Shown: piece by piece, positions 1 to 64,000 of the stretch
Layout of the letters: each line of letters opens with the position of its first letter
How positions within the stretch are numbered: position 1 is the stretch's first letter
IMG/VR virus record: IMGVR_UViG_3300032287_004484
Span: 124,001-188,000 of that record
Direction: 5' to 3' (one strand)
DNA: 64,000 bases
Notes under the pieces: generated by a model
What the model was told of the DNA's origin: nothing
What the model saw: the letters and a program-made list of their open reading frames with translations, nothing else
Database searches by the model: none
Translations under genes and position numbers: made by a program

Positions 1-2
1 GT

Positions 3-254
3 GATTTCTTTTTTTTCATTCATAATGAAACAATCAAAAATACTATTAAGATATTTATCGTGATTTTTAACATGATTAAAGTTTTCAAAATCTGATATAA
101 GCGCAATATTATATTGATCTTTAAATTTTGTTAACCAATAAGTATAAGTTATATATGAATGTTTTGATGCGTTCCTTAAATTAAAGGGTGCGCCAAAACC
201 AACTACAATAGTTTTTTTATTTTGATTAAAAGAATTCTTTTTCTCAAATCTCAT
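3..254 (-). CDS. Partial ORF running off the window edge, possibly a glycosyltransferase N-terminus
   Basis: Not in the ORF track. ATG at 254 overlaps the upstream TGA (ATGA) and reads MRFEKKNSFNQNKKTIVVGFGAPFNLRN... open to the edge. Product call rests only on context. Confidence 0.6.
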   Translation of the reverse strand, partial: MRFEKKNSFNQNKKTIVVGFGAPFNLRNASKHSYITYTYWLTKFKDQYNIALISDFENFNHVKNHDKYLNSIFDCFIMNEKKEI

Positions 255-1246
255 TCTTTATTTTCCTTATTAAATTGTTTTTCAATCCATTTAAAAGTTT
301 TTTTCATTCCATCTTCTAATTTAGTTGAAGGTTCCCAATTTAATAATTCTTTAATTAAAGTATTATCACTATTACGACTCTTAACACCTTGTGGAGCACT
401 AACATTATAAATATAAGTTGAATCTATAATATCAGTTTTAGAAATTTTCATTGCTAAATCATGCAAATATTGAATAGTAACTCCTTGACTAGAACCTAAA
501 TTAACTGGACCTTGAATTTTATTATTTATTAATTTATGTATTCCAACAATTGCATCTTCTATGTACATAAAAGATCTTCGTTGTTTACCATCTCCCCAAA
601 TTTCAACATGATCTTTTTTCATATTAATATATTCAATAATTTTTCTAATTGAAGCAGCTGGAGCTTTTTCTTTTCCATCTTTCCAAGATCCATGAGGTCC
701 ATAAACATTATGAAAACGAGCAATCGTAACTGGAACTCCAAATTCTTTATTAAGATAACGATAAAGTTCTTCACAATATAATTTATTTAATCCATACATT
801 AAATCAGGATGTGCTGGCCACGCATCACTTTCTTTTAACATAATATCTTTAGAATCATCAGTTTGAAGAGAATCGTTATAGACACAAGCAGATGAAGAGA
901 AAAAAACATGTGGCTTATTCTCACTTTTTAAAATACTTTCTATTAAATTAATATGAATCTTTCCTGATAATCCAGTTAAAAGATGATTATGTTCGCAATA
1001 TCCGATTCCACCCATATCCTCAGCTAGGTTATAAATAATATTAACACCTTGAGTAACTGAGTCAGTAATTTGAGGATTGACCATATCTCCTTTTTTACCA
1101 TGATAATTATCAGCTTCTTTAAATCTTTGATACCATTCATTTTTTGGTTTTTTATCATAAGCTTTAACTTCGTAACCTAAATCTAGACAGCTTTTAACAA
1201 GATGTCCACCTATAAATCCACCTGCTCCGCAAACAGAAACTTTCAT
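251..1246 (-). CDS. NAD-dependent epimerase, GDP-mannose 3,5-epimerase-like
   Basis: GAGGFIG, DMGGIG, SSSACVY, YGLNK, RFHNVYGP, GKEKAPAA motifs; AAGGAG RBS. Confidence 0.85.
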   Translation of the reverse strand: MKVSVCGAGGFIGGHLVKSCLDLGYEVKAYDKKPKNEWYQRFKEADNYHGKKGDMVNPQITDSVTQGVNIIYNLAEDMGGIGYCEHNHLLTGLSGKIHINLIESILKSENKPHVFFSSSACVYNDSLQTDDSKDIMLKESDAWPAHPDLMYGLNKLYCEELYRYLNKEFGVPVTIARFHNVYGPHGSWKDGKEKAPAASIRKIIEYINMKKDHVEIWGDGKQRRSFMYIEDAIVGIHKLINNKIQGPVNLGSSQGVTIQYLHDLAMKISKTDIIDSTYIYNVSAPQGVKSRNSDNTLIKELLNWEPSTKLEDGMKKTFKWIEKQFNKENKE

Positions 1247-1329
1247 TTTTTCTCCTTATATTTCGTAAAAGTTATCACTATATTAAATAATTTTATTAAT
1301 ACTTTTTTCTTATGTTTATCTTTTTCATA

Positions 1330-1593
1330 TTATAATTTAGTTTTTTTTGAATTAAAAAAAGCACTAGACGTTGAATTAGAAGCGCTACTATTATAAGTTG
1401 GACTTGATGTAAATATATTATCAACATTTAAAAAAGGTTGTGAGGTTCCAGTATATGTACTTTTATTATTAACATATTGATCAACATAAGGCACTATTGG
1501 TTTTTCTTCTTCTACTAAAATACAAAATTCATCAACATTTATTAATTCATCTTTGAATAATTTAAGAAGAATTTTAATTTTTTCTTTATTCAT
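1330..1593 (-). CDS. Hypothetical protein
   Basis: 87 aa ORF overlapping the upstream gene end in an operon. Confidence 0.6.
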   Translation of the reverse strand: MNKEKIKILLKLFKDELINVDEFCILVEEEKPIVPYVDQYVNNKSTYTGTSQPFLNVDNIFTSSPTYNSSASNSTSSAFFNSKKTKL

Positions 1594-2542
1594 GTTTTTT
1601 CATCTCATTATTATAATATAAATATTTTATTTTAGTTATTTCTGGTAATAAATCGTGAATTGATTCTTTTTCTAGTTTGATAGTATTCTCATATCCCCAA
1701 ACTTCATTTTTTAAATCTTTAATTAAATCATGTTCATTTCTTTGCTGATGAACCGTAATTTTATTAAAAATTATTTTTTGTCTTAAATTAACAAGATTTT
1801 GTAATAAGTATGCTCCCCATATATCATCATATCTTCCAATATTACATAACATCATATATTTAGATATAAGACTTCTATGAATAAAAGTATTCTGAGAATT
1901 AAATGGAGTGAATTGATATGTTGTAAAAGGTCCATCATAAAAAGAATCGTATTCATTATATTTCCAATCAGGAGAATTAGATAATCTACAGATTGCCGAT
2001 ATATCTGGATCTCCACTCCATAAATCAGCTTGAATTAACGGGATAGTCTCTACTTTTTCTTCTAATTTAATTTTTCTTTTATTTAAAAGTTGTTCTGGAA
2101 AGCCACGGTGCCAGGTTCTTTCTGTACCTTTTGTATAAGTAAAAATAGGATCAAAAAAGAATTCATTTGTAGAGTAGCAAGGAACTTTTATTTTTTTACC
2201 AACTAAAACATTTTTTCCCCAATCTGGATATGGAATATTATCATCGTCAACAGTAGCAAAAATTTCGTATTTTTTAGGATCTTGTAGAGCATACCAAAAA
2301 CCAAAATTTCTTCTCTGAATATTATTCCAACCTAAAACATCACTTAATTCTTTATTATAGTGAATTTGAGAATATGAAGAAAGATATGTTACGTGTTTTT
2401 TATCTTTAAAAGTATCTTGAAATTCTTTATCAGGAGTTTTTAAATCACCTACTATAACTAAATCCCATCCTTCAATTTCACTAAATTTTATAAGAGCCTC
2501 TGTTGGCGGATTAATTGTTGTTGTAACTATTACTTTATTCAT
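1586..2542 (-). CDS. RGP/STELLO-like protein (UDP-arabinopyranose mutase / GT75-related)
   Basis: IVTTTIN, VGDLKTP, RRNFGF, VDDDN, FNSQNT, GRYDDIWG motifs; start moved to the ATG overlapping the upstream TGA. Confidence 0.75.
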   Translation of the reverse strand: MNKVIVTTTINPPTEALIKFSEIEGWDLVIVGDLKTPDKEFQDTFKDKKHVTYLSSYSQIHYNKELSDVLGWNNIQRRNFGFWYALQDPKKYEIFATVDDDNIPYPDWGKNVLVGKKIKVPCYSTNEFFFDPIFTYTKGTERTWHRGFPEQLLNKRKIKLEEKVETIPLIQADLWSGDPDISAICRLSNSPDWKYNEYDSFYDGPFTTYQFTPFNSQNTFIHRSLISKYMMLCNIGRYDDIWGAYLLQNLVNLRQKIIFNKITVHQQRNEHDLIKDLKNEVWGYENTIKLEKESIHDLLPEITKIKYLYYNNEMKKHE

Positions 2543-3831
2543 ATTCTTATTCCCCATTTTGTATTAGATAAATAACTATTAACTGTGTTAGTTAAAAAAG
2601 AACCATCTGGACCATCAGACATTTCGTTATAAAGTTCTTCTAATAATTTATATCTCATTTCTGGATTAGCTTCTAACTGTTCTATTTTTTGATACATTTC
2701 TTCTGGTTTTGAAACTCTTAAAAAAGATGGTACTGGCTGATTTTGTTGAACATCATAAGAATCAGGTATAAATGGTATTGTTCCTCTACTAGCAACAATC
2801 CAAGGTTTACTTGTAGCCCAACCATAATTAGTAGGCATAATTACTGTATATCTTGTATTTCTCATAATATCGTATAACTCATCAGTGCTTTTTACAAAAC
2901 CCTTAAATCTGGGATCACCTAAAGTTCTTGATTCATGCCAATAACCATAAATAGAATTTTCTTTATTAATGTCTGGATCTAAAACCCATCTTTTTAATTC
3001 CATATATCTAAAATCTTCTACTGGATTAAGAGCATCTGATTCTAATTGAGCTGAAATAACGGAGAATTTAAAAGTCTTTTCTCTTCTAAAATCACTATCA
3101 AGATTAACGTCAATTAAATCTATTTTTTCAATTCCATCATAAGTGCTATCCCAATTTTGTATTTCTTGAATAGGAGGTGGACCAAATTTAACAACTCTTT
3201 TCCAAACATGTTTTCCATTAGCTTGAGAAAGGAACCTTACTGGTGGATTAGTAATTTCTCTTGGATAGATTTGATGACGAAAGTGTCTTGGATCAGTACA
3301 GAGAATAAAATATGGAAATGGTTTATAATTAGAAAGAAAAGCACATAAAGGAGCAGTGTATCTAACATTCATTGCTCTTGGAACAGCGATTCCTTCTTGT
3401 CTTAATTTTGGCATATAATATGGAATAGAAACAGATGAATTAGAACCTTGACTCATAAAAAAGAATCCTAAATCTATTTCTAAATTAGCAGTCTTTAATC
3501 CATCAATTATTTTTTGACAACAACCCATTACTAAATCATAGTGTTCTGGTTTAGTAAAACTTTCTTTTGGATCTACAGGTGGCTTATATCCTATATCTCT
3601 TCCTAAAACGATCTTATTTTCTGGATCGATTTCTTTGACATGAGATAAATTTCTTTTTAAATCTTTTTCAGAAGAAGAAATTAAAATTATTTTTTTTACT
3701 GATTTTAATTTTAATAACCATAATAATGTTTTATAATAATCACTTTGTCCTGTATAACCTTGGTCACGACTACCAAACATCATCATTGAACCTAAAATAC
3801 CTAATACAACTGTTAAATCTTGATCTTTCAT
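2539..3831 (-). CDS. GT-B glycosyltransferase, T4 DNA beta-glucosyltransferase-like
   Basis: ILCTDPR, WATSKPW, IPFIPDSYD and FLRVSKPEEMYQKIEQL resemble the T4 BGT C-terminal half as recalled; GAGGAG RBS. Confidence 0.55.
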   Translation of the reverse strand: MKDQDLTVVLGILGSMMMFGSRDQGYTGQSDYYKTLLWLLKLKSVKKIILISSSEKDLKRNLSHVKEIDPENKIVLGRDIGYKPPVDPKESFTKPEHYDLVMGCCQKIIDGLKTANLEIDLGFFFMSQGSNSSVSIPYYMPKLRQEGIAVPRAMNVRYTAPLCAFLSNYKPFPYFILCTDPRHFRHQIYPREITNPPVRFLSQANGKHVWKRVVKFGPPPIQEIQNWDSTYDGIEKIDLIDVNLDSDFRREKTFKFSVISAQLESDALNPVEDFRYMELKRWVLDPDINKENSIYGYWHESRTLGDPRFKGFVKSTDELYDIMRNTRYTVIMPTNYGWATSKPWIVASRGTIPFIPDSYDVQQNQPVPSFLRVSKPEEMYQKIEQLEANPEMRYKLLEELYNEMSDGPDGSFLTNTVNSYLSNTKWGIRI

Positions 3832-3891
3832 ATGCTCCTCTACATTTATTATTATATTCTATTGTATATAAAAATAATAAAAAGGTTTAAA

Positions 3892-4242
3892 TTATTTTTC
3901 AATATTACTAGTGACTTCTACTATTTCAACAGTAGGATCATTAAATAATTCAATAAAACATGTACCTCTATAACGACCACTATCCCATCTCATAGTTATT
4001 TCCCACCATTGATTATTAGAATTTTTTTCAAAGAATTGACTTGTTGTTACAGGTAAAGAAAACTTCTTACATATTTCTTCTGCTACATCTTCAATAAATC
4101 TTAAATCGTCTTCTGACTTTGTATGAAATATCACCCATTTTTTTAAAGATTCATTTTTACCCTTTTTTACATTTTTTGATATTATTTCAAAATTATACTC
4201 TCTATTAATACCATGCATATCAACTAAATTAAATTTTTCCAT
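3892..4242 (-). CDS. Hypothetical protein
   Basis: 116 aa ORF, TATAAT 8 nt upstream. Confidence 0.65.
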   Translation of the reverse strand: MEKFNLVDMHGINREYNFEIISKNVKKGKNESLKKWVIFHTKSEDDLRFIEDVAEEICKKFSLPVTTSQFFEKNSNNQWWEITMRWDSGRYRGTCFIELFNDPTVEIVEVTSNIEK

Positions 4243-4285
4243 ATAAAAGTATTATATTGTTTTAAAAATAAAAAAAGGAGATTTT

Positions 4286-4498
4286 ATGTTTATAAAAGAA
4301 ATGACTATTGGTGAAGCGTTAGAGGTTCATCCCGAAGTTGGAATGGTTTTATCTGCTTACCACCTCGGTGGATGTTCGCATTGTTCTGTAAATGAGGTAG
4401 AAACTATCGAGCAAGTTTGTGAAGGATATGGAGTTGATGTTGATGAATTATTATGCTCTATGAATTCACTATTAAATGAAGATGAACAATTAGATTAA
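4286..4498 (+). CDS. DUF1858 / hybrid-cluster-associated redox disulfide domain protein
   Basis: MTIGEALEVHPE, GCSHC, ETIEQVCEGYGVD; AAGGAG RBS. Confidence 0.85.
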   Translation: MFIKEMTIGEALEVHPEVGMVLSAYHLGGCSHCSVNEVETIEQVCEGYGVDVDELLCSMNSLLNEDEQLD

Positions 4499-5038
4499 AA
4501 TTTCTTTTAATTGTTTTATAGTATCTTTACTATTAAGGTGGAGAATTGATTTTCCACCTTTTTCTTTAAATTCATCACAATTAGATTTTAAATCATCAAT
4601 TAAAATAGAATTTGAGTTAGCATATAGTTTTTTATCACTTTTTTTATTAACAAAATTAATATGATCAGTATCTAAGTATTGTGAAACATTATTTTTTTCT
4701 AACCAATTCTTTTTTTGTTGACTAAAATCTTCATAATTTTCTTTTCTAGCCGTAGAAGATAAAATTCCTAATTTAAAATTATATTCCTTTTTTAATTCAA
4801 AAATATTTTCAATTAATGAATTTTCTTCTAATACATCTAAAGTTTCAAATAATTTTTCTTTTTTAATTAAATCCCAAATTTTTTGTTTTTGATCTTCAGT
4901 TAAATTATGTTTTTTGATAATTTCTTTTTTCATTTTTTCAAAATCAGCAAGTACACCATCCATATCTAAATAAATGATGTACTGATCTAATTTTTTACTT
5001 TCTAAAATAGTATCTAAATATTTTTTAAAGATTGACAT
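4490..5038 (-). CDS. HAD-family 5'(3')-deoxyribonucleotidase-like protein with N-terminal leader
   Basis: YLDMDGVLADF, ILSS, KKNWL, ILIDD motifs; starts MSIFKKYLDTILE. Confidence 0.85.
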   Translation of the reverse strand: MSIFKKYLDTILESKKLDQYIIYLDMDGVLADFEKMKKEIIKKHNLTEDQKQKIWDLIKKEKLFETLDVLEENSLIENIFELKKEYNFKLGILSSTARKENYEDFSQQKKNWLEKNNVSQYLDTDHINFVNKKSDKKLYANSNSILIDDLKSNCDEFKEKGGKSILHLNSKDTIKQLKEILI

Positions 5039-5041
5039 CTA

Positions 5042-5743
5042 TTAAGAAAACTGTGAATATATTTTTTTAAATTTTTGTATTTCTTTATCGTTTAAATTTA
5101 ATTCTTGTAATACTCCATCTTCATTATAACTATTTAAAATCTCTTCTATAGAAAAATTATAATTATTAACGTTATCATCAATTTCCATAATAAGATCTTC
5201 TGCATTATCCCATTTTTTTCCAATAACATTTACAATATATTTTATAGTTATTCTTGGATCTTTTAAAATAGAATTTTCTAACGATTTTTTAAAATCAGAT
5301 TCAATTTTTTTCTTATTCTCATAAAAAGAATATAAATAAGATAAAGATATACTATTAGATATATCACTTTTTTGTTCATCAGTTAATGCTTCTTTTTGTT
5401 TAGCTATTTTATCTATATTTTGTTCATTAATTTTACTATCAATTGTTTGACTATGCACCATTTGAATTTGTTTTAAATATTCTTTATAATCTTTATTGGA
5501 CAAAGTTTTTGTTTTATTTTTTTCTTTATCTTCGTCTTGTAATTTTTTTAAAGATTCTTCATCAGAAAGTGGTTCAGATTCTGGTTGATACGGTGTTGTT
5601 TCAATTCTATAATCTTTATCACGATATTGCCATCCTGGCTTAACGGTTGGTTTATTTGATCCGCCCCTAGGAGCTCTTATATCTCTAATTTTATCCCCAA
5701 CTGCTTCTTGAATTATCGTTAAATATTTATTAAATAGTGACAT
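5042..5743 (-). CDS. Hypothetical protein with N-terminal leader (putative internal head protein)
   Basis: Starts MSLFNKYLTIIQE. Confidence 0.7.
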   Translation of the reverse strand: MSLFNKYLTIIQEAVGDKIRDIRAPRGGSNKPTVKPGWQYRDKDYRIETTPYQPESEPLSDEESLKKLQDEDKEKNKTKTLSNKDYKEYLKQIQMVHSQTIDSKINEQNIDKIAKQKEALTDEQKSDISNSISLSYLYSFYENKKKIESDFKKSLENSILKDPRITIKYIVNVIGKKWDNAEDLIMEIDDNVNNYNFSIEEILNSYNEDGVLQELNLNDKEIQKFKKIYSQFS

Positions 5744-5804
5744 GCTTTTATCCTAATGATTTAATATAATATTTTTACAATAACTCCGTAAAAAATTCTT
5801 TTTT

Positions 5805-6545
5805 TTATGGAGTCCAATCACCGCCCATTCTTTTTTTAATAGCTTTAACATAATTACTAGCTTCTAATAAAGAATCATAATTACCGCAATCAAACCAAGA
5901 ACAATCTATTTCTACAATATTTAGACGATCCTCATCAGCATATAAATTAGATAGTTCAGCAATTTCTGTTTCTCCTCTTGAAGATGGTTTTAGTGAATTA
6001 ACTTTTTCTAAAACATCACTTGGATAATAATAAAAACCAGGAACAGCTAAATTACCAATGTATTCTTTTGGTTTTTCAACTATTCTTCGAGTGTCTTTAT
6101 GTATTACTCCATATTGAGAAGGATCAAAGACTCTTAATCCAGTGATCATTGCTTTATTTTGAGAAATAGATTCTTCTAATTCTTTTTTTATTTGATGAGT
6201 AAAATTAAAAAATAAATTATCGCCTAAAATAAGGATAGCTCCATCTCCTTTTAACCATTTCTTTTCTTCTACTATTTTAAAAGCATCTGGTAGTCCAGTG
6301 GGTGTATCTTGAATGAAATAACGATCTATATTAGAACTAAATACATCTCTAAAATCAGAAAAAAAATCATTTTTACAAATAAGAGAAATTCTTTCTACTC
6401 CTAAAGCTTTTAAAACTTGAAATGGATACCACACCATTGGTTGATCATATACTGGTAATAATTGTTTTGATGTGTATTTTGTAAAATTAGAAAGACGAGT
6501 GCCATTTCCGCCGGCTAAAATAATTGCTGATAAATTGTGTTCCAT
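5805..6545 (-). CDS. rmlA: Glucose-1-phosphate thymidylyltransferase
   Basis: LAGGNGTRL, SKQLLPVYDQPM, LGDN, VEKP, SSRGETEI, WFDCG. Confidence 0.9.
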   Translation of the reverse strand: MEHNLSAIILAGGNGTRLSNFTKYTSKQLLPVYDQPMVWYPFQVLKALGVERISLICKNDFFSDFRDVFSSNIDRYFIQDTPTGLPDAFKIVEEKKWLKGDGAILILGDNLFFNFTHQIKKELEESISQNKAMITGLRVFDPSQYGVIHKDTRRIVEKPKEYIGNLAVPGFYYYPSDVLEKVNSLKPSSRGETEIAELSNLYADEDRLNIVEIDCSWFDCGNYDSLLEASNYVKAIKKRMGGDWTP

Positions 6546-6590
6546 ATTATTAATATATTATTAAAAAAAAAATAATGTTTATTTTTATAT

Positions 6591-6601
6591 CATAAATATA
6601 T
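6591..6601 (+). promoter_or_regulatory. Putative T4-type late promoter CATAAATATAT
   Basis: Same 11-mer at 9150-9160(-) and 23489-23499(-); CTAAATATAT at 23933-23942(-) and 48127-48136(+); resembles T4 TATAAATA. Confidence 0.5.
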
Positions 6602-6625
6602 TTTATAAAAAATAAGGAGAAAAAA

Positions 6626-6835
6626 ATGTCTCAATTTAATAAATATCTAAATATAGTGCAAGAGGCATCTTATGCTGATACAGAAAAAGCTAATGATCCG
6701 AAGCGTTTTGAAGATACTAGGAAGGCTTCTAAAGATAAGCGAGGATTTGTTAGAAACCCTAATAGTGAAACTAATTCTCAAAAAATAGAAAGATTAAAAA
6801 AAGAAGAAGAAGAAAAGAAAAAACAAAGAAGATAA
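6626..6835 (+). CDS. Small charged protein with N-terminal leader (putative internal head protein)
   Basis: Starts MSQFNKYLNIVQE; AAGGAG RBS; CATAAATATAT upstream. Confidence 0.75.
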   Translation: MSQFNKYLNIVQEASYADTEKANDPKRFEDTRKASKDKRGFVRNPNSETNSQKIERLKKEEEEKKKQRR

Positions 6836-6837
6836 TA

Positions 6838-7836
6838 TTACATCCATTCTTTATTTTTAAGAGTCCAATCTACTAAATGTTTCAACCCTTCTTCAAAAGA
6901 GAAGGGTGGAATCCAGCCTAAAGATCTTAAAAGAGCATCATTAATTCCATATTTTCGATCATATCCAGGACGAACTTTAGAATCGTCAATGGTATCTATT
7001 GGATAAACATTTATATTCATTATATTAGCAATTTTTTGAATTAATTCTAAATTATTAATTGAATCATTACCAGCAACATTAAATTTAAGAGGAGTTTCAA
7101 GAAAATTTTTTTTCTCGTAAAAAACTGGATCTACTTTATTATCTATAAATATAAGAGCATCACTTAAATTTCTACAATCTAAATAAACTCTTGATCCTAC
7201 TTTTCCACCAGAAGTATATACTGGTATAGTTTTACCTTGACTAAGGTATGAAATTGTTTTAGGTATCATTTTTTCTGGATTCTGCCTCTTACCGAACATG
7301 TTCATGCAATGAATTATAATACTTGGTATTCTATATGTTCTCCAATAAGAAAAGATTATATTATCTTGAGCTGCTTTACTAGCACTATAAGGATTACTAG
7401 GGTGATACTCCCACCCTTCTCGATGGAGATCATCTCCAAAGACTTCTCCATAAACCTCATCAGTAGATAGATGAATAAATTTAGATGGATTTATTTTTCT
7501 TACAAAATCTAAAACGCTTAGTATTAATTGAACATTATTATTAATAATATCATCTGGAGATTCGACTGATGTTGCTACACTAGAATCACTAGCAATAGAA
7601 AATACAGTATCTATGTGTCCTATTTTAGAAATTAAAGTTTCACTAAATGGAACTCTTAAATCATGTCTAAAATTAGTATAATTAGGATGATTATTAAAAA
7701 TTAATCTTTGAGAATCACCTTTTCTAGTTAGTGAATCAATTCCTATAACTTGGTATCCTCTACTGAGGAGATCTTCAACTAAGTGATGTCCAACAAAACC
7801 AGAACTACCAGTAACTAAAACTTTTTTTATATCCAT
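6838..7836 (-). CDS. rmlB: dTDP-glucose 4,6-dehydratase
   Basis: GSSGFVG, STDEVYG, PSNPYSASK, QNPEKMIP, RPGYDRKY. Confidence 0.88.
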   Translation of the reverse strand: MDIKKVLVTGSSGFVGHHLVEDLLSRGYQVIGIDSLTRKGDSQRLIFNNHPNYTNFRHDLRVPFSETLISKIGHIDTVFSIASDSSVATSVESPDDIINNNVQLILSVLDFVRKINPSKFIHLSTDEVYGEVFGDDLHREGWEYHPSNPYSASKAAQDNIIFSYWRTYRIPSIIIHCMNMFGKRQNPEKMIPKTISYLSQGKTIPVYTSGGKVGSRVYLDCRNLSDALIFIDNKVDPVFYEKKNFLETPLKFNVAGNDSINNLELIQKIANIMNINVYPIDTIDDSKVRPGYDRKYGINDALLRSLGWIPPFSFEEGLKHLVDWTLKNKEWM

Positions 7837-7841
7837 ATTTA

Positions 7842-7904
7842 ATTATACTCAAAAAAGATAATTAATGTTTATAATTAAACATAAAAATAAAAAGTAAATA
7901 AAAT
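7842..7904. promoter_or_regulatory. Back-to-back divergent promoters of the TAAACA class
   Basis: Minus strand TAAACA(7871-7866)-N18-TATAAT-N5-ATG of rmlB; plus strand TAAACA(7876-7881)-N17-TAAAAT. Confidence 0.6.
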
Positions 7905-7912
7905 TACTATGT

Positions 7913-8419
7913 ATGAGTGAAAAAAGTTTTTTTGAAGAAATTATTATTGAGGAACATGGAGTGAGACCAGTTTATTTAATAGTGTTTTTCATATTTTGTG
8001 AGTCCATTATTGCTCTTACAAGTTATGTTACTTCACCAGTTGCAAGATTACATGTCGAACCTAATATAAGTTCAGAATCAATCGCTTTATCAAAAGGAAC
8101 TGTAGTTAATAAAATTGGTGAAAAGGATATGTTTATTAAAGTTACTACTGATGGAAAAGAAGGATATGTTAATAAACTATTTTTATCAGATAATCCGCCT
8201 TCTGGTAAAGTTTCTTTTTCATCAGATATTGATCAGTCTACATCTATTAAAGCTCGCGCTAGAGCATCTAATTTTACTCAAACAGCCGCTGCGAGAGGTT
8301 TTAGTGAATCTCAAATTCTAAGAACAAGAGGCGGTGCTAACGATTATGATATGGATTCTATTAGATGGTTAGAATCTATTAAAATAGATGAAGAAGAAAT
8401 TAAAAAATTTAATAACTAA
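7913..8419 (+). CDS. Secreted SH3-domain protein
   Basis: Hydrophobic signal-like segment (true start may be the GTG of VRPVYLIVFF), SH3b-like IKVTTDGKEGYV, ARARASNFTQTAAARG. Confidence 0.7.
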   Translation: MSEKSFFEEIIIEEHGVRPVYLIVFFIFCESIIALTSYVTSPVARLHVEPNISSESIALSKGTVVNKIGEKDMFIKVTTDGKEGYVNKLFLSDNPPSGKVSFSSDIDQSTSIKARARASNFTQTAAARGFSESQILRTRGGANDYDMDSIRWLESIKIDEEEIKKFNN

Positions 8420-9144
8420 ATTTGATCTTTAATTGATTCCATTTTAAAAGTTAAAAAAATATAAAAATCTTCAAAATTAAGAAAACGATCTGGATAAATA
8501 ATTTCTGAACAATTATAAGTTATTATTCTATTTAGATTAGCCATTCCTTTTTTATAAAAAACTATCACTGGAAAATTATTTTGAAAAACAAATTTTAGTA
8601 ATCCTTTTTTAAAGGGATTAGGTTTATCACTAAAAGATCTTTCTCCTTCTGGCATAAATCCTATATTACAGTATTTTAAATAATCTTCAGCCTCATCAAT
8701 AGATTCTTTAATTCTTACACCATCTTTTAAAAGAATCCCCGCTTTTTGAAGAAAAAAATAAAGAAGTCCACTACGGTACATCGCTTTATCAAAAAGAAAA
8801 GCACAATTACCTTCTAATGGATCAAAAGGATATTCAAATTCATTAACGTGATTAAATATTACTATATGTCCATTTTTAGGAATCATATTTTTTGGATATC
8901 TTCTATATATAAAAATTAAAAGAAAAATTCTACAAACTATATTCCAAATTTTTAAAAAGAAAAATAAAAACACTATATTTATCTTTTTAAAATCTTTTCT
9001 TTTTAAGAATGGTAATATCGATATAAAATATAAAAAACCTATTATTGTTCCACTTAAATAAACTACTAATGAATAATAAATTCTTTTTATTATTGAATCT
9101 TTTCTTGAATTTAAATTAGGTGAATCACCTTTATAAACGATCAT
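8416..9144 (-). CDS. PlsC-like lysophospholipid acyltransferase
   Basis: N-terminal TM segments, IFNH, MPEGERS, FKKG. Confidence 0.75.
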   Translation of the reverse strand: MIVYKGDSPNLNSRKDSIIKRIYYSLVVYLSGTIIGFLYFISILPFLKRKDFKKINIVFLFFFLKIWNIVCRIFLLIFIYRRYPKNMIPKNGHIVIFNHVNEFEYPFDPLEGNCAFLFDKAMYRSGLLYFFLQKAGILLKDGVRIKESIDEAEDYLKYCNIGFMPEGERSFSDKPNPFKKGLLKFVFQNNFPVIVFYKKGMANLNRIITYNCSEIIYPDRFLNFEDFYIFLTFKMESIKDQI

Positions 9145-9167
9145 ATAAAATATATTTATGTTTTTTT

Positions 9168-9722
9168 TTAATGATTATTCAAATATTCTTGTAATGATGG
9201 TGCATTTCTATCTTTATTAGAAATCGTTATTTCTCTTATATTAACTGGTGGCATTCTTTTAATAAAGACTTCACTCTGTAAAAGAGGAATACCATTTATT
9301 ATTCTTTCATTTTCGGGAACTCTTGGAGATGATACAGAATATAAAACTCTATTATCATTTTCAAGAGTAAAAAATCCATGAGCACAGCCTTCTGGTACAT
9401 ATACTGATTGTAGAGTCGAATCTGTTAAAAAAACGACTTCTGTTTCTAAATAAGATGGTGATCCTTTTCTAAGATCAATAAAAAAATCATAAATTGATCC
9501 TTTCATTACTGTCACCAATTTTGCTTGTGCAAAATTACCTTCTTGAAAGTGTAAACCTCTAAGAACATGTTTTTTAGATTGAGAAATATTTTGCTGAATA
9601 AAGTGTTTAAAGTATTTATCTTTAAAATCATCTTGTAGATATTCAGAGAAAAAGCCTCTATCATCTTCAAAACTTTTATGGTCTAATAAAAAAGAATCTT
9701 GAATTTTTAAGTTAGTTATCAT
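9168..9722 (-). CDS. rmlC: dTDP-4-dehydrorhamnose 3,5-epimerase
   Basis: FEDDRGFFSE, VLRGLHFQ, QAKLV, DLRKGSPSY, GCAHGF. Confidence 0.9.
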   Translation of the reverse strand: MITNLKIQDSFLLDHKSFEDDRGFFSEYLQDDFKDKYFKHFIQQNISQSKKHVLRGLHFQEGNFAQAKLVTVMKGSIYDFFIDLRKGSPSYLETEVVFLTDSTLQSVYVPEGCAHGFFTLENDNRVLYSVSSPRVPENERIINGIPLLQSEVFIKRMPPVNIREITISNKDRNAPSLQEYLNNH

Positions 9723-9788
9723 AGTTTATTATATTTTATAAATGTATTTATTTAAAAATAAATAATAAAAAATATAAAATATAATTAT

Positions 9789-10424
9789 ATGGACTTAACT
9801 TTTGGAATAGTTACTAAATATGATGATAATAATCGTTTATTAGAAATAATAAATTCTATAAAAAATCTTCATATAAAAAACTATGAAATTATTTTTATTG
9901 GCGATGGAATAACAAGTGAAAATATTATTGGAGAAAATATTAAACATATAAAATTTGATGAAACTATAAAACAAGGTTGGATCACTAAAAAAAAGAATAT
10001 TATAGCAAAATCAGCAAAATATGAAATAATTGTTATGATGCATGATTATCATGTTTTTGATAAAGATTGGTATGAAAAATTTTTAATATTTGGTGATAAT
10101 TGGGATATATGTTGTACATCACAAATTATGATAGATGGTAGAAGGAATTTTGTAGATTGGGCCTTATGGGATAAACCTGGTTTTGGAAAAGGTCAAACAT
10201 GGGATTATAACGACTGGAATGAAACAAAATATATGTATATAAGCGGAGCTTTCTTTTTAGTTAAAAAATATGTTTTATTAAATGAACCTTTTAATGAATC
10301 TTTAACTTGGAATCAATCAGAAGATGTTGAGTGGTCTTTAAGAGTTAGAGAAAAATATAAAATCGTATGCAATGGATCTAGTGTTGTAAGACATAATAAG
10401 TCACATAGACATAATTATATGTAA
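9789..10424 (+). CDS. GT-A (GT2-like) glycosyltransferase
   Basis: LTFGIVT, WITKKKN, MHDY, EDVEWS. Confidence 0.75.
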   Translation: MDLTFGIVTKYDDNNRLLEIINSIKNLHIKNYEIIFIGDGITSENIIGENIKHIKFDETIKQGWITKKKNIIAKSAKYEIIVMMHDYHVFDKDWYEKFLIFGDNWDICCTSQIMIDGRRNFVDWALWDKPGFGKGQTWDYNDWNETKYMYISGAFFLVKKYVLLNEPFNESLTWNQSEDVEWSLRVREKYKIVCNGSSVVRHNKSHRHNYM

Positions 10425-10425
10425 T

Positions 10426-11799
10426 ATGAAAAATAAACTTGTAATTTTTGATTTAGATGGAGTATTAATTGATTCTAGAGATTTACATTATTACTCATTA
10501 AATAATGCTTTAAGTAAAATTGATAATAAATATATAATATCTAAAGATGAACATCTATCTATATTTGACGGATTAAGTACAACTAAAAAATTAAATTTAT
10601 TAGCTGAAATTAAAAAACTACCTAAAGAGTATCATCAGATCATTTGGGAAGATAAACAAAAAGCAACAATAGAATTATTAAAAAAAATTAATAAAAACAA
10701 AATCGCAATTTCTATAATTAATGAATTAAAAAAAATAGGATGGAAAGTAGCGGTTGCTTCTAATAGTATTAGAGAAACTTTAAGAGTATCTTTACATAGC
10801 ATTGGAATATTACATTTAATAGATTATATGGTTAGTAATGAAGATGTAATTAATCATAAACCTCATCCAGAAATGTATTGGAAGTGTATGTTATCTTTAA
10901 ATGCTTTACCATCTAATACTTTAATAGTTGAAGATTCACATATAGGAAGGCAAGCTGCATTATCTTCTGGAGCTAATCTTTATGCTATTAAAGATTCTTA
11001 TGAATTAAATTATAAAACATTTTTTAATGAACTTGAAAAGTTTGATAATAAAAAACAAAAAATAAATATACCTTGGAGTAATAAAAAAATGAACGTATTA
11101 ATCCCAATGGCTGGGGCTGGATCTAGATTTTCTCAAGCAGGATATACTTTTCCAAAACCATTAATTGAAGTTAATGGAAAACCAATGATTCAAAAAATAG
11201 TTGAAAATCTTAATATAGACGCTCATTATATTTTTATAGTACAAAAAGAACATTATGACAAATATAATTTAAAGCAATTATTAAATTTAATATCTCAAGA
11301 CTGTGATATAATTATTGTAGATTCTATTACTGAAGGAGCAGCTTGCACTGCTTTATTAGCAAAAGAAATAATAAACGATGATCAACCTCTTTTAATTGCT
11401 AATTCTGATCAAATTATGGATTGGAATTCTAATGAATGTTTATATGCTTTTTCTAATGATAATATTGATGGAGGAATTTTAGTTTTTGAATCAACACACC
11501 CTAAATGGTCTTTTGTTAAATTAGATTCTAATAATTTTGTAATAGAAGTTGCAGAAAAAAATCCTATTTCAAACATAGCTACTACAGGAGTTTATTATTG
11601 GTCAAAAGGTTCTCATTTTGTTAAATACGCAGAACAAATGATTACTAATAATATTAGAGTTAATAATGAATTTTATATATGTCCTATTTTTAATGAAGCT
11701 ATTAAAGATAATAAAAAAATTAAAATAAAATATGTTGATAAAATGTGGGGAATAGGTACCCCAGAAGATTTAAAATATTATTTGGAAAATAATAAATGA
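10426..11799 (+). CDS. HAD phosphatase fused to sugar nucleotidyltransferase
   Basis: N-half FDLDGVL, KPHPEMY, VEDS; C-half IPMAGAGSRF, PKPLIEV, ANSDQ, EFYICP, GTPEDL. Confidence 0.85.
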   Translation: MKNKLVIFDLDGVLIDSRDLHYYSLNNALSKIDNKYIISKDEHLSIFDGLSTTKKLNLLAEIKKLPKEYHQIIWEDKQKATIELLKKINKNKIAISIINELKKIGWKVAVASNSIRETLRVSLHSIGILHLIDYMVSNEDVINHKPHPEMYWKCMLSLNALPSNTLIVEDSHIGRQAALSSGANLYAIKDSYELNYKTFFNELEKFDNKKQKINIPWSNKKMNVLIPMAGAGSRFSQAGYTFPKPLIEVNGKPMIQKIVENLNIDAHYIFIVQKEHYDKYNLKQLLNLISQDCDIIIVDSITEGAACTALLAKEIINDDQPLLIANSDQIMDWNSNECLYAFSNDNIDGGILVFESTHPKWSFVKLDSNNFVIEVAEKNPISNIATTGVYYWSKGSHFVKYAEQMITNNIRVNNEFYICPIFNEAIKDNKKIKIKYVDKMWGIGTPEDLKYYLENNK

Positions 11800-12497
11800 A
11801 AAATATAAATGAATATTTAAATATGCAAAAAAATCAATATGAATTTGAAGCCTCAAACTGGAGTCTACAAAATTTAGATCATGTTGTAGGAAGTTATCAA
11901 GAACATAACAATTGGAAAGATTATGATGATTACCTTTTTAAAGATATAAATACTAATAATTTAGTTGGATTAGAATATGGATGTGGTCCAGCAAGAAATC
12001 TAATTAGATTTAATAATAGATTTTTAAAAATTGATGGATGTGATATTTCTAAAAATAATATTGATAAAGCTGAATTAAACTTAAAACATAATAACATAAA
12101 TAATTATTCTTTATTTATTTGTGATGGAAAAAGTATTCCAGCACAAAGTGAATTTTATGATATAATTTTTAGTGTTATATGTTTACAGCATATAGCTTGT
12201 TATGATATTCGTTATAGCATATTTAATGATATATATAGATGTTTAAAAAAAGATGGATATTTTTGTTTTCAAATGGGCTTTGGAAAAAAAAATAATTTTA
12301 ATGTTTCTAATTATTATGATAACTCTTTTGACGTTAATGTTACTAATGGTCTACATGATGTTATAATTGAAGATGAAAATTATTTAATTAATGATTTAAA
12401 AGATAAAATAGGATTTAGAAACTATATTTCTTATATAAGACCTACTGGACCTGGAGATTATCACGAAAATTGGATTTGGGTGCAAGCTCAAAAATGA
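11796..12497 (+). CDS. Class I SAM-dependent methyltransferase
   Basis: LEYGCGPAR, GCDIS, YDIIFSVICLQH, LKKDG. Confidence 0.85.
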   Translation: MKNINEYLNMQKNQYEFEASNWSLQNLDHVVGSYQEHNNWKDYDDYLFKDINTNNLVGLEYGCGPARNLIRFNNRFLKIDGCDISKNNIDKAELNLKHNNINNYSLFICDGKSIPAQSEFYDIIFSVICLQHIACYDIRYSIFNDIYRCLKKDGYFCFQMGFGKKNNFNVSNYYDNSFDVNVTNGLHDVIIEDENYLINDLKDKIGFRNYISYIRPTGPGDYHENWIWVQAQK

Positions 12498-12940
12498 TAT
12501 TAATATCACATAGAGGAAACTTAAATGGTCCAAATATATCTTTTGAAAATAATCCAGAATACATTTTATCTTGTATCAATGATAATTTTGATTGTGAAAT
12601 TGATTTTTGGTTATTTAATAATAAATTATATCTAGGACACGATGAACCTCAATATCAAATTAATTTAGATTTTTTTAATAATAAAAACTTATGGATACAT
12701 TGTAAAAATAATTTATCTTTAGATTTTTGTTTAAAAAACAACCTAAGATGTTTTTTTCATAATAATGATGATTATACTATTACAAATAAAGGATATATTT
12801 GGGCATATCCAGGAAAAGAGTTTAATTCAAATTTATGTATTTCAGTTTTACCAGAAAAAAATAATTTTTTTATTCCAAAAAATATCTATGGAGTATGTTC
12901 TGATTATATAATTAAAATAAAGGAAATTTTAAATGTTTAA
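12494..12940 (+). CDS. Glycerophosphodiester phosphodiesterase / PI-PLC-like protein
   Basis: ISHRGN, CEIDFW, LGHDEP, LWIHCKN, GVCSD; start moved to the ATGA overlap. Confidence 0.75.
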   Translation: MILISHRGNLNGPNISFENNPEYILSCINDNFDCEIDFWLFNNKLYLGHDEPQYQINLDFFNNKNLWIHCKNNLSLDFCLKNNLRCFFHNNDDYTITNKGYIWAYPGKEFNSNLCISVLPEKNNFFIPKNIYGVCSDYIIKIKEILNV

Positions 12941-13727
12941 AGAAATAGATTATAATAAAAGAATACTAATAGGTACACCACTAGTTGATTGGAAGTGTTA
13001 TAAAAATGAACACGAAGCATGGTTGATAAACAGACACGAAATAAAAAATACTTTTAAAAATTGTGAATTTTTTTCTGCTTTTGAAATAAATAAAACTGGA
13101 TTAGATCCTTTTAATTCTGTAATTCAAAAATTAAATGAAATAAATGGAAAATATTGGACTTATTCAATTAATGATAATGAAAAAGAAATAAGAGAAATAA
13201 ATAGACTTATAAGAATAGAAACTGGTAGAAATTTAGTTAGAGAATATGCTCAAAGAAAAAGAATAACTAAGGGTGGTTCTTGGGGAGAAGATTGTACTTC
13301 TGAAAATAATTCGGTTTTTAATTTTGATGCTATATTATATGTGGATAGTGATATGATATTAACAAAACAAGTGATAGAAGGAGTTATATCTATTGATCAT
13401 CCATTGGTTGGTTGTAGAACATATTACGGATTACCGCCTGGAAAAATAATTAATCATAATCCTTTAATTGAAGAACACTGGACTACAGCTGGACTTTTAT
13501 TAGTAAATTCACCTGCATATTATGATTTGCCTTGGTATCATAATGCTTATTTAAATTTAAGCGATGATCCAAGTTTTCAATATATGTCATCAAGATTAAA
13601 TGAAATGAAAAACGATTTAACAATTAATCAACCTTATGGGATGACATGGGTTAGAAAAGATATTTATATAGATCATGTTGGACAAATAGGATTATTAGAA
13701 CATAGAAATTTACCAAATAGAGAATAA
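12933..13727 (+). CDS. Putative GT-A glycosyltransferase
   Basis: ILIGTP, GRN, YVDSD, SDDP. Confidence 0.6.
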   Translation: MFKEIDYNKRILIGTPLVDWKCYKNEHEAWLINRHEIKNTFKNCEFFSAFEINKTGLDPFNSVIQKLNEINGKYWTYSINDNEKEIREINRLIRIETGRNLVREYAQRKRITKGGSWGEDCTSENNSVFNFDAILYVDSDMILTKQVIEGVISIDHPLVGCRTYYGLPPGKIINHNPLIEEHWTTAGLLLVNSPAYYDLPWYHNAYLNLSDDPSFQYMSSRLNEMKNDLTINQPYGMTWVRKDIYIDHVGQIGLLEHRNLPNRE

Positions 13728-13729
13728 AA

Positions 13730-14362
13730 TTATAAAATTAATTCTTCATAATCTTTAGGTACTCCATTTTTAAAACAAAAATGTTTAGATTGATTTAATC
13801 CTATCCATCCTTCAGCTCTATGTCTATGTTCGTAATTAGGAGATGGTAGATTTTTTATAAAATTTAATGTTGTCCACCAAAAAGTTCCAGCATAAAAATT
13901 ATTATGTCCAACATGTTCTGGACCCGAACTATTCATCCAATATATTCCAACGGTGTCATAACCTTCAATCATTTTATTAATACAATCGTTCCAATTTAAA
14001 ACATTATATTTTGTCATAGTTTCACGCCAAGGAATATTTGGATAATCTTGACTATAAGAACCCTTAGTATGAGCATATAAAATATATCCATCGTTGTATT
14101 GAGAAAAATTATATAATTCTTGTTGCGTAACTTGTTCCCATCCATTATTTTTAATAGAAACTATTTCATAATTATAATTATTAACGTTTAAAAAGTTTTT
14201 TACGTTATTAATATTTTCATTATTTCCAACAAAACCTATTTTTACAGGAGATGTAAGTGAATCATATAATTTAGATTTTTTTAATGCCCTAAAATGCTGA
14301 TCAACTGGTGTTTGCCACAATCCATCAGCATATATATGATAAAAATGATAAATTCTCACCAA
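13730..14362 (-). CDS. Putative glycosyltransferase (paralog of 14356-15015)
   Basis: YHFYHIY, GWEQVT, LYAHTKG, YAGTFWW, AEGWIG. Confidence 0.6.
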   Translation of the reverse strand: MVRIYHFYHIYADGLWQTPVDQHFRALKKSKLYDSLTSPVKIGFVGNNENINNVKNFLNVNNYNYEIVSIKNNGWEQVTQQELYNFSQYNDGYILYAHTKGSYSQDYPNIPWRETMTKYNVLNWNDCINKMIEGYDTVGIYWMNSSGPEHVGHNNFYAGTFWWTTLNFIKNLPSPNYEHRHRAEGWIGLNQSKHFCFKNGVPKDYEELIL

Positions 14363-15015
14363 GATATTACTCTTCCTATTTCATCACCTGGATGAGTAGG
14401 AGTCCAATCATATTGATTAAAGGGTTCATTGTTTTTTTCAACCGATGGTTTTAAAAAACCTATCCATCCTTCTGCATCATAACGATTTCCTCTAGCAACT
14501 TTTGGAAAATTTCTAATATATTTACAATGTGTCCACCAAAAAGTTCCAGCATAATATCCATCCATAGATTCATCTAATTTACTAGGTATCGGAATATAAT
14601 AACAACCTACTCCAGAATGACCATTATTTAAAAAATTAACACAATCGCTCCAACGAACAACATTATAATATTCCATGCTTTTTCTCCATCTAACATGAAG
14701 ATCGTTATAATTAACTGCTGTTTTAGTGTGCGTATATAAAACTAAACCATCATTTTCTTTTGAATGATAATATAAAGAATCTAAAGTTTCTTGTTCCCAT
14801 CCATCATCTGTTTCATTACAAAAATTAATATTTAAATTATAATTTCTTATAAAATCTTTTACGATGTTTCTATTATCAATATTTCCTACTATTCCAACGT
14901 TAAAAGATTTAAGATTATTAATTAAACCAAATCTAATTAAAGTATCAAAATGTTCTTGAAGAGGTTCTTGCCATCTTCCATCAGCATATACATGATAAAA
15001 ATGATACAAATTCAT
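14356..15015 (-). CDS. Putative glycosyltransferase (paralog of 13730-14362)
   Basis: YHFYHVY, GWEQET, LYTHTK, YAGTFWW, AEGWIG. Confidence 0.6.
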   Translation of the reverse strand: MNLYHFYHVYADGRWQEPLQEHFDTLIRFGLINNLKSFNVGIVGNIDNRNIVKDFIRNYNLNINFCNETDDGWEQETLDSLYYHSKENDGLVLYTHTKTAVNYNDLHVRWRKSMEYYNVVRWSDCVNFLNNGHSGVGCYYIPIPSKLDESMDGYYAGTFWWTHCKYIRNFPKVARGNRYDAEGWIGFLKPSVEKNNEPFNQYDWTPTHPGDEIGRVISW

Positions 15016-15063
15016 GTTTTTTTTTATTTCCTTTTTTAATAATTATATAAAAAAAATATAATA

Positions 15064-15426
15064 TTATGATACTATGATATTACTTTTATTTAAACTTGCA
15101 TATACACTTAATGCTAAACTTGATCCGCTATCATTTCTAAATATTACTTCTTTACATGGTCCGATAACGTTTTGAGTTATTTGATTATTAACTTTTTTAA
15201 ATAGAATAAAATCATTATAAGTTTCAGAAACACCATTCATTTTAACTTTTACATCTTGATCATACCAAAAAGTTATTGATTTAAATCCTATGGTCCCACT
15301 AACTGTTCCATCACTAATTTTATCATTGCCAGTTTTTGATGCATTATATACGGTTTCTAAATTAATTTCACTTCCATTAGAAATAGATGCTGAGTATGCA
15401 ATATAAGTTCTTCTGTTATAAGCCAT
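15064..15426 (-). CDS. Hypothetical protein, possibly virion structural
   Basis: Beta-rich 120 aa ORF, AAGGA RBS, TAAATAT upstream. Confidence 0.6.
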   Translation of the reverse strand: MAYNRRTYIAYSASISNGSEINLETVYNASKTGNDKISDGTVSGTIGFKSITFWYDQDVKVKMNGVSETYNDFILFKKVNNQITQNVIGPCKEVIFRNDSGSSLALSVYASLNKSNIIVS

Positions 15427-15561
15427 TTTTTAGTTCCTTAATATATTATATTTATTAACGTTGTGATATTTAATTTAAAATTTTAATATTATTATTTAAT
15501 GTTTTAAAAATAATTTTATTTTTTATAAAATAAATTTAAATCCAAGAGTAAAGATATAATT

Positions 15562-15786
15562 ATGAGGAAAATAAAAGATAACAAAATAAAAAATATTGTT
15601 GATTTAGAAGATGAAGAGTCAATAAAAATTGCTATTATAAAAGCAAGAGTACAATATAATTTATCGTTACCTCAAGCTTTAGTTTTTATTATTAAAAAAA
15701 TTGAAAAACAAACTAAAGACGTTTTCTCTGAAACTGAAATTGAAGAACTCTGTTTTTATTTATTACAGAGGTGTGGATTAATATGA
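15562..15786 (+). CDS. Hypothetical protein
   Basis: 74 aa ORF heading a coupled operon. Confidence 0.6.
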   Translation: MRKIKDNKIKNIVDLEDEESIKIAIIKARVQYNLSLPQALVFIIKKIEKQTKDVFSETEIEELCFYLLQRCGLI

Positions 15787-16835
15787 GATTTGACAATTTA
15801 TATGACGCATCATCAGCAAAAGCATCTTCTTTAAAAATAGAAGACGATTATAGAAGAAAATTTCTTCCTGTTTCTAATCTTTTTTCATTTGACCCAACAG
15901 CTAATATTAACTTACAAAGAAAACTGTTAAATAGTGAAGTTAAAACTATTTTAAATAAAAAGAAAAAAGAATTAAAAAAATGGAAATCACCTCCTCTTGG
16001 AATGAATTTAAAGGTTCATTCTCATAGACTTTATACGCAATTATATGATTTTTATCCAGAAAGCGGAATGTTAGTTGTTCCTTATGAAATTATTATTTAT
16101 GATACAAACAGCGGGATAGAATTTAAAATTCAAGAAAAATATCCAGATTTAGTACAATGGAATCTTCAATTGATGAGTATTGAAGCTCTTAAAAGATATT
16201 ATGGAATGATTAAAGAATTATTAGGCGGATTAAATAAAGAGGATTTTAAAGATATTCTTTTTCATTTTTTTGATAATCGCTATTTCTTTCCAAATAAATC
16301 TTTTAAACCATGGATTTGGTATGATGTAAGAACTTTAGATATAAAACCTTTTCCAATTAAAGGTGTTCAAGATTATCCTGGAATTATAGTTAAGGGTTAT
16401 ATGTTTTTTTGGGGAGACCTTTGGTTAGAAAAATATATTCGAGACAGTTTAATTGAAAAAGAATCTGGATTTGGTTTTAGAAATTTTTTAATAAGTCCTT
16501 ATAATATACCTCCTATATTTTTTACTTATCCTAATAAAACTTTAGTTACTGATTGGATGTTAGAAAAGATTGGTAATTTAATTAAAGAAGAAGATAATAT
16601 AGTATCTAATATTTTTAAAACTCAATTAGGTGTTAATACTTTTAAAGATATTAAAATTAGTGTTAGTAAAGTTGGCATTAAAGATATAAAGATAACTTTT
16701 GAAGATGTTTTTTATCTTCCGAATGAAAAAAATTGGGGAACTAAAACTCAGACAAAATTAAAAGATTTTTCTAAATATTTACCTAATAAAAAAATAAATA
16801 TAAAAATGACAAGGAACCATGGAAGAGTTATTTGA
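15783..16835 (+). CDS. Hypothetical protein
   Basis: ~350 aa ORF; start placed at the ATGA overlap. Confidence 0.7.
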   Translation: MRFDNLYDASSAKASSLKIEDDYRRKFLPVSNLFSFDPTANINLQRKLLNSEVKTILNKKKKELKKWKSPPLGMNLKVHSHRLYTQLYDFYPESGMLVVPYEIIIYDTNSGIEFKIQEKYPDLVQWNLQLMSIEALKRYYGMIKELLGGLNKEDFKDILFHFFDNRYFFPNKSFKPWIWYDVRTLDIKPFPIKGVQDYPGIIVKGYMFFWGDLWLEKYIRDSLIEKESGFGFRNFLISPYNIPPIFFTYPNKTLVTDWMLEKIGNLIKEEDNIVSNIFKTQLGVNTFKDIKISVSKVGIKDIKITFEDVFYLPNEKNWGTKTQTKLKDFSKYLPNKKINIKMTRNHGRVI

Positions 16836-18141
16836 ATCAAGAATAAAAGTCACTATTCATAATAAAACATATAATTTTACTTTTCCTGACTTATCAGAAG
16901 TGAATGGAAGAATTATTTTTGTAAATAATGTTAAAAAAGAATTAAGAGAGTATTTTTTTAAAGGATATGAAGATAATAGATCAGGAAAATCAAAACCTAA
17001 TTCTTTTACAAGTAGAGTTTCTGAGGCTGATTTATTTATGAAAAGAAAATTATCCTCTATGTTAGAAGAGATTTATGATGCTGGTTATAAAAAATACGAT
17101 TTAGATAAAGAAAAAGAATATAAAGTTGAAGATTTAGATATAGAGGATCCAAAATTAGAATCTAACATTAAAATATTAGCAAGTCAAAGTTTTTCTGATG
17201 GGATGAACGATGCTAAAAATTCATCTTATAAAAAAACTAAAATTAATATACCTAATGAATTATTTTTTATTAAAGATAAATTAAATGATATTTTAATTAA
17301 AGCTTATAATGATGGATATGATGAAGGTATCAAATTTATTAATCAAAAATATAAAATTGATATTCCAAAAATTAATAATTCATATATTCAAGAAAAAATT
17401 AAAATAGAAATTGATTCTGCTTTTGCTACTGGTAAAAAAGATTTTGACGATAATAAACCAGAAAATTTAAATTACGAACCTAATTTAAATTTTATTAAGG
17501 ATTCTGTTTTAAAAAATCAGGTTTTAGATACTGTTAAAAAAGCATACGCTGACGGATATCAGGATTATCTTAATAAGGCAGAAAAAAAACTATTAGAAAA
17601 ACAAAAAGAAAATGAAATTAGAACTAAAGAAGAAAAAGAATTATTTTATCTTATAAAAAAATATGGAAAAATTTTACAAAATAAATTTGTTAGCGCTCTT
17701 TATCAATATGTAATTAAAAGTAATGAACTTAAAGATTTAGGTGATTATAATTTTATTAATATTAAAAGTGAAGACCAAAATTTATTAGACCAAGTTAAAA
17801 AAATAGTTACATCTGCTTTTACTAAAGGTAAAGAAGATGCTATGAATGGAAGAAGAAAGAGGTTTCCAATTTTTAGTATGCCTTATAAAATAAAAGATGA
17901 TCTTATTCAAAATGAAGTTGTTAATTTAGTTAATAAAGCATACGATGATGGATATAATCTTGTAATGGATGAAATACATAAAAACTTAACTTCTGAAATT
18001 AATAAAAATCCAGAAATTAAAAGATTAGAAGAATTATTAGAAAAATTTAAAAAATATAAACCGATTAAAAAAATATCTAATCTTCCAGATCGTTATGTTA
18101 ATCAAATGATTTATTCGGTGGAAGTTCCTAGTGAATCTTGA
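16819..18141 (+). CDS. Repeat protein with four F-x-x-G-x-x-D...Y-x-x-G-Y units (Rmf/CrpP-like fold?)
   Basis: Four ~55 aa internal repeats visible in the translation. Confidence 0.65.
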   Translation: MEELFESRIKVTIHNKTYNFTFPDLSEVNGRIIFVNNVKKELREYFFKGYEDNRSGKSKPNSFTSRVSEADLFMKRKLSSMLEEIYDAGYKKYDLDKEKEYKVEDLDIEDPKLESNIKILASQSFSDGMNDAKNSSYKKTKINIPNELFFIKDKLNDILIKAYNDGYDEGIKFINQKYKIDIPKINNSYIQEKIKIEIDSAFATGKKDFDDNKPENLNYEPNLNFIKDSVLKNQVLDTVKKAYADGYQDYLNKAEKKLLEKQKENEIRTKEEKELFYLIKKYGKILQNKFVSALYQYVIKSNELKDLGDYNFINIKSEDQNLLDQVKKIVTSAFTKGKEDAMNGRRKRFPIFSMPYKIKDDLIQNEVVNLVNKAYDDGYNLVMDEIHKNLTSEINKNPEIKRLEELLEKFKKYKPIKKISNLPDRYVNQMIYSVEVPSES

Positions 18142-18547
18142 CGAAATAGTCAAAACAGATCTTTCATCTATTACTTATAGATCAGTTCGTGAAAGAAGAA
18201 AAGACTTTAGAAGGAAAACTCCTAATACAGTTTTTTTATTTAAAGATAAAAATATTTTACACTACTCTTCTCCATCAACTAAAAACAGAAATAAAACTTA
18301 TAAAATATTAGTTAAAAAAGATAAGAATAATGATATATTTTTTCATTGTACTTGTAGTGCTTTTAATATGCAAGGATTTGCTTATCGAGCTCACTCTTTG
18401 GGTTGTGGAATAAAAAAAGAAACTAGAAGAGATTATAGATGGAGAAAATATCACGGTAAAAACACTGTTCTATGTAAACATCTATGGATTCTATTTCATA
18501 AAGATATAAAAAAATTAAAAAATAATCTTGAAAGAATCAAAAAATAA
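18131..18547 (+). CDS. SWIM zinc-finger protein
   Basis: HCTCSAF...LCKHL. Confidence 0.75.
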   Translation: MNLDEIVKTDLSSITYRSVRERRKDFRRKTPNTVFLFKDKNILHYSSPSTKNRNKTYKILVKKDKNNDIFFHCTCSAFNMQGFAYRAHSLGCGIKKETRRDYRWRKYHGKNTVLCKHLWILFHKDIKKLKNNLERIKK

Positions 18548-18575
18548 TATATTATCTCCACCCATGGAAAACAAA

Positions 18576-18884
18576 ATGAGTAAATTTAGAGATTATTTAG
18601 AAAAAATTAAAGTTGATTATAATTTAAATGATGTTGTAATTTCAGAGGCAAAAAAGAAAAAAAAGAAAAAAATGAAGCCAACTGAAAAATTAGAACCTGG
18701 CGATGTACTATATAAAGGTACAGGTACTTCTGCTGATAAGTTAGGTGTTGGTAAGGCTGCATATAGAAAATATTTTTTAAATATAAAAAATGGATTATTA
18801 GCTTCTGGAAAAAATGCTGGTAGTGCTATTGCTATTGCTTATTATTCTACTAATAAACATTTTAAAGACTTAGAAAAAAAATAA
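18576..18884 (+). CDS. Small basic protein with leader-like N-terminus
   Basis: Likely start MSKFRDYLEKI...VISE then AKKKKKKK; AIAIAY near C-terminus. Confidence 0.65.
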   Translation: MSKFRDYLEKIKVDYNLNDVVISEAKKKKKKKMKPTEKLEPGDVLYKGTGTSADKLGVGKAAYRKYFLNIKNGLLASGKNAGSAIAIAYYSTNKHFKDLEKK

Positions 18885-18893
18885 TTTTATTGA

Positions 18894-20270
18894 ATGAAAG
18901 ATAAAAAAAACTTACAATCTAATTATCATTTCATTCAAAAACTATCTTTTTATTTTAGTCAAAAAACATCCTTTATTTCTTCTACTAATGGTCTAAATTG
19001 TAATGCTACTGATCCAAAAGAAATAATAAAACTTATAATTAATAAAGATAAGCAAATAAATTATGATTTGTTATTTAAAGATATTTTTTTAAATAATAAA
19101 AAAATAGATAAATACATTGATTATTACAAATTATCTAAAATTAGTTATCATGATAATTTAGAAGTAATACAAATTTTATTAAGAATATTATCTCAAAAAA
19201 GAATTAAAAAATTACTTATTAACGATTTCAAATTAATTAGAAGTCTTAACAGATATATTGTTGAATTTAAAAATATTTTTACAAAAATAAAAAAGATTGA
19301 TTTAATTACAAAAAATTATCCTAAGTTTTTAAAAGATAGCGGTAGTCAAGTTTTTAAAATAGAATACGATAATGGAGATATATTTTATTTTAAAAACATC
19401 AAGAAAAAAATTAAAAATGAAATATTAATTGATTCAACAATTAAAAATTCTGAGTTAAGACCGTGTCATTTAAATTTATCAGATACCTACAATAAACAGC
19501 AATTATATAGATTATTAAGATTTAAACTAAGAAAATTATCAAATCAAAAAATCTCAGAAATTTTATTAATCATTTTAGAATCAATAATTAAATTAGATAA
19601 AATTTCTGATAAAATCTATATACCTGAATTAAACGATAAATTAAAAGAAATATCAATTGAGGATCAGCGTTGTATTTTTAAAGATTTTGGAGAAATTATA
19701 AGTGCTTTTAATTATTGTCAAAATGATAAGGTTTCTTTTACGACGTATAATGAAAAAGTAGTTGATTTTATAATTCACAAAGAAAATAAAAAAGAATTAT
19801 ATTCCTGTAAATACACGAAAAATAATAGTTCTAAATCATCTTTAAGTTATATTTTAGATTACATGAAAACTTTACAATTAGATGATGAAGAAAAAAAATT
19901 ATACGATTTATTATCTATTGTTGTTGAATCTAAAGGTTCTCTTAATTCTTTTAATAATTTATCAAATTTTTTAAACATTAAAGAGTCTAGTGATATAGAA
20001 TTCTTTAATCTTCCAATAAAAGATCAAAGAAATGGAAGATTAATTTATATCTATTCGAGGAATTGTAAAAAGATTTTAAATAATTCATTTTATAAAAATC
20101 TTTTAAACAGAATATTAAACAAATTGGATATTAACCAAATAACTATTAATTATGACAGAAATAATTTTATATCTTTTGATAATAATCATTTTAGCGAGAG
20201 TTCATTCATCTTTGAATCATCAGTAAGTGTAAATAAATATAATTCTAAATTATGTTTTAAAATGGAATAA
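18894..20270 (+). CDS. Hypothetical protein, possible PD-(D/E)XK nuclease-like domain
   Basis: DFGEII...VVDF...YSCK spacing; weak. Confidence 0.45.
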   Translation: MKDKKNLQSNYHFIQKLSFYFSQKTSFISSTNGLNCNATDPKEIIKLIINKDKQINYDLLFKDIFLNNKKIDKYIDYYKLSKISYHDNLEVIQILLRILSQKRIKKLLINDFKLIRSLNRYIVEFKNIFTKIKKIDLITKNYPKFLKDSGSQVFKIEYDNGDIFYFKNIKKKIKNEILIDSTIKNSELRPCHLNLSDTYNKQQLYRLLRFKLRKLSNQKISEILLIILESIIKLDKISDKIYIPELNDKLKEISIEDQRCIFKDFGEIISAFNYCQNDKVSFTTYNEKVVDFIIHKENKKELYSCKYTKNNSSKSSLSYILDYMKTLQLDDEEKKLYDLLSIVVESKGSLNSFNNLSNFLNIKESSDIEFFNLPIKDQRNGRLIYIYSRNCKKILNNSFYKNLLNRILNKLDINQITINYDRNNFISFDNNHFSESSFIFESSVSVNKYNSKLCFKME

Positions 20271-20273
20271 AAA

Positions 20274-20720
20274 ATGGAAGATTTATACGAAGAGTTAGAA
20301 GAACTAAATTCTATCAAAAAGAAAAAAAAGAAACCGCGTGAAAAAAGGGTTCTTGAAGAAGATGAACAATTTAATGTTATCAGATATTTAAGAGATAAAC
20401 ATCCTGACGTTCTTTTTAGAGTTTCTATTGATGGAGTAAGATTACCTATTGGCATTTTAATGAAAATTAAAAAAAGCGGTGGTCTTCAAAAAGGATTACC
20501 AGATATTGAGATCTTTCATCCAAATAATGGTTATCATGGTCTTTTTATTGAAATGAAAAAGACTGGAAGAAAACTTAAAAAGAAAAATGGTGATTGGGTT
20601 GATGAGAAAATAGAACTACAGGCTTTAACAATTCAAAAATTAAATTCACTTGGATATTTAGCAGCTTTTGCTGATGGAGAAAAAGACGCAATTAAAATAA
20701 TTGATGATTATTTTAAGTAA
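20274..20720 (+). CDS. VRR-NUC domain nuclease
   Basis: EDEQ, KGLPDI, GLFIEMK, LNSLGY. Confidence 0.85.
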   Translation: MEDLYEELEELNSIKKKKKKPREKRVLEEDEQFNVIRYLRDKHPDVLFRVSIDGVRLPIGILMKIKKSGGLQKGLPDIEIFHPNNGYHGLFIEMKKTGRKLKKKNGDWVDEKIELQALTIQKLNSLGYLAAFADGEKDAIKIIDDYFK

Positions 20721-22041
20721 TTTCTTTTTTTAACATTTTAATAAAATTATCTTGCCTTATATTTTTAATAAAATTTCCAATTCTATTTAAAGAATAATCG
20801 ATTTTAGGTAATTTATATTCTATATCGTTTGTTTTTGTTTTTAAAATTGATGATGTTGCATAAATGGATCTTGAAATTAAATTAGTTAATTTCTCTGAAT
20901 CTTGCTGATTTAATTCAAATATTTTTTGATCGTCTTTAAAATTAGTAAATATTTTTAAAAAAACTGGATAATCTTTGAAATGTTCTTTAAAATCTTTAAA
21001 AGTAGTATTTTCATTAAAAGTGTCAGAACTCTTTAGTAAATCAATAAAATCTCGTTTATAATCTTTTGTATAAAATCTATTTTCCATTTTATTTAATGCC
21101 AAATATAAAGGTTTTATTATATAATTAATTTCTTTATCTTTTATTTTAACATTGTTTTTTATTTTTAAAATAATATATTTTATTTCTTTTTCAGAAAAAC
21201 CTTCAAAGTCATTATATAATATAATTTCTTTTATTTTTTCTTTTATTTTTTTTTCAAAATTATTATCATCTTTAAAGATTTCATTTATTTCAAGAATAGA
21301 AAAATCTACATTATTTATAATAAAATTATCTATTTTAAAATCAAAATTATAGTGATTACCTAATAAAGCATATAGTTCTCTTAAAATTTCTTCTGGAGAA
21401 TATGTTTTAGCATCTTTAGAATTATTTTTACTATCTTTATCACTTTTTAATGGCATATATAGTAATTTGCTTTCTTTATCTTTTGCTTGAAATTTATAAA
21501 TATCTTTATTATCTAAAATTGTATGTAAATTAAAATCATGTAAAAAAGTTAATAAACCGTTACTTACATTATCTTTATTAATAACTAAAGAAAATAATTC
21601 ATGGTTAGAATTTTCATTATAAATAGAAAATGATATTTTTCTTAAAATTTGATAATTAATTAAATTAATAAAATCATTAGAATTTATTTTTTCTTTATTA
21701 TTTTCGTATATTTTTTTAAATTTTTCAACTAAAATATATTTTAGATCTTTTAAAGTAATTTCATTTAAAAAATATTTATCAAAATCTGAAACGTCAAAGA
21801 TTAGTGATAATTTATTATTATCATTAAAATAATTAATAATGGGATTATTTATTTTTATGTAAAAATCCGTATGTTTTTCTTTATATATTTCTTTTAATAT
21901 TTCATTAATATAATCAACAGATTTTTTAAATATTTCTATAACCTGTATAGGTGTTTTATCACTTATATTAAAATTATATTTAACGTTTTGATATGAACCT
22001 ATTCCTTCAATAATTATTGAAAGATTTTTTATAAATTTCAT
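20713..22041 (-). CDS. Hypothetical protein with leader-like N-terminus
   Basis: 442 aa ORF, starts MKFIKNLSIIIE. Confidence 0.6.
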   Translation of the reverse strand: MKFIKNLSIIIEGIGSYQNVKYNFNISDKTPIQVIEIFKKSVDYINEILKEIYKEKHTDFYIKINNPIINYFNDNNKLSLIFDVSDFDKYFLNEITLKDLKYILVEKFKKIYENNKEKINSNDFINLINYQILRKISFSIYNENSNHELFSLVINKDNVSNGLLTFLHDFNLHTILDNKDIYKFQAKDKESKLLYMPLKSDKDSKNNSKDAKTYSPEEILRELYALLGNHYNFDFKIDNFIINNVDFSILEINEIFKDDNNFEKKIKEKIKEIILYNDFEGFSEKEIKYIILKIKNNVKIKDKEINYIIKPLYLALNKMENRFYTKDYKRDFIDLLKSSDTFNENTTFKDFKEHFKDYPVFLKIFTNFKDDQKIFELNQQDSEKLTNLISRSIYATSSILKTKTNDIEYKLPKIDYSLNRIGNFIKNIRQDNFIKMLKKEIT

Positions 22042-22079
22042 ATTTTATTTTTATGATTTAAAATAATTAATTTTAAAAA

Positions 22080-22376
22080 TTAAATAGCATATTCTTCTAA
22101 TTGGTATTTTTTTATAAGATCAATAAATCTAGTGTTTCTTAATTGTAAATAAGATTCTTCTTTTATTTTTTTAAATTTTTCATTATCTAAAGGAATTTTA
22201 ATATCACTGTTAATATTTTGTCCATATTCACTAATAGAAACATAATCTGATTTGATTGGTGATCCACAAAATAATTTATCTGTTTTTGTATCTAATATTT
22301 TAATCGTATTAATTAATTGACGATTACCTTTTAAAGAAATCAACAAAATATACCTACTAATTGCATTTATTTTCAT
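22080..22376 (-). CDS. Hypothetical protein
   Basis: 98 aa ORF directly behind TAAACA-N17-TATAAT. Confidence 0.65.
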   Translation of the reverse strand: MKINAISRYILLISLKGNRQLINTIKILDTKTDKLFCGSPIKSDYVSISEYGQNINSDIKIPLDNEKFKKIKEESYLQLRNTRFIDLIKKYQLEEYAI

Positions 22377-22382
22377 ATACTA

Positions 22383-22411
22383 ATTATAATTAGTAGTTTT
22401 TAAAATGTTTA
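22383..22411 (-). promoter_or_regulatory. TAAACA-N17-TATAAT promoter, probably leaderless
   Basis: -10 box ends 6 nt before ATG 22376; no SD. Confidence 0.6.
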
Positions 22412-22427
22412 AACCTATAAAATATTT

Positions 22428-22787
22428 TTAAACAAAAAATATCCAATTATGTTTTGGTCTATTATGTGTATAATAAAAATCTTTTTCGTGAAAATAAGCT
22501 TCTTTTTCAAATGGATTTTTATAATATGCCTCTAAATAAGGATTTTTAAAATTAAAACTTATTAATTCTTTAATTATGTTAATTAGCATAAAATAAACAT
22601 ATAAAAAATAAAATCCTATTATCAATAATTCTTTTTGCTGTTCAATATGAATTAATTCATGATTAACTATTATTTCAATTTCTGGATCTTTTTCTAAAGT
22701 TTTTAAAATAAAAATAAAAGGATATAAAGTTATACCGCTAGCAAAACCAAATGTAATGTACTTAACTAAATTTGTAAATATTATCAT
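22428..22787 (-). CDS. Small membrane-associated HExxH metallopeptidase-like protein
   Basis: GITLYPFIF, NHELIHIEQ, NPFEKEAY. Confidence 0.75.
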   Translation of the reverse strand: MIIFTNLVKYITFGFASGITLYPFIFILKTLEKDPEIEIIVNHELIHIEQQKELLIIGFYFLYVYFMLINIIKELISFNFKNPYLEAYYKNPFEKEAYFHEKDFYYTHNRPKHNWIFFV

Positions 22788-22874
22788 ATATAAATATTTT
22801 TATATTTATACTATTATTTTTAATAAAAATAATAGTATTTAATATCTTTTTTTAAAGCTTTTGATAAATTATCT

Positions 22875-23468
22875 CTAATTAATTAATTTTATAGTTATAA
22901 TGCAATCTTTATCGACACTAATTATAAAACCTTTATACTGCGTTTTTTTTATTTTATCAAATCTTTTTTGATTTTTATCGTTAAAATCGTCATATTTTAT
23001 TTTTGAAGAAAAATTTGATTCTACTAATTCTATAATATTTTTAAAAATTATTTTAAAATTTTTATTAATCATTGCTTGTCTATAAGATAAAGTTTTTTCA
23101 TATCCTTCTTTATCTTTAAAAAAATTAGGCGATTTTTTTACTATTATATTTGCGCCAAAAGTATTAAAAAACTCAACAAATTTTACTTGCTCTTCATCTC
23201 CTTTTATATACATTTCACCATCAGTTAAAAGATATAACGATTTTAAATCTATTCTTTTATATGAATTATCTTTTATTTTAATTTTTGTTCTTGCTGAAAC
23301 AAGCGATTTTTTTATGCCTATTTTTTCTCCTAAATCCTCAAGTTTTCCTACTACTTCTGCTCCTATTTCTTGAACTGCTGCTTTAGCAAGTCTATATCCT
23401 TTCCAAGCTTCATCATAATTTTGTTTTTCTTCTTGAATTATTTCTAAATAATCATAAAAATTTTTCAT
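22875..23468 (-). CDS. Hypothetical protein with N-terminal leader (putative internal head protein)
   Basis: Starts MKNFYDYLEIIQE; GAGG RBS; CATAAATATAT upstream. Confidence 0.75.
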   Translation of the reverse strand: MKNFYDYLEIIQEEKQNYDEAWKGYRLAKAAVQEIGAEVVGKLEDLGEKIGIKKSLVSARTKIKIKDNSYKRIDLKSLYLLTDGEMYIKGDEEQVKFVEFFNTFGANIIVKKSPNFFKDKEGYEKTLSYRQAMINKNFKIIFKNIIELVESNFSSKIKYDDFNDKNQKRFDKIKKTQYKGFIISVDKDCIITIKLIN

Positions 23469-23527
23469 TTTTTTTATTTACCTCTTAAATATATTTATGT
23501 TATATTTTTTTTTCAATTTAGCAAATT

Positions 23528-23929
23528 TTAAAAAAATATATTATCCCATTCTTTAGGTAATAAGGATATATCTATTTTTCTAACTTTAATTGGTAAATTA
23601 TTTAATTTAGCTTTTTTTAATCTATGATGTCCATCTATAATTATTTTTTCTCCAGTAGAATCTTTAGTTATAATTATTATTGGATAATCTAAATCAGAAG
23701 CTTCTACTCTTAGTAAAGTATCTTCATCTGTTTTTTCACTATGAATAGAATTATATTTTTCAGACGGTTCTTCTATTATAGGAATGTTATTTTCTTTTAG
23801 TTTTTTTTGTATATCAGACATTGTAACTTGATTAATTTCATCTGACCAGTATTCATCTATAAGATTAGGATTTTTTATTAAAGATGTAGCATCATTAATA
23901 ATTTTTAAATATTCATATAGTTTAATCAC
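23528..23929 (-). CDS. ParB/Srx N-terminal-domain protein with leader-like N-terminus
   Basis: SDLDYPIII, IIDGHHRL; GTG start, MIKLYEYLKIIND. Confidence 0.75.
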   Translation of the reverse strand: MIKLYEYLKIINDATSLIKNPNLIDEYWSDEINQVTMSDIQKKLKENNIPIIEEPSEKYNSIHSEKTDEDTLLRVEASDLDYPIIIITKDSTGEKIIIDGHHRLKKAKLNNLPIKVRKIDISLLPKEWDNIFF

Positions 23930-24036
23930 ACTATATATTTAGTTGATAAAATAATTAATTGTGATTTATTTTAAAAATTTTTTGTGTATATTTATGTTTA
24001 TTATTATTAAAAATAAAAATAGAGGTACAAATTAAT

Positions 24037-24285
24037 ATGAAAAATTTTCATGATTATCTAGAAATAATTCAAGAAAAAACTGCGAATATTCCAAGCAGAG
24101 GATCAGAGGATCATCTTAAGATGATCGCACAAAAAATTTATAATATGGTTAAATCTGATGGAATGGCTACATGGAATTCAACTTCAAGATCAGAAGTATA
24201 TGATAATAAAAAATACTATGGAGTACAAAAGTTATCGGAAGATCAGATAATTGAAGTTTTAGGTATGGTTGATAAAATGTTTTAA
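24037..24285 (+). CDS. Small protein with N-terminal leader (putative internal head protein)
   Basis: Starts MKNFHDYLEIIQE; GAGG RBS. Confidence 0.75.
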   Translation: MKNFHDYLEIIQEKTANIPSRGSEDHLKMIAQKIYNMVKSDGMATWNSTSRSEVYDNKKYYGVQKLSEDQIIEVLGMVDKMF

Positions 24286-24293
24286 TAAATATA

Positions 24294-24722
24294 TTAAAGT
24301 ATTTTTTGATATTTTATTTTTCCTTTTTGAAATATAAGATCGGTATAATTAGAATTATAATCTTCTATATAATTAACTTCTTTTATACCACTATGAACAA
24401 TTAGCGCTGCACACTGAGCGCATGGTTTAGTTGTGCAGTACATTACTCCACCTTTAATAGATATTCCTAAATAAGCAGCTGTTGCGATTGCTCCTTGTTC
24501 AGCGTGCTGACAAAGAGCTTTTTCAAGATTAGTTCCACTGATATTATTAGAATTACATCTTGTACAATCATCTGTAGAACATTTTTTAGGAGGACTATTC
24601 CATCCTTCTGCAACGATTCTATCTTCAATCGTAATGATTGCGCCAACTTTACGGGACAAACATTCGCTTTGTTCAGCAATTCGTAAAACTATGTCTTTAA
24701 AGAATCTATTTTTATCTTTCAT
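24294..24722 (-). CDS. dCMP deaminase
   Basis: SECLSRKVGA, HAEQ, PCAQC. Confidence 0.9.
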   Translation of the reverse strand: MKDKNRFFKDIVLRIAEQSECLSRKVGAIITIEDRIVAEGWNSPPKKCSTDDCTRCNSNNISGTNLEKALCQHAEQGAIATAAYLGISIKGGVMYCTTKPCAQCAALIVHSGIKEVNYIEDYNSNYTDLIFQKGKIKYQKIL

Positions 24723-24793
24723 AATTATAATAAATATATTAAAGTTATATTATAAATGTTTAAAAAATAATAATATAACTTTATTAATTTATT

Positions 24794-25126
24794 TTAATTA
24801 AAATTCTTAGCCATGAAATCTATAAATTTGTTTCTTGGTGTTGCTCCAATAATTTTATCTACTACAACACCATTGTCAAGGACTATAAAAGTAGGTATAG
24901 AATTTACTGAAAAACCTCTTAAAATTGAAACTAAATCACCATTATCAGCATCTAATTTAAGAATTTTAATTTCTTTATTACCTTTAATCATCATGTCATC
25001 TATATCATAAATTATTGGAGACATCATTTTACATGGAGAACACCATTCTGCCCAAATATCTAATAAAACTTTATTATTAGATATTTGTTCTAAATATTCT
25101 TCGTTATTTTGTATGCTTAATATCAA
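24794..25126 (-). CDS. trxA: Thioredoxin
   Basis: WAEWCSPCK, SIPTF. Confidence 0.9.
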   Translation of the reverse strand: MILSIQNNEEYLEQISNNKVLLDIWAEWCSPCKMMSPIIYDIDDMMIKGNKEIKILKLDADNGDLVSILRGFSVNSIPTFIVLDNGVVVDKIIGATPRNKFIDFMAKNFN

Positions 25127-26979
25127 AGAGCAACCTCACAAACCCCGCCTCCGCAGGCTACTATTTCACCTCTGTTAGTAAAATCTTCGATTTCTCTTAC
25201 CTTAGTAAGATCAATTACTTTAACTAATTTTTCCATTTGGTCATATTTTTCAACAGATATTTCTTCAAAAGGTGCTTGCTGATAAGTTCCGCCGTCATAT
25301 GGTAATAGAGATACTCCAGTGTACTGATCTCTAGTATTCCACATTTCTTCTCTTAAAGAATCCCATTCATTTTCTCTAACAGAAATAGTTACTGAACAAT
25401 TATGAGTATTTGCTCCGCTTCGATGTCCTTCTTTAATCCAACTAACATTATACATATTAGCACGTTTTAACATATCTAGAGCAGTAGTTTTTTCTCTTGT
25501 GACAGATCCTTTTGGAGATTCTTGAGGAATAGAAACTACAACTCCATTTTCACTAAAAATATCTTGTTCTACTAATTCTGGAATTACTGTTCCTAAATAT
25601 TTTGCTAGAGGATCATTACCATTCATTCTTATTCTTCTAATATACCATTGTGAATGGCGATCATGTACTCCAGAAGAACTTCCAACAATAGTTGAAACGG
25701 TTCCTTCTGGTTTAACTGCTGATACTCTTGCTGCTACATTAATACCAATTTTTTTAGCCATTTCTTCATTAGTTTGAAGTGCTAATTTTGCTCCTTGTCT
25801 TAGAAGTTCAGGAGTAACGAATCCCATATTATCAGCAACACCAGTAAATGAAACACCTAATAGAGCTTCTTTTTCTGTTTGTATTTGCCAATTTTCAGAC
25901 AGGTAAGGAAATGTAGTATAAGAAGCCTGAATAGTTCCTATAATTGTTGCGGCTTTAATTCTTTTAAAGAATTCTTTTTCATTAGTAATTCCAGTTTGGT
26001 TAATACTTGTTAAATTACAAAACTGTTGTGAGTTAAGACCGATTTCAGCACAGGGATTTGTACCTAATTCATAATCGTTAGTCCAAAAAACACCTGGTTC
26101 ACCAGCATTAGAATCACGACACATATTATAAATATAATCAAATTCTTCTTTTGTTGTTTCTTGTCTATGTAAAACAACAGAATTATTTGCTCTAGCACGA
26201 TAAGGAGCTTTTTCCCACCATGTTCCACTTTTACATTTTAACATTTCTTCGTTATTTTTATCAAACAAAGATATTAAAGCTGCTCGACGAATTCCACCAG
26301 CAAGAACACAATCAGCAATCATACAAATAATATCGTGAACTTCTATTGCTTTTAATTTTCTTCCAATAGCATTAACAAACATTTTATCTACTTCTGTCAA
26401 CATGTGTCTTAGAGGTTCTGGTCCTGGAGCTTTAGCGCCTGTAGTAACTAGATATGATCCTTTAGGTCTAATTCCACTAAAATCATATTCTGGTTTAATT
26501 CCAGCATTAAAATAAGAATCTACTAACATGTTTAAAGATTGTCCCCAACCTTCTATACTATCGTGGACTCTAAAATAGCCTTCTTCTTTTGGTTTTCTGA
26601 TTGCTGGTAATTGATTAACGTGTCTATTTTGAACTGAAAATCCAACTCCTGTTCCACTTAATAATAAAAATAAAATTTCACTAAAAACTCTTTGATAAGT
26701 AATATTAACGAACGAACAATTATAAGACCTAGAATTATTAGAAATCACTGCTTCTCCACTAAATTGCATAGACCTCATAGACGGCATAATTTTTAAATCG
26801 TGCACTAAAGAAAATGCTTTGGTTATTTCAGAACTTAATTTAGGAAAACGATCTAAATGCATGTTCATTGTTCTATTTGTTGTTTCTGAAAGTGTTTCTC
26901 TTCTTTGGAGATGTGATATATATTTAGCATATGTTCTAAAACTGACAACATCGCTAAGTAACTTGTTTGATTCGTTCAT
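25123..26979 (-). CDS. nrdJ: Class II (adenosylcobalamin-dependent) ribonucleotide reductase
   Basis: YNCS, GTGVGFSV, RRAALISL, GEPG, TNPCAEI, FCNL, VKPEGT, YQQAPFE, C-terminal ACGGGVCE. Confidence 0.92.
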   Translation of the reverse strand: MNESNKLLSDVVSFRTYAKYISHLQRRETLSETTNRTMNMHLDRFPKLSSEITKAFSLVHDLKIMPSMRSMQFSGEAVISNNSRSYNCSFVNITYQRVFSEILFLLLSGTGVGFSVQNRHVNQLPAIRKPKEEGYFRVHDSIEGWGQSLNMLVDSYFNAGIKPEYDFSGIRPKGSYLVTTGAKAPGPEPLRHMLTEVDKMFVNAIGRKLKAIEVHDIICMIADCVLAGGIRRAALISLFDKNNEEMLKCKSGTWWEKAPYRARANNSVVLHRQETTKEEFDYIYNMCRDSNAGEPGVFWTNDYELGTNPCAEIGLNSQQFCNLTSINQTGITNEKEFFKRIKAATIIGTIQASYTTFPYLSENWQIQTEKEALLGVSFTGVADNMGFVTPELLRQGAKLALQTNEEMAKKIGINVAARVSAVKPEGTVSTIVGSSSGVHDRHSQWYIRRIRMNGNDPLAKYLGTVIPELVEQDIFSENGVVVSIPQESPKGSVTREKTTALDMLKRANMYNVSWIKEGHRSGANTHNCSVTISVRENEWDSLREEMWNTRDQYTGVSLLPYDGGTYQQAPFEEISVEKYDQMEKLVKVIDLTKVREIEDFTNRGEIVACGGGVCEVAL

Positions 26980-27047
26980 TATTTTTTCCTTTTTGATTGA
27001 TATGATTAAAAATATCTTTTATTGTAATACAACTAAAAATTGTAAAA

Positions 27048-27545
27048 TTAATTATATATCATAAAATTATTTATGATTATTCCTTCTCCACGTTGAAGAT
27101 AGAATCCATAGTTAAAGAAATAATTTTTTTCTTTTTTTTCTACTTCATCTGGATTAAAAGTTTCAATTATGTCTACGTCTCCAACTAACCAATCGTGTTC
27201 AAATTTATCATATGATGCTATAGAATCATCTAAACTTATATCTTCAATTTTAACTGGTGATAAAATACCATCAGAATCTAATCTTAGAAATGAACCTTCG
27301 CTTTCAAGGAACTGAATAATTATTTGATTATCGTCACTTGTTTTAATTATATAAGCTTTATTTTCTATTTTATTAAGAACTTGTTTTGGTATTAATTTTA
27401 ATTCTACATCTTTATAAAAGAAATTAATTGATGATCCCCATTTAAAATGTAATGCTTTTAAACTTTCTTCTCTTTTACGCTTTATTATCTCTTCTTTATT
27501 TTCATTAATAAAGAACATTGTTTTCGATAAACATCTTACAATCAT
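27048..27545 (-). CDS. Free-standing degenerate HINT/intein-like domain protein
   Basis: CL at residues 5-6, YIIKTSDDNQIII, VKIEDISLDDSI, C-terminal IIINNFMIYN-stop. Confidence 0.55.
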   Translation of the reverse strand: MIVRCLSKTMFFINENKEEIIKRKREESLKALHFKWGSSINFFYKDVELKLIPKQVLNKIENKAYIIKTSDDNQIIIQFLESEGSFLRLDSDGILSPVKIEDISLDDSIASYDKFEHDWLVGDVDIIETFNPDEVEKKEKNYFFNYGFYLQRGEGIIINNFMIYN

Positions 27546-27904
27546 TTATAACTCCAAAAATCTTTTTTTAGTGTGCTAATTAGAAAATTGCTTAATTCAT
27601 TATCTGCCATTGTTAATCGTCTAATAGTTGTCATCTCATCTTGATTAGCAACATCTTTTTGAAAATCAGTAGGAAGAAGATTATAAAACTCATAAAATGA
27701 TATTGAATTAAAAAAATAATATTTAGAATAATTATTCCCCATGAAATAATAAATACATTCTGGAATAATAGTGTTTTCTTTTTTATAAGAAAAGAATTTT
27801 TTTAAAGTCGGTGGATTGACATTTCTTTCATTACAAAACTTGATTATGTAATTAATACTATACTTTGTTTCTTGTTTGATTTTACTAAGAGAAAAATTAT
27901 CCAT
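27542..27904 (-). CDS. Hypothetical protein
   Basis: 120 aa ORF coupled (ATGA) to the HINT-like gene. Confidence 0.65.
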   Translation of the reverse strand: MDNFSLSKIKQETKYSINYIIKFCNERNVNPPTLKKFFSYKKENTIIPECIYYFMGNNYSKYYFFNSISFYEFYNLLPTDFQKDVANQDEMTTIRRLTMADNELSNFLISTLKKDFWSYK

Positions 27905-27949
27905 GCTATTATAATTTATTTAATATTTTAATAAGTGTTTAAAACTTTT

Positions 27950-28369
27950 TTATTCCATATCGTATAAAATTAAAAAAATTCCAAACATTGTTAAAATTAT
28001 GCCAATGATATTATTAAAAGAAAATTTAATTTCATTATTAAAAAACATAATTAAAAAAATGATAATTGGATATCCTAATTCAAGAATTGAAATAACAAAA
28101 GGATTAACTTCTTTCATGGACATAAAAACTAAAAAATTTCCTAAAATATTAAATAATATAAATGATAACATTAAAATATAATTTCCATTACTAATTATTT
28201 TAATATCGTTATATAAATCTTTATTAAAATAACCAAAAGCAATGATTAAAAAATTTATAGGAAATAAGATCATACAAAAACCAGCATATGATAATCCTAA
28301 CCTAGTAATTTTACTAGACAGATAATAGGAAAATCCCCACGCAATAGCTATAAAGTAAGCAAAAATCAT
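27950..28369 (-). CDS. EamA/DMT-family membrane transporter (single repeat)
   Basis: About five hydrophobic segments, AIAWG, ELGYP, NEIKFSFNNIIGIIL. Confidence 0.75.
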   Translation of the reverse strand: MIFAYFIAIAWGFSYYLSSKITRLGLSYAGFCMILFPINFLIIAFGYFNKDLYNDIKIISNGNYILMLSFILFNILGNFLVFMSMKEVNPFVISILELGYPIIIFLIMFFNNEIKFSFNNIIGIILTMFGIFLILYDME

Positions 28370-28473
28370 TGGCTATAAGTTTTTAAATTCTTTTAAGTAT
28401 CTTTTTTCTTGTTTCTTTTTTTTTTGTTGTTTAGTTACTTAAACCGAAGAATATTTTGTCCACCTTCAGGGAA

Positions 28474-28503
28474 ATTATATACAAGATGTTTATGATATGT
28501 TTA
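28474..28503 (-). promoter_or_regulatory. TAAACA-N18-TATAAT promoter upstream of the EamA gene
   Basis: Same motif and spacing as other copies, but about 100 nt from the ATG. Confidence 0.55.
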
Positions 28504-28554
28504 AAAAAAACTTTTTTATGATAAATTTTTTCACATCGATAAAAAAATAATAAA

Positions 28555-29967
28555 ATGGCTTGGAAATATAAATATGATTCACTTTCTCAATTTGTAGCTG
28601 ATTACCAATCAGCTGTTGGAATATGGACAGAATATGGAAGGATAGATTCTGTTCAAGTAACGCCTTTTACTAATCCTGCAAATGATGGATATGTAATTAT
28701 ATATGCTATACAGCCTGGATCAAAAATAAGAAATCTTAATAGATTTTCTTTTTCACTTACTCAATTTTTAAATCTTAGTTTTTCTAAGGAAATACCAGGG
28801 CTTAATTTATATTTGGGAGAAGATCCTACTGTTAGAACAGTTAATACTTGGGATCTTTTAACTACTGTTCAAAAACAATATTATCAAGATACAGCCATAA
28901 GATTAATTGCTGATAATTATTTAAGAGTTTATTGGCCACCAGAACCATTAGAAACTCTTAATCCTATTGCTCAAATTAGAATTGATAACACTATCGTTTC
29001 TCCTGCATCAACATATTCATTCCAAAGTTTCTTAAACGAGGAAAAGATTTTAAGAATTTATGTTAGAAATATTGGATTAAGTACATTACAAATATTACAA
29101 AATCCTTCATTATCTAGTAGCGTTTATTATCAGATTACCCGTCAATTAACTAAAACAACTCTCATTAAAGACGATCAAGATTATATAGATATATCACTTT
29201 ATTCTAATGTTCTTGGATTAAAAAATGTTGTTTTGACTTTTAGAACTAATGATCCTGCAAGACCAATTTTTTCTTTTGAATTAAGTTCCATTGTAGAGCT
29301 TAATATTTCAAGTCTTGCACCTCAAATTTCTCTTACTACTGCTGAAGATATTAGTAAAGTAGAAAATGGAGATCAAATTAGTCTTGTTGATTTTATAATT
29401 AGTACAGTTAAAACTTATAATGATATTGATTATATTGTTCTTAAAGATGCTGCTAATAATGAAATTATAAGATTTAATAGTCCTGCAGCTTCAGGCGGAA
29501 CTAATTATTATGAATGGGTTCCAAATACTCCTATTACTGCCGACACAACGATATCTGCCTTTGTCAGCGACATTAATAATAATCAAAATGTTTCAAATGT
29601 GGAAATAGATTTTATGAATCGTACTTATTGGGGATATCATCCTAATGCTACACTAACTAGCAATCAAATTAATTTCTTAGATAGTCGTTTACAACACTAC
29701 GTATCTGGAACTTATGAGTTTGGCGTTAATAATTATGCCACATCGGGTGTACCAGTATATCTTTATATTGCTTTCCCAACTAATTTAGGAGAAATACAAT
29801 ATGTAGATGATTTAGATAATGGTTTTACTTATGTTCCAACATCATTTAATATCAGTCAAATTAATTTTACTAATCAGCACAACTATACTACTTCCTATAA
29901 AGTATATCGTACGGTTAATAAAACATTTGGTAATGATTTATCTTGGCGCGTGACTATACTAGGGTAA
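28555..29967 (+). CDS. Virion structural protein with Ig-like (choice-of-anchor D/ASH-like) domain
   Basis: IYVRNIGLSTLQI...TNDPARP; first gene of the fibre operon. Confidence 0.6.
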   Translation: MAWKYKYDSLSQFVADYQSAVGIWTEYGRIDSVQVTPFTNPANDGYVIIYAIQPGSKIRNLNRFSFSLTQFLNLSFSKEIPGLNLYLGEDPTVRTVNTWDLLTTVQKQYYQDTAIRLIADNYLRVYWPPEPLETLNPIAQIRIDNTIVSPASTYSFQSFLNEEKILRIYVRNIGLSTLQILQNPSLSSSVYYQITRQLTKTTLIKDDQDYIDISLYSNVLGLKNVVLTFRTNDPARPIFSFELSSIVELNISSLAPQISLTTAEDISKVENGDQISLVDFIISTVKTYNDIDYIVLKDAANNEIIRFNSPAASGGTNYYEWVPNTPITADTTISAFVSDINNNQNVSNVEIDFMNRTYWGYHPNATLTSNQINFLDSRLQHYVSGTYEFGVNNYATSGVPVYLYIAFPTNLGEIQYVDDLDNGFTYVPTSFNISQINFTNQHNYTTSYKVYRTVNKTFGNDLSWRVTILG

Positions 29968-30018
29968 AAATTAAAAAAAATAATATATTTTAGTAGTAAG
30001 ATTTAAAAATATTTAGAT

Positions 30019-30807
30019 ATGCCAGGTATATTTGGTCTTCTAACCCCAGTTGATATTAGAGATTCTTATGCAATTTTTGACCCTAAATATCAAATCGGTG
30101 GATTTAGAGATGTAGAAACTATATCAGATCGTAACGCTATTTCAGAAGAAAGACGTAGAGCGGGGATGTTTTGTTATGTTCGTTCTGAAAACATTCTATT
30201 TATTCTTGGTGATGGCTTAACTAATTCTGATTGGGAACTTTTTGATGTTTCTGGAAACCTATCTGGATCAATTTCTTTTGAAGAAGTTAGAATCACTAGC
30301 TCATCCGGAACTATTAGCGATTCTGGAAATTTAAATGATGTAAATATTAATAATTTTTCAACTATCGGTTTTACTGATGCTGAATCAATATCTGGTTTTT
30401 ATGCTAATATAAATGATAATGGAAAATTATTATTTGTACATAATCTTGGAACGGATGTATTAACATTAAAAAATGATTCTAGTAATTCTTTAGAAGGAAA
30501 TCGTATTTTTACTGGAATCAATAACGATGTATTTATTTTACCTAAATCAGCGATGTTATTACAATATTTAACTAGTGATTTACATTGGAGAATAATAAGT
30601 GGATTAGGTAATTCAAATTTTAGTAAAACATTTAATTTTAGCAACGTTAGTTCTGTAACTATTAATCATAACCTTGGGTATTTGCCAAATATCTTTCTTT
30701 TTGATATTAGTGGAGTTGAAGCTTTTGCTCAAACAAGTTATGTCAATGATAATCAATTAATTTTAACTTTCAATAAAAATGAAAGTGGATATGTAATATT
30801 AAAATAA
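30019..30807 (+). CDS. Tail fibre/adaptor protein
   Basis: GGFRDV...RNAISEERRRAGMFCYV motif, shared GK..HN...NRI...LQY...WR domain, HNLGYLP C-terminus. Confidence 0.65.
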   Translation: MPGIFGLLTPVDIRDSYAIFDPKYQIGGFRDVETISDRNAISEERRRAGMFCYVRSENILFILGDGLTNSDWELFDVSGNLSGSISFEEVRITSSSGTISDSGNLNDVNINNFSTIGFTDAESISGFYANINDNGKLLFVHNLGTDVLTLKNDSSNSLEGNRIFTGINNDVFILPKSAMLLQYLTSDLHWRIISGLGNSNFSKTFNFSNVSSVTINHNLGYLPNIFLFDISGVEAFAQTSYVNDNQLILTFNKNESGYVILK

Positions 30808-30828
30808 ATTTTATAAGAGGAAAATAAA

Positions 30829-31542
30829 ATGGCGCAAAAGAAATTTTTTGTTGATATTAATTTAAATAAAAATCAACTAATTAACGCTGCATTAGAAAAT
30901 ATAAGTTCTAGTGGAGTTGCATCTCCTGCAACAGGGCAAATTATCTTTGATACTGGTGATTCAAAATTAAAGTATTATACGGGATCGATTTGGCAAAGTG
31001 CTGAAACTCGTTTTGAAGGAGCTCTTCAATATAAAGGAGCTGTTGCTCATAGTGCTACTGCACCAGTAAATCCAGCAAAAGGTGATTTATATGTATTTAA
31101 TTCTGCTGGAACTGCTACTAATTTTGGCGGAACTGTAGTACAAAGTGGTGATTTTGCAATTTATAATGGATCTGGATGGGATATAATTCAAGGAAACATT
31201 GTTTCTGCTTCTGAAAGTGTTGCGGGTATCGTAGAATTAGCAACTGATGCTGAAACAATAACTGGAACAGATACTGCTAGAGCAGTTACTCCAGCAAATA
31301 TAGCAGCTTGGGCTACACAAACTGATAAAACAGTTGTTAGAAAAAGAGTTTATAGTAGTCAAACTATATCTACTACTCCTAATACTTTAACTCATGGTTT
31401 AGGAAACAGCGATGTACAAGTTCAAGTATATAATTCAAGTGGCGATATGATTGAAGTTTTAGTTACAAAAGGAAGTGGAACAATAACTTTAACAGCAAAT
31501 AGTTCAGTACCTGGTAATTGTTTAGTAGTAATATCCGGTTAA
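30829..31542 (+). CDS. Tail fibre protein
   Basis: ASESVAGIVELATDAETITGTDTARAVTP fibre repeat; THGLG C-terminus; GAGG RBS. Confidence 0.75.
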   Translation: MAQKKFFVDINLNKNQLINAALENISSSGVASPATGQIIFDTGDSKLKYYTGSIWQSAETRFEGALQYKGAVAHSATAPVNPAKGDLYVFNSAGTATNFGGTVVQSGDFAIYNGSGWDIIQGNIVSASESVAGIVELATDAETITGTDTARAVTPANIAAWATQTDKTVVRKRVYSSQTISTTPNTLTHGLGNSDVQVQVYNSSGDMIEVLVTKGSGTITLTANSSVPGNCLVVISG

Positions 31543-31552
31543 TTTTAATTAA

Positions 31553-34195
31553 ATGATTAGATATACAAATCTAGATCTTTATGGACATTTAGCCCTTGAA
31601 TTAGGAGCAGATAATTCAGGTAGTAGTGATTTAACAAATGTCGATACTAGTGATGTATCATTTTTAAGATTTACTGGAACTAATCCTATCGTTTATGGTT
31701 TAAATCCAGGTAATAATGAAAATAATAATAAAATTTTAATTATTACTTTTATTGGTACTGGAACTTTAACCTTTAAACATCTATCTAATCAAAATACTTC
31801 AGATAACTTTAGAATTAAAACTCCTAATGGAGAAGATTATATTGTTCCAATTAATTACGGATCAATTTTAATTTATGATTCTTATGATAACTTTTGGCAT
31901 ATAGTAGGTGAGGCAAAATTAGCAGCTGGTTCTAATGGACAAATTCAATTTAATAATGGTGGATCTCTTAAGGGTAATTCTAATTTAACTTGGGATGCTA
32001 ATAATAATATTCTTAATGTTAGTGGAACTACGTATTCAACAGCTCTTTTTGACAATGGAAAAAGAGTAGCAACTCTAACTGGAACTGAAACCCTTTCTAA
32101 TAAAACTTTAGTATCTCCTGCTATTACAGGAACTCTGACTTTTGGTGAAATTCCATTTTATCAATATGGACATCATGGACTAAGTATATTTGAAGATGTT
32201 GATCTTTCTCAATCTCCTCTTCAAACGGTTTATAATTTTGGAACTCCAGATAGTGAAAAAAGCTCTGTTTTATCCTTATCAGTAAAAGATGAATATAAAG
32301 CTTTTATAGGAACATCAGGCTATAATTCAACAAATACGATAACTATAGGATCAACATCTAATTATTCTACTTTTCAAATAAGAAAAGGAACTTCAGTTGG
32401 ACCAGTAGATCTTGTAAGTGGTGGAACATCACTATTAGTTTTAAATTATTTAGGACAATTAATATTACCAACTAATATACAATCTACATCGCCAACAACA
32501 GGAACTCTTATAGTTAATGGTGGAGCAGGAATCGCTGGTCAACTATCTTTAAACGATAATTTCAATTTATTACAAGCTAAAACCTTAAGATTTTATGATA
32601 CTGATTCATCTAATTACGTAGGAATTAAAAGTCCAAGCACAATAAATTCAAATTATACACTAACATTGCCTAGTACTGATGGAACTAATGGACAAACATT
32701 AATTACTAATGGTAGTGGAACACTTACTTTTGGAACTATTGACCTAACTCATAATAATCTTTTATCTCTTCAAGGTGGTGGAGGTGGTAATTATTATCAT
32801 TCTAATCAACCTATTAATACTACAGATCCAGTTCAGTTCGGAGGTATTGAATCAACAAAAGAATTTAAACTAAGTGGTGATTCAACAGTTACTACTAGTG
32901 GTTCAATTACATCTTTAACTACAGCAGATATATCTACTATTAGATATAATTCAACTTCTCAGGGAACTCTTCATGGTTTAGCTGATGGTGTAGATGGAAA
33001 AATAGTAATCATAAATAATATTAACACTGGAAAATTATTAATTGCATCAGATAGTGGAGTAGAAACTACTGCTTCTAATCGTATTTTAACTGAGGGAGAT
33101 GTTAATCTTAGTTTAAAATATAAATCATCTATTATTCTTCAATACGATAGTACATCATCTCGATGGAGAGTCGTTAATCGTCATGCTCATAATGATTCTA
33201 GTGAACTTCAAGGTGGTGATAATCTTAATTATTATCACTCTAATCAGCCAATTAATACCACAGATGCTGTTACTTTTAATAATTTAACAGTCGTTAATGG
33301 AGCATCTGTTACTGGAACAATTCGTTTTAATAATATTACTTATCCTAATGTTGACGGTACAAATACTCAAGTTCTAACTACGAATGGTAGTGGAACACTT
33401 TCCTTTTCTACTATTACTCATAATAATATTAATGGATTACAAGGTGGTGGAGGTGGTAATTATTATCATTCTAATCAGCCTATTAATGTTGCTAACTCAG
33501 TTCAATTTGCTGGTCTTAATATTAATGGAATATATTCTTTACCTACTACTGATGGAACTAATGGACAAGTTCCTACTACTAATGGTAGTGGAACTCTTAC
33601 TTTTCGAAATGTTTTAACAGATATAGTTCAAGATACAACTCCTCAATTAGGTGGAAACTTAGATGTTAATGGATATGATATTATTTCTACATCAAATACA
33701 AACATCGATCTTTCTCCAAATGGAACCGGAATAGTTAATGTTAATTCTAATCTTAATGTATCTGGATCTTTAACAGCAAGTAATATTAATTATCCGACAT
33801 CAGATGGTACAAATCGTCAAGTATTAGCAACAAATGGAAGTGGAACTCTTGGTTTTATTACTCTTAATTCATTATATGATTTTGGAAATATATCTTCTTC
33901 TTCATCAATTAATTTAACTAATGTAAATTCACTATCTAAATTTACTCATACAAATGCTAGTTCATCTGTAATAACACTAACTAATGGAATAGTTGGTAAA
34001 ACATATAAAATAATTGGTAATTCAAATGGGGTTCAATATTCTTTTACCTCTAGTGGTGTAATTAAATGGCCAACAGGAATAACACCGATTATATCAGCTA
34101 ATGGAAAAAGTGATTTATTTGTATTTGAGTGTACTGGAACTAATAAATATTTAGGCTACTATTTTTATAATTATGATAGTACGGGTTTATTTTAA
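31553..34195 (+). CDS. Long tail fibre protein
   Basis: DGTNGQxLxTNGSGTLxF repeats, three HN..LQGG..YYHSNQP repeats, DTTPQLGGNLDVNG. Confidence 0.85.
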   Translation: MIRYTNLDLYGHLALELGADNSGSSDLTNVDTSDVSFLRFTGTNPIVYGLNPGNNENNNKILIITFIGTGTLTFKHLSNQNTSDNFRIKTPNGEDYIVPINYGSILIYDSYDNFWHIVGEAKLAAGSNGQIQFNNGGSLKGNSNLTWDANNNILNVSGTTYSTALFDNGKRVATLTGTETLSNKTLVSPAITGTLTFGEIPFYQYGHHGLSIFEDVDLSQSPLQTVYNFGTPDSEKSSVLSLSVKDEYKAFIGTSGYNSTNTITIGSTSNYSTFQIRKGTSVGPVDLVSGGTSLLVLNYLGQLILPTNIQSTSPTTGTLIVNGGAGIAGQLSLNDNFNLLQAKTLRFYDTDSSNYVGIKSPSTINSNYTLTLPSTDGTNGQTLITNGSGTLTFGTIDLTHNNLLSLQGGGGGNYYHSNQPINTTDPVQFGGIESTKEFKLSGDSTVTTSGSITSLTTADISTIRYNSTSQGTLHGLADGVDGKIVIINNINTGKLLIASDSGVETTASNRILTEGDVNLSLKYKSSIILQYDSTSSRWRVVNRHAHNDSSELQGGDNLNYYHSNQPINTTDAVTFNNLTVVNGASVTGTIRFNNITYPNVDGTNTQVLTTNGSGTLSFSTITHNNINGLQGGGGGNYYHSNQPINVANSVQFAGLNINGIYSLPTTDGTNGQVPTTNGSGTLTFRNVLTDIVQDTTPQLGGNLDVNGYDIISTSNTNIDLSPNGTGIVNVNSNLNVSGSLTASNINYPTSDGTNRQVLATNGSGTLGFITLNSLYDFGNISSSSSINLTNVNSLSKFTHTNASSSVITLTNGIVGKTYKIIGNSNGVQYSFTSSGVIKWPTGITPIISANGKSDLFVFECTGTNKYLGYYFYNYDSTGLF

Positions 34196-34241
34196 AATTA
34201 TTTTATATCATGTATAGAAATATAATTATAAAGAGAAAAAA

Positions 34242-37200
34242 ATGATATTTGATGTACCAAGAATAACTACAAGTTTAAGAGATTCCATAACTCCTGTAAA
34301 TTCATCAGTTATTTATAATACTGATAATAATCGTTATGAATATTATAATGGTACATCTTGGAAATCTTTTGGCGAAGGTGGAGTAATATCCTTTAATACG
34401 AGAACAGGAGAAGTAACTCTCCTTGATTCTGATATCGCTTCATTAGGTGATTTTACTATTAGCGGAACAGTAACTATCAATAATGATATCATACTTGGTC
34501 CACAAGCACTTAAAATTTCTACTGCTTCTATTGATCCAAATGTAAGTGGAGTATCAGCAAATGTTGGATCTATAATTTTAAGAAATGATGGTTCTATCTG
34601 GCAAAAATTAGATACTGGTAATACTGATTGGAGTCAAGTTCAAACGTCTGAATTCACTAATGAACCAACTGGTTTTCCTATTAACCCAATAACTGGTGAA
34701 ATAGATAGAACTTCATCAACTATTTCTTTTTCTGATATTGATAGAACTTTTTCAATAGGTCCATCTGGATCTAGTTATATTGTTTTACTTCAAGGTAGAC
34801 AGTATCGTAAAACAACAACAGAATCCCTTCAAATATCCACTGCTGAAGGTTTACATTATATTTATTTTAATACTAATGGCAGTTTAACAGAAACTACATC
34901 TTTTTCATTAGATTTAATTTTACACTATGCTATCATTGCTATAGTTTATTGGGATTCAACAAATAATAAAGCAATTTTATTTGGTGATGAACGACATGGT
35001 TGTACTATGGATTCTCATACTCATGCTAGAATTCATGCCGATAGTGGTGCTGTATACGTTTCTGGTATGTCACCTGGTAATTTTATAACTAATGGTAATG
35101 GAAATAGTGAATCTCATATAACTTTTAGTTTAACAGAAGGTAAATTAAGAGATGAGGACATTTTACATACTTTAGCTGCTAAATCAACATCTAATCCAAT
35201 ACCTATCTTTTATAAAGAAGGAACAGTCTGGAGATCTATAACTCCAAGTGCTGTAGGTGGAACTTATGCTAGAGCAATAGGTAGTTCTGGAAGTCCAGGG
35301 ATTATTGCTTATAATTATTTTGATGGAAGTTCTTGGACTAGAGTTAGTCTTACTTCTAATTATTATGTTTGTTACCATGTTATAGGTACGAACGATGTTA
35401 ATAATCCTTATATTCTTTTAATGGGAAATAATGAATATAATACTGCTCCATCTGCTAGTGCTGGATCAATTGTTGAAATCAGTACTTTTACTGGTTTACC
35501 ATTTGCTGAATTAGTATTAGTAGCAACATTTTTATTTAAATATTCTACAGGTAATACTAATTCGTTAAAAGCTAAATTAGTTCCTACTAACGCTACTGAT
35601 TATGAAGATTGGAGATACGCTAAAACTCTTAATCCTACAACAGCCGCTATTAATGATCATAATAATTTAGGTGGTATTTACGGTGGTTATCCATTTTATC
35701 ACTCAGATCAACCAATAGGTATTGAAGATTCACCTACTTTTAGTGGTTTAACGGTAAATGGTAATTTATATGTTTCTGGAACAACTACAACTATTAATAC
35801 TTTAAATTTACAAGTAAAAGATAAAAACATAGAATTAGCAATAAGTGATTCACCATCAGATGCTATTGCTGATGGTGGTGGAATTACATTAAAAGGAACT
35901 ACTGATAAAACTCTTAATTGGGTTGATTTTACTGATTCTTGGACTAGTTCTGAACATATAGATTTAGCATCTAATAAAGTTTATAAAATTGCTGGCGCTA
36001 CTGTATTAAGCGCTACTCAAGTTTTAGGTAAAAATGTACCAACTGGTGATATTGTAGGAACTACTGATACTCAAAATATTTCTAATAAAACAATAGATGG
36101 ATTTATTCTTAATGGCGATATAAATTCTACTTTATATGCTAGTGATGTAGATTTAATTGATAATAATTCTAGTGCTATTAGTTTTGATACATCTGGAAAA
36201 ACAGGAATTTTAGAAATAGAAACTACTAATAATTCTGAACAAGTTAAAATGAGTGGTGGACTATCGGTAACTGGAACATCTACTCTTAAAAATGTGACAG
36301 CATCAGGAACTATTACTTTAAATGGACTAACTTATCCTGTTAGTGGTGGAACTAATGGACAAGTATTAACTACTAATGGAAGTGGAAATCTTTCATTTAG
36401 CACTATTACTCAAAATCATAATCAATTAACTAATATTCAAGGTGGTGATGGTACTAATTTTTATCATTCTAATCAACCTATAAATACAACTAGTAATGTT
36501 TCTTTTAATAATTTATCAGTTGTTAGTGGAGTCAACGCTACTGGAAGTATTAAACTTAATAATATCTTTTATCCAATTTCTGATGGAACTAATGGACAAT
36601 TATTAAAAACAGATGGAAGTGGTAATTTAAGTTTTATGACTCTACCAGGTGCTACAGCATCTGTATTAGATACATATTTAAATTCACAAAAAGCAACAAT
36701 TGCTACTGGTGCTACTAGAACAATACAGACAATATTTACAGAAACAATAACCGGCATTTATCACTTTTGGAGTTCAGATGACCCAAGAATCAAAGGAACA
36801 GTTACAGTTAAATCAACTGATATATCAAATTCAACTTTAGAAACTTTTTCATCATTTATAACTGGTTTACAAAATAATCCTCTCACTTTAAATGTATATT
36901 CATCAGGAGGAAGTATTGTATTTCAAAATAATACAACTTCTTCAATCGTTTTAGTTATAAGAAGAGAAACAACTCCTGCTATTGGCGGTTCTACTGGATT
37001 AACTACTCTTACAATTGGAACTGGATTAACAGGAGGATCATATAATGGAACATCTCCTATAACTATAGGGATAGATTCAAGTGTTGTTACTCTGTCTGGA
37101 TCACAAGAATTAACTAATAAAACTTTAACATCTCCTATTATTACATCGCCAACTATTAGTGGTAATATAAGATTAGGTACAAATACTTTTAGTAAAACAA

Positions 37201-37853
37201 CTGGTTCGGGAGATGTTAGTTTTGATAATGGAACTACTGATACTCCTGGGGCTTTATTTTATTTTGCTAATAACAGTAATTTTGGAATTGATAGTTATAA
37301 TAATGGTTCTGTCCAAGTTTTAAGATTTGTAAAAAATTTAAATGAAGCAGGTGGGGCTGTATTAGGTTATTTTGATCCTAATGGCAATTTAGTTACAAAT
37401 GGTTTTTTAAATCCATTAGCATGGAAAGCAGGTCAAGTTATTCAAGATATAACTTTATCAAATACAGAAGTTACTGTAGTTAGCACTACTATCGCAACCA
37501 CTACTTCTAATGTAGATTTTATTACTTATAATTATACTCCTATTAGTTCTAGTAGTTATTTAATTGTTCATATTCACATTTCAAGATATTATATGGCAGA
37601 TGTTGCTACTGGTAATGAGGCTTGGTATTCTGTTTTAAAAGTTGCTGGTAATGAAATTGCTTATGGTTTTCAAAAAACAACGAACGCTTCTAGAACTGGA
37701 ACTTTATTCCCATTAACTGGAAGATACACTAATTCATCTACAGCATCTAAAACTATTGCGGTTGCAGCAAGAAGAGATACATCAGATGATTCATTTACAA
37801 TAGATAATTCAGCAACAGCAATTTGGTTAAGAATTACAGAGGTGGCAAGATAA
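34242..37853 (+). CDS. Long tail fibre protein (1203 aa)
   Basis: Fibre repeats, GNLYVSGTTTTIN...VKDKNIEL...ADGGGITLKG, two His-QP repeats, C-terminal tip-like domain. Confidence 0.85.
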   Translation: MIFDVPRITTSLRDSITPVNSSVIYNTDNNRYEYYNGTSWKSFGEGGVISFNTRTGEVTLLDSDIASLGDFTISGTVTINNDIILGPQALKISTASIDPNVSGVSANVGSIILRNDGSIWQKLDTGNTDWSQVQTSEFTNEPTGFPINPITGEIDRTSSTISFSDIDRTFSIGPSGSSYIVLLQGRQYRKTTTESLQISTAEGLHYIYFNTNGSLTETTSFSLDLILHYAIIAIVYWDSTNNKAILFGDERHGCTMDSHTHARIHADSGAVYVSGMSPGNFITNGNGNSESHITFSLTEGKLRDEDILHTLAAKSTSNPIPIFYKEGTVWRSITPSAVGGTYARAIGSSGSPGIIAYNYFDGSSWTRVSLTSNYYVCYHVIGTNDVNNPYILLMGNNEYNTAPSASAGSIVEISTFTGLPFAELVLVATFLFKYSTGNTNSLKAKLVPTNATDYEDWRYAKTLNPTTAAINDHNNLGGIYGGYPFYHSDQPIGIEDSPTFSGLTVNGNLYVSGTTTTINTLNLQVKDKNIELAISDSPSDAIADGGGITLKGTTDKTLNWVDFTDSWTSSEHIDLASNKVYKIAGATVLSATQVLGKNVPTGDIVGTTDTQNISNKTIDGFILNGDINSTLYASDVDLIDNNSSAISFDTSGKTGILEIETTNNSEQVKMSGGLSVTGTSTLKNVTASGTITLNGLTYPVSGGTNGQVLTTNGSGNLSFSTITQNHNQLTNIQGGDGTNFYHSNQPINTTSNVSFNNLSVVSGVNATGSIKLNNIFYPISDGTNGQLLKTDGSGNLSFMTLPGATASVLDTYLNSQKATIATGATRTIQTIFTETITGIYHFWSSDDPRIKGTVTVKSTDISNSTLETFSSFITGLQNNPLTLNVYSSGGSIVFQNNTTSSIVLVIRRETTPAIGGSTGLTTLTIGTGLTGGSYNGTSPITIGIDSSVVTLSGSQELTNKTLTSPIITSPTISGNIRLGTNTFSKTTGSGDVSFDNGTTDTPGALFYFANNSNFGIDSYNNGSVQVLRFVKNLNEAGGAVLGYFDPNGNLVTNGFLNPLAWKAGQVIQDITLSNTEVTVVSTTIATTTSNVDFITYNYTPISSSSYLIVHIHISRYYMADVATGNEAWYSVLKVAGNEIAYGFQKTTNASRTGTLFPLTGRYTNSSTASKTIAVAARRDTSDDSFTIDNSATAIWLRITEVAR

Positions 37854-37886
37854 TGATTAAAATATATATAAAGGTAAAAATATAGA

Positions 37887-39863
37887 ATGAAATTTGTAAA
37901 TTTATCATCATTATTTAGAGATTCCTCAGAGACACAAAACTTATTATCCTTAATTGATTCTAAAGGTTTTGGAATAAATTCTACTGTTATAACAACATCT
38001 GGAAATATTAATAATCTTTCTACTGATGATATTAGTTCCATTAAATTAACACAAGCAACTACTTTAACGGGTTTAGCAAATGGTGTTGATGGAAAAATAG
38101 TAATTATACATAATGCAAGTCCTAGTAATTTAACAATAGCAAATAATTCTGGATCTTCTAGTTCAGGTAATAAAATTTATACTGGATCTACATCAGATTT
38201 AACTTTATTACCTAATTCTTCTGTTTTATTACAATATGATAGCGATTCAACCATTTGGAGAGTTATTGGGATAAGTAATTCTCATAATGAATTAACAGGA
38301 AAGCAAGGTGGTGATGGTACTAATTTTTATCATTCTAATCAGCCAATAAACACTAATAGTAATGTTTCTTTTAATAATTTGACAGTTGTTAGTGGAGTCA
38401 ACGCGACTGGAAGTATTAAACTTAATAATATTACTTATCCTAGTACTGATGGAATTAGTGGACAAGCACTAATAACTAATGGATCCGGAACTTTATCTTT
38501 TACTAATGTTTCTCAAGTACATAATGATCTTACCTCAATTCAAGGTGGATCAGTTGGAAATTATTATCACTCTAATCAACCTATTAATACGACAAGTAAT
38601 GTTAGATTTAATAATTTAACGGTTGTTAGTGGAGTAAACGCAACTGGAAGTATTAAACTTAATAATATTACTTATCCAACTTCTGATGGAACCAGTGGAC
38701 AAGCTTTAGCAACTGATGGTAATGGTAATTTATATTTTACAACAGCAGGCGCTGGAACTGTTTTAGATACTTATATCACTAGTAAAGCAGTACAAATAAG
38801 CAATAATTCTACAAGTTCAGTTAATGCCCTATTTAGTGAAGTTGTATCTGGAATATATACTTTTTGGGTTAGTACTGACCCGAGAATTAAAGGTACTTTC
38901 TATTTAAATCAAAATGATATTAGCAATTCTGTGTTAGAAACAATATCTTCATCTGTATCAGGAAAACAAGATAATGCTAATTGTTTAAATGTTTACATTT
39001 CAAGTGGAAACATTATATTTCAAAATAAATTAGGTTCACAAGTAGTTGTAGCAGTAAGAAGAGAAACAAGTCCTTCTCATACTGGAGGTGGATCAGCTAT
39101 CAGTTCTGTTGCTTCTCACGCTGATTTAACAAATCTTCAAGGTGGAGATGGACAAGATTATTTTCATTCTAATCAACCTATAAATACAACTAGCACAGTA
39201 ACTTTTGCTGGAATTAATGTTCCATTAATTGAAAGTAGTGCTAGTGGAACATTGTCAAATGTAAGCACTAATAATGTAGGAGCCTTTAGATTTACTTGTG
39301 AATCTAGTACAGCGATAACTGGATTTGCTAATGGTAGTAATGGAAAATTATTATATCTTCATAACGCTAGTGCTGTAAATGTTACTTTTAAAAATAATTC
39401 AACATCATCATTATTAGCCAATAGGATTATAACTGGAAATAATGGCGATTTGATTTTAGGACCAGATAAATCGATCACTTTACAATATGATTCTTTTTCA
39501 TCTAAATGGAGAGTTTTAGGAGGAAGTGGAGGAAATAGTGGACAAAATCCTGAAACTCTTAATTTATCCAACACTAATTCAACAATTGATTTTTCAAATT
39601 ATTCTACTACTTCATTTAGAATAAAAAATCCAGCACAAATGACATTTACTAATGGAGTTAATGGAACATGGTATACATTAGCAATAGTTAGTGATGGATC
39701 TTATTCTTTCACATCTGAAACTAGATTTCCTCTTAATAACGCTCAACCAGTTCCATCTTCTGGAACTGTCGACATGTATAGTTTACATTGTATTGATACA
39801 GTTAGTGGAACCCGATATTTAGCAACATTTGCATACGATTATTCAGGAGTTATTTTACCATGA
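37887..39863 (+). CDS. Tail fibre protein
   Basis: Two shared adaptor-like domains, three His-QP repeats, DPRIKGT domain. Confidence 0.85.
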   Translation: MKFVNLSSLFRDSSETQNLLSLIDSKGFGINSTVITTSGNINNLSTDDISSIKLTQATTLTGLANGVDGKIVIIHNASPSNLTIANNSGSSSSGNKIYTGSTSDLTLLPNSSVLLQYDSDSTIWRVIGISNSHNELTGKQGGDGTNFYHSNQPINTNSNVSFNNLTVVSGVNATGSIKLNNITYPSTDGISGQALITNGSGTLSFTNVSQVHNDLTSIQGGSVGNYYHSNQPINTTSNVRFNNLTVVSGVNATGSIKLNNITYPTSDGTSGQALATDGNGNLYFTTAGAGTVLDTYITSKAVQISNNSTSSVNALFSEVVSGIYTFWVSTDPRIKGTFYLNQNDISNSVLETISSSVSGKQDNANCLNVYISSGNIIFQNKLGSQVVVAVRRETSPSHTGGGSAISSVASHADLTNLQGGDGQDYFHSNQPINTTSTVTFAGINVPLIESSASGTLSNVSTNNVGAFRFTCESSTAITGFANGSNGKLLYLHNASAVNVTFKNNSTSSLLANRIITGNNGDLILGPDKSITLQYDSFSSKWRVLGGSGGNSGQNPETLNLSNTNSTIDFSNYSTTSFRIKNPAQMTFTNGVNGTWYTLAIVSDGSYSFTSETRFPLNNAQPVPSSGTVDMYSLHCIDTVSGTRYLATFAYDYSGVILP

Positions 39864-41233
39864 TGGCGATGTTACCACCTATAAAGGAATTACAATCAGC
39901 TGCTTTACAAGATTTAAATTTAACTGATGGGATCCTACCTACTGGAGTATATAGACGAGTAACAGGAACATATACTAGTGTTTCTGATAATAATACTGAA
40001 ATTATTTGTTTAGATTTTAATGCTACAGTTTGCGGGACTGGCGCTAGTCTTAATGATTCTTATACTGCTCAAGCAACAATATATCAACCAATAATTAATC
40101 ACGACTCTTCTGGTATTACTATGTTAAAAGGTAATAATGGTTCACTTGGCGGAACTGGTGGAGGTGGTGGCGGTACTTTTGGTGGAGGAAGTACAGCTGG
40201 TGGCACTGGAGGTTCGGGTGGCAGTGGCGGACAAGGATTATCTGGTGGTGATGGTGCAGCAGGTGGTGGTGGCGCAAGTGGAGCAAGTGGGGGAAGCGCA
40301 GTACTATCTTTAGCAGGAGCTAATGGCTCTTCTGGTAGTTCAGGCGGAACTGGTGGAGCTGGAGGTATATTAAATTGTGTTTCTTCAGGCGGAGCAGGTG
40401 GAAGTGGAGGAGGCGGAGGCGGAGGAGCTTCGTTTTTATCTACTCCAGGTGTTCCTGGAGGTGCAGGCGCTAGTGGAAATCCTGGTGCTGGAAATGGAGC
40501 TCCTGGTGCTGCTAGTTCTGATCCTTGTAGTGGTGCTGTTTATCCTGGTGGTTCAGGAGGATCTGGCAATGCTTCTGGAAGTATCAATGGAAATTCTACA
40601 GCTGGAGGCGCAGGAGGCAGCGGTTCTTTAGTTCCTGGTGGAACTGGTAATACTGGTAATAATGGAGGCACTTGTGGTGATATTTTAACTGGTGGTGGTG
40701 GTGGAGGTGGAGCAGGTGGTCCTGGATTATCAGGAGTAGCTTTACCTAGTGGAGTATCTGGTGGTAATGGTGGTACAGGCGGAAATGGTGGTACAGGTGG
40801 TAAACCAAGCAAAAGTCTTTTTATTTATTCTTATAATTCAATAAGTGGTTCTATTTTATCACCTACAATCTCAGGTGCTTCTGGTTTAACGGGATCAGCT
40901 GGTTCTCTTGGATCATCAGTAACTTTAGGATTAAATACTGTAACTTCTGGTAACGGTAGTCCTGGAGGAAATGGAGGAAATGGTTCTAGTGGAGCTAATT
41001 CATATATATCTATTGTAAGCAGAAATACTAATAATATAAATTTAAATATCTGTAGTCCAATTCAAGGATCTAATGGTGATGGAAGTACTGGAAATGGAGG
41101 AGCTGGAGCATTAAGTATTTCTTCTAATGGATCAAATGGATTTACTGGAATAGGTGGAGCAGGTGGAGCAGCTCTTGCTAAAATACCTGCAAGAATTAAA
41201 AATACAAGTTGTGGCTCAATAATTAATATATAA
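39860..41233 (+). CDS. Glycine-rich (polyglycine II-like) fibre/adhesin protein
   Basis: Long GGxGGxGG tracts with scattered Cys; ATGA-coupled to the fibre gene. Confidence 0.75.
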   Translation: MMAMLPPIKELQSAALQDLNLTDGILPTGVYRRVTGTYTSVSDNNTEIICLDFNATVCGTGASLNDSYTAQATIYQPIINHDSSGITMLKGNNGSLGGTGGGGGGTFGGGSTAGGTGGSGGSGGQGLSGGDGAAGGGGASGASGGSAVLSLAGANGSSGSSGGTGGAGGILNCVSSGGAGGSGGGGGGGASFLSTPGVPGGAGASGNPGAGNGAPGAASSDPCSGAVYPGGSGGSGNASGSINGNSTAGGAGGSGSLVPGGTGNTGNNGGTCGDILTGGGGGGGAGGPGLSGVALPSGVSGGNGGTGGNGGTGGKPSKSLFIYSYNSISGSILSPTISGASGLTGSAGSLGSSVTLGLNTVTSGNGSPGGNGGNGSSGANSYISIVSRNTNNINLNICSPIQGSNGDGSTGNGGAGALSISSNGSNGFTGIGGAGGAALAKIPARIKNTSCGSIINI

Positions 41234-41245
41234 AAGGAAATAAAA

Positions 41246-42094
41246 ATGGAATTTACTCAAGCATATATATATAAAATTTTTGTATTTGATTCAAATACTG
41301 GTGAATTATTGAAAACAGAAGATTATTCTAATTTTCCAGATGTTCAAGAAGAAATTATAAAACATAATACTGATAATCAAGATAATCGTTGGAATTTATA
41401 TGTTGGAACAGAATATCCACCTAAAGGTGTAAAATTTGATATAACTATTAAACAATTTGTTGAAAAAACACTTTCTGAAAAATATGCTGATGGAGAAATT
41501 CAAATTTCTGATGAATTTAAGATAGTTAACGATTCATTAGTAAGATTAACTAAAAAAGAATTATATGAAAAAGGACTTATAAAATTAGAATATGACGAAA
41601 AAATAGATGAATTTGATCAAATAGTTAAACTTACTAAAAAAGAAATGTATGAACTTAATAAAATTACTAAATATCAAGTTTTTGATTACTTTATTCAAGA
41701 ATTAAATTTAAAAATAGAAACTAAATTAAAAAATTATTATAATTATCCTATGCAAGAAATAGGAACTTGGTCTTTAAAAAAAGAACAATCAGTCAAATGG
41801 TTAGAATTAACTAATCAAAATAAAATAGATGTTATTAATAATTCAATATCAATATATTATTTACTTTTTTCTGAATCTAATATTTTAGATACTGATAATG
41901 AATCTGATAAAATATTAAAAATTGATATATTATCTAATAAAATAATAAATAAGTATAAAGATTTAGAAACAGTTTACGGCAATATGTTTTTATTAAGAAG
42001 TCAAACTAAAAAACAATTAGAAGATATTTTAAATACTGAAAATAGTAATGTATTTCAAAAAATGGAAGAAGTTTTTAATAATATTAAAACATGA
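41246..42094 (+). CDS. Putative fibre assembly chaperone
   Basis: Acidic/helical, YPMQEIGTW motif, follows a fibre gene; AAGGA RBS. Confidence 0.55.
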   Translation: MEFTQAYIYKIFVFDSNTGELLKTEDYSNFPDVQEEIIKHNTDNQDNRWNLYVGTEYPPKGVKFDITIKQFVEKTLSEKYADGEIQISDEFKIVNDSLVRLTKKELYEKGLIKLEYDEKIDEFDQIVKLTKKEMYELNKITKYQVFDYFIQELNLKIETKLKNYYNYPMQEIGTWSLKKEQSVKWLELTNQNKIDVINNSISIYYLLFSESNILDTDNESDKILKIDILSNKIINKYKDLETVYGNMFLLRSQTKKQLEDILNTENSNVFQKMEEVFNNIKT

Positions 42095-42897
42095 TTATTA
42101 CTTTAACAGTTTGTTATAATAATTTCACTGTAATAGAAAAAAGTATTGATAGATATTATGAATTATGTTATTATAAACCTGATATTCATTTTATTTTAGA
42201 TAATGAATATCCTTTAAATAAAGATAGACTTAAAGAAACACTAAAAAAAATATCTCATAAATATGATTGTCTAATTTTAGAACCTAATAAAAATTTAGGA
42301 ATTAAAAATGGTACAAATTGGGCATTAGATCAAATATCGTTAAGTGATAATGATAAAATAATTATATATGATTCTAATGCTTATCCTATTACTAAACACT
42401 TTGATAAAGCATTAATAGATGTTTTAGAAAATAATGAAGATATTGTCGGAGTTTGTTTAACAGGTGGATCTTCATATACGAATAATTTAGAAAAGTTATA
42501 CGATAAATATTCTAAGCATTATTATTTTAGTGAAAATAATTTTAATATGGGTTCATCAATAGGTGTTTTTAATTATTACATTCATAAACAATTAAAATAT
42601 GATATTGATCTTTATAATAATTATTATGGAGATGCTATAAATTTACCTGATTCAAAATTAAAAAAATTACTTAAAAAAATAGATAAAAAAATGATTTTTT
42701 TATCTGATTATAATGAAAATTTAAAATTTTATTTTAATCAAGAAGATAAAGAATATATAAACTATAAAATTATTGCGCAAATTAATTCTTTAAATGATTT
42801 TAATCTAGAAAAATACCTTTTAAATAAGAATAAATATAATAAAATATCTCTTATAAATTACAAAATAAAAAAAATAAATGAGGTATTAAATTTTTGA
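42091..42897 (+). CDS. Putative GT-A glycosyltransferase (paralog of 44609-45424)
   Basis: TVCYN, LDNEYP, KNLGI, YDSN, FDKALID. Confidence 0.6.
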   Translation: MIITLTVCYNNFTVIEKSIDRYYELCYYKPDIHFILDNEYPLNKDRLKETLKKISHKYDCLILEPNKNLGIKNGTNWALDQISLSDNDKIIIYDSNAYPITKHFDKALIDVLENNEDIVGVCLTGGSSYTNNLEKLYDKYSKHYYFSENNFNMGSSIGVFNYYIHKQLKYDIDLYNNYYGDAINLPDSKLKKLLKKIDKKMIFLSDYNENLKFYFNQEDKEYINYKIIAQINSLNDFNLEKYLLNKNKYNKISLINYKIKKINEVLNF

Positions 42898-43523
42898 AAA
42901 AGGTTGTTATTTTTGGGTTTAGTGGTTTAACTAAAGGTTTTATTGTTAATAATATAGATTATCTTTTAAAAGGTAATATATCTTATGATATAGAATGTAT
43001 TTATATTGATAAGGAATATATAAAAGAAACATCTTTTGAAGGAATACCTATATTAAGTGATATTAATAAATATAAAGGTTATAGTTGTCTTATATTGACT
43101 TATCATCATGATTTAAGAAAAAAATGGATAAAAATTGCTGATTCATTAGAAATGGAGCATATAAGTATAATACATAAAGATAATTATATTGCTGAAAATG
43201 TTAAAATAGGTAAAGGTTGTTTTATAGGTCAGAATAATATAATTGAAAGTGGTGTCATCATAGGTGATTATTTTATTGCTGGATATAATAATAGAATAGG
43301 TCATGATAGTATTATAGGTGATTTTTGTCATATTTATGTTAGTGCTAATATAGGTGGGTATAATAAAATAAAAGATAATACTTCAATATGTTCTTCATCC
43401 TGTACTAAAGAGTATATAAGTATTGGTGATAATTCTATTATTGGTTTAGGTGCAGTTTTATTTAAAGATCTTAATGATAATTGTACAGCAATAGGAAATC
43501 CAGCAAGAGTAATTAAAAAATGA
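42894..43523 (+). CDS. NeuD/PglD-family sugar acetyltransferase
   Basis: Hexapeptide repeats, IGHD, AIGNPAR. Confidence 0.88.
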   Translation: MKKVVIFGFSGLTKGFIVNNIDYLLKGNISYDIECIYIDKEYIKETSFEGIPILSDINKYKGYSCLILTYHHDLRKKWIKIADSLEMEHISIIHKDNYIAENVKIGKGCFIGQNNIIESGVIIGDYFIAGYNNRIGHDSIIGDFCHIYVSANIGGYNKIKDNTSICSSSCTKEYISIGDNSIIGLGAVLFKDLNDNCTAIGNPARVIKK

Positions 43524-44059
43524 TAAAAATACATAAAGATATAGAAAAGAATATTTTTGAAGACTCACTACTTTTTATTTTAGATAATTATGATACTATA
43601 AAAAAGGATCTCTTAAATGTTCCTAAAAAATGTTATTCAGCATTTTATCAAATTCAAAATGTAAGTGATTATGATTCTAATTGGACTTTTTACCCTTTAA
43701 TATATAAAAAAAGAATTTTAGATTTTGAAAGACTAGCAACATTTACTACTCAATTATTAAATGATATAGGGGTTATTAATGCTGGTTTTTCCTTAATTTC
43801 ACCAAAATCAAAAACATCTTTACATAAAGATAATACTCCATATACATATCGTTCACATCTAGGTTTAATAGTTCCAAAAAATAATAGTTTTTTATTAGAT
43901 GGAGAAGATTTTACTGTTAAAGAAAAAGAAATCACTTTATTTTCAACTGAATTAGAACATATAGCAATAAATGATAGTGATGAGGATAGGTTTATACTTT
44001 TATTAGATTTTTTAAGACCTAATATATCTATTAACAAATTATTTTTAAAAAATGTTTAA
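43520..44059 (+). CDS. Aspartyl/asparaginyl beta-hydroxylase-family 2OG-Fe(II) oxygenase
   Basis: AGFSLISP, LHKD, RSHLGLIVP, EHIAIN, RFILLLDF. Confidence 0.85.
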   Translation: MIKIHKDIEKNIFEDSLLFILDNYDTIKKDLLNVPKKCYSAFYQIQNVSDYDSNWTFYPLIYKKRILDFERLATFTTQLLNDIGVINAGFSLISPKSKTSLHKDNTPYTYRSHLGLIVPKNNSFLLDGEDFTVKEKEITLFSTELEHIAINDSDEDRFILLLDFLRPNISINKLFLKNV

Positions 44060-44612
44060 CCAAGAATTAGAAAAATTATTAAATGTAGATATTAAATTAA
44101 ATGCTGAGTTTTATAATGATATTATAGATTCGGAATTATCAATAATATATCACGGTGAAAGATTAGCAAGTATTCTATATAAAAGAAGTGGTTTATTAAA
44201 ATTAAGTAAAATTGAATCAGTACACGCAAAAAAAATAAAAAAAATTATAAAAAAAATACACCCTATTGAAAAAGATTTTTTTAAGTTTTATAAATCAGTA
44301 TTAAAATCGAGGGATTTAAAAAAATATTCTCTTTTAATTGATGATTTAGAACAATATGCTATATATAGGTATAATACATTAATTAAAGTATTAAATGATA
44401 AAATAATAATTAATACACTAAAAGATATATTAAGAGATGAAGCAGATCATTCAAATGATAATATAAAAATTACATATAAAAATAAATTTGAAGGATATGA
44501 AAATTATTATTTATATAATAAGTATATTGATTTTTTAAATATTGATTATGATCAATTTAAAAAAATGATGTGGAATTGTGAGTTTTATAAACAACTAAGA
44601 GGACATAAATGA
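44052..44612 (+). CDS. Ferritin-like di-iron protein
   Basis: Two ExxH motifs (ESVH, DEADH), each preceded by a Glu-bearing helix (GERLA, LEQYA). Confidence 0.65.
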   Translation: MFNQELEKLLNVDIKLNAEFYNDIIDSELSIIYHGERLASILYKRSGLLKLSKIESVHAKKIKKIIKKIHPIEKDFFKFYKSVLKSRDLKKYSLLIDDLEQYAIYRYNTLIKVLNDKIIINTLKDILRDEADHSNDNIKITYKNKFEGYENYYLYNKYIDFLNIDYDQFKKMMWNCEFYKQLRGHK

Positions 44613-45424
44613 ATTTATTTTGTGGAACTATCGCTTATAATAAATTTTCAATATTAGAAAAATCAATTATTAATTTTATTGAAAAATCTAAAATTAAAAA
44701 TAAAACTCATTATGTAATTGATAATAATTATCCTTACGGTGATTCTAAAAAATTAGAAAAATTATGTAATGATTTTAATATTAAATATCTAAATTTTAAT
44801 AAAAATTTAGGGTTATTTAATTCTATGTATGAAATACAAAATTTATGTCAAGAACAAGATTATATTATTTTACACGAAGGAAATAATTTAATTTTAGATG
44901 ATGGATTTGATGAAGCATTAATTGATGCATATAATATTTTTGCTTATGATCATAAAGATGAAATTTATTATTTATGTTTAGAAAATGAATTTAGTAATGA
45001 ATTACAAAAATTACAAAAAAATAATATTAATTATTCTATAATACAAGATAAAAAATTGATTGGTTTTCCTTATTCTGGAACTAATATTTGTAAAAAAGAA
45101 AAATTAAAAGTTTTTTTATCTAATTATAATAATATTTATTTTGATGACCCCTATTTAAATTCAAATATAAAAAAAGATGCTTATATACTTAGAGATTATA
45201 AAGAAATATCACATTATTTTCTTAAAGAAGAAGATATAGAATATAAAATGTATAAAATGATAACTGTTTTTTTAAAATATTCAAAATCTTTTGATGAATT
45301 TTTAAAATTATATAATGAAAAAACTGAATATGTTTATATGATGATTAATAAAATAGATAAAAAAGTATTGAATTATATAGGGTATATTCCAGAAAGTCCT
45401 ATTATAAGGAATAATCATGAGTGA
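44609..45424 (+). CDS. Putative GT-A glycosyltransferase (paralog of 42091-42897)
   Basis: TIAYN, IDNNYP, KNLGL, FDEALID. Confidence 0.6.
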   Translation: MNLFCGTIAYNKFSILEKSIINFIEKSKIKNKTHYVIDNNYPYGDSKKLEKLCNDFNIKYLNFNKNLGLFNSMYEIQNLCQEQDYIILHEGNNLILDDGFDEALIDAYNIFAYDHKDEIYYLCLENEFSNELQKLQKNNINYSIIQDKKLIGFPYSGTNICKKEKLKVFLSNYNNIYFDDPYLNSNIKKDAYILRDYKEISHYFLKEEDIEYKMYKMITVFLKYSKSFDEFLKLYNEKTEYVYMMINKIDKKVLNYIGYIPESPIIRNNHE

Positions 45425-45998
45425 AATAAAAACATATCTTAATCAAAATATTGTTTCTTTATACGAAGATAAATTAAAATATTTACAAAAAAATATTAAT
45501 GTTTTTAAACAGGAATTATCTGATATACCTTTAGATAAATATGAAAACTTATTATTTATGAAAGATGTTGTAGATGATGATTATAAATGGAAAGTATATG
45601 GGATAAGATATAAATATAAAAACATTGATTTTGGAGATTATGCTCCAAAATCTGAAAGAATTTTAAATGAAATTAATTGTGTTAATGGTGGTTTTAGTTT
45701 ATTTTTACCAAATACAGAAACAACTTTACATTCTGGAACTACTCCTTACACTTATAGAAGTCATCTTGGATTAGATGTACCAGAAAATTGCGGTTTTATT
45801 TGTAATGATAATGATATCAGTATTAAAAATGGCGATATAAATTTTTTTGATGCTACTGATAAACATCAAGCTTGGAATAAATCTCAAAAAAATAGAATTA
45901 TATTATTAGTTGATTTTTTAAAACCAAATATTGATAAAAACAATATAATAAGAGGAACTAAGCAGCAAACTAATATTAAAACATATAAGAATAATTAA
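45417..45998 (+). CDS. Aspartyl/asparaginyl beta-hydroxylase-family 2OG-Fe(II) oxygenase
   Basis: GGFSLFLP, LHSG, RSHLGLDVP, FFD..KHQAWN, RIILLVDF. Confidence 0.85.
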   Translation: MSEIKTYLNQNIVSLYEDKLKYLQKNINVFKQELSDIPLDKYENLLFMKDVVDDDYKWKVYGIRYKYKNIDFGDYAPKSERILNEINCVNGGFSLFLPNTETTLHSGTTPYTYRSHLGLDVPENCGFICNDNDISIKNGDINFFDATDKHQAWNKSQKNRIILLVDFLKPNIDKNNIIRGTKQQTNIKTYKNN

Positions 45999-45999
45999 A

Positions 46000-47115
46000 A
46001 TGATCAATATACATCAACCGAAAATAGATTTATTTGATAAATTTGAAATACTTAAAACTTTATCAACAAATTGGATAGGTAAAGGTAAAAAAGTAGAAGA
46101 ATTTGAAAAAAACTTACAAGATTATCTTCAATTAAAAAATATCACCACAGTTACTTCTGGTACACAAGCTCTATATGAAGTTTTTAGATTATTAAAATCT
46201 AAAACTCAAAAAAAAGAAATTATAGTTTCATCACTATCTTTTATTGGAGTTTTAAGTTCGTTAAAAATAAATGATTTTGATTTTGTCTATGCTGACATAG
46301 ATAAAAGTCATTTAAGTTTATCATTAAAATCAATTAATCAAAAAATAACTGAAAATACAGCAGCTGTTGTGATACAACATTATGGCGGTAGACCAAATCA
46401 TGAAATAGAAAAAATAGCAAAATCTTTAAAACAAAAAAATATTTATTTAATTGAAGATTGTGCAACAGTTTTCGGAGGAACTATAAATGATATTCATCTT
46501 GGTAGTTATAGTGACTTCGCAATTTGGTCTTTTGATTCCGTAAAAATAATTACTACCTTAGATGGTGGAGCAATTTATTGTAAAAATAGCGATGATCTAC
46601 AAAAAATAAAAGAAAATATACATTTTGGATTAGTTGATTCACCTACCTCTTATAGTGCTTTTCAAAAGAAAAATGAATGGTGGGAAATAAATCCTAAATC
46701 ATATGGAACTCGTAATGTATTAAACGATGTTACTGCTTCACTTGGAATCTCTCAATTAAAAAAAATAAAAAAATTTATAAAATGTCAACAAGATGTATGG
46801 GATTTTTATTTAAATAATATAAAAAACAAAAAAATATCTTTTCCAATAGAATCGTCACCACATATTAAAGAATCTTATTTCTTTTTTTGGATTTTATCGC
46901 CAGAAAGGGATCAATTAGCTCAATTTTTAAAAAAAAATGAAATCTTTAGCACTTTTAGATATTATCCTTTACATAAAACTGAACTATATCATAAAGAAAA
47001 TGTTTTTTTACCAAATACTGATTTTATGTATCAAAGATTATTATGTCTACCTTGTCATAAAAGTTTAATAATAAAAGATTTAAAATATATAATAAATTTA
47101 ATAAATAAATTTTAA
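46000..47115 (+). CDS. DegT/DnrJ/EryC1/StrS sugar aminotransferase
   Basis: SGTQAL, HYGG, IEDCA, SFDSVKIITTLDGG, LCLP. Confidence 0.92.
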   Translation: MINIHQPKIDLFDKFEILKTLSTNWIGKGKKVEEFEKNLQDYLQLKNITTVTSGTQALYEVFRLLKSKTQKKEIIVSSLSFIGVLSSLKINDFDFVYADIDKSHLSLSLKSINQKITENTAAVVIQHYGGRPNHEIEKIAKSLKQKNIYLIEDCATVFGGTINDIHLGSYSDFAIWSFDSVKIITTLDGGAIYCKNSDDLQKIKENIHFGLVDSPTSYSAFQKKNEWWEINPKSYGTRNVLNDVTASLGISQLKKIKKFIKCQQDVWDFYLNNIKNKKISFPIESSPHIKESYFFFWILSPERDQLAQFLKKNEIFSTFRYYPLHKTELYHKENVFLPNTDFMYQRLLCLPCHKSLIIKDLKYIINLINKF

Positions 47116-47148
47116 AAGGCTAATAAAAGTTATTACATAGTTTAAATA

Positions 47149-48057
47149 ATGAATAAAAATATATACATACAAATAACTGGTGGAGTTGGTAAACATGTAG
47201 CCTTTACTTGTCTTTTACCCTTACTTAAAAATAAATATGAAAATATATACATATCCTGTATATATGAAGATATATTTAAAGGAAATCCTTATGTAAAAGA
47301 AGTAAATCCTAAAGTAGATAAAACTTTTTATAAAAATATTATTCTCAACGATAAAACAAAAATAGTTTTAAGTGATCCATATGATTCTGAACTATTTTTA
47401 AAAAAGAAAATTCACATGTTAGAAGCTTGGGGAAATTTATGTGAAATAGAAATAAATAACCCTATGAATTTAAAAACAGAACTTTACATGACAGAACGTG
47501 AAAAATTTACTGTAGATAAAGTAATAAATGAATTGAGAATAAAAACTAAAGATAAATTTATTATGATACAGTTAAATGGAGGACAAAGCCCTCATAACTT
47601 TGATATGAATAATGAAAAGGAATTTACATTTTTTAATGAAGAATCAAAAAGATTTTATCCTTTTGATTATTATATAGAACTTATCAAAAAATTAAAACAA
47701 AATTATCCAGAACATGCTATAATTAGATATGGTCTTATGAATGAAACAATACCAAATGAAATAAGTAATTTAATATTAACTATTCAACCAGCAATTCTTT
47801 ATAAAAATTATTATTGGATTTCTCAATACGCTAAACATGTAATATGTATAGATTCATCCTTACAACACATGACAGCAGGCATAAAACCTTCCGTAGTTAT
47901 TTGGGGAAATACAAAATCAGAACATTTTGGATACAATATTCATAAAAACTTACAAGAAAATAATGAGGACACGACGTCTTACTGTAGACCACTAGGAGAA
48001 AATAATCCCAACATTAAGTTTCCTTCTCCAAACAAAATAATGGAAAATTTAATATAG
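47149..48057 (+). CDS. GT9-like (GT-B) glycosyltransferase
   Basis: GGVGKHV, IDSSLQH, SVVIWGNT, FGY. Confidence 0.75.
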   Translation: MNKNIYIQITGGVGKHVAFTCLLPLLKNKYENIYISCIYEDIFKGNPYVKEVNPKVDKTFYKNIILNDKTKIVLSDPYDSELFLKKKIHMLEAWGNLCEIEINNPMNLKTELYMTEREKFTVDKVINELRIKTKDKFIMIQLNGGQSPHNFDMNNEKEFTFFNEESKRFYPFDYYIELIKKLKQNYPEHAIIRYGLMNETIPNEISNLILTIQPAILYKNYYWISQYAKHVICIDSSLQHMTAGIKPSVVIWGNTKSEHFGYNIHKNLQENNEDTTSYCRPLGENNPNIKFPSPNKIMENLI

Positions 48058-48156
48058 TTAAAAACATTTAAAAAATGAAGTATATTAAAAATTAAATAAA
48101 ATTTAATTATTTTATAAACAGCAAACCTAAATATATTTTATAAAAAATGGTATTAA

Positions 48157-49737
48157 ATGAAATATATTAATTTATCATCTTTAGTTAGAAATTCAAATGA
48201 AAACGATGACATATTATCGTTATCAGCCAAAAAAGGATTCGCACTAGATTTTACAATAGTAAATACATCTGGTACTCTTAACAATTATTCAATTTCAGAA
48301 GAATCTTCTTTTAAATTTACAGCAGCTACTAATATCACTGGATTTAGTGGAGGATTTAATGGTAAATTTCTATATATTTATAATGGAAATAATTCGTCTG
48401 TTTTAATTTTAAATAATAACTCTTTATCATCTTTATCTCAAAATAGAATTTTAACTAATACTGGTGCTGATTTAGAAATTCCAATTAATGGCGGAGTAAT
48501 TTTACAATATGACAGTGATTCGTCCGTTTGGAGAATAATAGGTGGAAGCGGAAGTGGAGCATCAACTGGTGGAGGATCTAGCGTCACATTTACTTCTTCA
48601 ACTGATTTTTCTCTTGGTAGTCCAATATATTTTAGTTCTAGTGGTACGTGGCAATTAGCAAAAGCTGATTTAGATACGACTTCTGTTCAATATGTAATTT
48701 CTCAAAAAACAGGTTCTGGAAGTATTTCTTATACTGCTCTAGCAAGTGGAGAAATAACTTTAACAACGGGACAATGGGATGTAGTTACAAATGGTAGTGG
48801 CGGATTAACATCTGGGTCAATTTATTTCTTATCATCTTCTACAGCAGGTAAAATATCTACTAATGTTGGATTAATTTATGCACCAGTTCTAAGAGCTCTT
48901 TCATCAACTAAAGGATTCGTTTCTCTTTCAATTAATTCAATCGAAAGTGGAATGGGTGATACTTTTTATCGAGATACTGTTACAACAATTGCTAATACAT
49001 CAGCAATAACTCTAACTTATCCACCTGCTGGTAAAGCATATACTTGGTTATCTATTGATGGAGCAATTCAAAGTGGAATTGATTTTGACCTTGCAGGTAA
49101 TACCCTAACTTTAGGAGCAACAGTTCCATCTGGAACTTTAATAGATGTTTTATATGCTAGAGCAGTTCTATTAGCCGATTCTAATGCAATTAATAAAATG
49201 GTCGCATTTAGTGAAACAGTAACTGGATCAGCAAAAACAACTTTTAATTTACCTTCAGTTCCATCTGGATTAAATTCTTGTATAGTTTTTGTAGGAGGAT
49301 CTATTCAAGATACTTCTAAATTTAATCTTTCTGGTAATGTTTTATCTATGAGTGATCCAGTCCCAGTAGGAGTTCAATTAGTTGCTTATATTTTAAATTC
49401 AAGTGGAATTTCAAATAGCATAGATTCATATGTAAATCGTCAAGCATATAATTTATCAGCAAATGGAGCAATTTCAATATCAACTATATTTGGAAGTCAA
49501 AGTACTGGATTTTATAGATTTTTTGATATGAATGATCCTAGAATAAGTGGAACAATATCTTTAAAACATAATGGCATTGGCGTTGATCCAGATATAAGAG
49601 TTGATTCAAACAGTAGTTTAATTAGTATAACAATAAATACCGCAAGTAAAGTTAATATCTATATATCTTCTAACTTACTAACCTTTCAAAATTTAACATC
49701 TAACACTTTAGCTTTAAGGATTTATAGAGAGATATAA
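48157..49737 (+). CDS. Tail fibre/adaptor protein
   Basis: N-terminus homologous to 37887 protein, two IDGAIQ/VGGSIQ repeats, C-terminal DPRISGT domain. Confidence 0.8.
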   Translation: MKYINLSSLVRNSNENDDILSLSAKKGFALDFTIVNTSGTLNNYSISEESSFKFTAATNITGFSGGFNGKFLYIYNGNNSSVLILNNNSLSSLSQNRILTNTGADLEIPINGGVILQYDSDSSVWRIIGGSGSGASTGGGSSVTFTSSTDFSLGSPIYFSSSGTWQLAKADLDTTSVQYVISQKTGSGSISYTALASGEITLTTGQWDVVTNGSGGLTSGSIYFLSSSTAGKISTNVGLIYAPVLRALSSTKGFVSLSINSIESGMGDTFYRDTVTTIANTSAITLTYPPAGKAYTWLSIDGAIQSGIDFDLAGNTLTLGATVPSGTLIDVLYARAVLLADSNAINKMVAFSETVTGSAKTTFNLPSVPSGLNSCIVFVGGSIQDTSKFNLSGNVLSMSDPVPVGVQLVAYILNSSGISNSIDSYVNRQAYNLSANGAISISTIFGSQSTGFYRFFDMNDPRISGTISLKHNGIGVDPDIRVDSNSSLISITINTASKVNIYISSNLLTFQNLTSNTLALRIYREI

Positions 49738-49738
49738 A

Positions 49739-51565
49739 ATGCCAATAAATAAAATAGCATATCAAGTATTAGAAGAAAACCAACAAAATTATATCAATAT
49801 TCTTAGAAGTGGTCAATCAGTAAGTGATATAGGATGGACCACATATGCTGATTCAGCAGGAACTAATCCAGTCGATGGAATCGGTGGAAGCCCAAGTATT
49901 ACTTGGTCACAAAACACTTCTAGTCCTTTAAGTGGCGATTCTGACTTAAGATTAGTAAAAGATGCAGTTAATAGGCAAGGAAATGGAGTAAGTATTCCTT
50001 TCACTATTGCTAATAGACATTTAGGAAAAGTTCTTCAAATAACTTGTGATATGGAATTAATCTCTGGAACTTATGCTTCTGGAGATTTAAGAATAAGCAT
50101 AATACAAGACCCTACTGGAACTCCAGTTGTATTAGAACCTGTAGGAACGTCTCTTGAGTTAGGTATTGCAAATCAAAGAATAAGAGAAATTGCTACTTTT
50201 CAAAGTCATATCTCTATTACTTCTTATAGATTATGTATTCACGTAAGTAGTACAAGTGCAAACGCTTATACAGTAGATTTTGCTAATTTTAAAGTATGGG
50301 AACCAACTCAAAGTATAGGAAGTGTTATAACAGATTGGCAAAGTTATACACCTACAATAGTTGGGTGTGGTACAGTTTCTACTGTTGATTTTAGATGGAG
50401 AAGAGCTGGAAGTTCAATGGAGATATTCGGTTCATTTAGAACTGGTACTACAACAGCAGTTCCAATTCAAATTCCTTTGCCAAATGGTTTATTTCCAAAT
50501 TTACCAAATAGTGCTAATCAAACAAGAAATAGTGTTGGAATTGGGACAAGAGCGGAATATTCTTCAACCGTAAATTCTTATAATGTAATAGCTGATAATA
50601 GTTTAAATTATTTAACTTTTGGTTATTTGAATGCAGGTAGTTCATCTTATGACCCATTAGCAACTTTTAATTGTTCAAGTGTATTTAATACGAATGATGA
50701 TATACTTGTTCGTGCTGAAGTTCCAATAGCAGGTTGGGGTTCTAGTGTTGCAATGAGTTCTGATAGCGGAGATGGAAGAGTTATAAGTGCTATGGTTACA
50801 GGAAGTTTAAGTACTGGGGCAAATACTTCTACAAATTTAACTTGGAGTTCCCCTACTATACTTTATGATACTCATGGAGGTTTTAATGCTACTACTGGAT
50901 ATACTGCACCTGTTTCTGGTTATTATCAATTTACAGGTTATTTTAATACAGATAGCACAAGTGGGACTTATTGGAATGCTTGGGTATCGGGTTCAAATAG
51001 ACAAAGTTGTGGTGTATCTTTAAGCGGTTTTATTTTTGTTTCTGGTACAGTTTTATTATTGGCAGGGCAAAATTTAACATTTAGACCTGCTTCTGGTAGT
51101 GTAGCAAGCGTTAGTTCTGGAAATTATTTTACAATAAATAGAGTTTCAACCGGTAGTCAAGTTATTGCAACAAGTGAAACAGTTGCTTGTAGTGTTAATA
51201 AAACATCTGGAACTGCTAGTGCTTCAACAAGAATTGCATCTTGGAATACAAAAGATTTAGATACTCATGGAAGTTTTGATTTAACAAATGGAACTTTTAC
51301 AGTTCCAATGTCTGGAGTTTATTTAATAAATGCTTCTGCTCATACTTTTAATTTTACTTCTTATAATCAAGCAGGATTCACAATACGTTCTGGCACTACT
51401 GTTTTATCTACTTCAACGATGTACTTCACTTCTTCTTTTGAACCTGAGATAGGTACATCAGCTTTACGAAGATTTATAGCAGGTGATATAATTAGTTTAT
51501 ATGGTTATGGAAGTGGTTTTGCTTGCAATAATTTAATTATGAATATATCAAGGATAGGAATATGA
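49739..51565 (+). CDS. Receptor-binding protein with C1q/TNF-like C-terminal domains
   Basis: TDWQSYTP, YDTHGGF...YTAPVSGYY, DTHGSF...FTVPMSGVY. Confidence 0.75.
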   Translation: MPINKIAYQVLEENQQNYINILRSGQSVSDIGWTTYADSAGTNPVDGIGGSPSITWSQNTSSPLSGDSDLRLVKDAVNRQGNGVSIPFTIANRHLGKVLQITCDMELISGTYASGDLRISIIQDPTGTPVVLEPVGTSLELGIANQRIREIATFQSHISITSYRLCIHVSSTSANAYTVDFANFKVWEPTQSIGSVITDWQSYTPTIVGCGTVSTVDFRWRRAGSSMEIFGSFRTGTTTAVPIQIPLPNGLFPNLPNSANQTRNSVGIGTRAEYSSTVNSYNVIADNSLNYLTFGYLNAGSSSYDPLATFNCSSVFNTNDDILVRAEVPIAGWGSSVAMSSDSGDGRVISAMVTGSLSTGANTSTNLTWSSPTILYDTHGGFNATTGYTAPVSGYYQFTGYFNTDSTSGTYWNAWVSGSNRQSCGVSLSGFIFVSGTVLLLAGQNLTFRPASGSVASVSSGNYFTINRVSTGSQVIATSETVACSVNKTSGTASASTRIASWNTKDLDTHGSFDLTNGTFTVPMSGVYLINASAHTFNFTSYNQAGFTIRSGTTVLSTSTMYFTSSFEPEIGTSALRRFIAGDIISLYGYGSGFACNNLIMNISRIGI

Positions 51566-52104
51566 TAAAATTAATTATTAAAAATATATACTTGCCTTAT
51601 CCTCAATACAGTTGGGATACAATAAAAGAAAACCAAGAAGAAGCCGATAAGTTTATAGATAACAATAGACATCTTTTTGGTAAACCTGAAAGATGGGCTC
51701 TTGCTAAAGAACTTATGGAAAATGGTGATACAAACGAACCAGAACATTGGATGTGGCACTCAGAACATTATGAAGATAGTGATGTTTTACAAACTGAAAT
51801 TAGAATTAGAAAATATATCGTAAATGAACTTAATGAGTTAGGTCATACAATAGAAGTAGAAAAAGAAGAAAGTGAAAATTGGGTATTACTTAAAGCCGAT
51901 TATACTATCGAAATAATAGATTTAGATAACGATTATGATTGGTTATTAAGTGAATGTCATAGAAAGAGAAAAGCTGAATATCCTGATAGTGGTGATTATT
52001 TAGATGCTATTGTGAAAGGCGATGAAGAACAAAAACAAACGTATATAGATAAGTGTTTAGAAGTTAAACTAAAATATCCTAAACCTATAAGAGAGGATAT
52101 ATAA
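51562..52104 (+). CDS. Fibre assembly chaperone-like protein
   Basis: RKAEYP...YLDAIVKG...VKLKYPK. Confidence 0.65.
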   Translation: MIKLIIKNIYLPYPQYSWDTIKENQEEADKFIDNNRHLFGKPERWALAKELMENGDTNEPEHWMWHSEHYEDSDVLQTEIRIRKYIVNELNELGHTIEVEKEESENWVLLKADYTIEIIDLDNDYDWLLSECHRKRKAEYPDSGDYLDAIVKGDEEQKQTYIDKCLEVKLKYPKPIREDI

Positions 52105-52668
52105 ATGGCTATTGGTTTTAATAATGATATTAATAATCTAGGAGTATTAAATGGGACTATTAATAGTGAGTTTAGAAATGTAATTCAAAATATAACAAAT
52201 TTATCTACTGGTCAAAATAATGGAACTACTACTTCATTATACAATAATATCCAATCTCTTTCAAATAGTACAAGTCAATATAGAATAATATGTCAAGGAA
52301 CTATTATTCCTAAATCTTCTAATTCCTTAATAGAGGTAATAGGATTTTTAAGTGGGTATGCTGATAATACTGCAACAACTCAAATGGAATCATTAGTATA
52401 TGTTCATACTGCTAGTCAAGGAACAATAGCAGGTCTAGCATCAAATCCACCATCAGGAACTTTAATAGGTAAATTTATTGCGGGTACGTCAATTTCTACT
52501 ACTGGGGCAGGTGTTGGTTCTTTTGGAGTATTAGCTTATACCACAAGCCTAATAGCAAACACTACTTATTTTATTACTTTAATAAGTCGTAGTTATAATG
52601 GAAGTTATGCCTATGTAAATATTTCCAATGTGCACTTTTCTAGTATGGTATTTAAGGAGTATATATAA
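52105..52668 (+). CDS. Short fibre tip / receptor-binding domain protein
   Basis: TIIPKSSNSLIEV, C-terminal MVFKEY shared with neighbouring tip proteins. Confidence 0.65.
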   Translation: MAIGFNNDINNLGVLNGTINSEFRNVIQNITNLSTGQNNGTTTSLYNNIQSLSNSTSQYRIICQGTIIPKSSNSLIEVIGFLSGYADNTATTQMESLVYVHTASQGTIAGLASNPPSGTLIGKFIAGTSISTTGAGVGSFGVLAYTTSLIANTTYFITLISRSYNGSYAYVNISNVHFSSMVFKEYI

Positions 52669-52669
52669 A

Positions 52670-53008
52670 ATGCTAAATTATTCTGATATATTAAAAAATG
52701 CTAATTATAATAAAACATATTCTAGTAAAGATGTTCATGATTGGAATACGTTTATATTTGATAATCCAGAAGATAAACCTAATGAAGAATTATTAAATCA
52801 ATTTATACATTATGTAAGTAATATACTACCAATCAAAGAAAAACAAAAAGAGATTCAAAGATTATTATTAGAATCTGATTATATCGAACTATCTTCTTTT
52901 TTAGAACGTAAAGGACAAGAAACCTATAATCTTTGGATGACTTATCGAACTAATTTAAGAGAAGCATATCATGATTTTGAATTACCTATACCTGAGAAAC
53001 CATTATGA
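52670..53008 (+). CDS. Fibre assembly chaperone-like protein
   Basis: LLESDY...WMTYRTNLR...PEKP; start at ATG 52670. Confidence 0.65.
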   Translation: MLNYSDILKNANYNKTYSSKDVHDWNTFIFDNPEDKPNEELLNQFIHYVSNILPIKEKQKEIQRLLLESDYIELSSFLERKGQETYNLWMTYRTNLREAYHDFELPIPEKPL

Positions 53009-53301
53009 AAAGCATTACTGAAATAGAAAAAGATGGTTACATTTTAGTTAATAATCCAGATCTTGTACCCGAATATAAATTTAATCTTTCTAATTATGCT
53101 ATTGGTAGTGGTGAAAGGGCTCTTTATTTTGGTGAATTACAGGTATATAATACTTTAAAAGTTGAAGGTGAATTAAATGTTTTATCTGGAACTTTATATA
53201 GTTATAATTTAGGTTCATCTATAACGAGTGATACTACTATTTATGGAGTAATTAATGTTACTGATGAAATAAATATTGGAGGGATTCTAACTGTAATATG
53301 A
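53005..53301 (+). CDS. Small fibre-associated protein
   Basis: Coupled ORF, beta-repeat character. Confidence 0.6.
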   Translation: MKSITEIEKDGYILVNNPDLVPEYKFNLSNYAIGSGERALYFGELQVYNTLKVEGELNVLSGTLYSYNLGSSITSDTTIYGVINVTDEINIGGILTVI

Positions 53302-53582
53302 AAATTTTTCAAAATAATACTTTTCCAATTAAAATAAGAAAACAAAATACTGATAGTCAATCAATAAATATTTTCAATTATCGAAATGTATTTTTTAAAG
53401 GTGATATAAATATTTCTGATCTTAATATAGATTCTACAAGTTCAGCAAGTTTTTTAGAACAAAAACCAATTAACATAGAAAATATAAATATAGAATCAGG
53501 TAAATTATTATTAATTGATCAAGATGTAAGAATAATTAGTGATGTTATTATAGCAAATGGTGGAGAAATGAGGATCATATAA
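53298..53582 (+). CDS. Small fibre-associated protein
   Basis: Coupled ORF, beta-repeat character. Confidence 0.6.
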   Translation: MKIFQNNTFPIKIRKQNTDSQSINIFNYRNVFFKGDINISDLNIDSTSSASFLEQKPINIENINIESGKLLLIDQDVRIISDVIIANGGEMRII

Positions 53583-54260
53583 ATGGCTAGTATTATCAAA
53601 GTAGATCAAATACAAGAAAGTACTACTGGTGTAGGAACTAATTTCTCTAACACTGGAAGTGCTACTACTCCTACTATATCTATAGGGAATCAAACTAATA
53701 AAGGATTGTATCATTTAGCAAATGATAAAATAGGAGTATCAGTTGGTGGACAAAGAGTAGGTGAGATAGGTGCAGGTTATGGCGGATTTACTGGGAATAT
53801 AATTCAAGTTCAAAGCACAGTAAAAAGTAATCCATTTACATTAAATGCTACAAATACTTTTACTGATATTCCAGGATTAAACGTAACGGTGATTCCTAAA
53901 TATAATACAAGCAGAATATTAATTATTTGTCATATAGGCTGTGTAAGTACTGGTACTGGTGGAGGAGCTTCCATATTTAGATTTATGAGAAATAGTACGG
54001 CAGTAGGAATAGGTGATGCAGAATCATCTAGATTAAGAGCTGGATTTAGAACTTCTCTTGGATATAACGGTGATCATGGAAATGCTACATCTATGACTTT
54101 TTTAGATTCACCATCCTCTACTTCATCATTAGTTTATACTGTACAAATGGCATGTGAATTTAATACTACTATTAATGGAACAATAAGTAATAGTGACGGT
54201 GCTAATACATATCAAGCAAGACATATTTCAACTATAACAGTAATGGAATTACAGCAATGA
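53583..54260 (+). CDS. Short fibre tip / receptor-binding protein
   Basis: MASIIKVDQI, GNIIQVQ, PKYNTSRILI, FLDSPSSTS, STITVME. Confidence 0.75.
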   Translation: MASIIKVDQIQESTTGVGTNFSNTGSATTPTISIGNQTNKGLYHLANDKIGVSVGGQRVGEIGAGYGGFTGNIIQVQSTVKSNPFTLNATNTFTDIPGLNVTVIPKYNTSRILIICHIGCVSTGTGGGASIFRFMRNSTAVGIGDAESSRLRAGFRTSLGYNGDHGNATSMTFLDSPSSTSSLVYTVQMACEFNTTINGTISNSDGANTYQARHISTITVMELQQ

Positions 54261-54604
54261 TAAATTATGTTTTAATATTAGATACTAATTATAAAGAAAA
54301 AAAATGGTCTTTAGATGGATATACTTATGATGGTCTTAACTGGTTAGATGAATCTCCAAAACCAACTAAAGAAGAATTAGATTCTCAATGGGAACAAGTT
54401 TTATCTATAAAAAATAAACAAAATTGTAAATCAAAAGCTAAACAGTTAATTGCTAATACTGATTGGTCTGTTTTACCTGATGTAAATATAACTAATAAAT
54501 CAGAATTTGAATCATATAGAAACATATTAAGAAATTACATTATTAATCCTATAGAAAATCCAGAATTTCCTATTGAACCAAAACCTGTATGGAGTATAGA
54601 ATAA
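54257..54604 (+). CDS. Fibre assembly chaperone (XkdW/tail-assembly-like)
   Basis: WSLDGYTYDGLNWLDESPKPT, TDWS, YRNILR. Confidence 0.7.
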   Translation: MINYVLILDTNYKEKKWSLDGYTYDGLNWLDESPKPTKEELDSQWEQVLSIKNKQNCKSKAKQLIANTDWSVLPDVNITNKSEFESYRNILRNYIINPIENPEFPIEPKPVWSIE

Positions 54605-54605
54605 G

Positions 54606-55322
54606 ATGCCTGATAGTATTATAAAAGCAGATAATATAACTTCTCTTAGTGGAGGTGGTATAGGTTTTCCTGATGGAAGCGCAGCTAATCCATCACTAAA
54701 ATTTACTAATGATGGAGATACGGGATTATATAGAATAGGAAGCAATACTATTGGTATAGCAAGTAATGGAAGTAAAGTAGGTGAAATAGGTGCTGATTAT
54801 GGAGCTTTTAAAGGTAATGTAGTTCAATGTAGAGTTACAAGATATGATATACAAACATCTGGTTCAACAGGTAGTGGAGTGGATGGAGTAGAATTAACTG
54901 GAATGAGAGTATCTATTACTCCTAAATTTGCTAGTAGTATGATTCTTTGTCAATTTCAAGTTCATTTAGAACTGAACAGTGCTGATTGGGATGCAATGTT
55001 TACTGTTTATAGAAATGGTGCGGTACCAACTGGGGTTTATGCGGGTTTTAATACAGTTGTAGGTAATGCTAATTGGAGCGGATTAAGTATAACATCTTAC
55101 TATGATTCAACAAATAATGCTGATTCTACTCCAAATACACAATCTTTTATGTATCACGATTTTCCTAATACTACTAATACATTAACTTATGCTCCAGGAA
55201 TTAAAACAAGTTCTCCTAGCGCAGCTAAAACTTTTTATATAAATAGAACAGTCAGTAGTCTTGGAGCAAGTTCTTATGAAGCTGGCGTTTGTTTTTCTAC
55301 TGTTTGGGAGATTGCACAATGA
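54606..55322 (+). CDS. Short fibre tip / receptor-binding protein
   Basis: GSAANPSLKF..DGDTGLY, ITPKFASS, HDFPNTT, WEIAQ. Confidence 0.75.
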   Translation: MPDSIIKADNITSLSGGGIGFPDGSAANPSLKFTNDGDTGLYRIGSNTIGIASNGSKVGEIGADYGAFKGNVVQCRVTRYDIQTSGSTGSGVDGVELTGMRVSITPKFASSMILCQFQVHLELNSADWDAMFTVYRNGAVPTGVYAGFNTVVGNANWSGLSITSYYDSTNNADSTPNTQSFMYHDFPNTTNTLTYAPGIKTSSPSAAKTFYINRTVSSLGASSYEAGVCFSTVWEIAQ

Positions 55323-55871
55323 TACGAAAACCTAGTATTACAGATGCTATTATAAGTTTAAGACCAAATAGTGCTTTTATTTTAGAAAGTGACGATATAT
55401 CTCGATTAGAATGGAAAGATAATAATACTATTTCTCCAACCTTAGAAGAAATACAAAATGAATTAAATAGATTACAACAAGATTTTTATAATATAGAATA
55501 TAAAAATTTAAGAGAAAAAGAATACCCTAATATTAAAAATCAATTAGATATTTTGTATCACCAAGGATATGATGGGTGGAAAAAAGTAATTCAAGAAATA
55601 AAGGATAAATATCCTAAAAATGGAAATATTTAATGAATAAATTAATTAATTTTATTGAAAATCTAGTATTTCTTAATAAACCACAAACGATATGGAAGGA
55701 GTCATAAATTGATTATAAGTGGTGATACAATTCAACCATCTATTGGAACTAATATAACTGTTCCTAGTGGATTAGGTATAAATGTTGGAAGTACTAAAAT
55801 AGGTGAAATAGGTGCTGATTATGGAGCTTTTAAAGGTAATGTAGTTCAATGTAGAGTTACAAGATATGATA
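54778..55871 (+). repeat. 72 bp exact direct repeat (54778-54849 and 55800-55871) in duplicated fibre-tip cassettes
   Basis: TAGGTGAAATAGGTGCTGATTATGG...GATATGATA identical in both copies. Confidence 0.9.
55319..55633 (+). CDS. Fibre assembly chaperone (XkdW-like)
   Basis: AIISLRP, REKEYP..QLDILYH..W...IKDKYPK; ATGA overlap start. Confidence 0.75.
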   Translation: MIRKPSITDAIISLRPNSAFILESDDISRLEWKDNNTISPTLEEIQNELNRLQQDFYNIEYKNLREKEYPNIKNQLDILYHQGYDGWKKVIQEIKDKYPKNGNI

Positions 55872-56341
55872 CACAAGTAAGTCTTACAACTGGTACTGGT
55901 GTTAGTGGAATCGAAATAACTGGGATGCAAGTTTCTATAACTCCTAAATTTATAAATAGTATGATAATTTGTCAATTTCAGATTCATGGAGAAGGTTCAA
56001 GCGGAGAGCATAATTTAATGTTTAATGTTTATCGAAACGGAAGTATACCAACAGGTACTTATTCTGCCTTTAATACAGTTGCTGGAAATAATATTTGGTC
56101 TGGAGTGTCAATGGCCACTATATATGATTCTGCTCAAAATAGTGATTCAACTCCTACTACTCAAACTTTTTTTTATCATGATTTTCCAAATACTAATTCT
56201 AATTTGATATATTCTCCAGGAGTAAAATCTACGGATGGCACAAGTAGAACTTTTGTTGTAAATCGTTCCATAGGAAGTTTAGGAGGATCAGCTTCTGAAG
56301 TTGGGATTAGTTATTCTATGGTTTGGGAGATTGCTCAATGA
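55709..56341 (+). CDS. Short fibre tip / receptor-binding protein (paralog of 54606-55322)
   Basis: TTG start with AAGGAG RBS; high similarity to 54606 protein. Confidence 0.75.
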   Translation: MIISGDTIQPSIGTNITVPSGLGINVGSTKIGEIGADYGAFKGNVVQCRVTRYDTQVSLTTGTGVSGIEITGMQVSITPKFINSMIICQFQIHGEGSSGEHNLMFNVYRNGSIPTGTYSAFNTVAGNNIWSGVSMATIYDSAQNSDSTPTTQTFFYHDFPNTNSNLIYSPGVKSTDGTSRTFVVNRSIGSLGGSASEVGISYSMVWEIAQ

Positions 56342-56655
56342 AAAATAAACCTTTACTATCAGATGCAATAATTAAAATTAGACCTAATAGTGCTTTTATT
56401 TTAGAAAACGAAGATCTTTCAAGATTAGAATGGAAAGATAACTCTATTTCTCCTCCTAATGTTGATGAAATAAATTTTGAATATTCAAAACTTTTACAAG
56501 AATATGAATCTTATGATTATTGGAGAAATAGAAAAAAAGAATATCCTAAAATAGAAGATCAGTTAGATATTCTTTATCACCAAGGATATGATGGTTGGAA
56601 AAAAATAATCCAAGAAATAAAAGATAAATATCCTAAAAATGGAGATACTAAGTGA
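56338..56655 (+). CDS. Fibre assembly chaperone (paralog of 55319-55633)
   Basis: Near-identical QLDILYHQGYDGWKK.IQEIKDKYPKNG. Confidence 0.75.
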   Translation: MKNKPLLSDAIIKIRPNSAFILENEDLSRLEWKDNSISPPNVDEINFEYSKLLQEYESYDYWRNRKKEYPKIEDQLDILYHQGYDGWKKIIQEIKDKYPKNGDTK

Positions 56656-57722
56656 GTAAATTATATGTAGATCAAATACTTCCTAGTACCACAAATAATG
56701 TTTCTTTTGTACAAGGTGGAACTTCTAATTTTATATCACCTTCTTTTGTTGGTGAATTAAAATCATTTAGGATTAGAAGAACTACTTCTGTCGCTTTTCC
56801 TTTTTGGAATTTATCTCTACCAGACCAAACATTATCAGCAGGAACTTATCCTGATTATGTTGAATATCTCCGAAGTATAAAAATAGAAACATGTAATCCT
56901 ACATTATTGACAGGTAACGTATCTACAAGTGGGAACTCTACTACTATAACCTTTGCTTCTTCTCAAACTTTAACAGCAGGTAGTTTATTATATTTTCATT
57001 CTTCAGCTCAATTTAGAATTATTCTTTCTGGAAGCACAACATCTTATGTAGTAGATGAACCTATTACTTTATCGAGTCAAGCCGTATCTTTAATAGATCA
57101 ATCAACATACAGTTCTATTTTTTCAGGTGCTTGGAGTACTACGGCTTTTACCTTAACTGACAATGCTCAAAATAAAATTCTATTAGATGCTTTGACCGAA
57201 GATGCTTACTATACTGGTGCAAGTATTTCTAGTAATGTAATAACGCCAATTAATACTACTAACTGGTTAATTCTTAGATGGGGAACTACTGATATTAATA
57301 TAACAAGTTTTAATCCTACAACAAGAGTACTAAATATTGCTTCTGGTTCTCCTAGTGGCACTACAATAGAATTATATCCACATCGTATTTCAGGTTCTAT
57401 AAATGCTTATCATAAACAAGTTGAAGATTCTGTACTAATTAATAATGGAATACAAGTAGTAAATGGTTTAAGATTGAGGGATAGATTTCAAGGACATAGA
57501 CATCAAGCCTTTGGTAGTTCTAGTACGGGAACTAGGTCTACATTAGCCGACAATATCTCTTATGTAGGTTTTGATCCAGGAGGGACTACGGGGCAATCTA
57601 ATGGTATGGTTTTAAATCCATCTACGGATACAGTAAACGGAACGCCAAGAACGGGACAATTTACTAGACCTAGAGGACTTGGGGTAATTTTCTATGAGTA
57701 TATGGGAAGGGTAACAGCATGA
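56652..57722 (+). CDS. Tail fibre protein with collar-like and HxH tip motifs
   Basis: VGEL, RDRFQGHRH, GTPRTGQFTRPR. Confidence 0.75.
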   Translation: MSKLYVDQILPSTTNNVSFVQGGTSNFISPSFVGELKSFRIRRTTSVAFPFWNLSLPDQTLSAGTYPDYVEYLRSIKIETCNPTLLTGNVSTSGNSTTITFASSQTLTAGSLLYFHSSAQFRIILSGSTTSYVVDEPITLSSQAVSLIDQSTYSSIFSGAWSTTAFTLTDNAQNKILLDALTEDAYYTGASISSNVITPINTTNWLILRWGTTDINITSFNPTTRVLNIASGSPSGTTIELYPHRISGSINAYHKQVEDSVLINNGIQVVNGLRLRDRFQGHRHQAFGSSSTGTRSTLADNISYVGFDPGGTTGQSNGMVLNPSTDTVNGTPRTGQFTRPRGLGVIFYEYMGRVTA

Positions 57723-58159
57723 GCCTTACAAAAATAACAAGTACAGTAATAAATACTTTAAGTTCTTTTTTTAGTATTAATAGTAGTACAGGAGCAATAA
57801 CTACAAATGTTCCTGATTTAATTGGAAGTAATACAACACTATATCCTTCTTTTGCATGTAGAGCATGGGTAAATTTTAATGGAGTTCCATCTACTCCTAC
57901 AATTCGAGCAAGTGGAAATGTATTGAGCGTTACAAAGACTGCTGATGGCGATTATACCGTAAATTTTATAACTCCTATGCCCGATGCGAATTATTGTATA
58001 TTTTCAACAGGTCACCAAGTGGATGCAGATGGCACATTTATTTCTTTTAGCGTTCTTTCAAGAAGTACAACAGGGTATAGAATAAGATGTGGACATTATG
58101 ATAGTGGGCAATATAGTCTTAGAAATTGTGATTATGTAGGTACTGGAGTATTTAGATGA
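57719..58159 (+). CDS. Short fibre tip protein
   Basis: CRAWVNFNG...IRASGNV.SV...GDYTVNF..PMPDANY. Confidence 0.75.
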   Translation: MSLTKITSTVINTLSSFFSINSSTGAITTNVPDLIGSNTTLYPSFACRAWVNFNGVPSTPTIRASGNVLSVTKTADGDYTVNFITPMPDANYCIFSTGHQVDADGTFISFSVLSRSTTGYRIRCGHYDSGQYSLRNCDYVGTGVFR

Positions 58160-58210
58160 GAATAGCCGGATATAACAAAAAAGATAATAGATTAGAAGTT
58201 TAGAAGGAAA

Positions 58211-58558
58211 TTAAAAATAATTATTATCTTCACAATTATTAATTATTTCTTCAACTTTATTTTTCCAATTAGTATCATAAATAATTTTTTTATGTTCAAA
58301 ATTTAGTGGTCTAAAATTACAACTGTTCATGTCTCGATTTATTAAATAAAAAATAACATATATCTTCCAATCTTTTTCTTCTGGCATAGTTCCGATTAAA
58401 TATTGACTTAATAACTTATGTGATTTATTTAGATTGCCATTACCATATTCTAATAAACCATTAAATTTTAAATCGTTTAGAATATCAGAAGTAGATAAAT
58501 GTTCAAAGGGTAAGCATATGCCTGTAAATAAAATAAACATTAATAAAAATTTTTTCAT
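58211..58558 (-). CDS. Hypothetical secreted protein
   Basis: Signal peptide-like MKKFLLMFILFTGIC; GGAG RBS. Confidence 0.6.
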   Translation of the reverse strand: MKKFLLMFILFTGICLPFEHLSTSDILNDLKFNGLLEYGNGNLNKSHKLLSQYLIGTMPEEKDWKIYVIFYLINRDMNSCNFRPLNFEHKKIIYDTNWKNKVEEIINNCEDNNYF

Positions 58559-58657
58559 AAAGATTCTCCATAAATAAGCATTTAGTATAATTTCTATATA
58601 ATATACAAGAAGTGTACCAAGGTTAAATTTTTTTTAAAAAATAGAACTATAAAAAAA

Positions 58658-58687
58658 TAAACATTAGAACATAATTTCAAATATAAT
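58658..58687 (+). promoter_or_regulatory. TAAACA-N18-TATAAT promoter, probably leaderless
   Basis: -10 box ends 5 nt before ATG 58693; no SD. Confidence 0.6.
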
Positions 58688-58692
58688 AAAAT

Positions 58693-59106
58693 ATGGATAA
58701 TACTAAAAAGACTGATTACTTTAATGTTTTTAAATTTAAAGCTTATTTTGTTTTAGATTCTAAGAAATCTAGTAATCTTATGGAAGAATATTTAGATGGC
58801 ATTGAGTTTTTTTATAAGAAGAAAAGTTTTTTTTCATTTAATAAAAATAAAATTATTATTGATGTTTATTATAACATGAATAAGAATTTTGATATTGTTA
58901 AAAATGAATTGAAAAATAATAAAAAACTTCTTATTGGTAAACAAATAATAATAAAGAATTTATCAAGTGATGAAAAAACTCAAATAGAAACTTTTAGATT
59001 AAAAATAAAAAAATATTTAAAGATAGAAATATTTCCTAATAAAATAAGTTATTCTAAAACTGGTAGATTATTTTATAAAATAAGGTTGGAGTGTATAGAG
59101 GTATGA
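58693..59106 (+). CDS. Hypothetical protein
   Basis: 137 aa ORF behind TAAACA-N18-TATAAT. Confidence 0.6.
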   Translation: MDNTKKTDYFNVFKFKAYFVLDSKKSSNLMEEYLDGIEFFYKKKSFFSFNKNKIIIDVYYNMNKNFDIVKNELKNNKKLLIGKQIIIKNLSSDEKTQIETFRLKIKKYLKIEIFPNKISYSKTGRLFYKIRLECIEV

Positions 59107-59390
59107 ATAAGAAAGATTTAATTGTTGCTTTATGTAAAAAGAATGATTTTGATTTTATCGAACCAGAATTTTTAGATATAACTAAAAATGAATATTTTCA
59201 AATGGTTTTTGCTTCGCCAGATGAAGAGAAGATTAACAGTATGAATGATGTTAATAAATTTGTTAATTTTATTGAAATGATAATAGATGAATCAGAGAAA
59301 ATTTATAAAAAGAAATTTAATGATCGTATCTTTATGATAAAAGATTCACTCCTCGTCTTTGGTGAGTGGAAAGAATTAGAGAAGGTTTGA
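59103..59390 (+). CDS. Hypothetical protein
   Basis: ATGA overlap with GAGG RBS. Confidence 0.65.
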   Translation: MNKKDLIVALCKKNDFDFIEPEFLDITKNEYFQMVFASPDEEKINSMNDVNKFVNFIEMIIDESEKIYKKKFNDRIFMIKDSLLVFGEWKELEKV

Positions 59391-59391
59391 T

Positions 59392-60213
59392 ATGCCAGAA
59401 GCACCAGAAATAAAGATGTATACTGATTTTTTAAATTATATCTCTGAAAAATCGTCTTGTGTTGGAATCCAAAAAATGCCTCAATCTAAAAATAAAGATA
59501 TATCTTTTTCTGTTTTAGATCCAGAATTAGGTATTCCATCACTTAAGTTACGATTTGAAAGTAAAGGTAAAGAAATAGGTGCTAATTTTTTACACGAAAA
59601 CGGATCATTGTATAAAAGGTATCTTTTTCAAATGGGAATGAGTGGTTATTGGTTATTATGTGACGAACCATCTTTTCATAAAAATATTAAAATTAAAAAC
59701 AATACCGTTTTAAGATTTTTAATATATTCTGAACTTACAGATATTCATGGTTTTTTATGTTTAGTAGATACGAGAAGATTTGCTAAATGGAGCGAGGTTA
59801 CTCCAGATAAATGGGGTAATAATCGAGGTCCAGATCCTTTTTATGAGAGAGATCAATTTAAAGAGAATATTCTTTTTTCATTACATCAAAAAGATTTTGG
59901 AAAACCAATTTATGAAACTCTAATGAATCAAAAATATTTTAATGGAATTGGAAATTATCTAAGAGCAGTGATATGCGGAAGAATAGATGAAACACCTTTT
60001 CAATCAGCTCGTGATTATATTAAAAAAGATCCAGATTTATTTTTTGATACAATATGGCAAGTTATAGATGAATCTTACGATATGCAGATTAAAAATGCTA
60101 CTCCTTCTAATTGGTATAGTCCTTATGACGATAAAAAGGAAAAAAACTTAGAAGATTCAAATGGACGAAGATTTTGGTACAAGAAAAAGTGGGATCCAGA
60201 TAAAAATAAATAA
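59392..60213 (+). CDS. nei: Fpg/Nei DNA glycosylase, NEIL1-like (zincless finger)
   Basis: N-terminal MPEAPE, SKGKE, GMSG, DTRRF, H2TH LMNQKYFNGIGNYLRA, DSNGRRFWY with no Cys4 finger. Confidence 0.85.
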   Translation: MPEAPEIKMYTDFLNYISEKSSCVGIQKMPQSKNKDISFSVLDPELGIPSLKLRFESKGKEIGANFLHENGSLYKRYLFQMGMSGYWLLCDEPSFHKNIKIKNNTVLRFLIYSELTDIHGFLCLVDTRRFAKWSEVTPDKWGNNRGPDPFYERDQFKENILFSLHQKDFGKPIYETLMNQKYFNGIGNYLRAVICGRIDETPFQSARDYIKKDPDLFFDTIWQVIDESYDMQIKNATPSNWYSPYDDKKEKNLEDSNGRRFWYKKKWDPDKNK

Positions 60214-60225
60214 AAGGAGTTTTAA

Positions 60226-60699
60226 ATGTTAAAAGACTTTAAGTTTTATTTGGAGATGGTAGAAATCAATAAGGATATAGTTTTAAGCAAAATTAGTGAA
60301 ATCAATTCTTTTAAACAAGGAATCAAAAAAGAAGATATTAATTCTGAGAACTTTACTTTCTCTTATTTCCCTGAAAGGGACTTTAATCCTGTAATTTATA
60401 CTAATACTGAAGGTACTACAAATTTTTATGTTCCTACACTAGATGACTTATCAGAAAAAATAAAATCAGAAAAATTATTTGCTAATAACAACACTTTATC
60501 TTATACGATTGAGTATATGGAAGACGGCGCTATTATTAAAAAATCTTTTGGGACAGAAGAATATGGTGGAGAAAGAGAAGAAGGAATGGAACACGAAAAG
60601 AAAATAGTATCTTCATCTGAAACTAAAAAAATAGATAAATTTGGTGAAAAATATGAAAAACAATTCACTATTATGGCAACTTCTGAATTAAAATATTAA
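60226..60699 (+). CDS. Hypothetical protein with leader-like N-terminus
   Basis: Starts MLKDFKFYLEMVE; AAGGAG RBS. Confidence 0.7.
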   Translation: MLKDFKFYLEMVEINKDIVLSKISEINSFKQGIKKEDINSENFTFSYFPERDFNPVIYTNTEGTTNFYVPTLDDLSEKIKSEKLFANNNTLSYTIEYMEDGAIIKKSFGTEEYGGEREEGMEHEKKIVSSSETKKIDKFGEKYEKQFTIMATSELKY

Positions 60700-60751
60700 A
60701 AAAAAATTTAAAAAAAACAGATATTTTTTATTTAAATCCTATATAAAATAA

Positions 60752-60811
60752 TATAGAGATTATTGCTGATAAGGATAATCTCTATAAAAATTGCTCAAAG
60801 AGGATTTGAAT
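60752..60811 (+). promoter_or_regulatory. ROSE-like RNA thermometer in the hsp20 5' UTR
   Basis: 12 bp stem TATAGAGATTAT/ATAATCTCTATA, then hairpin AAATTGCTC-AAA-GAGGATTT pairing UUGCU with the AGGA Shine-Dalgarno (bulged G). Confidence 0.7.
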
Positions 60812-61264
60812 ATGACAACAAGTTTATCAAAAATTATTAATAACAACGGACAAAATCTTTTTTCTGATTTTGATTTTATTCTCACAAACTTTATGGATTC
60901 TCAGGGTCGATATAAGTTTGCTGAATCTTCTGGTTTTCCAAAATTGAACCTATATAGTTCTGAAACAGAAGATGGTAAAGTGAAGTACACAATTGAGGCT
61001 TCTATTACTGGATATGATAAAAATGATATAGATGTAATTGTAGATAGAAATAAATTAACTATATCATATAATAAAGATTTAGATAAAGATGAAGAAAAAA
61101 AGAATTATTTCTTACAAGAAATTAAGAAATCTTCTTTTTCAAGAAGTATTCTTTTATCTGAAAAATTAGATGTAGATAATCCTATCACATCTTATTCAGA
61201 CGGGTTATTAAAAATAGAGTTTTTTGAAGATATAAAGAAAAAATCTAAAAGATTAACATTCTAA
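60812..61264 (+). CDS. Hsp20/alpha-crystallin small heat shock protein
   Basis: FPKLNL, GYDKNDIDV, FSRSI, YSDGLLKI; ATG 60812 has a GAGGA RBS. Confidence 0.9.
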   Translation: MTTSLSKIINNNGQNLFSDFDFILTNFMDSQGRYKFAESSGFPKLNLYSSETEDGKVKYTIEASITGYDKNDIDVIVDRNKLTISYNKDLDKDEEKKNYFLQEIKKSSFSRSILLSEKLDVDNPITSYSDGLLKIEFFEDIKKKSKRLTF

Positions 61265-61274
61265 TTTTTTCACT

Positions 61275-61308
61275 TTTGACTCCTTAAATTTTACTTTAAG
61301 GAGTCAAA
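61275..61308. terminator. Stem-loop, probable terminator after hsp20
   Basis: TTTGACTCCTTAAA / TTTAAGGAGTCAAA perfect 14 bp inverted repeat. Confidence 0.7.
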
Positions 61309-61388
61309 TAAATAAAAAAAATTAATAAAAAAATAATCACAACGTAAAAATACTATAATCGCGAAATTTAACCTATAGGTGAGTATTA

Positions 61389-62573
61389 ATGATGGAATAT
61401 AAAAGTTATAAAAAAATACAGGAAAAAATAGAAGTTTTTGAAGATGCTTCTTTTGTCTCTTTACAAGATGACAAAACAGCTCTTATTAAAAATTCTAATG
61501 GAGATACTTGGAGCGTTCCATTTTCTTTTGAAGAAGATGAACTAACTCTTTTTGGTGAAAAAGCTGAATTAGTAGAATTAGCACCTGAAATTATTGAAGA
61601 AGAAAAAGAAGAAACAGTAGCAGATGTTAATTGCATGGTTTTAAAATCAGTTAAAGATGAAGAATTATTTAATGAAAGCTTAAATAGATTAGTTGAAGTC
61701 TTTGTTAATGAAAGAAAAAAATATAAATCAAAAAATAAAAAATCAAAAGTAATTTCTGAGTCAAAAACTGTGGAAACAGAAGAAGAAAATGAAGAGAAAA
61801 TCTGGGATTTTTTAAATAAGGATTCTAGAGATTTTACAGTTGCTTTTACTGAAAGTTGGGAAGATAAAATTAAACAAGTTAAAGAAAGTTTTAATGAGTT
61901 ATTTGAAAGTGGATTTTTATTTTCTAATGGAACAATTAAAAGAAAAACAATCTTAGATCCAGCTTTAATTTTAGAAGCTTATAAAGCAAAAAAAGAAAAT
62001 GTAAATTCATTTTTTGAAAATTTAAAATATATTAATGATTGGTATTTAAAAGCAGAAGAATTAGGTGTTATGAATGAATCACTTAATGGAGTTTCTCCAC
62101 TTTCTAAAGATTGGAAAACACATCTTCTTAAAAATCTTGTTCTTCAAAAAAGAAAAGGATTAGAAGTCAATATTAGTGAAGTTTTAACTGATCTTGAAAA
62201 ATTTGCATTAGAAATAATTTCTGAATCTGATATGACGATGAATATTGGATTAGATTCAAGTAAAATCCCTGGTTCACATAATGGAGAAAATCAAATTAAT
62301 TTCTTAAAAATGGGCGGAGTCTTTACTTATACCGATTTAGAAAAACTAATTTCTGATTTTACTAGAGCTATGTCAACTTATCAAGCATCTGGAATGGAAA
62401 GAGACACTCTCGGAAAAATCTCTAATTATAAAGATATTGCTGATAAAATGTATCGTACTAATATGATTGACGATGAAACAGTAACTAATATAATTACTGA
62501 TTTTAACACTACTTATGGTCCAGTTAAAGATAACATGTATGCTCCTTTAACTACATTTAAAGCAGGTGTGTAA
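61389..62573 (+). CDS. Putative prohead core/scaffold protein
   Basis: Acidic, many (I/L/F/M)-x-E sites (FNE, ISE, FTE, LFE, ILE, MNE), coupled to the prohead protease. Confidence 0.6.
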   Translation: MMEYKSYKKIQEKIEVFEDASFVSLQDDKTALIKNSNGDTWSVPFSFEEDELTLFGEKAELVELAPEIIEEEKEETVADVNCMVLKSVKDEELFNESLNRLVEVFVNERKKYKSKNKKSKVISESKTVETEEENEEKIWDFLNKDSRDFTVAFTESWEDKIKQVKESFNELFESGFLFSNGTIKRKTILDPALILEAYKAKKENVNSFFENLKYINDWYLKAEELGVMNESLNGVSPLSKDWKTHLLKNLVLQKRKGLEVNISEVLTDLEKFALEIISESDMTMNIGLDSSKIPGSHNGENQINFLKMGGVFTYTDLEKLISDFTRAMSTYQASGMERDTLGKISNYKDIADKMYRTNMIDDETVTNIITDFNTTYGPVKDNMYAPLTTFKAGV

Positions 62574-63226
62574 TGGAATCAATCTACTTATCAGAAGCGG
62601 TAGTAATTAAAGATCACGAACTCAAAGAAATTATTATCGAAAGTAATGGTAGAGAAAGAAGAGTCCTTCAATTAGAAGGGCTCTTTCAAAGAGCTAATGA
62701 GAAAAATCGTAATGGAAGAATTTATCCTCTTCCTATCTTAGAAAGAGAAGCTTCTCGTCTTGTATCTTCTAAAATTAAAATAGAAGGCGGACTTATTGGA
62801 GAAATGGAACACCCTATCATTGAAGCTAATGATCCTAATGCAGTTTCTAGAGCAACTAAAATTCTCTATGAAAGAGCCTGTATCATGATCAAAGATCTTA
62901 GAGTTTCTGGAGATGATATTATCGGTAAATGTGAAATCTTAGATGATGCTAATCAATACGGTGCTACTCTAGCATCTATGGCTCGTCGAGGACATATGGC
63001 TGGTATCTCATCAAGAGCAGTTGGATCTAAACCTAAATTAGATTCTAATGGCGGACTTATGGTTAACGAAGATATTCAATTTGTTACTTGGGATATCGTT
63101 AGTGATCCTAGCGTTCATAATGCTAGATTAAAAGCTTTTATCAGCGAAGAAGTTCAGCGAATTCAACACTTACAAAAATCTGGAAGAAAAACTAATCTGT
63201 GGCAAGTTTTAGAAAAATTTAATTAA
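62573..63226 (+). CDS. T4 gp21-like prohead core protease
   Basis: LEGLFQ, KNRNGRIYP, GEMEHP, GISSRAVGS, TWDIVSDPS. Confidence 0.92.
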   Translation: MESIYLSEAVVIKDHELKEIIIESNGRERRVLQLEGLFQRANEKNRNGRIYPLPILEREASRLVSSKIKIEGGLIGEMEHPIIEANDPNAVSRATKILYERACIMIKDLRVSGDDIIGKCEILDDANQYGATLASMARRGHMAGISSRAVGSKPKLDSNGGLMVNEDIQFVTWDIVSDPSVHNARLKAFISEEVQRIQHLQKSGRKTNLWQVLEKFN

Positions 63227-63232
63227 ATAAAA

Positions 63233-63260
63233 AAAAATCAGTCTTTTAAGACTGATTTTT
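63233..63260. terminator. Bidirectional intrinsic terminator
   Basis: AAAAATCAGTCTT / AAGACTGATTTTT between convergent genes. Confidence 0.8.
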
Positions 63261-63909
63261 AAATATCATATTTATCTATTACAGATAAACTCTTATCTTC
63301 AATATTATATTTACGCATAATCTTATTAATACTGTCTTCATTTTTATTAGAATAAATCTTTTCTTTAGAATCTATCAATAATTTACCAATCAATTTTAGA
63401 TTATTTTGATTTGATAAAAAATCAAATAATTTTTGATGATTAATTTTTTGATGCTCCATAAGATTTATTTCACTTAAAATAGAATTTAAAATTTTAATAA
63501 AATTATCTTTATTTTTTGTTAATAAATTATAAAAAGATTTACTTACGTTTTTAATGTTTTTACTTGTAATTAAATCTTGAATTAAATTTTTATTATTTTT
63601 ATTAATAACTAATTGTAATAATTCTTTTAATCTTTCTTTAAATATACTAATAAAGAAATTTTCTGGTTCTTTTTCTTGTAAATAATTAATTATATTTATC
63701 AAATTAAAAGTAAAAAATAAAAATTTAAAAAGATCAGCTTTTTCATTATCATTTAAATCAGGTAAAAAATCTTTTGAAAGAGAATCAAATGGAAATTCTT
63801 GACTTATATATTTAAAAACGTTTAAATCAACATTAGAGTCTCTTAATAATTTATCATTTTTAAGATAATTTAATATGTAATTAATATTAATCGTCTTATC
63901 TTCAGTCAA
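63259..63909 (-). CDS. Hypothetical protein
   Basis: 216 aa ORF; start uncertain. Confidence 0.6.
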   Translation of the reverse strand: MTEDKTININYILNYLKNDKLLRDSNVDLNVFKYISQEFPFDSLSKDFLPDLNDNEKADLFKFLFFTFNLINIINYLQEKEPENFFISIFKERLKELLQLVINKNNKNLIQDLITSKNIKNVSKSFYNLLTKNKDNFIKILNSILSEINLMEHQKINHQKLFDFLSNQNNLKLIGKLLIDSKEKIYSNKNEDSINKIMRKYNIEDKSLSVIDKYDI

Positions 63910-64000
63910 TTCTTTTATCTTTTTAATAAGAGATTTTTTTTCTTTATCTTTTAAACTTTCAATTTTCTTTATTAATTTTAAACGATATATTTTATTATTA

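What the first reader, a model, noticed from the sequence alone, without database searches (positions are those of the whole stretch)
3..3831. Candidate DNA sugar-hypermodification operon: BGT-like transferase + RGP/STELLO-like protein + GDP-mannose 3,5-epimerase
Seen: one minus-strand operon behind TAAACC-N17-TACAAT (3889-3861), with ATGA coupling at 2539-2542 and 251-254. It encodes a 430 aa GT-B-like protein, an RGP/STELLO-like protein (DDD, GRYDDIW), a small ORF, a GME-like epimerase keeping the SSAC Cys and EKAP Lys, and a partial ORF. Established: T4 BGT glucosylates hydroxymethylcytosine in DNA, plant RGPs interconvert UDP-arabinopyranose and -furanose, and GME makes GDP-L-galactose/L-gulose. 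Inference: the phage makes an unusual, possibly L-configured or furanose, NDP-sugar and transfers it to its DNA to block restriction/CRISPR nucleases. The BGT resemblance is from memory of the C-terminal half only.
Basis: partly seen in the sequence, partly recalled or inferred. Interest (0 to 1): 0.8.

Follow-up and report, generated by a model that had tools for sequence, protein, structure and literature searches.

The report
Phage DNA-glycosylation operon with L-sugar pathway
A giant freshwater phage carries a tightly packed gene set that most likely makes an unusual sugar donor (GDP-L-galactose in its five-membered ring form) and attaches it to the phage's own DNA, a new sugar variant of a known anti-restriction strategy.

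Summary
All ORFs, both ATGA overlaps and the quoted motifs are present. The promoter-like site is no better than chance.

Gene identities:
- 251-1246: a GDP-mannose 3,5-epimerase (PDB 2c59, E 1e-73) with all catalytic residues kept.
- 1586-2542: a divergent GT75 NDP-pyranose mutase homologue (MtdL, E 1e-15).
- 2539-3831: a GT-B transferase (AF2 pLDDT 96). Its family profile hits T4 beta-glucosyltransferase (E 5e-9, C-terminal half only) but not Pfam's BGT model.
- The partial ORF at the left edge is probably a second glycosyltransferase. A C5-cytosine-methyltransferase-like gene follows just outside the window.

Context is the strongest evidence. In 80 IMG/VR loci of this GT family, 78 have the same methyltransferase-like gene downstream. 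Sixty have a T4-gp42-type dCMP hydroxymethylase upstream. A 34%-identical relative has GT-mutase-epimerase-MT together with a gp42-like gene.

This phage therefore carries a variant of a widespread, uncharacterised hmC-glycosylation module with a GDP-L-galactofuranose pathway inserted.

The main weakness is that no hydroxymethylase or TET was found in the 97 kb (33%) of this genome inspected. The phage also has other sugar islands, so virion or cell-surface glycosylation remains a rival.

Verdict: new variant of a known kind.

The parts
2539..3831 (-). 430-aa GT-B glycosyltransferase. Member of a phage family distantly related to T4 beta-glucosyltransferase in its donor-binding half. Predicted DNA (5-hmC) glycosyltransferase.
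   Evidence: No Pfam, PHROG or NCBIfam hit on its own. AF2 model has pLDDT 96.1 and a two-Rossmann GT-B fold. Family profile against PDB: T4 BGT at E 5e-9 is the only significant hit. hhalign to T4 BGT: 94.9%. Foldseek: T4 BGT is among the top PDB hits, and the best viral hit is annotated 'DNA beta-glucosyltransferase', TM 0.80. R275 and K342 align with BGT R195 and R269.
1586..2542 (-). 318-aa GT75-like protein (the longest ORF starts at 2557). Predicted Mn-dependent NDP-pyranose/furanose mutase.
   Evidence: PDB MtdL (7xpr/7yua), E 1e-15 over residues 71-286. These residues are invariant in 123 family members: DDDN 104-107, R151 (MtdL R159), D185 (D195), S221/Q222, R242 (R257), D245 (D260) and R273. 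MtdL H287 is Q271 and D87 is I80. It lies adjacent to a GME-like gene in L003 and L006 (HMM-confirmed) and one gene from an untyped SDR epimerase in the P0116 contig.
1330..1593 (-). 87-aa ORF of unknown function with a low-complexity C-terminus. Not a conserved part of the module.
   Evidence: No family hits. Replaced by 100-aa and 52-aa ORFs in relative L004 and absent in L003.
251..1246 (-). 331-aa GDP-mannose 3,5-epimerase.
   Evidence: PDB 2c59 (Arabidopsis GME), E 1e-73, aligned end to end. Kept residues: GAGGFIG at 7, C121 (At C145), Y151/K155 (Y174/K178), K194 (K217) and R291 (R306). The roles of these residues are taken from PMC6678494.
1..254 (-). First 84 codons of a 369-aa gene that runs off the window. 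Probably a second GT-B glycosyltransferase.
   Evidence: Full gene at L002:13578-14687. Weak Exostosin_GT47 hit, E 0.004. hhalign to the GT family's donor-binding motif: 95%. Protein-atlas neighbours are viral and Glyco_trans_1_2 / T4-Gluco-transf clusters. Homologues sit between the GT and the MT-like gene in Pseudoalteromonas phage XG4 and in 7 IMG/VR loci. The AF2 model was too poor to use.
3861..3889 (-). Promoter-like TAAACC-N17-TACAAT, with a GAGGAG ribosome-binding site before the ATG at 3831.
   Evidence: The sequence is present. Such sites are not enriched over shuffles.
10426..11799 (+). HAD (beta-phosphoglucomutase-like) + NDP-sugar pyrophosphorylase fusion. A possible, unproven phage source of the NDP-hexose precursor.
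   Evidence: Pfam HAD_2 + NTP_transferase. PDB 4evw, an NDP-sugar pyrophosphorylase, at E 3e-18, plus beta-PGM hits. Specificity cannot be assigned.

Best explanation
The genes form one co-directional, overlapping block: GT - GT75-like mutase - orf87 - GME - second GT. Just outside the window come a C5-cytosine-methyltransferase-like gene and a small HNH/GmrSD_C-like nuclease.

Proposed pathway:
1. GME converts GDP-D-mannose (from the host or phage-made) to GDP-L-galactose, with GDP-L-gulose as a by-product. Enzyme identity is shown by homology and conserved catalytic residues. Activity is inferred.
2. The GT75-like enzyme contracts the ring to give GDP-L-galactofuranose, as MtdL does downstream of a GME in A201A biosynthesis. 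This is inferred. The catalytic Arg/Asp set is kept, but two residues important in MtdL differ.
3. The 430-aa GT-B enzyme transfers this sugar to a hydroxylated cytosine in phage DNA, most likely 5-hydroxymethylcytosine. The second GT may add a further sugar. This is inferred from family context, not shown for this phage.
4. The bulky sugar shields the DNA from restriction and CRISPR nucleases. This rests on established knowledge of T4 and RB69, not on anything tested here.

The operon is a donor-switch variant of a widespread module in uncultured phages: gp42-like dCMP hydroxymethylase ... GT - (GT2) - MT-like.
For: Enzyme identities:
- GME.
- GT75 homology and conserved catalytic residues. 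MtdL chemistry: PMC9937993. GME upstream of the L-galactofuranose unit of A201A: PMC6678494.
- GT: GT-B fold and BGT relationship.

Synteny:
- GT-mutase-GME-GT2-MT is conserved in close relatives (L004, L005, L008).
- Contig L003 has proteins 29-49% identical to this phage's (GT 34%, mutase 36%, GME 49%, MT 29%). There the GT-mutase-GME-MT block (no GT2) is followed by dCMP deaminase, thymidylate synthase, DHFR and a 246-aa protein closest to T4 dCMP hydroxymethylase (1b49, E 1e-37).

Family context:
- Of 80 IMG/VR loci with this GT family, 78 have the MT-like gene downstream. 60 have a gp42-like gene carrying the T4 MRSND...NDY signature, with Asp at both diagnostic positions.
- The same module occurs in Pseudoalteromonas phage XG4.
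- In Enterococcus phage Planchet the family member sits beside a thymidylate synthase/hydroxymethylase, a dUTPase and two more GTs.
- The P0128 contig has a TS-like gene, dUTPase, ThyX and a DNA polymerase around the GT.

Precedents: GT+epimerase DNA-glycosylation clusters (10.1101/2023.12.21.572611) and furanosyl DNA sugars (PMC13326640).
Against: - No gp42-like, thymidylate-synthase-family or Tet_JBP gene was found in the window or in the 97 kb of this genome inspected (record 93,210-190,564). In most relatives the gene lies within 8 kb of the GT.
- The GT's acceptor-binding N-terminal half does not align with BGT. None of 110 members hits Pfam's BGT model.
- The BGT ribose-binding Glu (E272) is Ile in this clade.
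- The GT75-like family has Gln where MtdL has its Mn-binding His287, and Ile where MtdL has the essential Asp87.
- The same phage carries RmlA/B/C-like genes, GT2s, an acyltransferase and an aminotransferase. Part of this set lies inside the structural module.
- GT75-like genes with GME-like or untyped SDR epimerase neighbours also occur in multi-GT glycan-type clusters of other phages.
- No nucleoside chemistry and no expression data are available. No RNA run was listed.
Confidence: 0.55

Rival explanations
1. The operon glycosylates something other than DNA, such as virion proteins, a phage-directed surface glycan, or host LPS/capsule. It would be part of this phage's large sugar-metabolism repertoire. 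GME and the mutase would still make GDP-L-galactose(furanose), but the GTs would act on protein or lipid-linked acceptors.
For: - The operon sits in a 12-kb island with RmlA/B/C-like genes, an acyltransferase, a GT2, a HAD-pyrophosphorylase fusion and a methyltransferase.
- A second sugar island (GT2, hexapeptide transferase, DegT, two AspH-like oxygenases) lies inside the structural module.
- GT75-like genes with GME-like or untyped SDR epimerase neighbours occur in clusters with GT10/GT11/GT6/GT25 and FkbM methyltransferases in other phages.
- 66 of 110 GT family members hit the generic CgeB-type Glyco_trans_1_2 domain, and none hits the BGT model.
- No base-hydroxylating gene was found nearby in this phage.
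Against: This particular GT family is coupled to a C5-cytosine-MT-like gene (78/80 loci) and a gp42-type dCMP hydroxymethylase (60/80), and it lies among nucleotide-metabolism and replication genes. In this phage it keeps the GT2 and MT-like partners directly downstream. T4 BGT is the only significant PDB sequence match of the family profile.
Confidence: 0.2
2. DNA is the target, but the GT75-like protein is not a mutase. It would act as a third, GT-A-type (RGP-like, self- or DNA-glycosylating) transferase. The sugar on DNA would then be L-galactopyranose or L-gulose from GME, or a host UDP-sugar, rather than a furanose.
For: - GT75 proteins are formally glycosyltransferases with a GT-A domain and a DXD motif (PMC9937993).
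- This family replaces MtdL's Mn-binding His287 with Gln and its essential Asp87 with Ile.
- Known phage DNA-glycosylation clusters often encode several sequential GTs.
Against: The residues that carry out mutase chemistry in MtdL are invariant in 123 family members: R159, D195 and D260, plus S228/Q229 and R257. The gene lies next to or near an SDR epimerase in all four independent contexts seen; GME-like identity was confirmed by HMM in the three with sequence (window clade, L003, L006). This mirrors the GME-to-MtdL order of the A201A pathway.
Confidence: 0.15
3. DNA is the target, but the hydroxyl handle is made after replication. The adjacent C5-MT-like enzyme would methylate cytosines in a sequence motif, and an unidentified oxidase would convert 5mC to 5hmC, as in the MT/5mYOX/GT clusters. 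Only a subset of cytosines would then be glycosylated.
For: - The MT-like gene is directly downstream and keeps the catalytic motifs PC, ENxP, QxRxR and QNVP.
- Its architecture resembles the published MT + 5mYOX + GT (+ epimerase) clusters.
- No gp42-like gene was found near the operon in this clade.
- Two 2OG-oxygenase genes (Asp_Arg_Hydrox) are present in the window.
Against: No Tet_JBP-family gene was found in any ORF of 100 aa or more in the window, nor in the precomputed Pfam lists of the flanks. In the wider family the MT-like gene co-occurs with a pre-replicative gp42-type hydroxymethylase, not with an oxidase. The AspH-like oxygenases sit in a different sugar cluster 40 kb away.
Confidence: 0.1

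Closest known systems
T4 gene 42 / beta-glucosyltransferase system (GT63): pre-replicative 5-hmC followed by glucosylation on DNA
   Same: The GT-B fold and a homologous donor-binding half (profile E 5e-9; hhalign 95%). The phosphate-binding R195 and R269 equivalents are kept. The GT family is linked to a gp42-type dCMP hydroxymethylase with the T4 active-site signature, and the gene sits in a T4-superfamily phage (gp23, gp17, gp21-like protease).
   Different: The N-terminal acceptor domain does not align with BGT. No member hits Pfam's BGT model. The proteins are about 80 residues longer than BGT. The family is coupled to a C5-MT-like gene that T4 lacks. In this phage the donor is predicted to be a GDP-L-sugar rather than UDP-glucose, and no gene 42 homologue has been found so far.
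Phage C5-MT / 5mYOX(TET) / GT biosynthetic clusters, especially 'subclass II' GT + sugar epimerase (Pyle et al., bioRxiv 10.1101/2023.12.21.572611; Burke et al., PMC8256090)
   Same: A GT, a partner SDR epimerase, a second GT and a C5-cytosine MT-like gene lie side by side. The published logic is that the epimerase supplies the correct NDP-sugar for a DNA GT.
   Different: No 5mYOX was found. The family's usual partner is a thymidylate-synthase-type hydroxymethylase. The epimerase here is a 3,5-epimerase that makes an L-sugar, and a ring-contracting mutase follows it. GDP and mutase are not mentioned in that paper.
A201A / hygromycin A sugar pathways: GDP-mannose 3,5-epimerase followed by the GT75 mutases MtdL / Hyg20, giving GDP-L-galactofuranose / GDP-L-fucofuranose
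   Same: The same two enzyme families occur next to each other. The catalytic Arg, the two Asp, Ser/Gln, Arg and the DDD motif are conserved (PMC9937993; PMC6678494).
   Different: Those pathways are actinomycete antibiotic pathways with a small-molecule acceptor. The phage family has Gln for His287, Ile for Asp87 and Lys for the guanine-contacting Asn42. Both activity and nucleotide preference are therefore unproven.
Arabinofuranosyl-5-hydroxycytosine of RB69/DLP3 and the proposed UDP-galactofuranose route in Pootjesviridae (Lee et al., NAR 2026, PMC13326640)
   Same: Phage DNA decorated with furanose sugars. The phage encodes its own NDP-sugar pathway, including (proposed) an NDP-sugar mutase.
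   Different: Those systems use UDP-D-sugars, an FAD-type UDP-galactopyranose mutase and a D169N thymidylate-synthase homologue that makes 5-hydroxycytosine. Here the relatives' enzymes keep Asp at that position (the hydroxymethylase type), the mutase is the metal-dependent GT75 type, and the sugar would be L-configured.

Membership tests
GDP-mannose 3,5-epimerase (extended SDR) | Full-length sequence similarity to characterised GMEs | tested here: met
   PDB 2c59, E 1e-73, residues 1-329 aligned to 30-346. The next SDR class scores E 5e-22.
GDP-mannose 3,5-epimerase (extended SDR) | GxxGxxG NAD motif, the YxxxK pair, catalytic Cys and Lys acid/base, and the conserved Arg (At C145, Y174, K178, K217, R306) | tested here: met
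   GAGGFIG at 7, C121, Y151/K155, K194 and R291. Roles are from PMC6678494.
GDP-mannose 3,5-epimerase (extended SDR) | Conversion of GDP-Man to GDP-L-Gal / GDP-L-Gul | not testable with these tools
   Needs an enzyme assay.
GT75 NDP-pyranose mutase (MtdL / Hyg20 / plant UAM-RGP) | Sequence homology to a solved GT75 mutase | tested here: met
   MtdL 7xpr/7yua, E 1e-15, residues 71-286. No hit to any Pfam model at E <= 0.01.
GT75 NDP-pyranose mutase (MtdL / Hyg20 / plant UAM-RGP) | DDD (DXD) motif and the catalytic/autoglycosylated Arg with its two Asp partners (MtdL D109-111, R159, D195, D260) | tested here: met
   D104-D106, R151, D185 and D245 are invariant or nearly so in 123 sequences.
GT75 NDP-pyranose mutase (MtdL / Hyg20 / plant UAM-RGP) | Mn-coordinating His287 and sugar-binding Asp87 (D87N/S abolishes MtdL activity) | tested here: not met
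   These align to Q271 (invariant Gln) and I80 (Ile/Val). Plant RGP2 has Ser at the Asp87 position, so this site varies with substrate.
GT75 NDP-pyranose mutase (MtdL / Hyg20 / plant UAM-RGP) | GDP rather than UDP preference (MtdL T13, S86 not Asp, N42) | tested here: inconclusive
   Thr is kept at 13. Position 79 is N/S/C/T, never Asp. The N42 equivalent is Lys. The N-terminus was aligned by eye only.
T4 beta-glucosyltransferase family (GT63, Pfam PF09198) | GT-B two-Rossmann fold | tested here: met
   AF2 pLDDT 96.1. Foldseek TM to BGT chains is 0.59-0.66, normalised by target length. Other GT-B enzymes score similarly.
T4 beta-glucosyltransferase family (GT63, Pfam PF09198) | Match to the family's own profile over the whole protein | tested here: not met
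   0 of 110 family members hit PF09198 at E <= 0.01. 66 hit PF13524 and 16 hit GT10. The profile-to-BGT match covers only BGT 126-334.
T4 beta-glucosyltransferase family (GT63, Pfam PF09198) | UDP-binding residues R191/R195/R269/E272 and the catalytic Asp100. Residue roles are recalled from the BGT structure papers, not re-read here. | tested here: inconclusive
   R275 aligns with R195 and K342 with R269. E272 aligns with I345 in this clade, although it is Glu in 107/135 of the family. The Asp100 region does not align. D120 and D180 are the family's conserved acidic candidates.
T4 beta-glucosyltransferase family (GT63, Pfam PF09198) | Acceptor is 5-hmC in duplex DNA | not testable with these tools
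   Only context supports this: 60/80 loci have a gp42-like gene and 78/80 a C5-MT-like gene.
Phage MT / 5mYOX / GT hypermodification cluster | A C5-cytosine methyltransferase adjacent to the GT | tested here: met
   PF00145, E 5e-20, 11 nt downstream of the second GT. Motifs PC, ENxP, QxRxR and QNVP are kept.
Phage MT / 5mYOX / GT hypermodification cluster | A TET/JBP-type 5-methylpyrimidine dioxygenase in the cluster | tested here: not met
   No Tet_JBP hit in any window ORF of 100 aa or more, nor in the precomputed Pfam lists for record 93,210-190,564. The remaining 67% of the genome was not seen.
gp42-like hydroxymethylase ... GT - (GT2) - MT-like module of uncultured phages (defined here) | GT family member followed by the MT-like gene, optionally with the GT2 homologue between them | tested here: met
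   Window phage: GT, then mutase/orf87/GME, then GT2, then MT-like. 78/80 IMG/VR loci and phage XG4 show the GT-to-MT order.
gp42-like hydroxymethylase ... GT - (GT2) - MT-like module of uncultured phages (defined here) | gp42-type dCMP hydroxymethylase within about 8 kb upstream | tested here: not met
   Absent from the window, L002, L004, L005, L032, L033 and L034.

The most novel reading that the evidence does not exclude
The virion DNA of this freshwater jumbo phage carries L-galactofuranosyl-5-hydroxymethylcytosine. This would be the first L-configured hexose, the first GDP-linked donor and the first GT75-type (metal-dependent, flavin-free) mutase known in nucleic-acid modification. In addition, the C5-methyltransferase-like protein that accompanies this GT family in hundreds of uncultured phages, although they already make hmC before replication, may not be an ordinary methylase. 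It could be a new accessory enzyme of DNA glycosylation, for example one that flips the base or processes hmC.
Probability: 0.3. Interest if true: 0.85.

Novelty: new variant of a known kind. Interest (0 to 1): 0.68.

Why it matters
Glycosylated cytosines are a major way for phages to escape restriction enzymes and CRISPR nucleases. They are also a source of enzymes for epigenetic sequencing and DNA labelling. All characterised cases use UDP-D-sugars.

An operon that feeds a GDP-L-galactose-derived furanose to a DNA glycosyltransferase would widen the known chemistry of natural DNA. It would provide a GT with a new donor specificity. It would also show that phages diversify the sugar by inserting donor-pathway cassettes into a fixed hydroxymethylase-GT-MT scaffold.

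The scaffold itself has at least 289 IMG/VR loci and only one cultured carrier. It appears uncharacterised, and it is directly testable in Pseudoalteromonas phage vB_Psh_XG4.

Tried and rejected
1. **Single-sequence searches of the 430-aa protein.** Pfam, PHROGs, NCBIfam and PDB gave nothing. Only the family profile reached BGT.

2. **Looking for the base-hydroxylating gene in this genome.**
   - I walked the source scaffold with the look-up of encoding contigs out to record 93,210-190,564 and found only structural, ligase and RNaseH genes. One look-up failed because the ORF start differed.
   - Searches seeded with the relative's gp42-like gene did not list this genome's contig. These were the protein database top 120, IMG/VR by protein, IMG/VR by alignment and an AT-biased MRSND..G..ND DNA pattern.

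3. **The search for related loci with broad GT alignments.** A subclade alignment worked.

4. **AF2 of the 369-aa second GT.** With 7 sequences it gave pLDDT 43, so no fold search was run on it.

5. **Promoter evidence.** Sigma-70-like sites are at chance level. The T4 late motif TATAAATA is not systematically upstream of genes here. No timing inference was made.

6. **Donor inference from the BGT E272-equivalent.** The Ile substitution is confined to the window clade. It is not shared by the L003 relative, which has the same GME/mutase pair, so it is not diagnostic.

7. **Isoelectric point as a DNA-binding proxy.** Values of 7.6, 8.8, 5.3 and 9.1 across homologues are uninformative.

8. **Sequencing runs.** Only assembled DNA contigs from freshwater metagenomes were found, and no RNA run was listed. 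Read laying would therefore show neither expression nor modification, and I did not use it.

9. **The Zhu et al. 2017 A201A paper.** Not held. The pathway is cited through PMC9937993 and PMC6678494.

Full report
**Observation.**
- 2539-3831: 430 aa.
- 1586-2557: gene call from the ATG at 2542, 318 aa.
- 1330-1593: 87 aa.
- 251-1246: 331 aa.
- An open frame leaves the window at its left edge.

The minus strand reads ATGA at 2539-2542 and at 251-254. TAAACC-17 nt-TACAAT lies at 3889-3861, followed by GAGGAG and the ATG. The DDD, GRYDDIW, SSAC and EKAP motifs are in the translations. Only the promoter lacks weight: sigma-70-like sites are no more frequent than in shuffled sequence, 49 against 55 +/- 8.

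**The genome.** The window has 26% G+C and no tRNA or Rfam hit.
- It is an exact part of a 290,572-bp metagenomic scaffold, also held in IMG/VR as a 290,274-bp viral genome.
- Window position x corresponds to record position 166,436 - x.
- Several markers make it a distant T4-superfamily jumbo phage: a gp17-type terminase, a gp23 capsid protein, a Peptidase_S77 prohead protease, a T4 baseplate protein, a class II ribonucleotide reductase, thioredoxin and dCMP deaminase.
- Freshwater and lake metagenomes from several studies hold it.

**The genes.**
- *251-1246* is a GDP-mannose 3,5-epimerase. It aligns end to end with the Arabidopsis enzyme (2c59, E 1e-73), far ahead of any other SDR. It keeps the NAD motif, the Tyr/Lys pair, the catalytic Cys and Lys, and the supporting Arg (C121, Y151/K155, K194, R291; residue roles from PMC6678494).
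- *1586-2542* matches no Pfam model but matches the crystal structures of MtdL at E 1e-15. MtdL is the GT75 Mn-dependent mutase that converts GDP-L-galactopyranose to GDP-L-galactofuranose (PMC9937993).
  - In an alignment of 123 relatives, the DDD motif, the nucleophilic Arg (R151 = MtdL R159), both partner Asp, Ser/Gln, R242 and R273 are invariant or nearly so.
  - However, MtdL's Mn-binding His287 corresponds to an invariant Gln, and the essential Asp87 to Ile.
  - This is therefore a distinct GT75-like subfamily. Mutase activity is likely but unproven.
- *2539-3831* has no single-sequence match to any family or structure.
  - An exhaustive profile search found 356 cluster representatives.
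  - With 135 of them, AlphaFold gives a confident GT-B model, pLDDT 96.
  - The family profile's only significant PDB hit is T4 beta-glucosyltransferase (E 5e-9, BGT residues 149-334). hhalign gives 95% probability.
  - By fold, BGT is among the best PDB matches, but other GT-B enzymes score alike.
  - The best viral model is annotated 'DNA beta-glucosyltransferase' (TM 0.80).
  - None of 110 members hits Pfam's BGT model. 66 hit the generic Glyco_trans_1_2 domain, and 16 hit the GT10 fucosyltransferase C-terminal domain. From my own knowledge, GT10 enzymes use GDP-L-fucose as donor.
That half binds the donor and says nothing about the acceptor.
- *The partial ORF* is the start of a 369-aa protein that is probably a second GT-B enzyme. 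Its AlphaFold model was too poor to use.
- *Beyond the window*, the same strand continues after 11 nt with a 402-aa C5-cytosine-methyltransferase-like gene. A 179-aa GmrSD_C/HNH-like nuclease, two AdoMet-decarboxylase genes and the terminase follow.

**Comparative context.** This is the decisive evidence.
- The order GT-mutase-GME-GT2-MT is kept in close relatives, including a 398-kb contig.
- Contig L003 has proteins 29-49% identical to this phage's (GT 34%, mutase 36%, GME 49%, MT 29%). It has GT-mutase-GME-MT followed by dCMP deaminase, a true thymidylate synthase, DHFR and a dUTPase-family gene. It also has a 246-aa protein whose best structural relative is T4 dCMP hydroxymethylase (E 1e-37).
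- Another family member lies between a TS-like gene and a dUTPase, close to DNA polymerase, topoisomerase and ThyX genes.
- In Enterococcus phage Planchet the family member sits beside a 'thymidylate synthase/pyrimidine hydroxymethylase', kinases, a dUTPase and two more GTs.
- Pseudoalteromonas phage vB_Psh_XG4 is the only cultured carrier I found. It has gp42-like, GT, a GT2 homologue and the MT-like gene within 6.6 kb.
- In 80 IMG/VR loci retrieved with a subclade alignment (of at least 289 matches), 78 have the MT-like gene directly or closely downstream of the GT. 60 have a gp42-like gene 1-8 kb upstream. Many loci that lack one are contigs truncated close to the GT.
- All these gp42-like proteins carry MRSND...NDY. 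That means Asp both at the position that specifies cytosine and at the position whose Asn variant marks 5-hydroxycytosine synthases (criterion from PMC13326640).
- The GT family therefore belongs to a widespread module: dCMP hydroxymethylase ... GT - (GT2) - MT-like.
- The window phage and L003 are variants in which a GT75-like mutase and a GME have been added next to the GT. Eight other loci instead have a different SDR epimerase directly upstream of the GT. This suggests that the donor sugar is the variable element.

**What is missing.** No thymidylate-synthase-family or Tet_JBP gene occurs in the window or in the 97,355 bp (33%) of the scaffold whose gene lists I could read. Searches seeded with the relative's gp42-like gene did not return this genome, but they were truncated. 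Whether this phage makes hmC is therefore open.

**Mechanism proposed.**
1. GDP-D-mannose is converted by GME to GDP-L-galactose.
2. The GT75-like mutase converts this to GDP-L-galactofuranose.
3. The 430-aa GT transfers the sugar to 5-hydroxymethylcytosine in DNA, and the second GT may extend it.

The enzyme identities are shown by homology. The activities, the acceptor and the biological role are inferred. The GME-to-GT75 order copies the A201A route to L-galactofuranose.

The role of the MT-like enzyme is unexplained. It keeps the catalytic PC, ENxP, QxRxR and QNVP motifs and has an unusual PLIGG motif I. A cytosine-5 methylase should have little substrate in hmC DNA.

**Rivals.**
- *Non-DNA glycosylation.* The phage has RmlA/B/C-like genes, GT2s, acyl- and aminotransferases, partly inside the structural module. 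GT75-like genes with GME-like or untyped SDR epimerase neighbours also occur in multi-GT clusters of other phages.
- *The GT75-like protein is a third transferase rather than a mutase.*
- *A post-replicative MT-plus-oxidase route to the hydroxyl group.*

**Comparison and novelty.**
- DNA glycosylation on hmC is classical. GT+epimerase+MT clusters (10.1101/2023.12.21.572611) and furanosyl DNA sugars with phage-encoded UDP-sugar pathways (PMC13326640) are recent precedents.
- A GDP-mannose 3,5-epimerase and a GT75 mutase in such a cluster are not mentioned in the two phage DNA-glycosylation papers I term-searched, and a full-text search for galactofuranose, GT75 and phage returned no paper describing them.
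- This makes the operon a new variant of a known kind. The widely conserved GT-MT-like pair is an additional open question.
- My confidence in the full best explanation is about 0.55. That the GT family acts on DNA is about 0.7. That this operon makes an L-galactose-derived furanose donor is about 0.55.

Noticed in passing
window 4490-5038 (-), 5042-5743 (-), 6626-6835 (+); also L004 2888-3367 and 7999-8592: Three neighbouring ORFs begin with the same peptide, MS[ILQ]F[NK]KYL..[IV][ILV][QL]E. They are an NT5C/HAD-like 182-aa protein, a 233-aa protein and a 69-aa protein. The peptide looks like a T4-type capsid-targeting sequence ending in a prohead-protease (L/I)xE site, and the phage has a gp21-type protease at 62573-63226. 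They may be packaged and injected internal proteins, as T4 IPI* is against GmrSD.
   Followed up: partly
window 42091-47115 (with 5805-6545, 6838-7836, 9168-9722): A second, very AT-rich sugar island lies inside the structural module. It has a GT2-like gene, a hexapeptide acyltransferase, two Asp_Arg_Hydrox 2OG oxygenases and a DegT aminotransferase. Together with the RmlA/B/C-like genes near the operon, it could make an N-acylated 4-amino-4,6-dideoxyhexose. The target is unknown.
   Followed up: partly
L002 14699-15907 (11 nt beyond the window's left-edge gene); L119-L198; L117 5363-6580: A C5-cytosine-methyltransferase-like family (motifs PLIGG, PCAGLS, ENAP, QxRxR, QNVP) follows this GT family in 78 of 80 IMG/VR loci. 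It co-occurs with a gp42-type dCMP hydroxymethylase. Its function in phages expected to have hmC DNA is unexplained. Besides phage XG4, the only cultured relatives found are in the cyanophage S-TIM5 group.
   Followed up: partly
L002 15916-16455 and 16709-17435 (just left of the window): A 179-aa GmrSD_C/HNH-like nuclease sits directly after the MT-like gene. Two tandem AdoMet-decarboxylase (PF02675) genes lie before the terminase. This arrangement is conserved in the 398-kb relative L004.
   Followed up: no
L006 837-16244; contig of P0116 (no DNA held): Homologues of the GT75-like protein lie next to or near an SDR epimerase (GME-like by HMM in L006; only Pfam Epimerase/GDP_Man_Dehyd on the P0116 contig, whose DNA was not held) in other phage contigs. 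They sit inside large clusters with GT10/GT11 (fucosyltransferase-type), GT6, GT25, GT2 and GT4 enzymes and FkbM methyltransferases. GDP-L-sugar furanose cassettes therefore seem common in phage glycan clusters. The family has about 3,900 database relatives and no Pfam model.
   Followed up: partly
window 22428-28369: A nucleotide-metabolism block holds dCMP deaminase (24294-24722), thioredoxin (24794-25126), a class II ribonucleotide reductase (25123-26979) and several unassigned small ORFs. No thymidylate synthase is present.
   Followed up: no
L033 18989-19888 and 16775-17983 (about 8 kb right of the window): A di-haem cytochrome c peroxidase/MauG-like gene and a GIY-YIG homing endonuclease lie next to the gp23 major capsid gene.
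   Followed up: no
alignment A6 (GT family): 16 of 110 family members hit the C-terminal domain of GT10 fucosyltransferases, and a fucosyltransferase is the second PDB hit of the family profile (E 0.003). From my own knowledge, GT10 enzymes use GDP-L-fucose, so this may hint that part of the family uses GDP-L-sugars.
   Followed up: no

Follow-up and report, generated by a model that had tools for sequence, protein, structure and literature searches.

The DNA analyzed here is a stretch of 64,000 nucleotides (referred to as the window) covering positions 124,001 to 188,000 of IMG/VR record IMGVR_UViG_3300032287_004484, a complete virus record of 290,274 bp with a GC content of 25.6%. Unless stated otherwise, positions are those of the window. 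We focused on the block at positions 4286 to 9144, which starts with a DUF1858 protein of 70 amino acids (aa) (4286 to 4498, + strand). This protein matched PF08984 (3.8e-9; 36.9 bits, cutoff of 32.2) and TIGR03980 (62.3 bits, cutoff of 44.95) and contains the CxxC motif CSHC of this small redox-disulfide protein family. It is followed by an NT5C/HAD-type 5'(3')-deoxyribonucleotidase of 182 aa (4490 to 5038, − strand; phrog_2643 at 4.5e-27 and NT5C at 2.6e-5), an open reading frame (ORF) of 233 aa (5042 to 5743, − strand), an RmlA-like glucose-1-phosphate thymidylyltransferase (5805 to 6545, − strand; NTP_transferase at 2.4e-38), a basic ORF of 69 aa (6626 to 6835, + strand), an RmlB-like dTDP-glucose 4,6-dehydratase of the SDR family (6838 to 7836, − strand; GDP_Man_Dehyd at 2e-43), an SH3 protein of 168 aa (7913 to 8419, + strand), and a PlsC/LPLAT-type acyltransferase of 242 aa (8416 to 9144, − strand). 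An RmlC-like dTDP-4-dehydrorhamnose 3,5-epimerase (9168 to 9722, − strand; PF00908 at 1.2e-45) belongs to the same sugar block. The 233-aa ORF had no Pfam or PHROG hit, and a search of the Atlas gave nothing usable; its 5' end is one arm of a 75-nucleotide inverted repeat, the other arm of which is the 5' end of the 69-aa ORF. DUF1858, the SH3 protein, and the acyltransferase matched no PHROG family and are thus unusual phage cargo, whereas the RmlB- and RmlC-like genes fall into the existing phage families phrog_540 and phrog_8784, respectively. The block had no DNA match in 50,697 phage records.

The flagged genes are part of a wider sugar-nucleotide and glycan island (251 to 13727) that also contains a second SDR epimerase/reductase (251 to 1246), a GT2 glycosyltransferase, a HAD plus nucleotidyltransferase fusion, and a methyltransferase. 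The block order is conserved in L141, a syntenic relative, which however lacks the nucleotidase. The best NCBIfam hits of the three Rml-like ORFs were TIGR01207 (RmlA, 2.5e-52), TIGR01181 (RmlB, 1.9e-61), and TIGR01221 (RmlC, 1.2e-39), but all of them fell below the equivalog cutoffs. No clear RmlD was found; the second SDR could supply the 4-reductase step, and the product may be a 6-deoxyhexose other than rhamnose. We infer that these enzymes, together with the glycosyltransferase, the methyltransferase, and the acyltransferase, make and attach a modified 6-deoxyhexose to a surface glycan or lipid of the infected cell, for example to stop superinfection. Alternatively, the Rml, glycosyltransferase, and nucleotidase genes may serve the hypermodification of the phage's own DNA with a sugar. 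This possibility is suggested by the joint presence of a deoxyribonucleotidase, sugar-nucleotide enzymes, and a glycosyltransferase, by a DNA methylase near the block in L141, and by the existence of sugar-modified DNA in T4-type phages. We consider it unlikely, since a membrane-bound PlsC-type acyltransferase and a membrane-anchored SH3 protein in the same conserved block point to the envelope, and since no hydroxymethylase or DNA glycosyltransferase family was identified in the window.

A first-pass annotation, made from the sequence alone, had proposed that the DUF1858, SH3, and PlsC-like proteins and a tail fiber encoded further downstream resemble Leptospira proteins, that the DNA belongs to a large T4-like phage of Leptospiraceae, that such phages are poorly described, and that the three former proteins are unusual auxiliary genes. 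The observation was confirmed, since all four proteins and their motifs are present where they had been noted, although the strength of the resemblance differs widely among them. For DUF1858 and the SH3 protein, it is far beyond chance. All named hits of DUF1858 are Leptospira proteins (66 to 69% identity), and all five metagenome-assembled genomes (MAGs) tested contain it at 66 to 69% identity. In a sample of 301 Spirochaetota genomes, Leptospiraceae genomes showed 59 to 70% identity (E values of 1e-24 to 1e-30), whereas the best genome outside the family showed 48% and the remaining ones 43% or less. The DUF1858 tree, based on only 77 columns, was poorly resolved, and the clade containing the window sequence sits in a polytomy beside the Leptospiraceae clade rather than inside it. 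At the DNA level, the gene is 70 to 80% identical to about 90 of 114 genomes of the family, and the SH3 gene is 75 to 76% identical to the MAGs G001, G002, and G005. These are the only two genes in the 100 kb tested that match Leptospiraceae at the DNA level: no others were found in window positions 1 to 20000, and nothing matched in window positions 20001 to 60000 or genome positions 20001 to 40000.

The SH3 protein carries the motif KARARAS..FTQTAAARG. The SH3_3 profile (PF08239) scored 26.1 bits, just under the cutoff of 27, there were weak profile hits to cell wall-binding SH3 domains in the PDB, and the AlphaFold2 model shows a beta-barrel at residues 36 to 87 (pLDDT of about 80 to 88) that is preceded by an N-terminal hydrophobic helix and followed by the conserved KARARAS..AAARG helix and a C-terminal helical part. 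All 12 loci retrieved from GTDB are from Leptospiraceae or Leptospirales MAGs (40 to 72% identity); the phage protein is 57 to 72% identical to the Leptospiraceae operon copies and 40 to 44% identical to the two most distant Leptospirales loci. In the tree, a viral clade of 34 rows (support of 100/99) lies on a long branch, several starred nodes deep inside the MAG sequences. All four sampled lineages of this clade are large, low-GC phage contigs, whereas a sampled member of the sister group is bacterial and has the full host gene context. In the hosts, the operon comprises a 506-aa protein, a CHASE2 adenylate/guanylate cyclase, the SH3 protein, and an M48 peptidase, the SH3 gene sitting between those of the cyclase and the peptidase. 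The SH3 and M48 genes are adjacent in 12 of 12 host loci and apparently fused in one locus (L012). The phage carries only the SH3 gene of this module, in which the signal peptide is replaced by a longer N terminus with a hydrophobic helix. It is a copy of one component of a host envelope protease and cyclase operon rather than a metabolic gene. That the transfer ran the other way, with both genes being phage inventions acquired by Leptospiraceae, is very unlikely. The trees are rooted only by the choice of outgroup, but DUF1858 is present in about 90 of 114 family genomes, and in all 46 sampled family genomes listed with a hit, at a uniform identity indicative of vertical inheritance, the SH3 gene sits in a conserved chromosomal operon beside lgt, trpF, and mutS in 12 loci, and the viral SH3 clade is deeply nested.

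To assess whether the phage SH3 protein may bind the host peptidase, we modeled the complex of its residues 36 to 168 with the M48 peptidase of G001. The resulting ipSAE was 0.86, compared to 0.00 for the best of three controls; the runs shared at least 67% of their contacts, and the pLDDT of the partner was at least 69. This mark was reached by 51 of 78 solved complexes and 2 of 108 mismatched pairs. The invariant motif and the C-terminal helices that form the predicted interface are retained in the phage protein. The model supports binding, although a pass does not tell which family member binds, and the phage protein is a close cousin of the presumed true partner.

The other two proteins add little to the host assignment. 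The acyltransferase scored 25.5 bits with PF01553 (cutoff of 23). A word search returned 8 hits, all unnamed, and the protein showed only 28 to 31% identity, although collinear over the full length, to an acyltransferase of the MAGs G001, G002, G003, and G005. Its catalytic motif reads H-x4-E instead of H-x4-D; the glutamate is found in the phage protein and all of its phage-type kin, whereas the Leptospiraceae homologues have aspartate, and, with regard to the EGTR-like motif of such enzymes, a PEGERS motif is present. The tail fiber of 356 aa (56652 to 57722, + strand) matched phrog_9777 (tail fiber, 2.5e-13), and its C-terminal domain carries RDRFQGHRH and NGTPRTG. Its likeness to Leptospira proteins is real but restricted to the motif and domain level: 35 of 114 Leptospiraceae genomes match at 32 to 48% identity, but none of the MAGs G001 to G005 does, and the best global hits are unnamed metagenomic proteins at 54 to 66% identity.

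We next analyzed the phage type. The genome encodes a Gp23-family major capsid protein (genome positions 191870 to 193162; PF07068 at 2.2e-54, 181.5 bits, cutoff of 24.4), a gp20-type portal (phrog_213 at 1.3e-50; tblastn matches in 2211 phage records, mostly T4-type by organism name), and a gp21-type prohead protease (62573 to 63226, + strand; PF03420 at 2.1e-20, 70.3 bits, cutoff of 27). The portal is only 24 to 27% identical to any phage on record; the closest known systems are T4-type phages and distant jumbo relatives such as Pseudomonas phage PA5oct, Rhodothermus phage RM378, and Microcystis phage Mel-JY01. In contrast to T4, which has a family B polymerase (gp43), the polymerase hits are to DnaE/Pol III alpha-like phage polymerases, split into ORFs of 549 and 680 aa, so that the designation T4-like holds for the head module only. 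No contractile tail sheath was found in the genome with PF04984, the single sheath model used, which may not cover gp18-type sheaths. According to the literature, LE3 and LE4 are the only known lytic phages of Leptospira, and LE1 is the only temperate one with a genome sequence (PMC6078989). In the literature searched, only LE1, LE3, and LE4 are known as Leptospira phages, and no paper paired "jumbo phage" with Leptospiraceae. The genomes of LE1, LE3, and LE4 are roughly 50 to 75 kb in size, whereas the present phage has 290 kb and T4-type head genes, and no DNA similarity was found in the phage collection. They share the putative host family, but the likely host here is an uncultured, low-GC freshwater lineage of Leptospiraceae and not a cultured Leptospira such as L. 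biflexa.

Best-hit taxonomy and gene trees, which had been proposed beforehand as the test of a Leptospiraceae origin, did not place these genes with other phyla, and the interpretation of the first-pass annotation is therefore supported. Our analysis shows that DUF1858 and the SH3 gene were captured from Leptospiraceae and that related large phages have kept both, whereas the host and the functions of the block, including those of the sugar genes, DUF1858, and the leader sequences described below, are inferred. With fair confidence, we propose a freshwater jumbo phage that builds a T4-type head and that most likely infects uncultured, low-GC freshwater Leptospiraceae close to G001, G002, and G005, following the familiar logic that captured host genes betray the host. 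There is no direct host link: about 64 kb of CRISPR arrays next to Cas1, in 45 of 51 Leptospiraceae loci retrieved from the family's GTDB genomes, gave no spacer match, arrays elsewhere in these genomes not being covered, and the closest MAGs (G001, G003, and G005) showed no Cas1 at all. In addition, the GC content of the phage is 6 to 8 points below that of the candidate hosts' loci and lower than in any Leptospiraceae locus seen, and the SH3 capture predates the split of at least two phage lineages, so that it points to the host of their ancestor. These data, along with the lack of a fiber match in the closest MAGs, leave room for an alternative in which the phage infects another low-GC freshwater bacterium and acquired both genes second-hand, for example by recombination with phages of Leptospiraceae, in which case they would say nothing about its present host. 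Both genes are shared by several diverged phage lineages, so that spread between phages is possible, and SH3 identity between the two phage groups (68 to 70%) is higher than that of their replication genes (43 to 47%). We regard this alternative as unlikely, because two independent genes point to the same family, the predicted M48 interface is retained, the fiber's C-terminal domain does occur in Leptospiraceae, and a decoy of a family-specific envelope protein is useful only in cells with the M48 and CHASE2 module, which was found only in Leptospirales. The phage DNA occurs in freshwater metagenomes from 4 studies, and two of the runs that hold it (X1 and X3) also hold contigs 98 to 99% identical to the G001 locus; this co-occurrence likewise speaks against the alternative, although it rests on contigs only, which are short, fragmentary, and of low depth. 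No run on record as RNA holds the stretch.

In the proposed model, the SH3 protein would be a membrane-anchored copy of the host envelope protein that binds the host M48 peptidase and so diverts or blocks this envelope protease and signaling module during infection. DUF1858 would be a small thiol-disulfide carrier that works with the phage thioredoxin (24794 to 25126, − strand; TIGR01068 at 3.8e-23) and the adjacent class II, B12-dependent ribonucleotide reductase (25123 to 26979, − strand; TIGR02505 at 1.4e-79; phrog_367 was also matched in this region), or that protects redox-sensitive proteins. A redox role is in line with the existence of selenoprotein forms with CxxU (PMC9312934), with the differential expression of the L. 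interrogans homologue in a mutant of the peroxide-stress regulator perRB (bioRxiv 10.1101/2020.11.06.371039), and with the location of a thioredoxin gene one or a few genes upstream of DUF1858 in the relatives L127 and L128.

Finally, three ORFs of the block, namely, the NT5C nucleotidase (24.1 bits), the 233-aa ORF (28.0 bits), and the 69-aa ORF (29.6 bits, the best score), start with a leader that resembles the T4 capsid-targeting sequence. We infer that these three proteins, of which the 233-aa ORF product is probably a head-packaged protein, are loaded into the prohead, trimmed by the gp21-type protease, which is the enzyme expected to cut such leaders, and injected with the DNA. In agreement with the rules established for T4 (PMC9026906), the leader is located at the extreme N terminus of otherwise unrelated proteins and has aromatic residues at positions 4 and 7 followed by an I/V/L-x-E site. 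In total, at least 7 ORFs of this phage and 9 to 10 in related phage contigs start with M-[SK]-x-F-x-x-Y-[LIM]-x-x-[IV]-x-E, with scores of 17 to 30 bits in the phages compared to a top score of 9.3 bits in 484 kb of host DNA.

The 290,274-bp IMG/VR virus record, of which the window covers bases 124001-188000, is rated 100% complete by CheckV and has a GC content of 25.6%. The identical ends (1-81 and 290194-290274) are only 81 bp long, and this direct terminal repeat may be an assembly overlap of a circularly permuted genome rather than true terminal repeats. A simple ORF call, made with genetic code 11 only, gave about 420 ORFs that cover 93% of the genome. A tRNA scan and an Rfam search of the window returned nothing, and the two tRNAs of the genome lie outside it. 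The head genes are of the T4 type and comprise a Gp23-family major capsid protein (PF07068, 2.2e-54), a gp20-type portal (phrog_213), and a gp21-type prohead protease at window 62573-63226 (PF03420). The portal gave tblastn matches in 2211 phage records, mostly T4-type by organism name, but at only 24-27% identity. A search for a tail sheath with PF04984 found none with this query. The replicative polymerase, in contrast, is not T4-like but a DnaE-like enzyme that is split into two ORFs of 549 and 680 aa, about 3.9 kb apart (L110:2860-4509 and L110:8373-10415 of a segment of this genome, i.e., genome 42860-44509 and 48373-50415), both of which match phrog_405. The element is therefore a jumbo phage with a T4-type head module that is otherwise very distant from any phage on record. 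We considered whether the record could be a bacterial fragment or plasmid, but this was rejected in view of the T4-type head genes, the CheckV rating, and the dense coding.

All ORFs and motifs quoted in the first-pass annotation were found to be present. On the plus strand, the flagged block encodes a DUF1858/TIGR03980 CxxC protein (4286-4498), a 69-aa ORF (6626-6835), and the SH3 protein (7913-8419), whereas the minus strand encodes an NT5C-type deoxyribonucleotidase (4490-5038), a 233-aa ORF without an assigned family (5042-5743), an RmlA-like protein (5805-6545), an RmlB-like protein (6838-7836), a PlsC-type acyltransferase (8416-9144), and an RmlC-like protein (9168-9722). An Atlas search with the 233-aa ORF gave nothing usable. 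The block is part of a larger sugar island at about 250-13,700 of the window, which also holds a second SDR, a GT2 glycosyltransferase, a HAD plus nucleotidyltransferase fusion, and a methyltransferase. A blastn search of window 4000-9500 against 50,697 phage records gave no match. However, L141, a diverged relative on a phage contig (72% identity in SH3), keeps the order DUF1858, RmlA, RmlB, SH3, acyltransferase, RmlC, and the block is therefore a stable part of this phage lineage.

We then assessed whether these genes resemble those of Leptospira. For DUF1858, every named protein among the 84 word-search hits belongs to Leptospira or a Leptospira MAG, at 66-69% identity, and all five candidate host MAGs (G001 to G005) carry the gene at 66-69% identity. 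In a sample of 301 Spirochaetota genomes there was a clean gap, since Leptospiraceae genomes scored 59-70% identity, whereas the best genome outside the family scored 48% and the rest 43% or less. At the DNA level, the gene is 70-80% identical to about 90 of the 114 family genomes. The DUF1858 tree, which has only 77 columns and is weak, places the window clade in a polytomy with other unnamed clades and a 39-row Leptospira/Leptospiraceae clade. Two of these unnamed clades were sampled, and both are low-GC (24-25%) phage-like contigs that share other genes with this phage.

For the SH3 protein, the named hits are MAGs designated Leptospiraceae bacterium or Spirochaetia bacterium. A pattern scan of one genome per GTDB species retrieved 12 loci, all of which are Leptospiraceae or Leptospirales MAGs, at 40-72% identity, whereas a scan of IMG/VR with the SH3 alignment returned no confirmed relative. 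In a tree rooted on the two most distant Leptospirales sequences, the window and 13 near relatives form a clade with 100/100 support, inside a 34-row clade with 100/99 support that lies several starred nodes deep among the MAG sequences, next to the group of G001, G002, and G005. The 34-row clade was sampled four times (L123, L125, L142, and L141), and all four are large low-GC phage contigs, whereas a sampled member of the sister group is bacterial. L123 and L142, on contigs of 193 kb and 138 kb, represent a second lineage of large low-GC (27%) freshwater phages that shares replication genes with this phage at 33-64% identity; the L123 contig shares a sigma factor, primase, and helicase with this phage at 33-64% identity. 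This lineage carries the SH3 gene with the original host-type signal peptide, near ThyX and an acetyltransferase. At the DNA level, the SH3 gene is 75-76% identical to those of G001, G002, and G005. In the 100 kb of phage DNA compared in this way, DUF1858 and SH3 are the only substantial matches (150-330 nt) to Leptospiraceae; as only two candidates per genome are scored in this family-wide DNA search, it is not a valid test for spacers.

The other two proteins named in the first-pass annotation are less informative. The word search with the acyltransferase found only 8 hits, all unnamed. The protein is 28-31% identical to its counterparts in the candidate MAGs, but collinear over the full length, and shares with them an unusual NH-x-NE-x-[DE]-[YF]-P-[FY]-D motif; it may have the same origin but is not diagnostic. 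The likeness of the tail fibre to Leptospira proteins noted in the first-pass annotation was correct, since its C-terminal domain recurs in Leptospira proteins of about 450-530 aa that end with RRDRFQGHWH ... NGTPRTGK (examples are at L135:253-1761, G052:C14:17253-22982, and G078:C4:22100-27536, all in Leptospira genomes). In total, 35 of 114 genomes match, at up to 48% identity, and the genes often form tandem arrays of 3-4 paralogues; they could be prophage or tailocin fibres. However, an exhaustive search showed that the closest proteins are metagenomic ones at 54-66% identity, with no taxon attached to the 10 global hits inspected, and that the Leptospira proteins relate to representatives ranked about 26th to 32nd. 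The fibre had no match in G001 to G005, nor by tblastn in the phage records. A 608-aa ORF at window 49739-51565 with a C1q-like domain near its C terminus (Pfam C1q at 1.7e-5; phrog_15750) may be a second receptor-binding fibre.

Two independent genes trace to one bacterial family, which inherits both vertically, and capture by a phage of Leptospiraceae is therefore the simplest reading. The interpretation of the first-pass annotation, a large phage of Leptospiraceae, is thus supported, although the host itself is inferred. The candidate hosts are low-GC (31-34%) freshwater MAGs, the phage DNA occurs in freshwater metagenomes from four studies, and two runs that hold the phage also hold short contigs 98-99% identical to the G001 locus. 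Against this, we found no spacer directed at the phage. Of 51 Cas1 neighborhoods retrieved from the family's genomes, 45 held arrays (about 64 kb), and none matched; the best alignment, 31 nt with 3 mismatches, occurred in overlapping alignments to a single phage site and so looks like a short tandem repeat. The closest MAGs show no Cas1. Taken together, we consider the host assignment likely. ORF GC content was also explored as a pointer to recent captures and was abandoned; the higher-GC island at genome 20-35 kb has no DNA match to the candidate hosts.

Leptospiraceae include the agents of leptospirosis and common freshwater saprophytes, yet only LE1, LE3, and LE4 are known as Leptospira phages in the literature consulted (PMC6078989), none of them large, and we found no paper that pairs jumbo phages with Leptospiraceae. 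This would be a 290-kb phage lineage for the family, with at least two related lineages in lake metagenomes. Host-derived genes in a phage are in themselves ordinary; what is new is the phage-host pair, the idea of an SH3 decoy, and the leader family described below.

In the hosts, the SH3 gene always precedes an M48 peptidase gene (12 of 12 loci) and usually follows genes for a CHASE2 adenylate/guanylate cyclase and a 506-aa protein. This conserved chromosomal operon of Leptospirales (L008:2131-7223 and the same region of the host loci L006, L007, L009-L015, and L143), for which we found no description, is thereby exposed as an unstudied envelope module. In L012 the SH3 and M48 genes appear fused as one 428-aa ORF. 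The L006 locus (contig CAMCZP010000016.1, 33.6% GC) comes from a lake-type MAG (isolate MsH-30apr19-140) titled Leptospira interrogans serovar Manilae, but most of its proteins at this locus are 69-95% identical to those of the Leptospiraceae MAG RE-18aug17-155, and the species label looks wrong. Of the operon, the phage holds only the SH3 gene, and in its copy the signal peptide is replaced by a longer N terminus with a hydrophobic helix. Searches of PDB sequences gave only weak hits for SH3. A predicted complex of phage SH3 residues 36-168 with the G001 M48 peptidase scored 0.86, against 0.00 for the best of three controls; the runs shared at least 67% of their contacts, and the partner's pLDDT was at least 69. 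That mark was reached by 51 of 78 solved complexes and 2 of 108 mismatched pairs. This supports binding but does not show it, and a close cousin of the true partner can pass.

Our reading is that the phage protein acts as a decoy or adaptor for the host's envelope protease and cyclase module, which offers a concrete protein pair for testing. What the analysis shows is the origin of the two genes, whereas the host, the binding of the M48 peptidase, the roles of DUF1858 and of the sugar genes, and the packaging and cleavage of the leader-bearing proteins are inferred. A more far-reaching possibility, which we regard as tentative and rather unlikely, is that a family of large freshwater phages of uncultured Leptospiraceae carries a membrane-anchored mimic of this envelope protein that docks onto the M48 peptidase and so takes over or silences a CHASE2 cyclase and protease signaling module, while a T4-style capsid-targeting leader is used to inject a varied set of proteins, including a deoxyribonucleotidase. 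If true, this would be a route of host takeover not described for phages.

A thiol-disulfide role is likely for DUF1858, although it is inferred. The protein keeps the CxxC motif, selenoprotein forms with CxxU exist (PMC9312934), and the L. interrogans homologue is differentially expressed in a mutant of perRB, a peroxide-stress regulator (bioRxiv 10.1101/2020.11.06.371039). Related phages place a thioredoxin just upstream of the gene, and this phage has a thioredoxin beside a class II ribonucleotide reductase at 24794-26979. Searches of PDB sequences returned only uncharacterized NMR structures for this family. The sugar genes most likely build a modified 6-deoxyhexose for a surface glycan or lipid, with DNA modification as the rival reading.

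At least 7 otherwise unrelated ORFs start with the same 13-residue leader, M-[SK]-x-F-x-x-Y-L-x-I-[IV]-Q-E. Three of them lie in the flagged block (4490-5038, 5042-5743, and 6626-6835), two elsewhere in the window (22875-23468, minus strand; 24037-24285, plus strand), and two elsewhere in the genome (21177-21494 and 266193-267131, both minus strand), with weaker cases at genome 38581, 55235, and 142576. The leader also heads 9-10 ORFs in related phage contigs (L123, L125, and L141) and is absent from 484 kb of host DNA, where the top score is 9.3 bits, against 17-30 bits in the phages. It has aromatic residues at positions 4 and 7 followed by an I/V/L-x-E site, which are the features reported as decisive for the T4 capsid-targeting sequence and its cleavage by gp21 (PMC9026906), and the phage has a gp21-type protease. 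These proteins are therefore probably loaded into the head and injected, as inferred from sequence, and the motif suggests that the T4 system for packaging internal proteins extends to very distant jumbo phages. A 75-nt inverted repeat at window 5702-5777 and 6593-6667 (78% identity) consists of this leader plus its upstream region, its arms being the 5' ends and upstream regions of two leader-bearing ORFs, which suggests a reused promoter, RBS, and leader cassette.

The genome also contains large paralogous gene families. One has 16 members, mostly small ORFs on alternating strands, in an island with raised GC3 (0.25-0.41, against a genome mean of 0.14) at L109:1747-12461 of a second segment of this genome (genome 21.7-32.5 kb); this island has no DNA match to the candidate hosts. 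Further families of 15, 11, and 11 members lie mostly near the left end (L108:525-11817, a third segment, i.e., genome 525-11,817), and none of these families has a PHROG function. The ORF at window 39860-41233 has the highest GC content in the genome (43%) but a GC3 of only 0.09, so that the excess comes from amino acid composition and not from a foreign origin. Finally, three adjacent large ORFs of 880, 1203, and 658 aa (window 31553-34195, 34242-37853, and 37887-39863) are paralogues of one another, and a second trio of large paralogues lies at genome 64768-72240; they are probably structural proteins.

What the first reader, a model, noticed from the sequence alone, without database searches (positions are those of the whole stretch)
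4490..60699. Shared N-terminal 'address tag' on many unrelated proteins: a putative capsid-targeting, protease-cleaved leader
Seen: MSIFKKYLDTILE (5038-), MSLFNKYLTIIQE (5743-), MSQFNKYLNIVQE (6626+), MKNFYDYLEIIQE (23468-), MKNFHDYLEIIQE (24037+). Looser copies: MIKLYEYLKIIND (23929-), MSKFRDYLEKI..VISE (18576+), MLKDFKFYLEMVE (60226+), MKFIKNLSIIIE (22041-) and the scaffold-like MMEYKSYKKIQE (61389+). Similarity stops right after the Glu, and the genes are scattered on both strands. Established: T4 internal proteins carry a ~10 aa capsid targeting sequence (MKTYQEFIAE type) removed by gp21 after (I/L)-x-E, and a gp21 homolog is in this window. Inference: this is a distinct 13-residue packaging signal marking a large set of proteins for encapsidation and injection, and possibly a portable cargo-loading tag.
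Basis: partly seen in the sequence, partly recalled or inferred. Interest (0 to 1): 0.85.

Follow-up and report, generated by a model that had tools for sequence, protein, structure and literature searches.

The report
Capsid-targeting leader peptide on phage proteins
Five (probably six to eight) otherwise unrelated proteins of an uncultivated 290-kb T4-like phage start with the same 13-residue peptide. It is best read as a three-residue-longer version of the known T4 'capsid targeting sequence', which loads proteins into the phage head and is then cut off by the head protease, so the feature is real but not a new kind of thing.

Summary
The shared N-terminal peptide is real. Five genes (starts 5038-, 5743-, 6626+, 23468-, 24037+) begin with M-[S/K]-x-F-x-[K/D]-Y-L-x-x-[I/V]-x-E, against 0.04 expected from dinucleotide shuffles. 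Upstream DNA and the protein after Glu13 are unrelated.

A model trained only on leaders from related phages scores all five, and also 18576+, above every internal position. Starts 23929- and 60226+ are marginal. Starts 22041- and 61389+ are at chance level.

The window is part of a 26%-GC, ~290-kb T4-like phage with a gp21-family (S77) protease and a gp23 capsid protein.

The leader matches the T4 IPII/IPIII capsid targeting sequence in register. It has aromatic residues at positions 4 and 7 (the T4 targeting determinants) and an I/V-x-E processing motif three residues further along than in T4.

- Orthologues keep the leader almost unchanged while the rest falls to 31-51% identity.
- Near-identical orthologues of the HAD phosphatase lack the leader.
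- Syntenic slots hold different cargo in different genomes.
- Two metagenome contigs found only through the leader pattern encode a gp21 homologue next to the tagged gene.

Verdict: a new member of the known T4-type leader system. Packaging and cleavage are inferred, not shown.

The parts
4490..5038 (-). Tagged gene, 182 aa. A 13-residue leader (codons at 5000-5038) sits on a complete HAD / 5'(3')-deoxyribonucleotidase-like domain.
   Evidence: Pfam NT5C and phrog_2643 align from residue 19-20 on. In the AF2 model the leader is a separate N-terminal helix (residues 3-17, pLDDT 71-75) on a confident HAD core. The best PDB matches are 3bwv and 1q92. Orthologues 82-95% identical lack the leader, and a 44% orthologue keeps it.
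5042..5743 (-). Tagged gene, 233 aa, no known family. Leader codons at 5705-5743.
   Evidence: No Pfam or PHROG hit. Only two homologues were found among 5.8 billion proteins. In the alignment with these two and the L039 orthologue (94, 51 and 31% identity), residues 1-14 are invariant except position 5.
6626..6835 (+). Tagged gene, 69 aa. The mature part would be 56 aa and basic (pI 9.8). Leader codons at 6626-6664, with V at P3.
   Evidence: It occupies the slot between the RmlB-like and RmlA-like genes, which holds different tagged cargo in L039 and L040.
22875..23468 (-). Tagged gene, 197 aa, an ORFan. The mature part is basic (pI 9.4). Leader codons at 23430-23468.
   Evidence: No homologue other than itself. 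The single-sequence AF2 model is unusable (pLDDT 42).
24037..24285 (+). Tagged gene, 82 aa. Its leader is 12/13 identical to that of 23468-, and the rest is unrelated. Leader codons at 24037-24075.
18576..18884 (+). Probable sixth member, 102 aa. The targeting half of the leader (residues 1-11) is intact. The candidate cleavage site is V-I-S-E24|A. The mature part is very basic (pI 9.8).
   Evidence: It scores 15.9 bits with the independent PSSM, above the null maximum of 11.1. It is picked up by the 7-residue 'targeting-half' regex.
23528..23929 (-). Possible member, 133 aa, a ParB/Srx-like small domain (phrog_17560). The leader-like N-terminus has Asp instead of Glu at position 13. L-I-D-E26 lies directly before the conserved domain start at W28.
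   Evidence: Marginal scores. Homologues of this domain often carry short N-terminal extensions ending in [ILVM]-x-E just before the domain: 29 of 54, against 13.6±3.1 in shuffles. A 72% identical orthologue has no leader.
60226..60699 (+). Possible but weak member, 157 aa, acidic, in the head-gene module. Its N-terminus resembles the 12-residue variant only after a one-residue shift, and P3 is Met.
   Evidence: BLOSUM score 27 at offset 1, against a null 99.99th percentile of 29. It does not score in register.
62573..63226 (+). Prohead protease, gp21 family (Peptidase_S77). This is the presumed processing enzyme.
   Evidence: Pfam PF03420, E = 9e-20. It is 31% identical to T4 gp21, with the GE.xHP and G.SSR motifs conserved and an L-S-E8 near the N-terminus like T4 L-I-E9. 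The best cultured relative is 33% identical.
61389..62573 (+). 394-aa acidic protein directly upstream of the protease. It is not a member of the leader family, and its function is unknown.
   Evidence: Its N-terminus scores at chance level. No family hit. No similarity to T4 gp22, gp67 or gp68.
20713..22041 (-). It is not a member.
   Evidence: Its N-terminus is not above the null distribution.

Best explanation
The 13-residue N-terminus is a capsid targeting sequence of the T4 type, borne by a set of fast-evolving 'internal' proteins.

Proposed steps, all inferred:
1. The leader forms a short amphipathic helix. Its aromatic residues at positions 4 and 7 dock the protein onto the scaffolding core while the prohead assembles.
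2. The gp21-family protease (62573-63226) cuts after Glu13, with P3 = Ile or Val. The free propeptide leaves the head.
3. The mature proteins stay with the packaged DNA and enter the host with it.

The mature proteins are small basic proteins, an HAD phosphatase or nucleotidase, possibly a ParB/Srx-like protein, and ORFans.

The leader is modular. It is gained, lost and re-used on different cargo genes in plastic regions of the genome.

Shown here: the motif, its statistics, its conservation and modularity, its register match to the T4 signal, and its genomic link to gp21 homologues. Targeting, cleavage and injection themselves are inferred.
For: 1. Non-random and N-terminus-specific: 5 observed against 0.04 or 0.002 expected. 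The independent PSSM scores are above every internal position.

2. Selection acts on the peptide, not on the DNA. Leu8 uses four codons and Ile11 three, and upstream DNA is unrelated.

3. The leader is conserved far more than the cargo. Residues 1-14 are almost invariant in orthologues that are 51% and 31% identical overall. The leader is 9/13 identical on a 44% orthologue.

4. Modularity:
- HAD orthologues 82-95% identical start directly at the domain, and in L040 the upstream DNA is the end of the neighbouring gene.
- 18 tagged proteins from three genomes fall into at least 12 unrelated groups.
- One syntenic slot carries different cargo in each genome.

5. Register match to T4. IPII/IPIII start M-K-T-Y-Q-E-F-I-A-E|A. 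The T4 literature places targeting at residues 4 and 7 and processing at residues 8 and 10, with the gp21 motif L/I-x-E (PMC9026906). Here F4, Y7, L8 and E13 are invariant in 13 of 13 leaders, though F4/Y7/L8 were fixed by the search pattern for the seven found by the DNA scan, and residue 11 is I or V. One 7-residue regex picks exactly IPI, IPII and IPIII in 32 kb of T4, and exactly the five strict copies plus 18576 in the window.

6. The machinery is present: an S77 protease with catalytic motifs and a gp23 capsid protein with L-I-S-E61|S just before the conserved mature N-terminus, where T4 has F-L-T-E65|A. A 375-aa acidic protein lies upstream of the capsid gene with 4.8 [IL]-x-E per 100 aa, against 1.15 for the proteome and 5.9 for T4 gp22.

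7. Independent genomic link. Two 1.3-kb metagenome contigs found only through the leader DNA pattern encode a gp21 homologue directly beside the tagged gene. One of them also carries a T4-type 10-residue leader. A T4-like contig with gp44/gp45 homologues has a tandem cluster mixing 10- and 13-residue leaders.
Against: - There are no virion proteomes and no N-terminal data, because the phage is uncultivated.
- The cargo has no similarity to known internal proteins.
- The scaffold was identified only by position and composition.
- P1' is variable (A, S, E, K, G, T, M, L), whereas the known T4 sites read here are E|A or E|S.
- The loose pattern M..F..YL..[IVM].E also starts housekeeping-like proteins of low-GC organisms in metagenomes (575-, 932- and ~490-aa ORFs). 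The pattern alone is therefore not diagnostic.
- An HAD nucleotidase is an unusual thing to package, and its close relatives do without the leader.
- No enrichment of [IL]-x-E at positions 10-15 exists beyond the strict family.
Confidence: 0.72

Rival explanations
1. The shared N-terminal helix is a functional peptide with a purpose other than head loading. It could be a common docking site for a phage or host partner, a localisation signal, or a degron that times protein turnover.
For: Conservation and modularity show only that the peptide is functional, not what it does. The tagged genes lie among metabolic genes rather than head genes. An enzyme cargo (HAD) fits a cytoplasmic role.
Against: - The register match to the experimentally defined T4 CTS determinants, and the invariant Glu with I/V at P3.
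- T4 ip genes also lie outside the head cluster.
- Leader genes sit next to gp21 homologues in other phages.
- The peptide has no signal-peptide-like hydrophobic core.
Confidence: 0.13
2. The leader targets proteins into the prohead but is not removed at Glu13. The proteins would be packaged uncleaved, or cut elsewhere.
For: - P1' residues such as E, K, M and L differ from the T4 sites.
- 23929- has Asp at position 13. In T4, Asp at P1 blocks processing but not targeting.
- 18576+ lacks Glu13 and has its first I-x-E at residue 24.
Against: Glu13 is invariant in 13 of 13 leaders and residue 11 is always I or V. Similarity ends exactly at Glu13. The same phage's capsid protein has an I-x-E at the expected maturation site.
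Confidence: 0.1
3. The resemblance is a compositional or chance effect of AT-rich N-termini (a generic amphipathic start), or a nucleic-acid element such as a translation-initiation region or recombination cassette, rather than a peptide signal.
For: - The genome is 26% GC.
- The loose pattern begins unrelated housekeeping-like proteins in low-GC metagenome contigs.
- The looser copies 22041-, 61389+ and 11796+ are at chance level.
- A 39-nt shared stretch could also promote gene shuffling.
Against: For the strict set there are 5 copies against 0.04 or 0.002 expected. Synonymous codons vary while residues stay fixed. Upstream DNA is unrelated. The leader is near-invariant in orthologues whose remainder is 31-51% identical.
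Confidence: 0.04

Closest known systems
Capsid targeting sequence (CTS) of phage T4 internal proteins IPI, IPII and IPIII, processed by gp21
   Same: - An N-terminal leader of 10-19 residues is shared by otherwise unrelated, fast-evolving proteins.
- Aromatic residues sit at positions 4 and 7.
- The leader ends in [I/L]-x-E.
- A gp21-family protease and a gp23 capsid protein are in the same genome.
- The genes lie in plastic regions outside the head cluster.
- Several cargoes are small and basic.
   Different: - The leader is 13 residues rather than 10, with three extra residues between the targeting half and the I-x-E.
- Position 2 is often Ser, and P3 can be Val.
- P1' is variable.
- The cargo has no sequence similarity to T4 IPs.
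- The cargo includes an HAD nucleotidase-like enzyme.
- The host phage is a ~290-kb, 26%-GC uncultivated lineage whose protease is only 31% identical to gp21.
- There is no experimental evidence.
Other gp21-processed T4 head proteins (gp23, gp24, gp67, gp68, Alt, gp21 itself)
   Same: N-terminal propeptides are removed after L/I-x-E. The window phage's capsid protein and protease carry such motifs at the corresponding places.
   Different: Those propeptides differ from each other in sequence. Here one near-identical peptide is re-used on many proteins.
Propeptides of inner-body and ejection proteins of giant phages phiKZ, 201phi2-1 and SPN3US, cut by gp175/gp245
   Same: This is a jumbo phage. 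A distant gp21 homologue cuts after Glu, and propeptides are thought to target proteins into the head. Paralogues can share identical N-termini.
   Different: Those propeptides are mostly 80 to more than 100 residues long with an S/A-x-E motif. The phages are not T4-like in their capsid genes. Here the leader is short and T4-like.
Cargo-loading peptides of encapsulins, and scaffold-fusion loading of P22 capsids (from general knowledge, not tested here)
   Same: A short portable peptide is enough to load foreign cargo into an HK97-fold shell.
   Different: Those peptides are C-terminal, unrelated in sequence and not removed by a maturation protease.

Membership tests
T4-type capsid targeting sequence / internal-protein system | The same short N-terminal peptide is borne by proteins that are otherwise unrelated. 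| tested here: met
   There are five strict copies. Mature parts show no significant similarity. At least 12 unrelated cargo groups exist across three genomes.
T4-type capsid targeting sequence / internal-protein system | Targeting determinants: aromatic residues at positions 4 and 7 of the leader (defined on IPIII). | tested here: met
   F4 and Y7 are invariant in 13 of 13 leaders from the window and relatives. For the seven leaders found by the DNA pattern (five window, L022, L026) this was imposed by the pattern; the six from L039 and L040, found by homology, are the independent test. The T4 determinants are taken from PMC9026906. One regex finds only IPI-III in 32 kb of T4 and only the tagged genes in the window.
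T4-type capsid targeting sequence / internal-protein system | The leader ends in the gp21 cleavage motif L/I-x-E. | tested here: met
   I-x-E13 is present in four window copies and V-x-E13 in one. E13 is invariant in 13 of 13 leaders. The motif lies three residues further from the start than in T4.
T4-type capsid targeting sequence / internal-protein system | A gp21-family (Peptidase_S77) prohead protease with catalytic His and Ser is in the same genome. | tested here: met
   PF03420 at E = 9e-20. Both motifs are conserved in the alignment with T4 gp21.
T4-type capsid targeting sequence / internal-protein system | A gp22-like scaffolding core to which the leader binds. | tested here: inconclusive
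   The candidate is a 375-aa acidic protein upstream of the capsid gene (L002:13932-15059), rich in [IL]-x-E. It has no detectable similarity to gp22.
T4-type capsid targeting sequence / internal-protein system | The proteins are present in the virion, with the leader removed after Glu. | not testable with these tools
   The phage is known only from metagenome contigs. No proteome is available.
T4-type capsid targeting sequence / internal-protein system | The leader is sufficient to load a foreign protein (portability). | not testable with these tools
   There is only indirect support. The same enzyme occurs with and without the leader at 82-95% identity.
T4 internal proteins IPI/IPII/IPIII (as protein families) | Sequence similarity of the mature protein to IPI, IPII or IPIII. 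| tested here: not met
   There are no PHROG or Pfam hits to internal virion proteins. phmmer against T4 IPs finds nothing (head-module proteins only). The cargo proteins are therefore not members of those families; only the leader system is shared.

The most novel reading that the evidence does not exclude
The leader may be one dialect of a length-polymorphic (10, 12 or 13 residues) address code used across many environmental T4-like phages. If so, the injected proteome could be read directly from a genome sequence. Enzymes such as an HAD 5'-nucleotidase and a small ParB/Srx-like domain would then be recurrent pre-packaged effectors, swapped in and out by leader-mediated recombination, perhaps for immediate counter-defence or host takeover. 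The ParB/Srx-like family shows many different clade-specific leaders ending in [ILVM]-x-E.
Probability: 0.3. Interest if true: 0.6.

Novelty: new member of a known kind. Interest (0 to 1): 0.42.

Why it matters
If the reading is right, the T4 capsid-targeting mechanism extends to a very distant, uncultivated jumbo branch of the T4 superfamily.

- It would give a simple sequence rule for predicting which proteins such phages inject: aromatic residues at positions 4 and 7, then [I/V]-x-E at 10-13.
- The tagged ORFans become candidates for early-acting counter-defence or takeover proteins.
- The presence or absence of the leader on nearly identical enzymes is a natural experiment on how cargo is recruited.
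- The practical value as a portable loading tag is modest, because the T4 CTS already serves that purpose.

Tried and rejected
- A DNA search of the head region against cultured phages found nothing. The phage has no close cultured relative; the best protease match is 33% identical.
- Pfam and PHROGs gave no family for four of the five strict cargoes. Large-database searches found only 0-2 homologues for 5743- and 23468-, so cargo function could not be assigned. The single-sequence AF2 model of 23468- was unusable.
- A general test for [IL]-x-E enrichment at residues 10-15 of all N-termini showed nothing beyond the strict family. I therefore did not extend the family to proteins that merely have I-x-E near the start (22041-, 61389+, and p656, p92 and r266 outside the window).
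- 11796+ resembles the leader's first half, but it is a SAM methyltransferase without Glu13. I treated it as chance.
- A T4-late-promoter-like motif (CATAAATATA) lies upstream of three tagged genes, but the evidence is too weak in this AT-rich DNA.
- The search for related loci with the protease returned only one distant relative, which has no leaders in its head region.
- The metagenome-wide pattern scan could not serve as a cargo catalogue, because many hits are out-of-frame or housekeeping-like N-termini. One apparent co-occurrence with a protease (L018) was a chance out-of-frame hit 10 kb away.
- Only gp21 and gp23 homologues are detectable by sequence in the head module.
- A full census of the 290-kb genome with loose criteria was not possible. 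Only 20 kb beyond the window was fetched, and it yielded one extra weak candidate.

Full report
**What the window is**

The 64-kb window is 26.4% GC. It is identical to part of two ~290-kb metagenome contigs, one of them filed in IMG/VR as a viral genome. It encodes a Peptidase_S77 (T4 gp21 family) prohead protease at 62573-63226. Ten kb further on, outside the window, lies a gp23-family major capsid protein.

A terminase and a T4 baseplate protein lie to the left of the window, and a gp13-like protein to the right. The closest cultured phage protease is only 33% identical, and DNA searches find nothing. The source is therefore an uncultivated, jumbo, distantly T4-like myovirus.

**Check of the observation**

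Five genes (5038-, 5743-, 6626+, 23468-, 24037+) start with M-[S/K]-x-F-x-[K/D]-Y-L-x-x-[I/V]-x-E.
- A regex for this at residue 1 hits 5 of 81 genes.
- 300 dinucleotide shuffles of the window give a mean of 0.037 and a maximum of 1. 20000 residue shuffles of the real N-termini give a mean of 0.002.
- In real reading frames the core motif occurs only at residue 7 of these five. The one exception is inside an Fpg-like protein and is a chance hit.

To avoid circularity I trained a PSSM only on leaders found in other phages.
- The five window copies score 19.6-35.7 bits. The maximum over 17831 internal positions is 11.1 bits.
- 18576+ scores 15.9 bits, so it is supported.
- 23929- scores 2.1 bits, which is marginal.
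- 22041- and 61389+ are at chance level.
- 60226+ aligns only with indels.

Similarity begins at the ATG and ends at codon 13. Upstream DNA is unrelated and the mature parts show no significant similarity. Conserved residues use several synonymous codons, four for Leu8 and three for Ile11. Selection therefore acts on the peptide.

The strict DNA pattern occurs only these five times in the whole 290-kb genome. The strict genes form two small clusters. One lies among dTDP-sugar pathway genes and one next to dCMP deaminase, thioredoxin and ribonucleotide reductase.

**Comparative evidence that the peptide is a functional, modular unit**

*Conservation.* In orthologues of the 233-aa protein that are 94%, 51% and 31% identical overall, residues 1-14 are invariant except position 5. 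The sequence right after them is scrambled. A 44% identical orthologue of the HAD enzyme, in another jumbo phage, keeps 9 of 13 leader residues.

*Gain and loss.* Five cluster representatives 82-95% identical to the HAD enzyme start a few residues before the catalytic DMDGV motif, with no leader. In contig L040 the DNA upstream is the end of the neighbouring nucleotidyltransferase gene, so this is not a gene-calling artefact. More distant family members also start directly at the domain.

The AF2 model, built on an alignment of 34 sequences, shows the leader as a separate N-terminal helix. Its pLDDT is 71-75, on a 93-98 pLDDT HAD core. The fold matches deoxyribonucleotidase-like structures.

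*Re-use.* The syntenic 20 kb of the related phage (L039) carries about eight tagged genes, including three paralogues with a 12-residue variant. L040 carries two more. Eighteen tagged proteins from the three genomes fall into at least a dozen unrelated groups. The slot between the RmlB-like and RmlA-like genes holds different cargo in each genome. Two of the window's cargoes have essentially no homologues in 5.8 billion proteins.

**Comparison with the T4 signal**

Read from the T4 record, IPII and IPIII begin M-K-T-Y-Q-E-F-I-A-E|A, and IPI begins M-K-T-F-K-E-F. According to the review PMC9026906:
- the first ten residues of IPIII suffice for encapsidation;
- targeting depends mainly on residues 4 and 7, and processing on residues 8 and 10;
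- Asp at P1 blocks processing but not targeting;
- gp21 cuts after L/I-x-E.

In the window's leader, residues 4 and 7 are invariant aromatics, and residues 11 and 13 are I/V and E. This is the same layout with three extra residues between the two halves.

A single 7-residue regex for the targeting half finds exactly IPI, IPII and IPIII among 281 ATG-ORF starts in 32 kb of T4. It finds exactly the five strict copies plus 18576+ among 331 starts in the window.

Other presumed substrates fit this specificity.
- The capsid protein has L-I-S-E61|S just before the conserved mature N-terminus, where T4 has F-L-T-E65|A.
- The protease has L-S-E8 where T4 gp21 has L-I-E9.
- A 375-aa acidic protein directly upstream of the capsid gene has 4.8 [IL]-x-E per 100 residues. 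The proteome has 1.15 and T4 gp22 has 5.9. This is a better scaffold candidate than 61389+.

**Independent link to the head protease**

Scans of IMG/VR and of metagenome contigs with the leader's DNA pattern returned much noise. This included housekeeping-like proteins of low-GC organisms that start with the loose pattern, so the pattern alone is not diagnostic.

The scans also returned two 1.3-kb contigs in which the tagged gene lies directly beside a gp21 homologue (28% and 37% identical). In one of them the gene on the other side of the protease carries a 10-residue T4-type leader.

A T4-like contig with gp44 and gp45 homologues has a tandem cluster that mixes 10- and 13-residue leaders. 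The 13-residue form is therefore a length variant of the classical signal, not a separate invention.

**Interpretation**

The best explanation is a T4-type capsid targeting sequence. The leader helix docks cargo onto the scaffolding core, the S77 protease removes it after Glu13, and the mature proteins travel with the DNA. Confidence is about 0.7.

What is shown:
- the motif and its statistics;
- peptide-level selection and modularity;
- the register match with the T4 determinants;
- the presence of the protease;
- the genomic association with gp21 homologues.

What is inferred: binding to the core, cleavage at Glu13, presence in virions and injection.

Caveats:
- P1' is more variable than at the T4 sites.
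- 23929- has Asp at position 13 and 18576+ has its first I-x-E at residue 24. If these two are real members, they may be cut elsewhere or not at all.
- Packaging of an HAD nucleotidase is unusual.

The literature already notes that T-even phages carry diverse proteins with CTS-like sequences, and that the CTS may be a general way for T4-like phages to load proteins (PMC9026906; PMC3012670). I found no description of it in such a distant jumbo lineage.

**Verdict**

The claims 'distinct', 'many' and the two weakest copies are not upheld. It is a new member of a known kind, of moderate interest.

Noticed in passing
window 23528-23929 (-) and its homologues P0042-P0175: This small ParB/Srx-like domain (phrog_17560, DGHHR motif) is a recurrent bearer of short N-terminal extensions in many phages. 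13 of 68 short homologues start at the domain. 54 have extensions of at least 12 residues, and 29 of these end in [ILVM]-x-E within 12 residues of the domain start (shuffle mean 13.6, maximum 25 of 5000). Several distinct leader types are seen, including a T4-like 10-mer and an 'L-I-x-E-A-Y' type. A 72% identical orthologue has no leader.
   Followed up: partly
window 4490-6835 compared with L039:7338-13324 and L040:2430-4786: The region between the RmlB-like gene, the RmlA-like gene and DUF1858 is hyperplastic. The two adjacent tagged genes (HAD enzyme and 233-aa protein) are in swapped order in L039. The slot upstream of the RmlA-like gene holds a 69-aa, a 206-aa, or two (134- and 109-aa) unrelated tagged genes in the three genomes.
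   Followed up: partly
upstream of window genes 6626+, 23468-, 23929- and 8416-9144(-): A shared CATAAATATA lies 15-66 nt upstream of the start and resembles the T4 late promoter TATAAATA. ATAAATAT lies within 80 nt upstream of 11 genes, against 2.3 expected if uniform, but intergenic AT-richness makes this inconclusive.
   Followed up: partly
L163:13921-14082 (+), about 4 kb to the left of the window in the same genome: A 53-aa ORF starts with a 10-residue T4-type pattern (aromatic at positions 4 and 7, V-K-E10) but has Leu at position 2. It may be a further tagged gene outside the window.
   Followed up: no
window 60812-61264 (+): An HSP20/alpha-crystallin small heat-shock protein gene lies inside the head-morphogenesis module, two genes upstream of the prohead protease.
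   Followed up: no
window 59392-60213 (+): A weak Fpg/Nei-type DNA glycosylase (H2TH domain below the Pfam cut-off, N-terminus M-P-E-x-P-E) lies in the head module. It contains the only in-frame non-N-terminal match to the leader core, which is a chance match.
   Followed up: partly
window 53583-58159 (+), and 37887-39863 / 48157-49737 (+): A second kind of shared N-terminus lies within the finding's range. Five consecutive fibre-like genes begin with related Ser/Thr/Gly-rich N-termini, most separated by small ORFs whose starts also resemble each other. Two large genes (658 and 526 aa) share their first ~30 residues. These are probably common attachment domains of multiple tail fibres.
   Followed up: no
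window 251-13727 and 24294-26979: The phage carries a large sugar-nucleotide and glycosylation gene set: two epimerase/dehydratases, an RmlA-like gene, an RmlC-like gene, an acyltransferase, a glycosyltransferase, an HAD-nucleotidyltransferase fusion and a methyltransferase. It also has dCMP deaminase, thioredoxin and a class II-like ribonucleotide reductase.
   Followed up: partly
L002:16775-19888 (outside the window, right of the capsid gene): A GIY-YIG homing endonuclease lies directly after the major capsid gene, as segD does in T4. A di-haem cytochrome c peroxidase (CCP_MauG) gene, unusual for a phage, follows.
   Followed up: no
metagenome loci L052, L060, L050 and similar: The loose pattern M..F..YL..[IVM].E also starts long housekeeping-like ORFs (about 575, 932 and 490 aa) in low-GC contigs. 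Motif-only scans for such leaders will therefore give false positives.
   Followed up: partly
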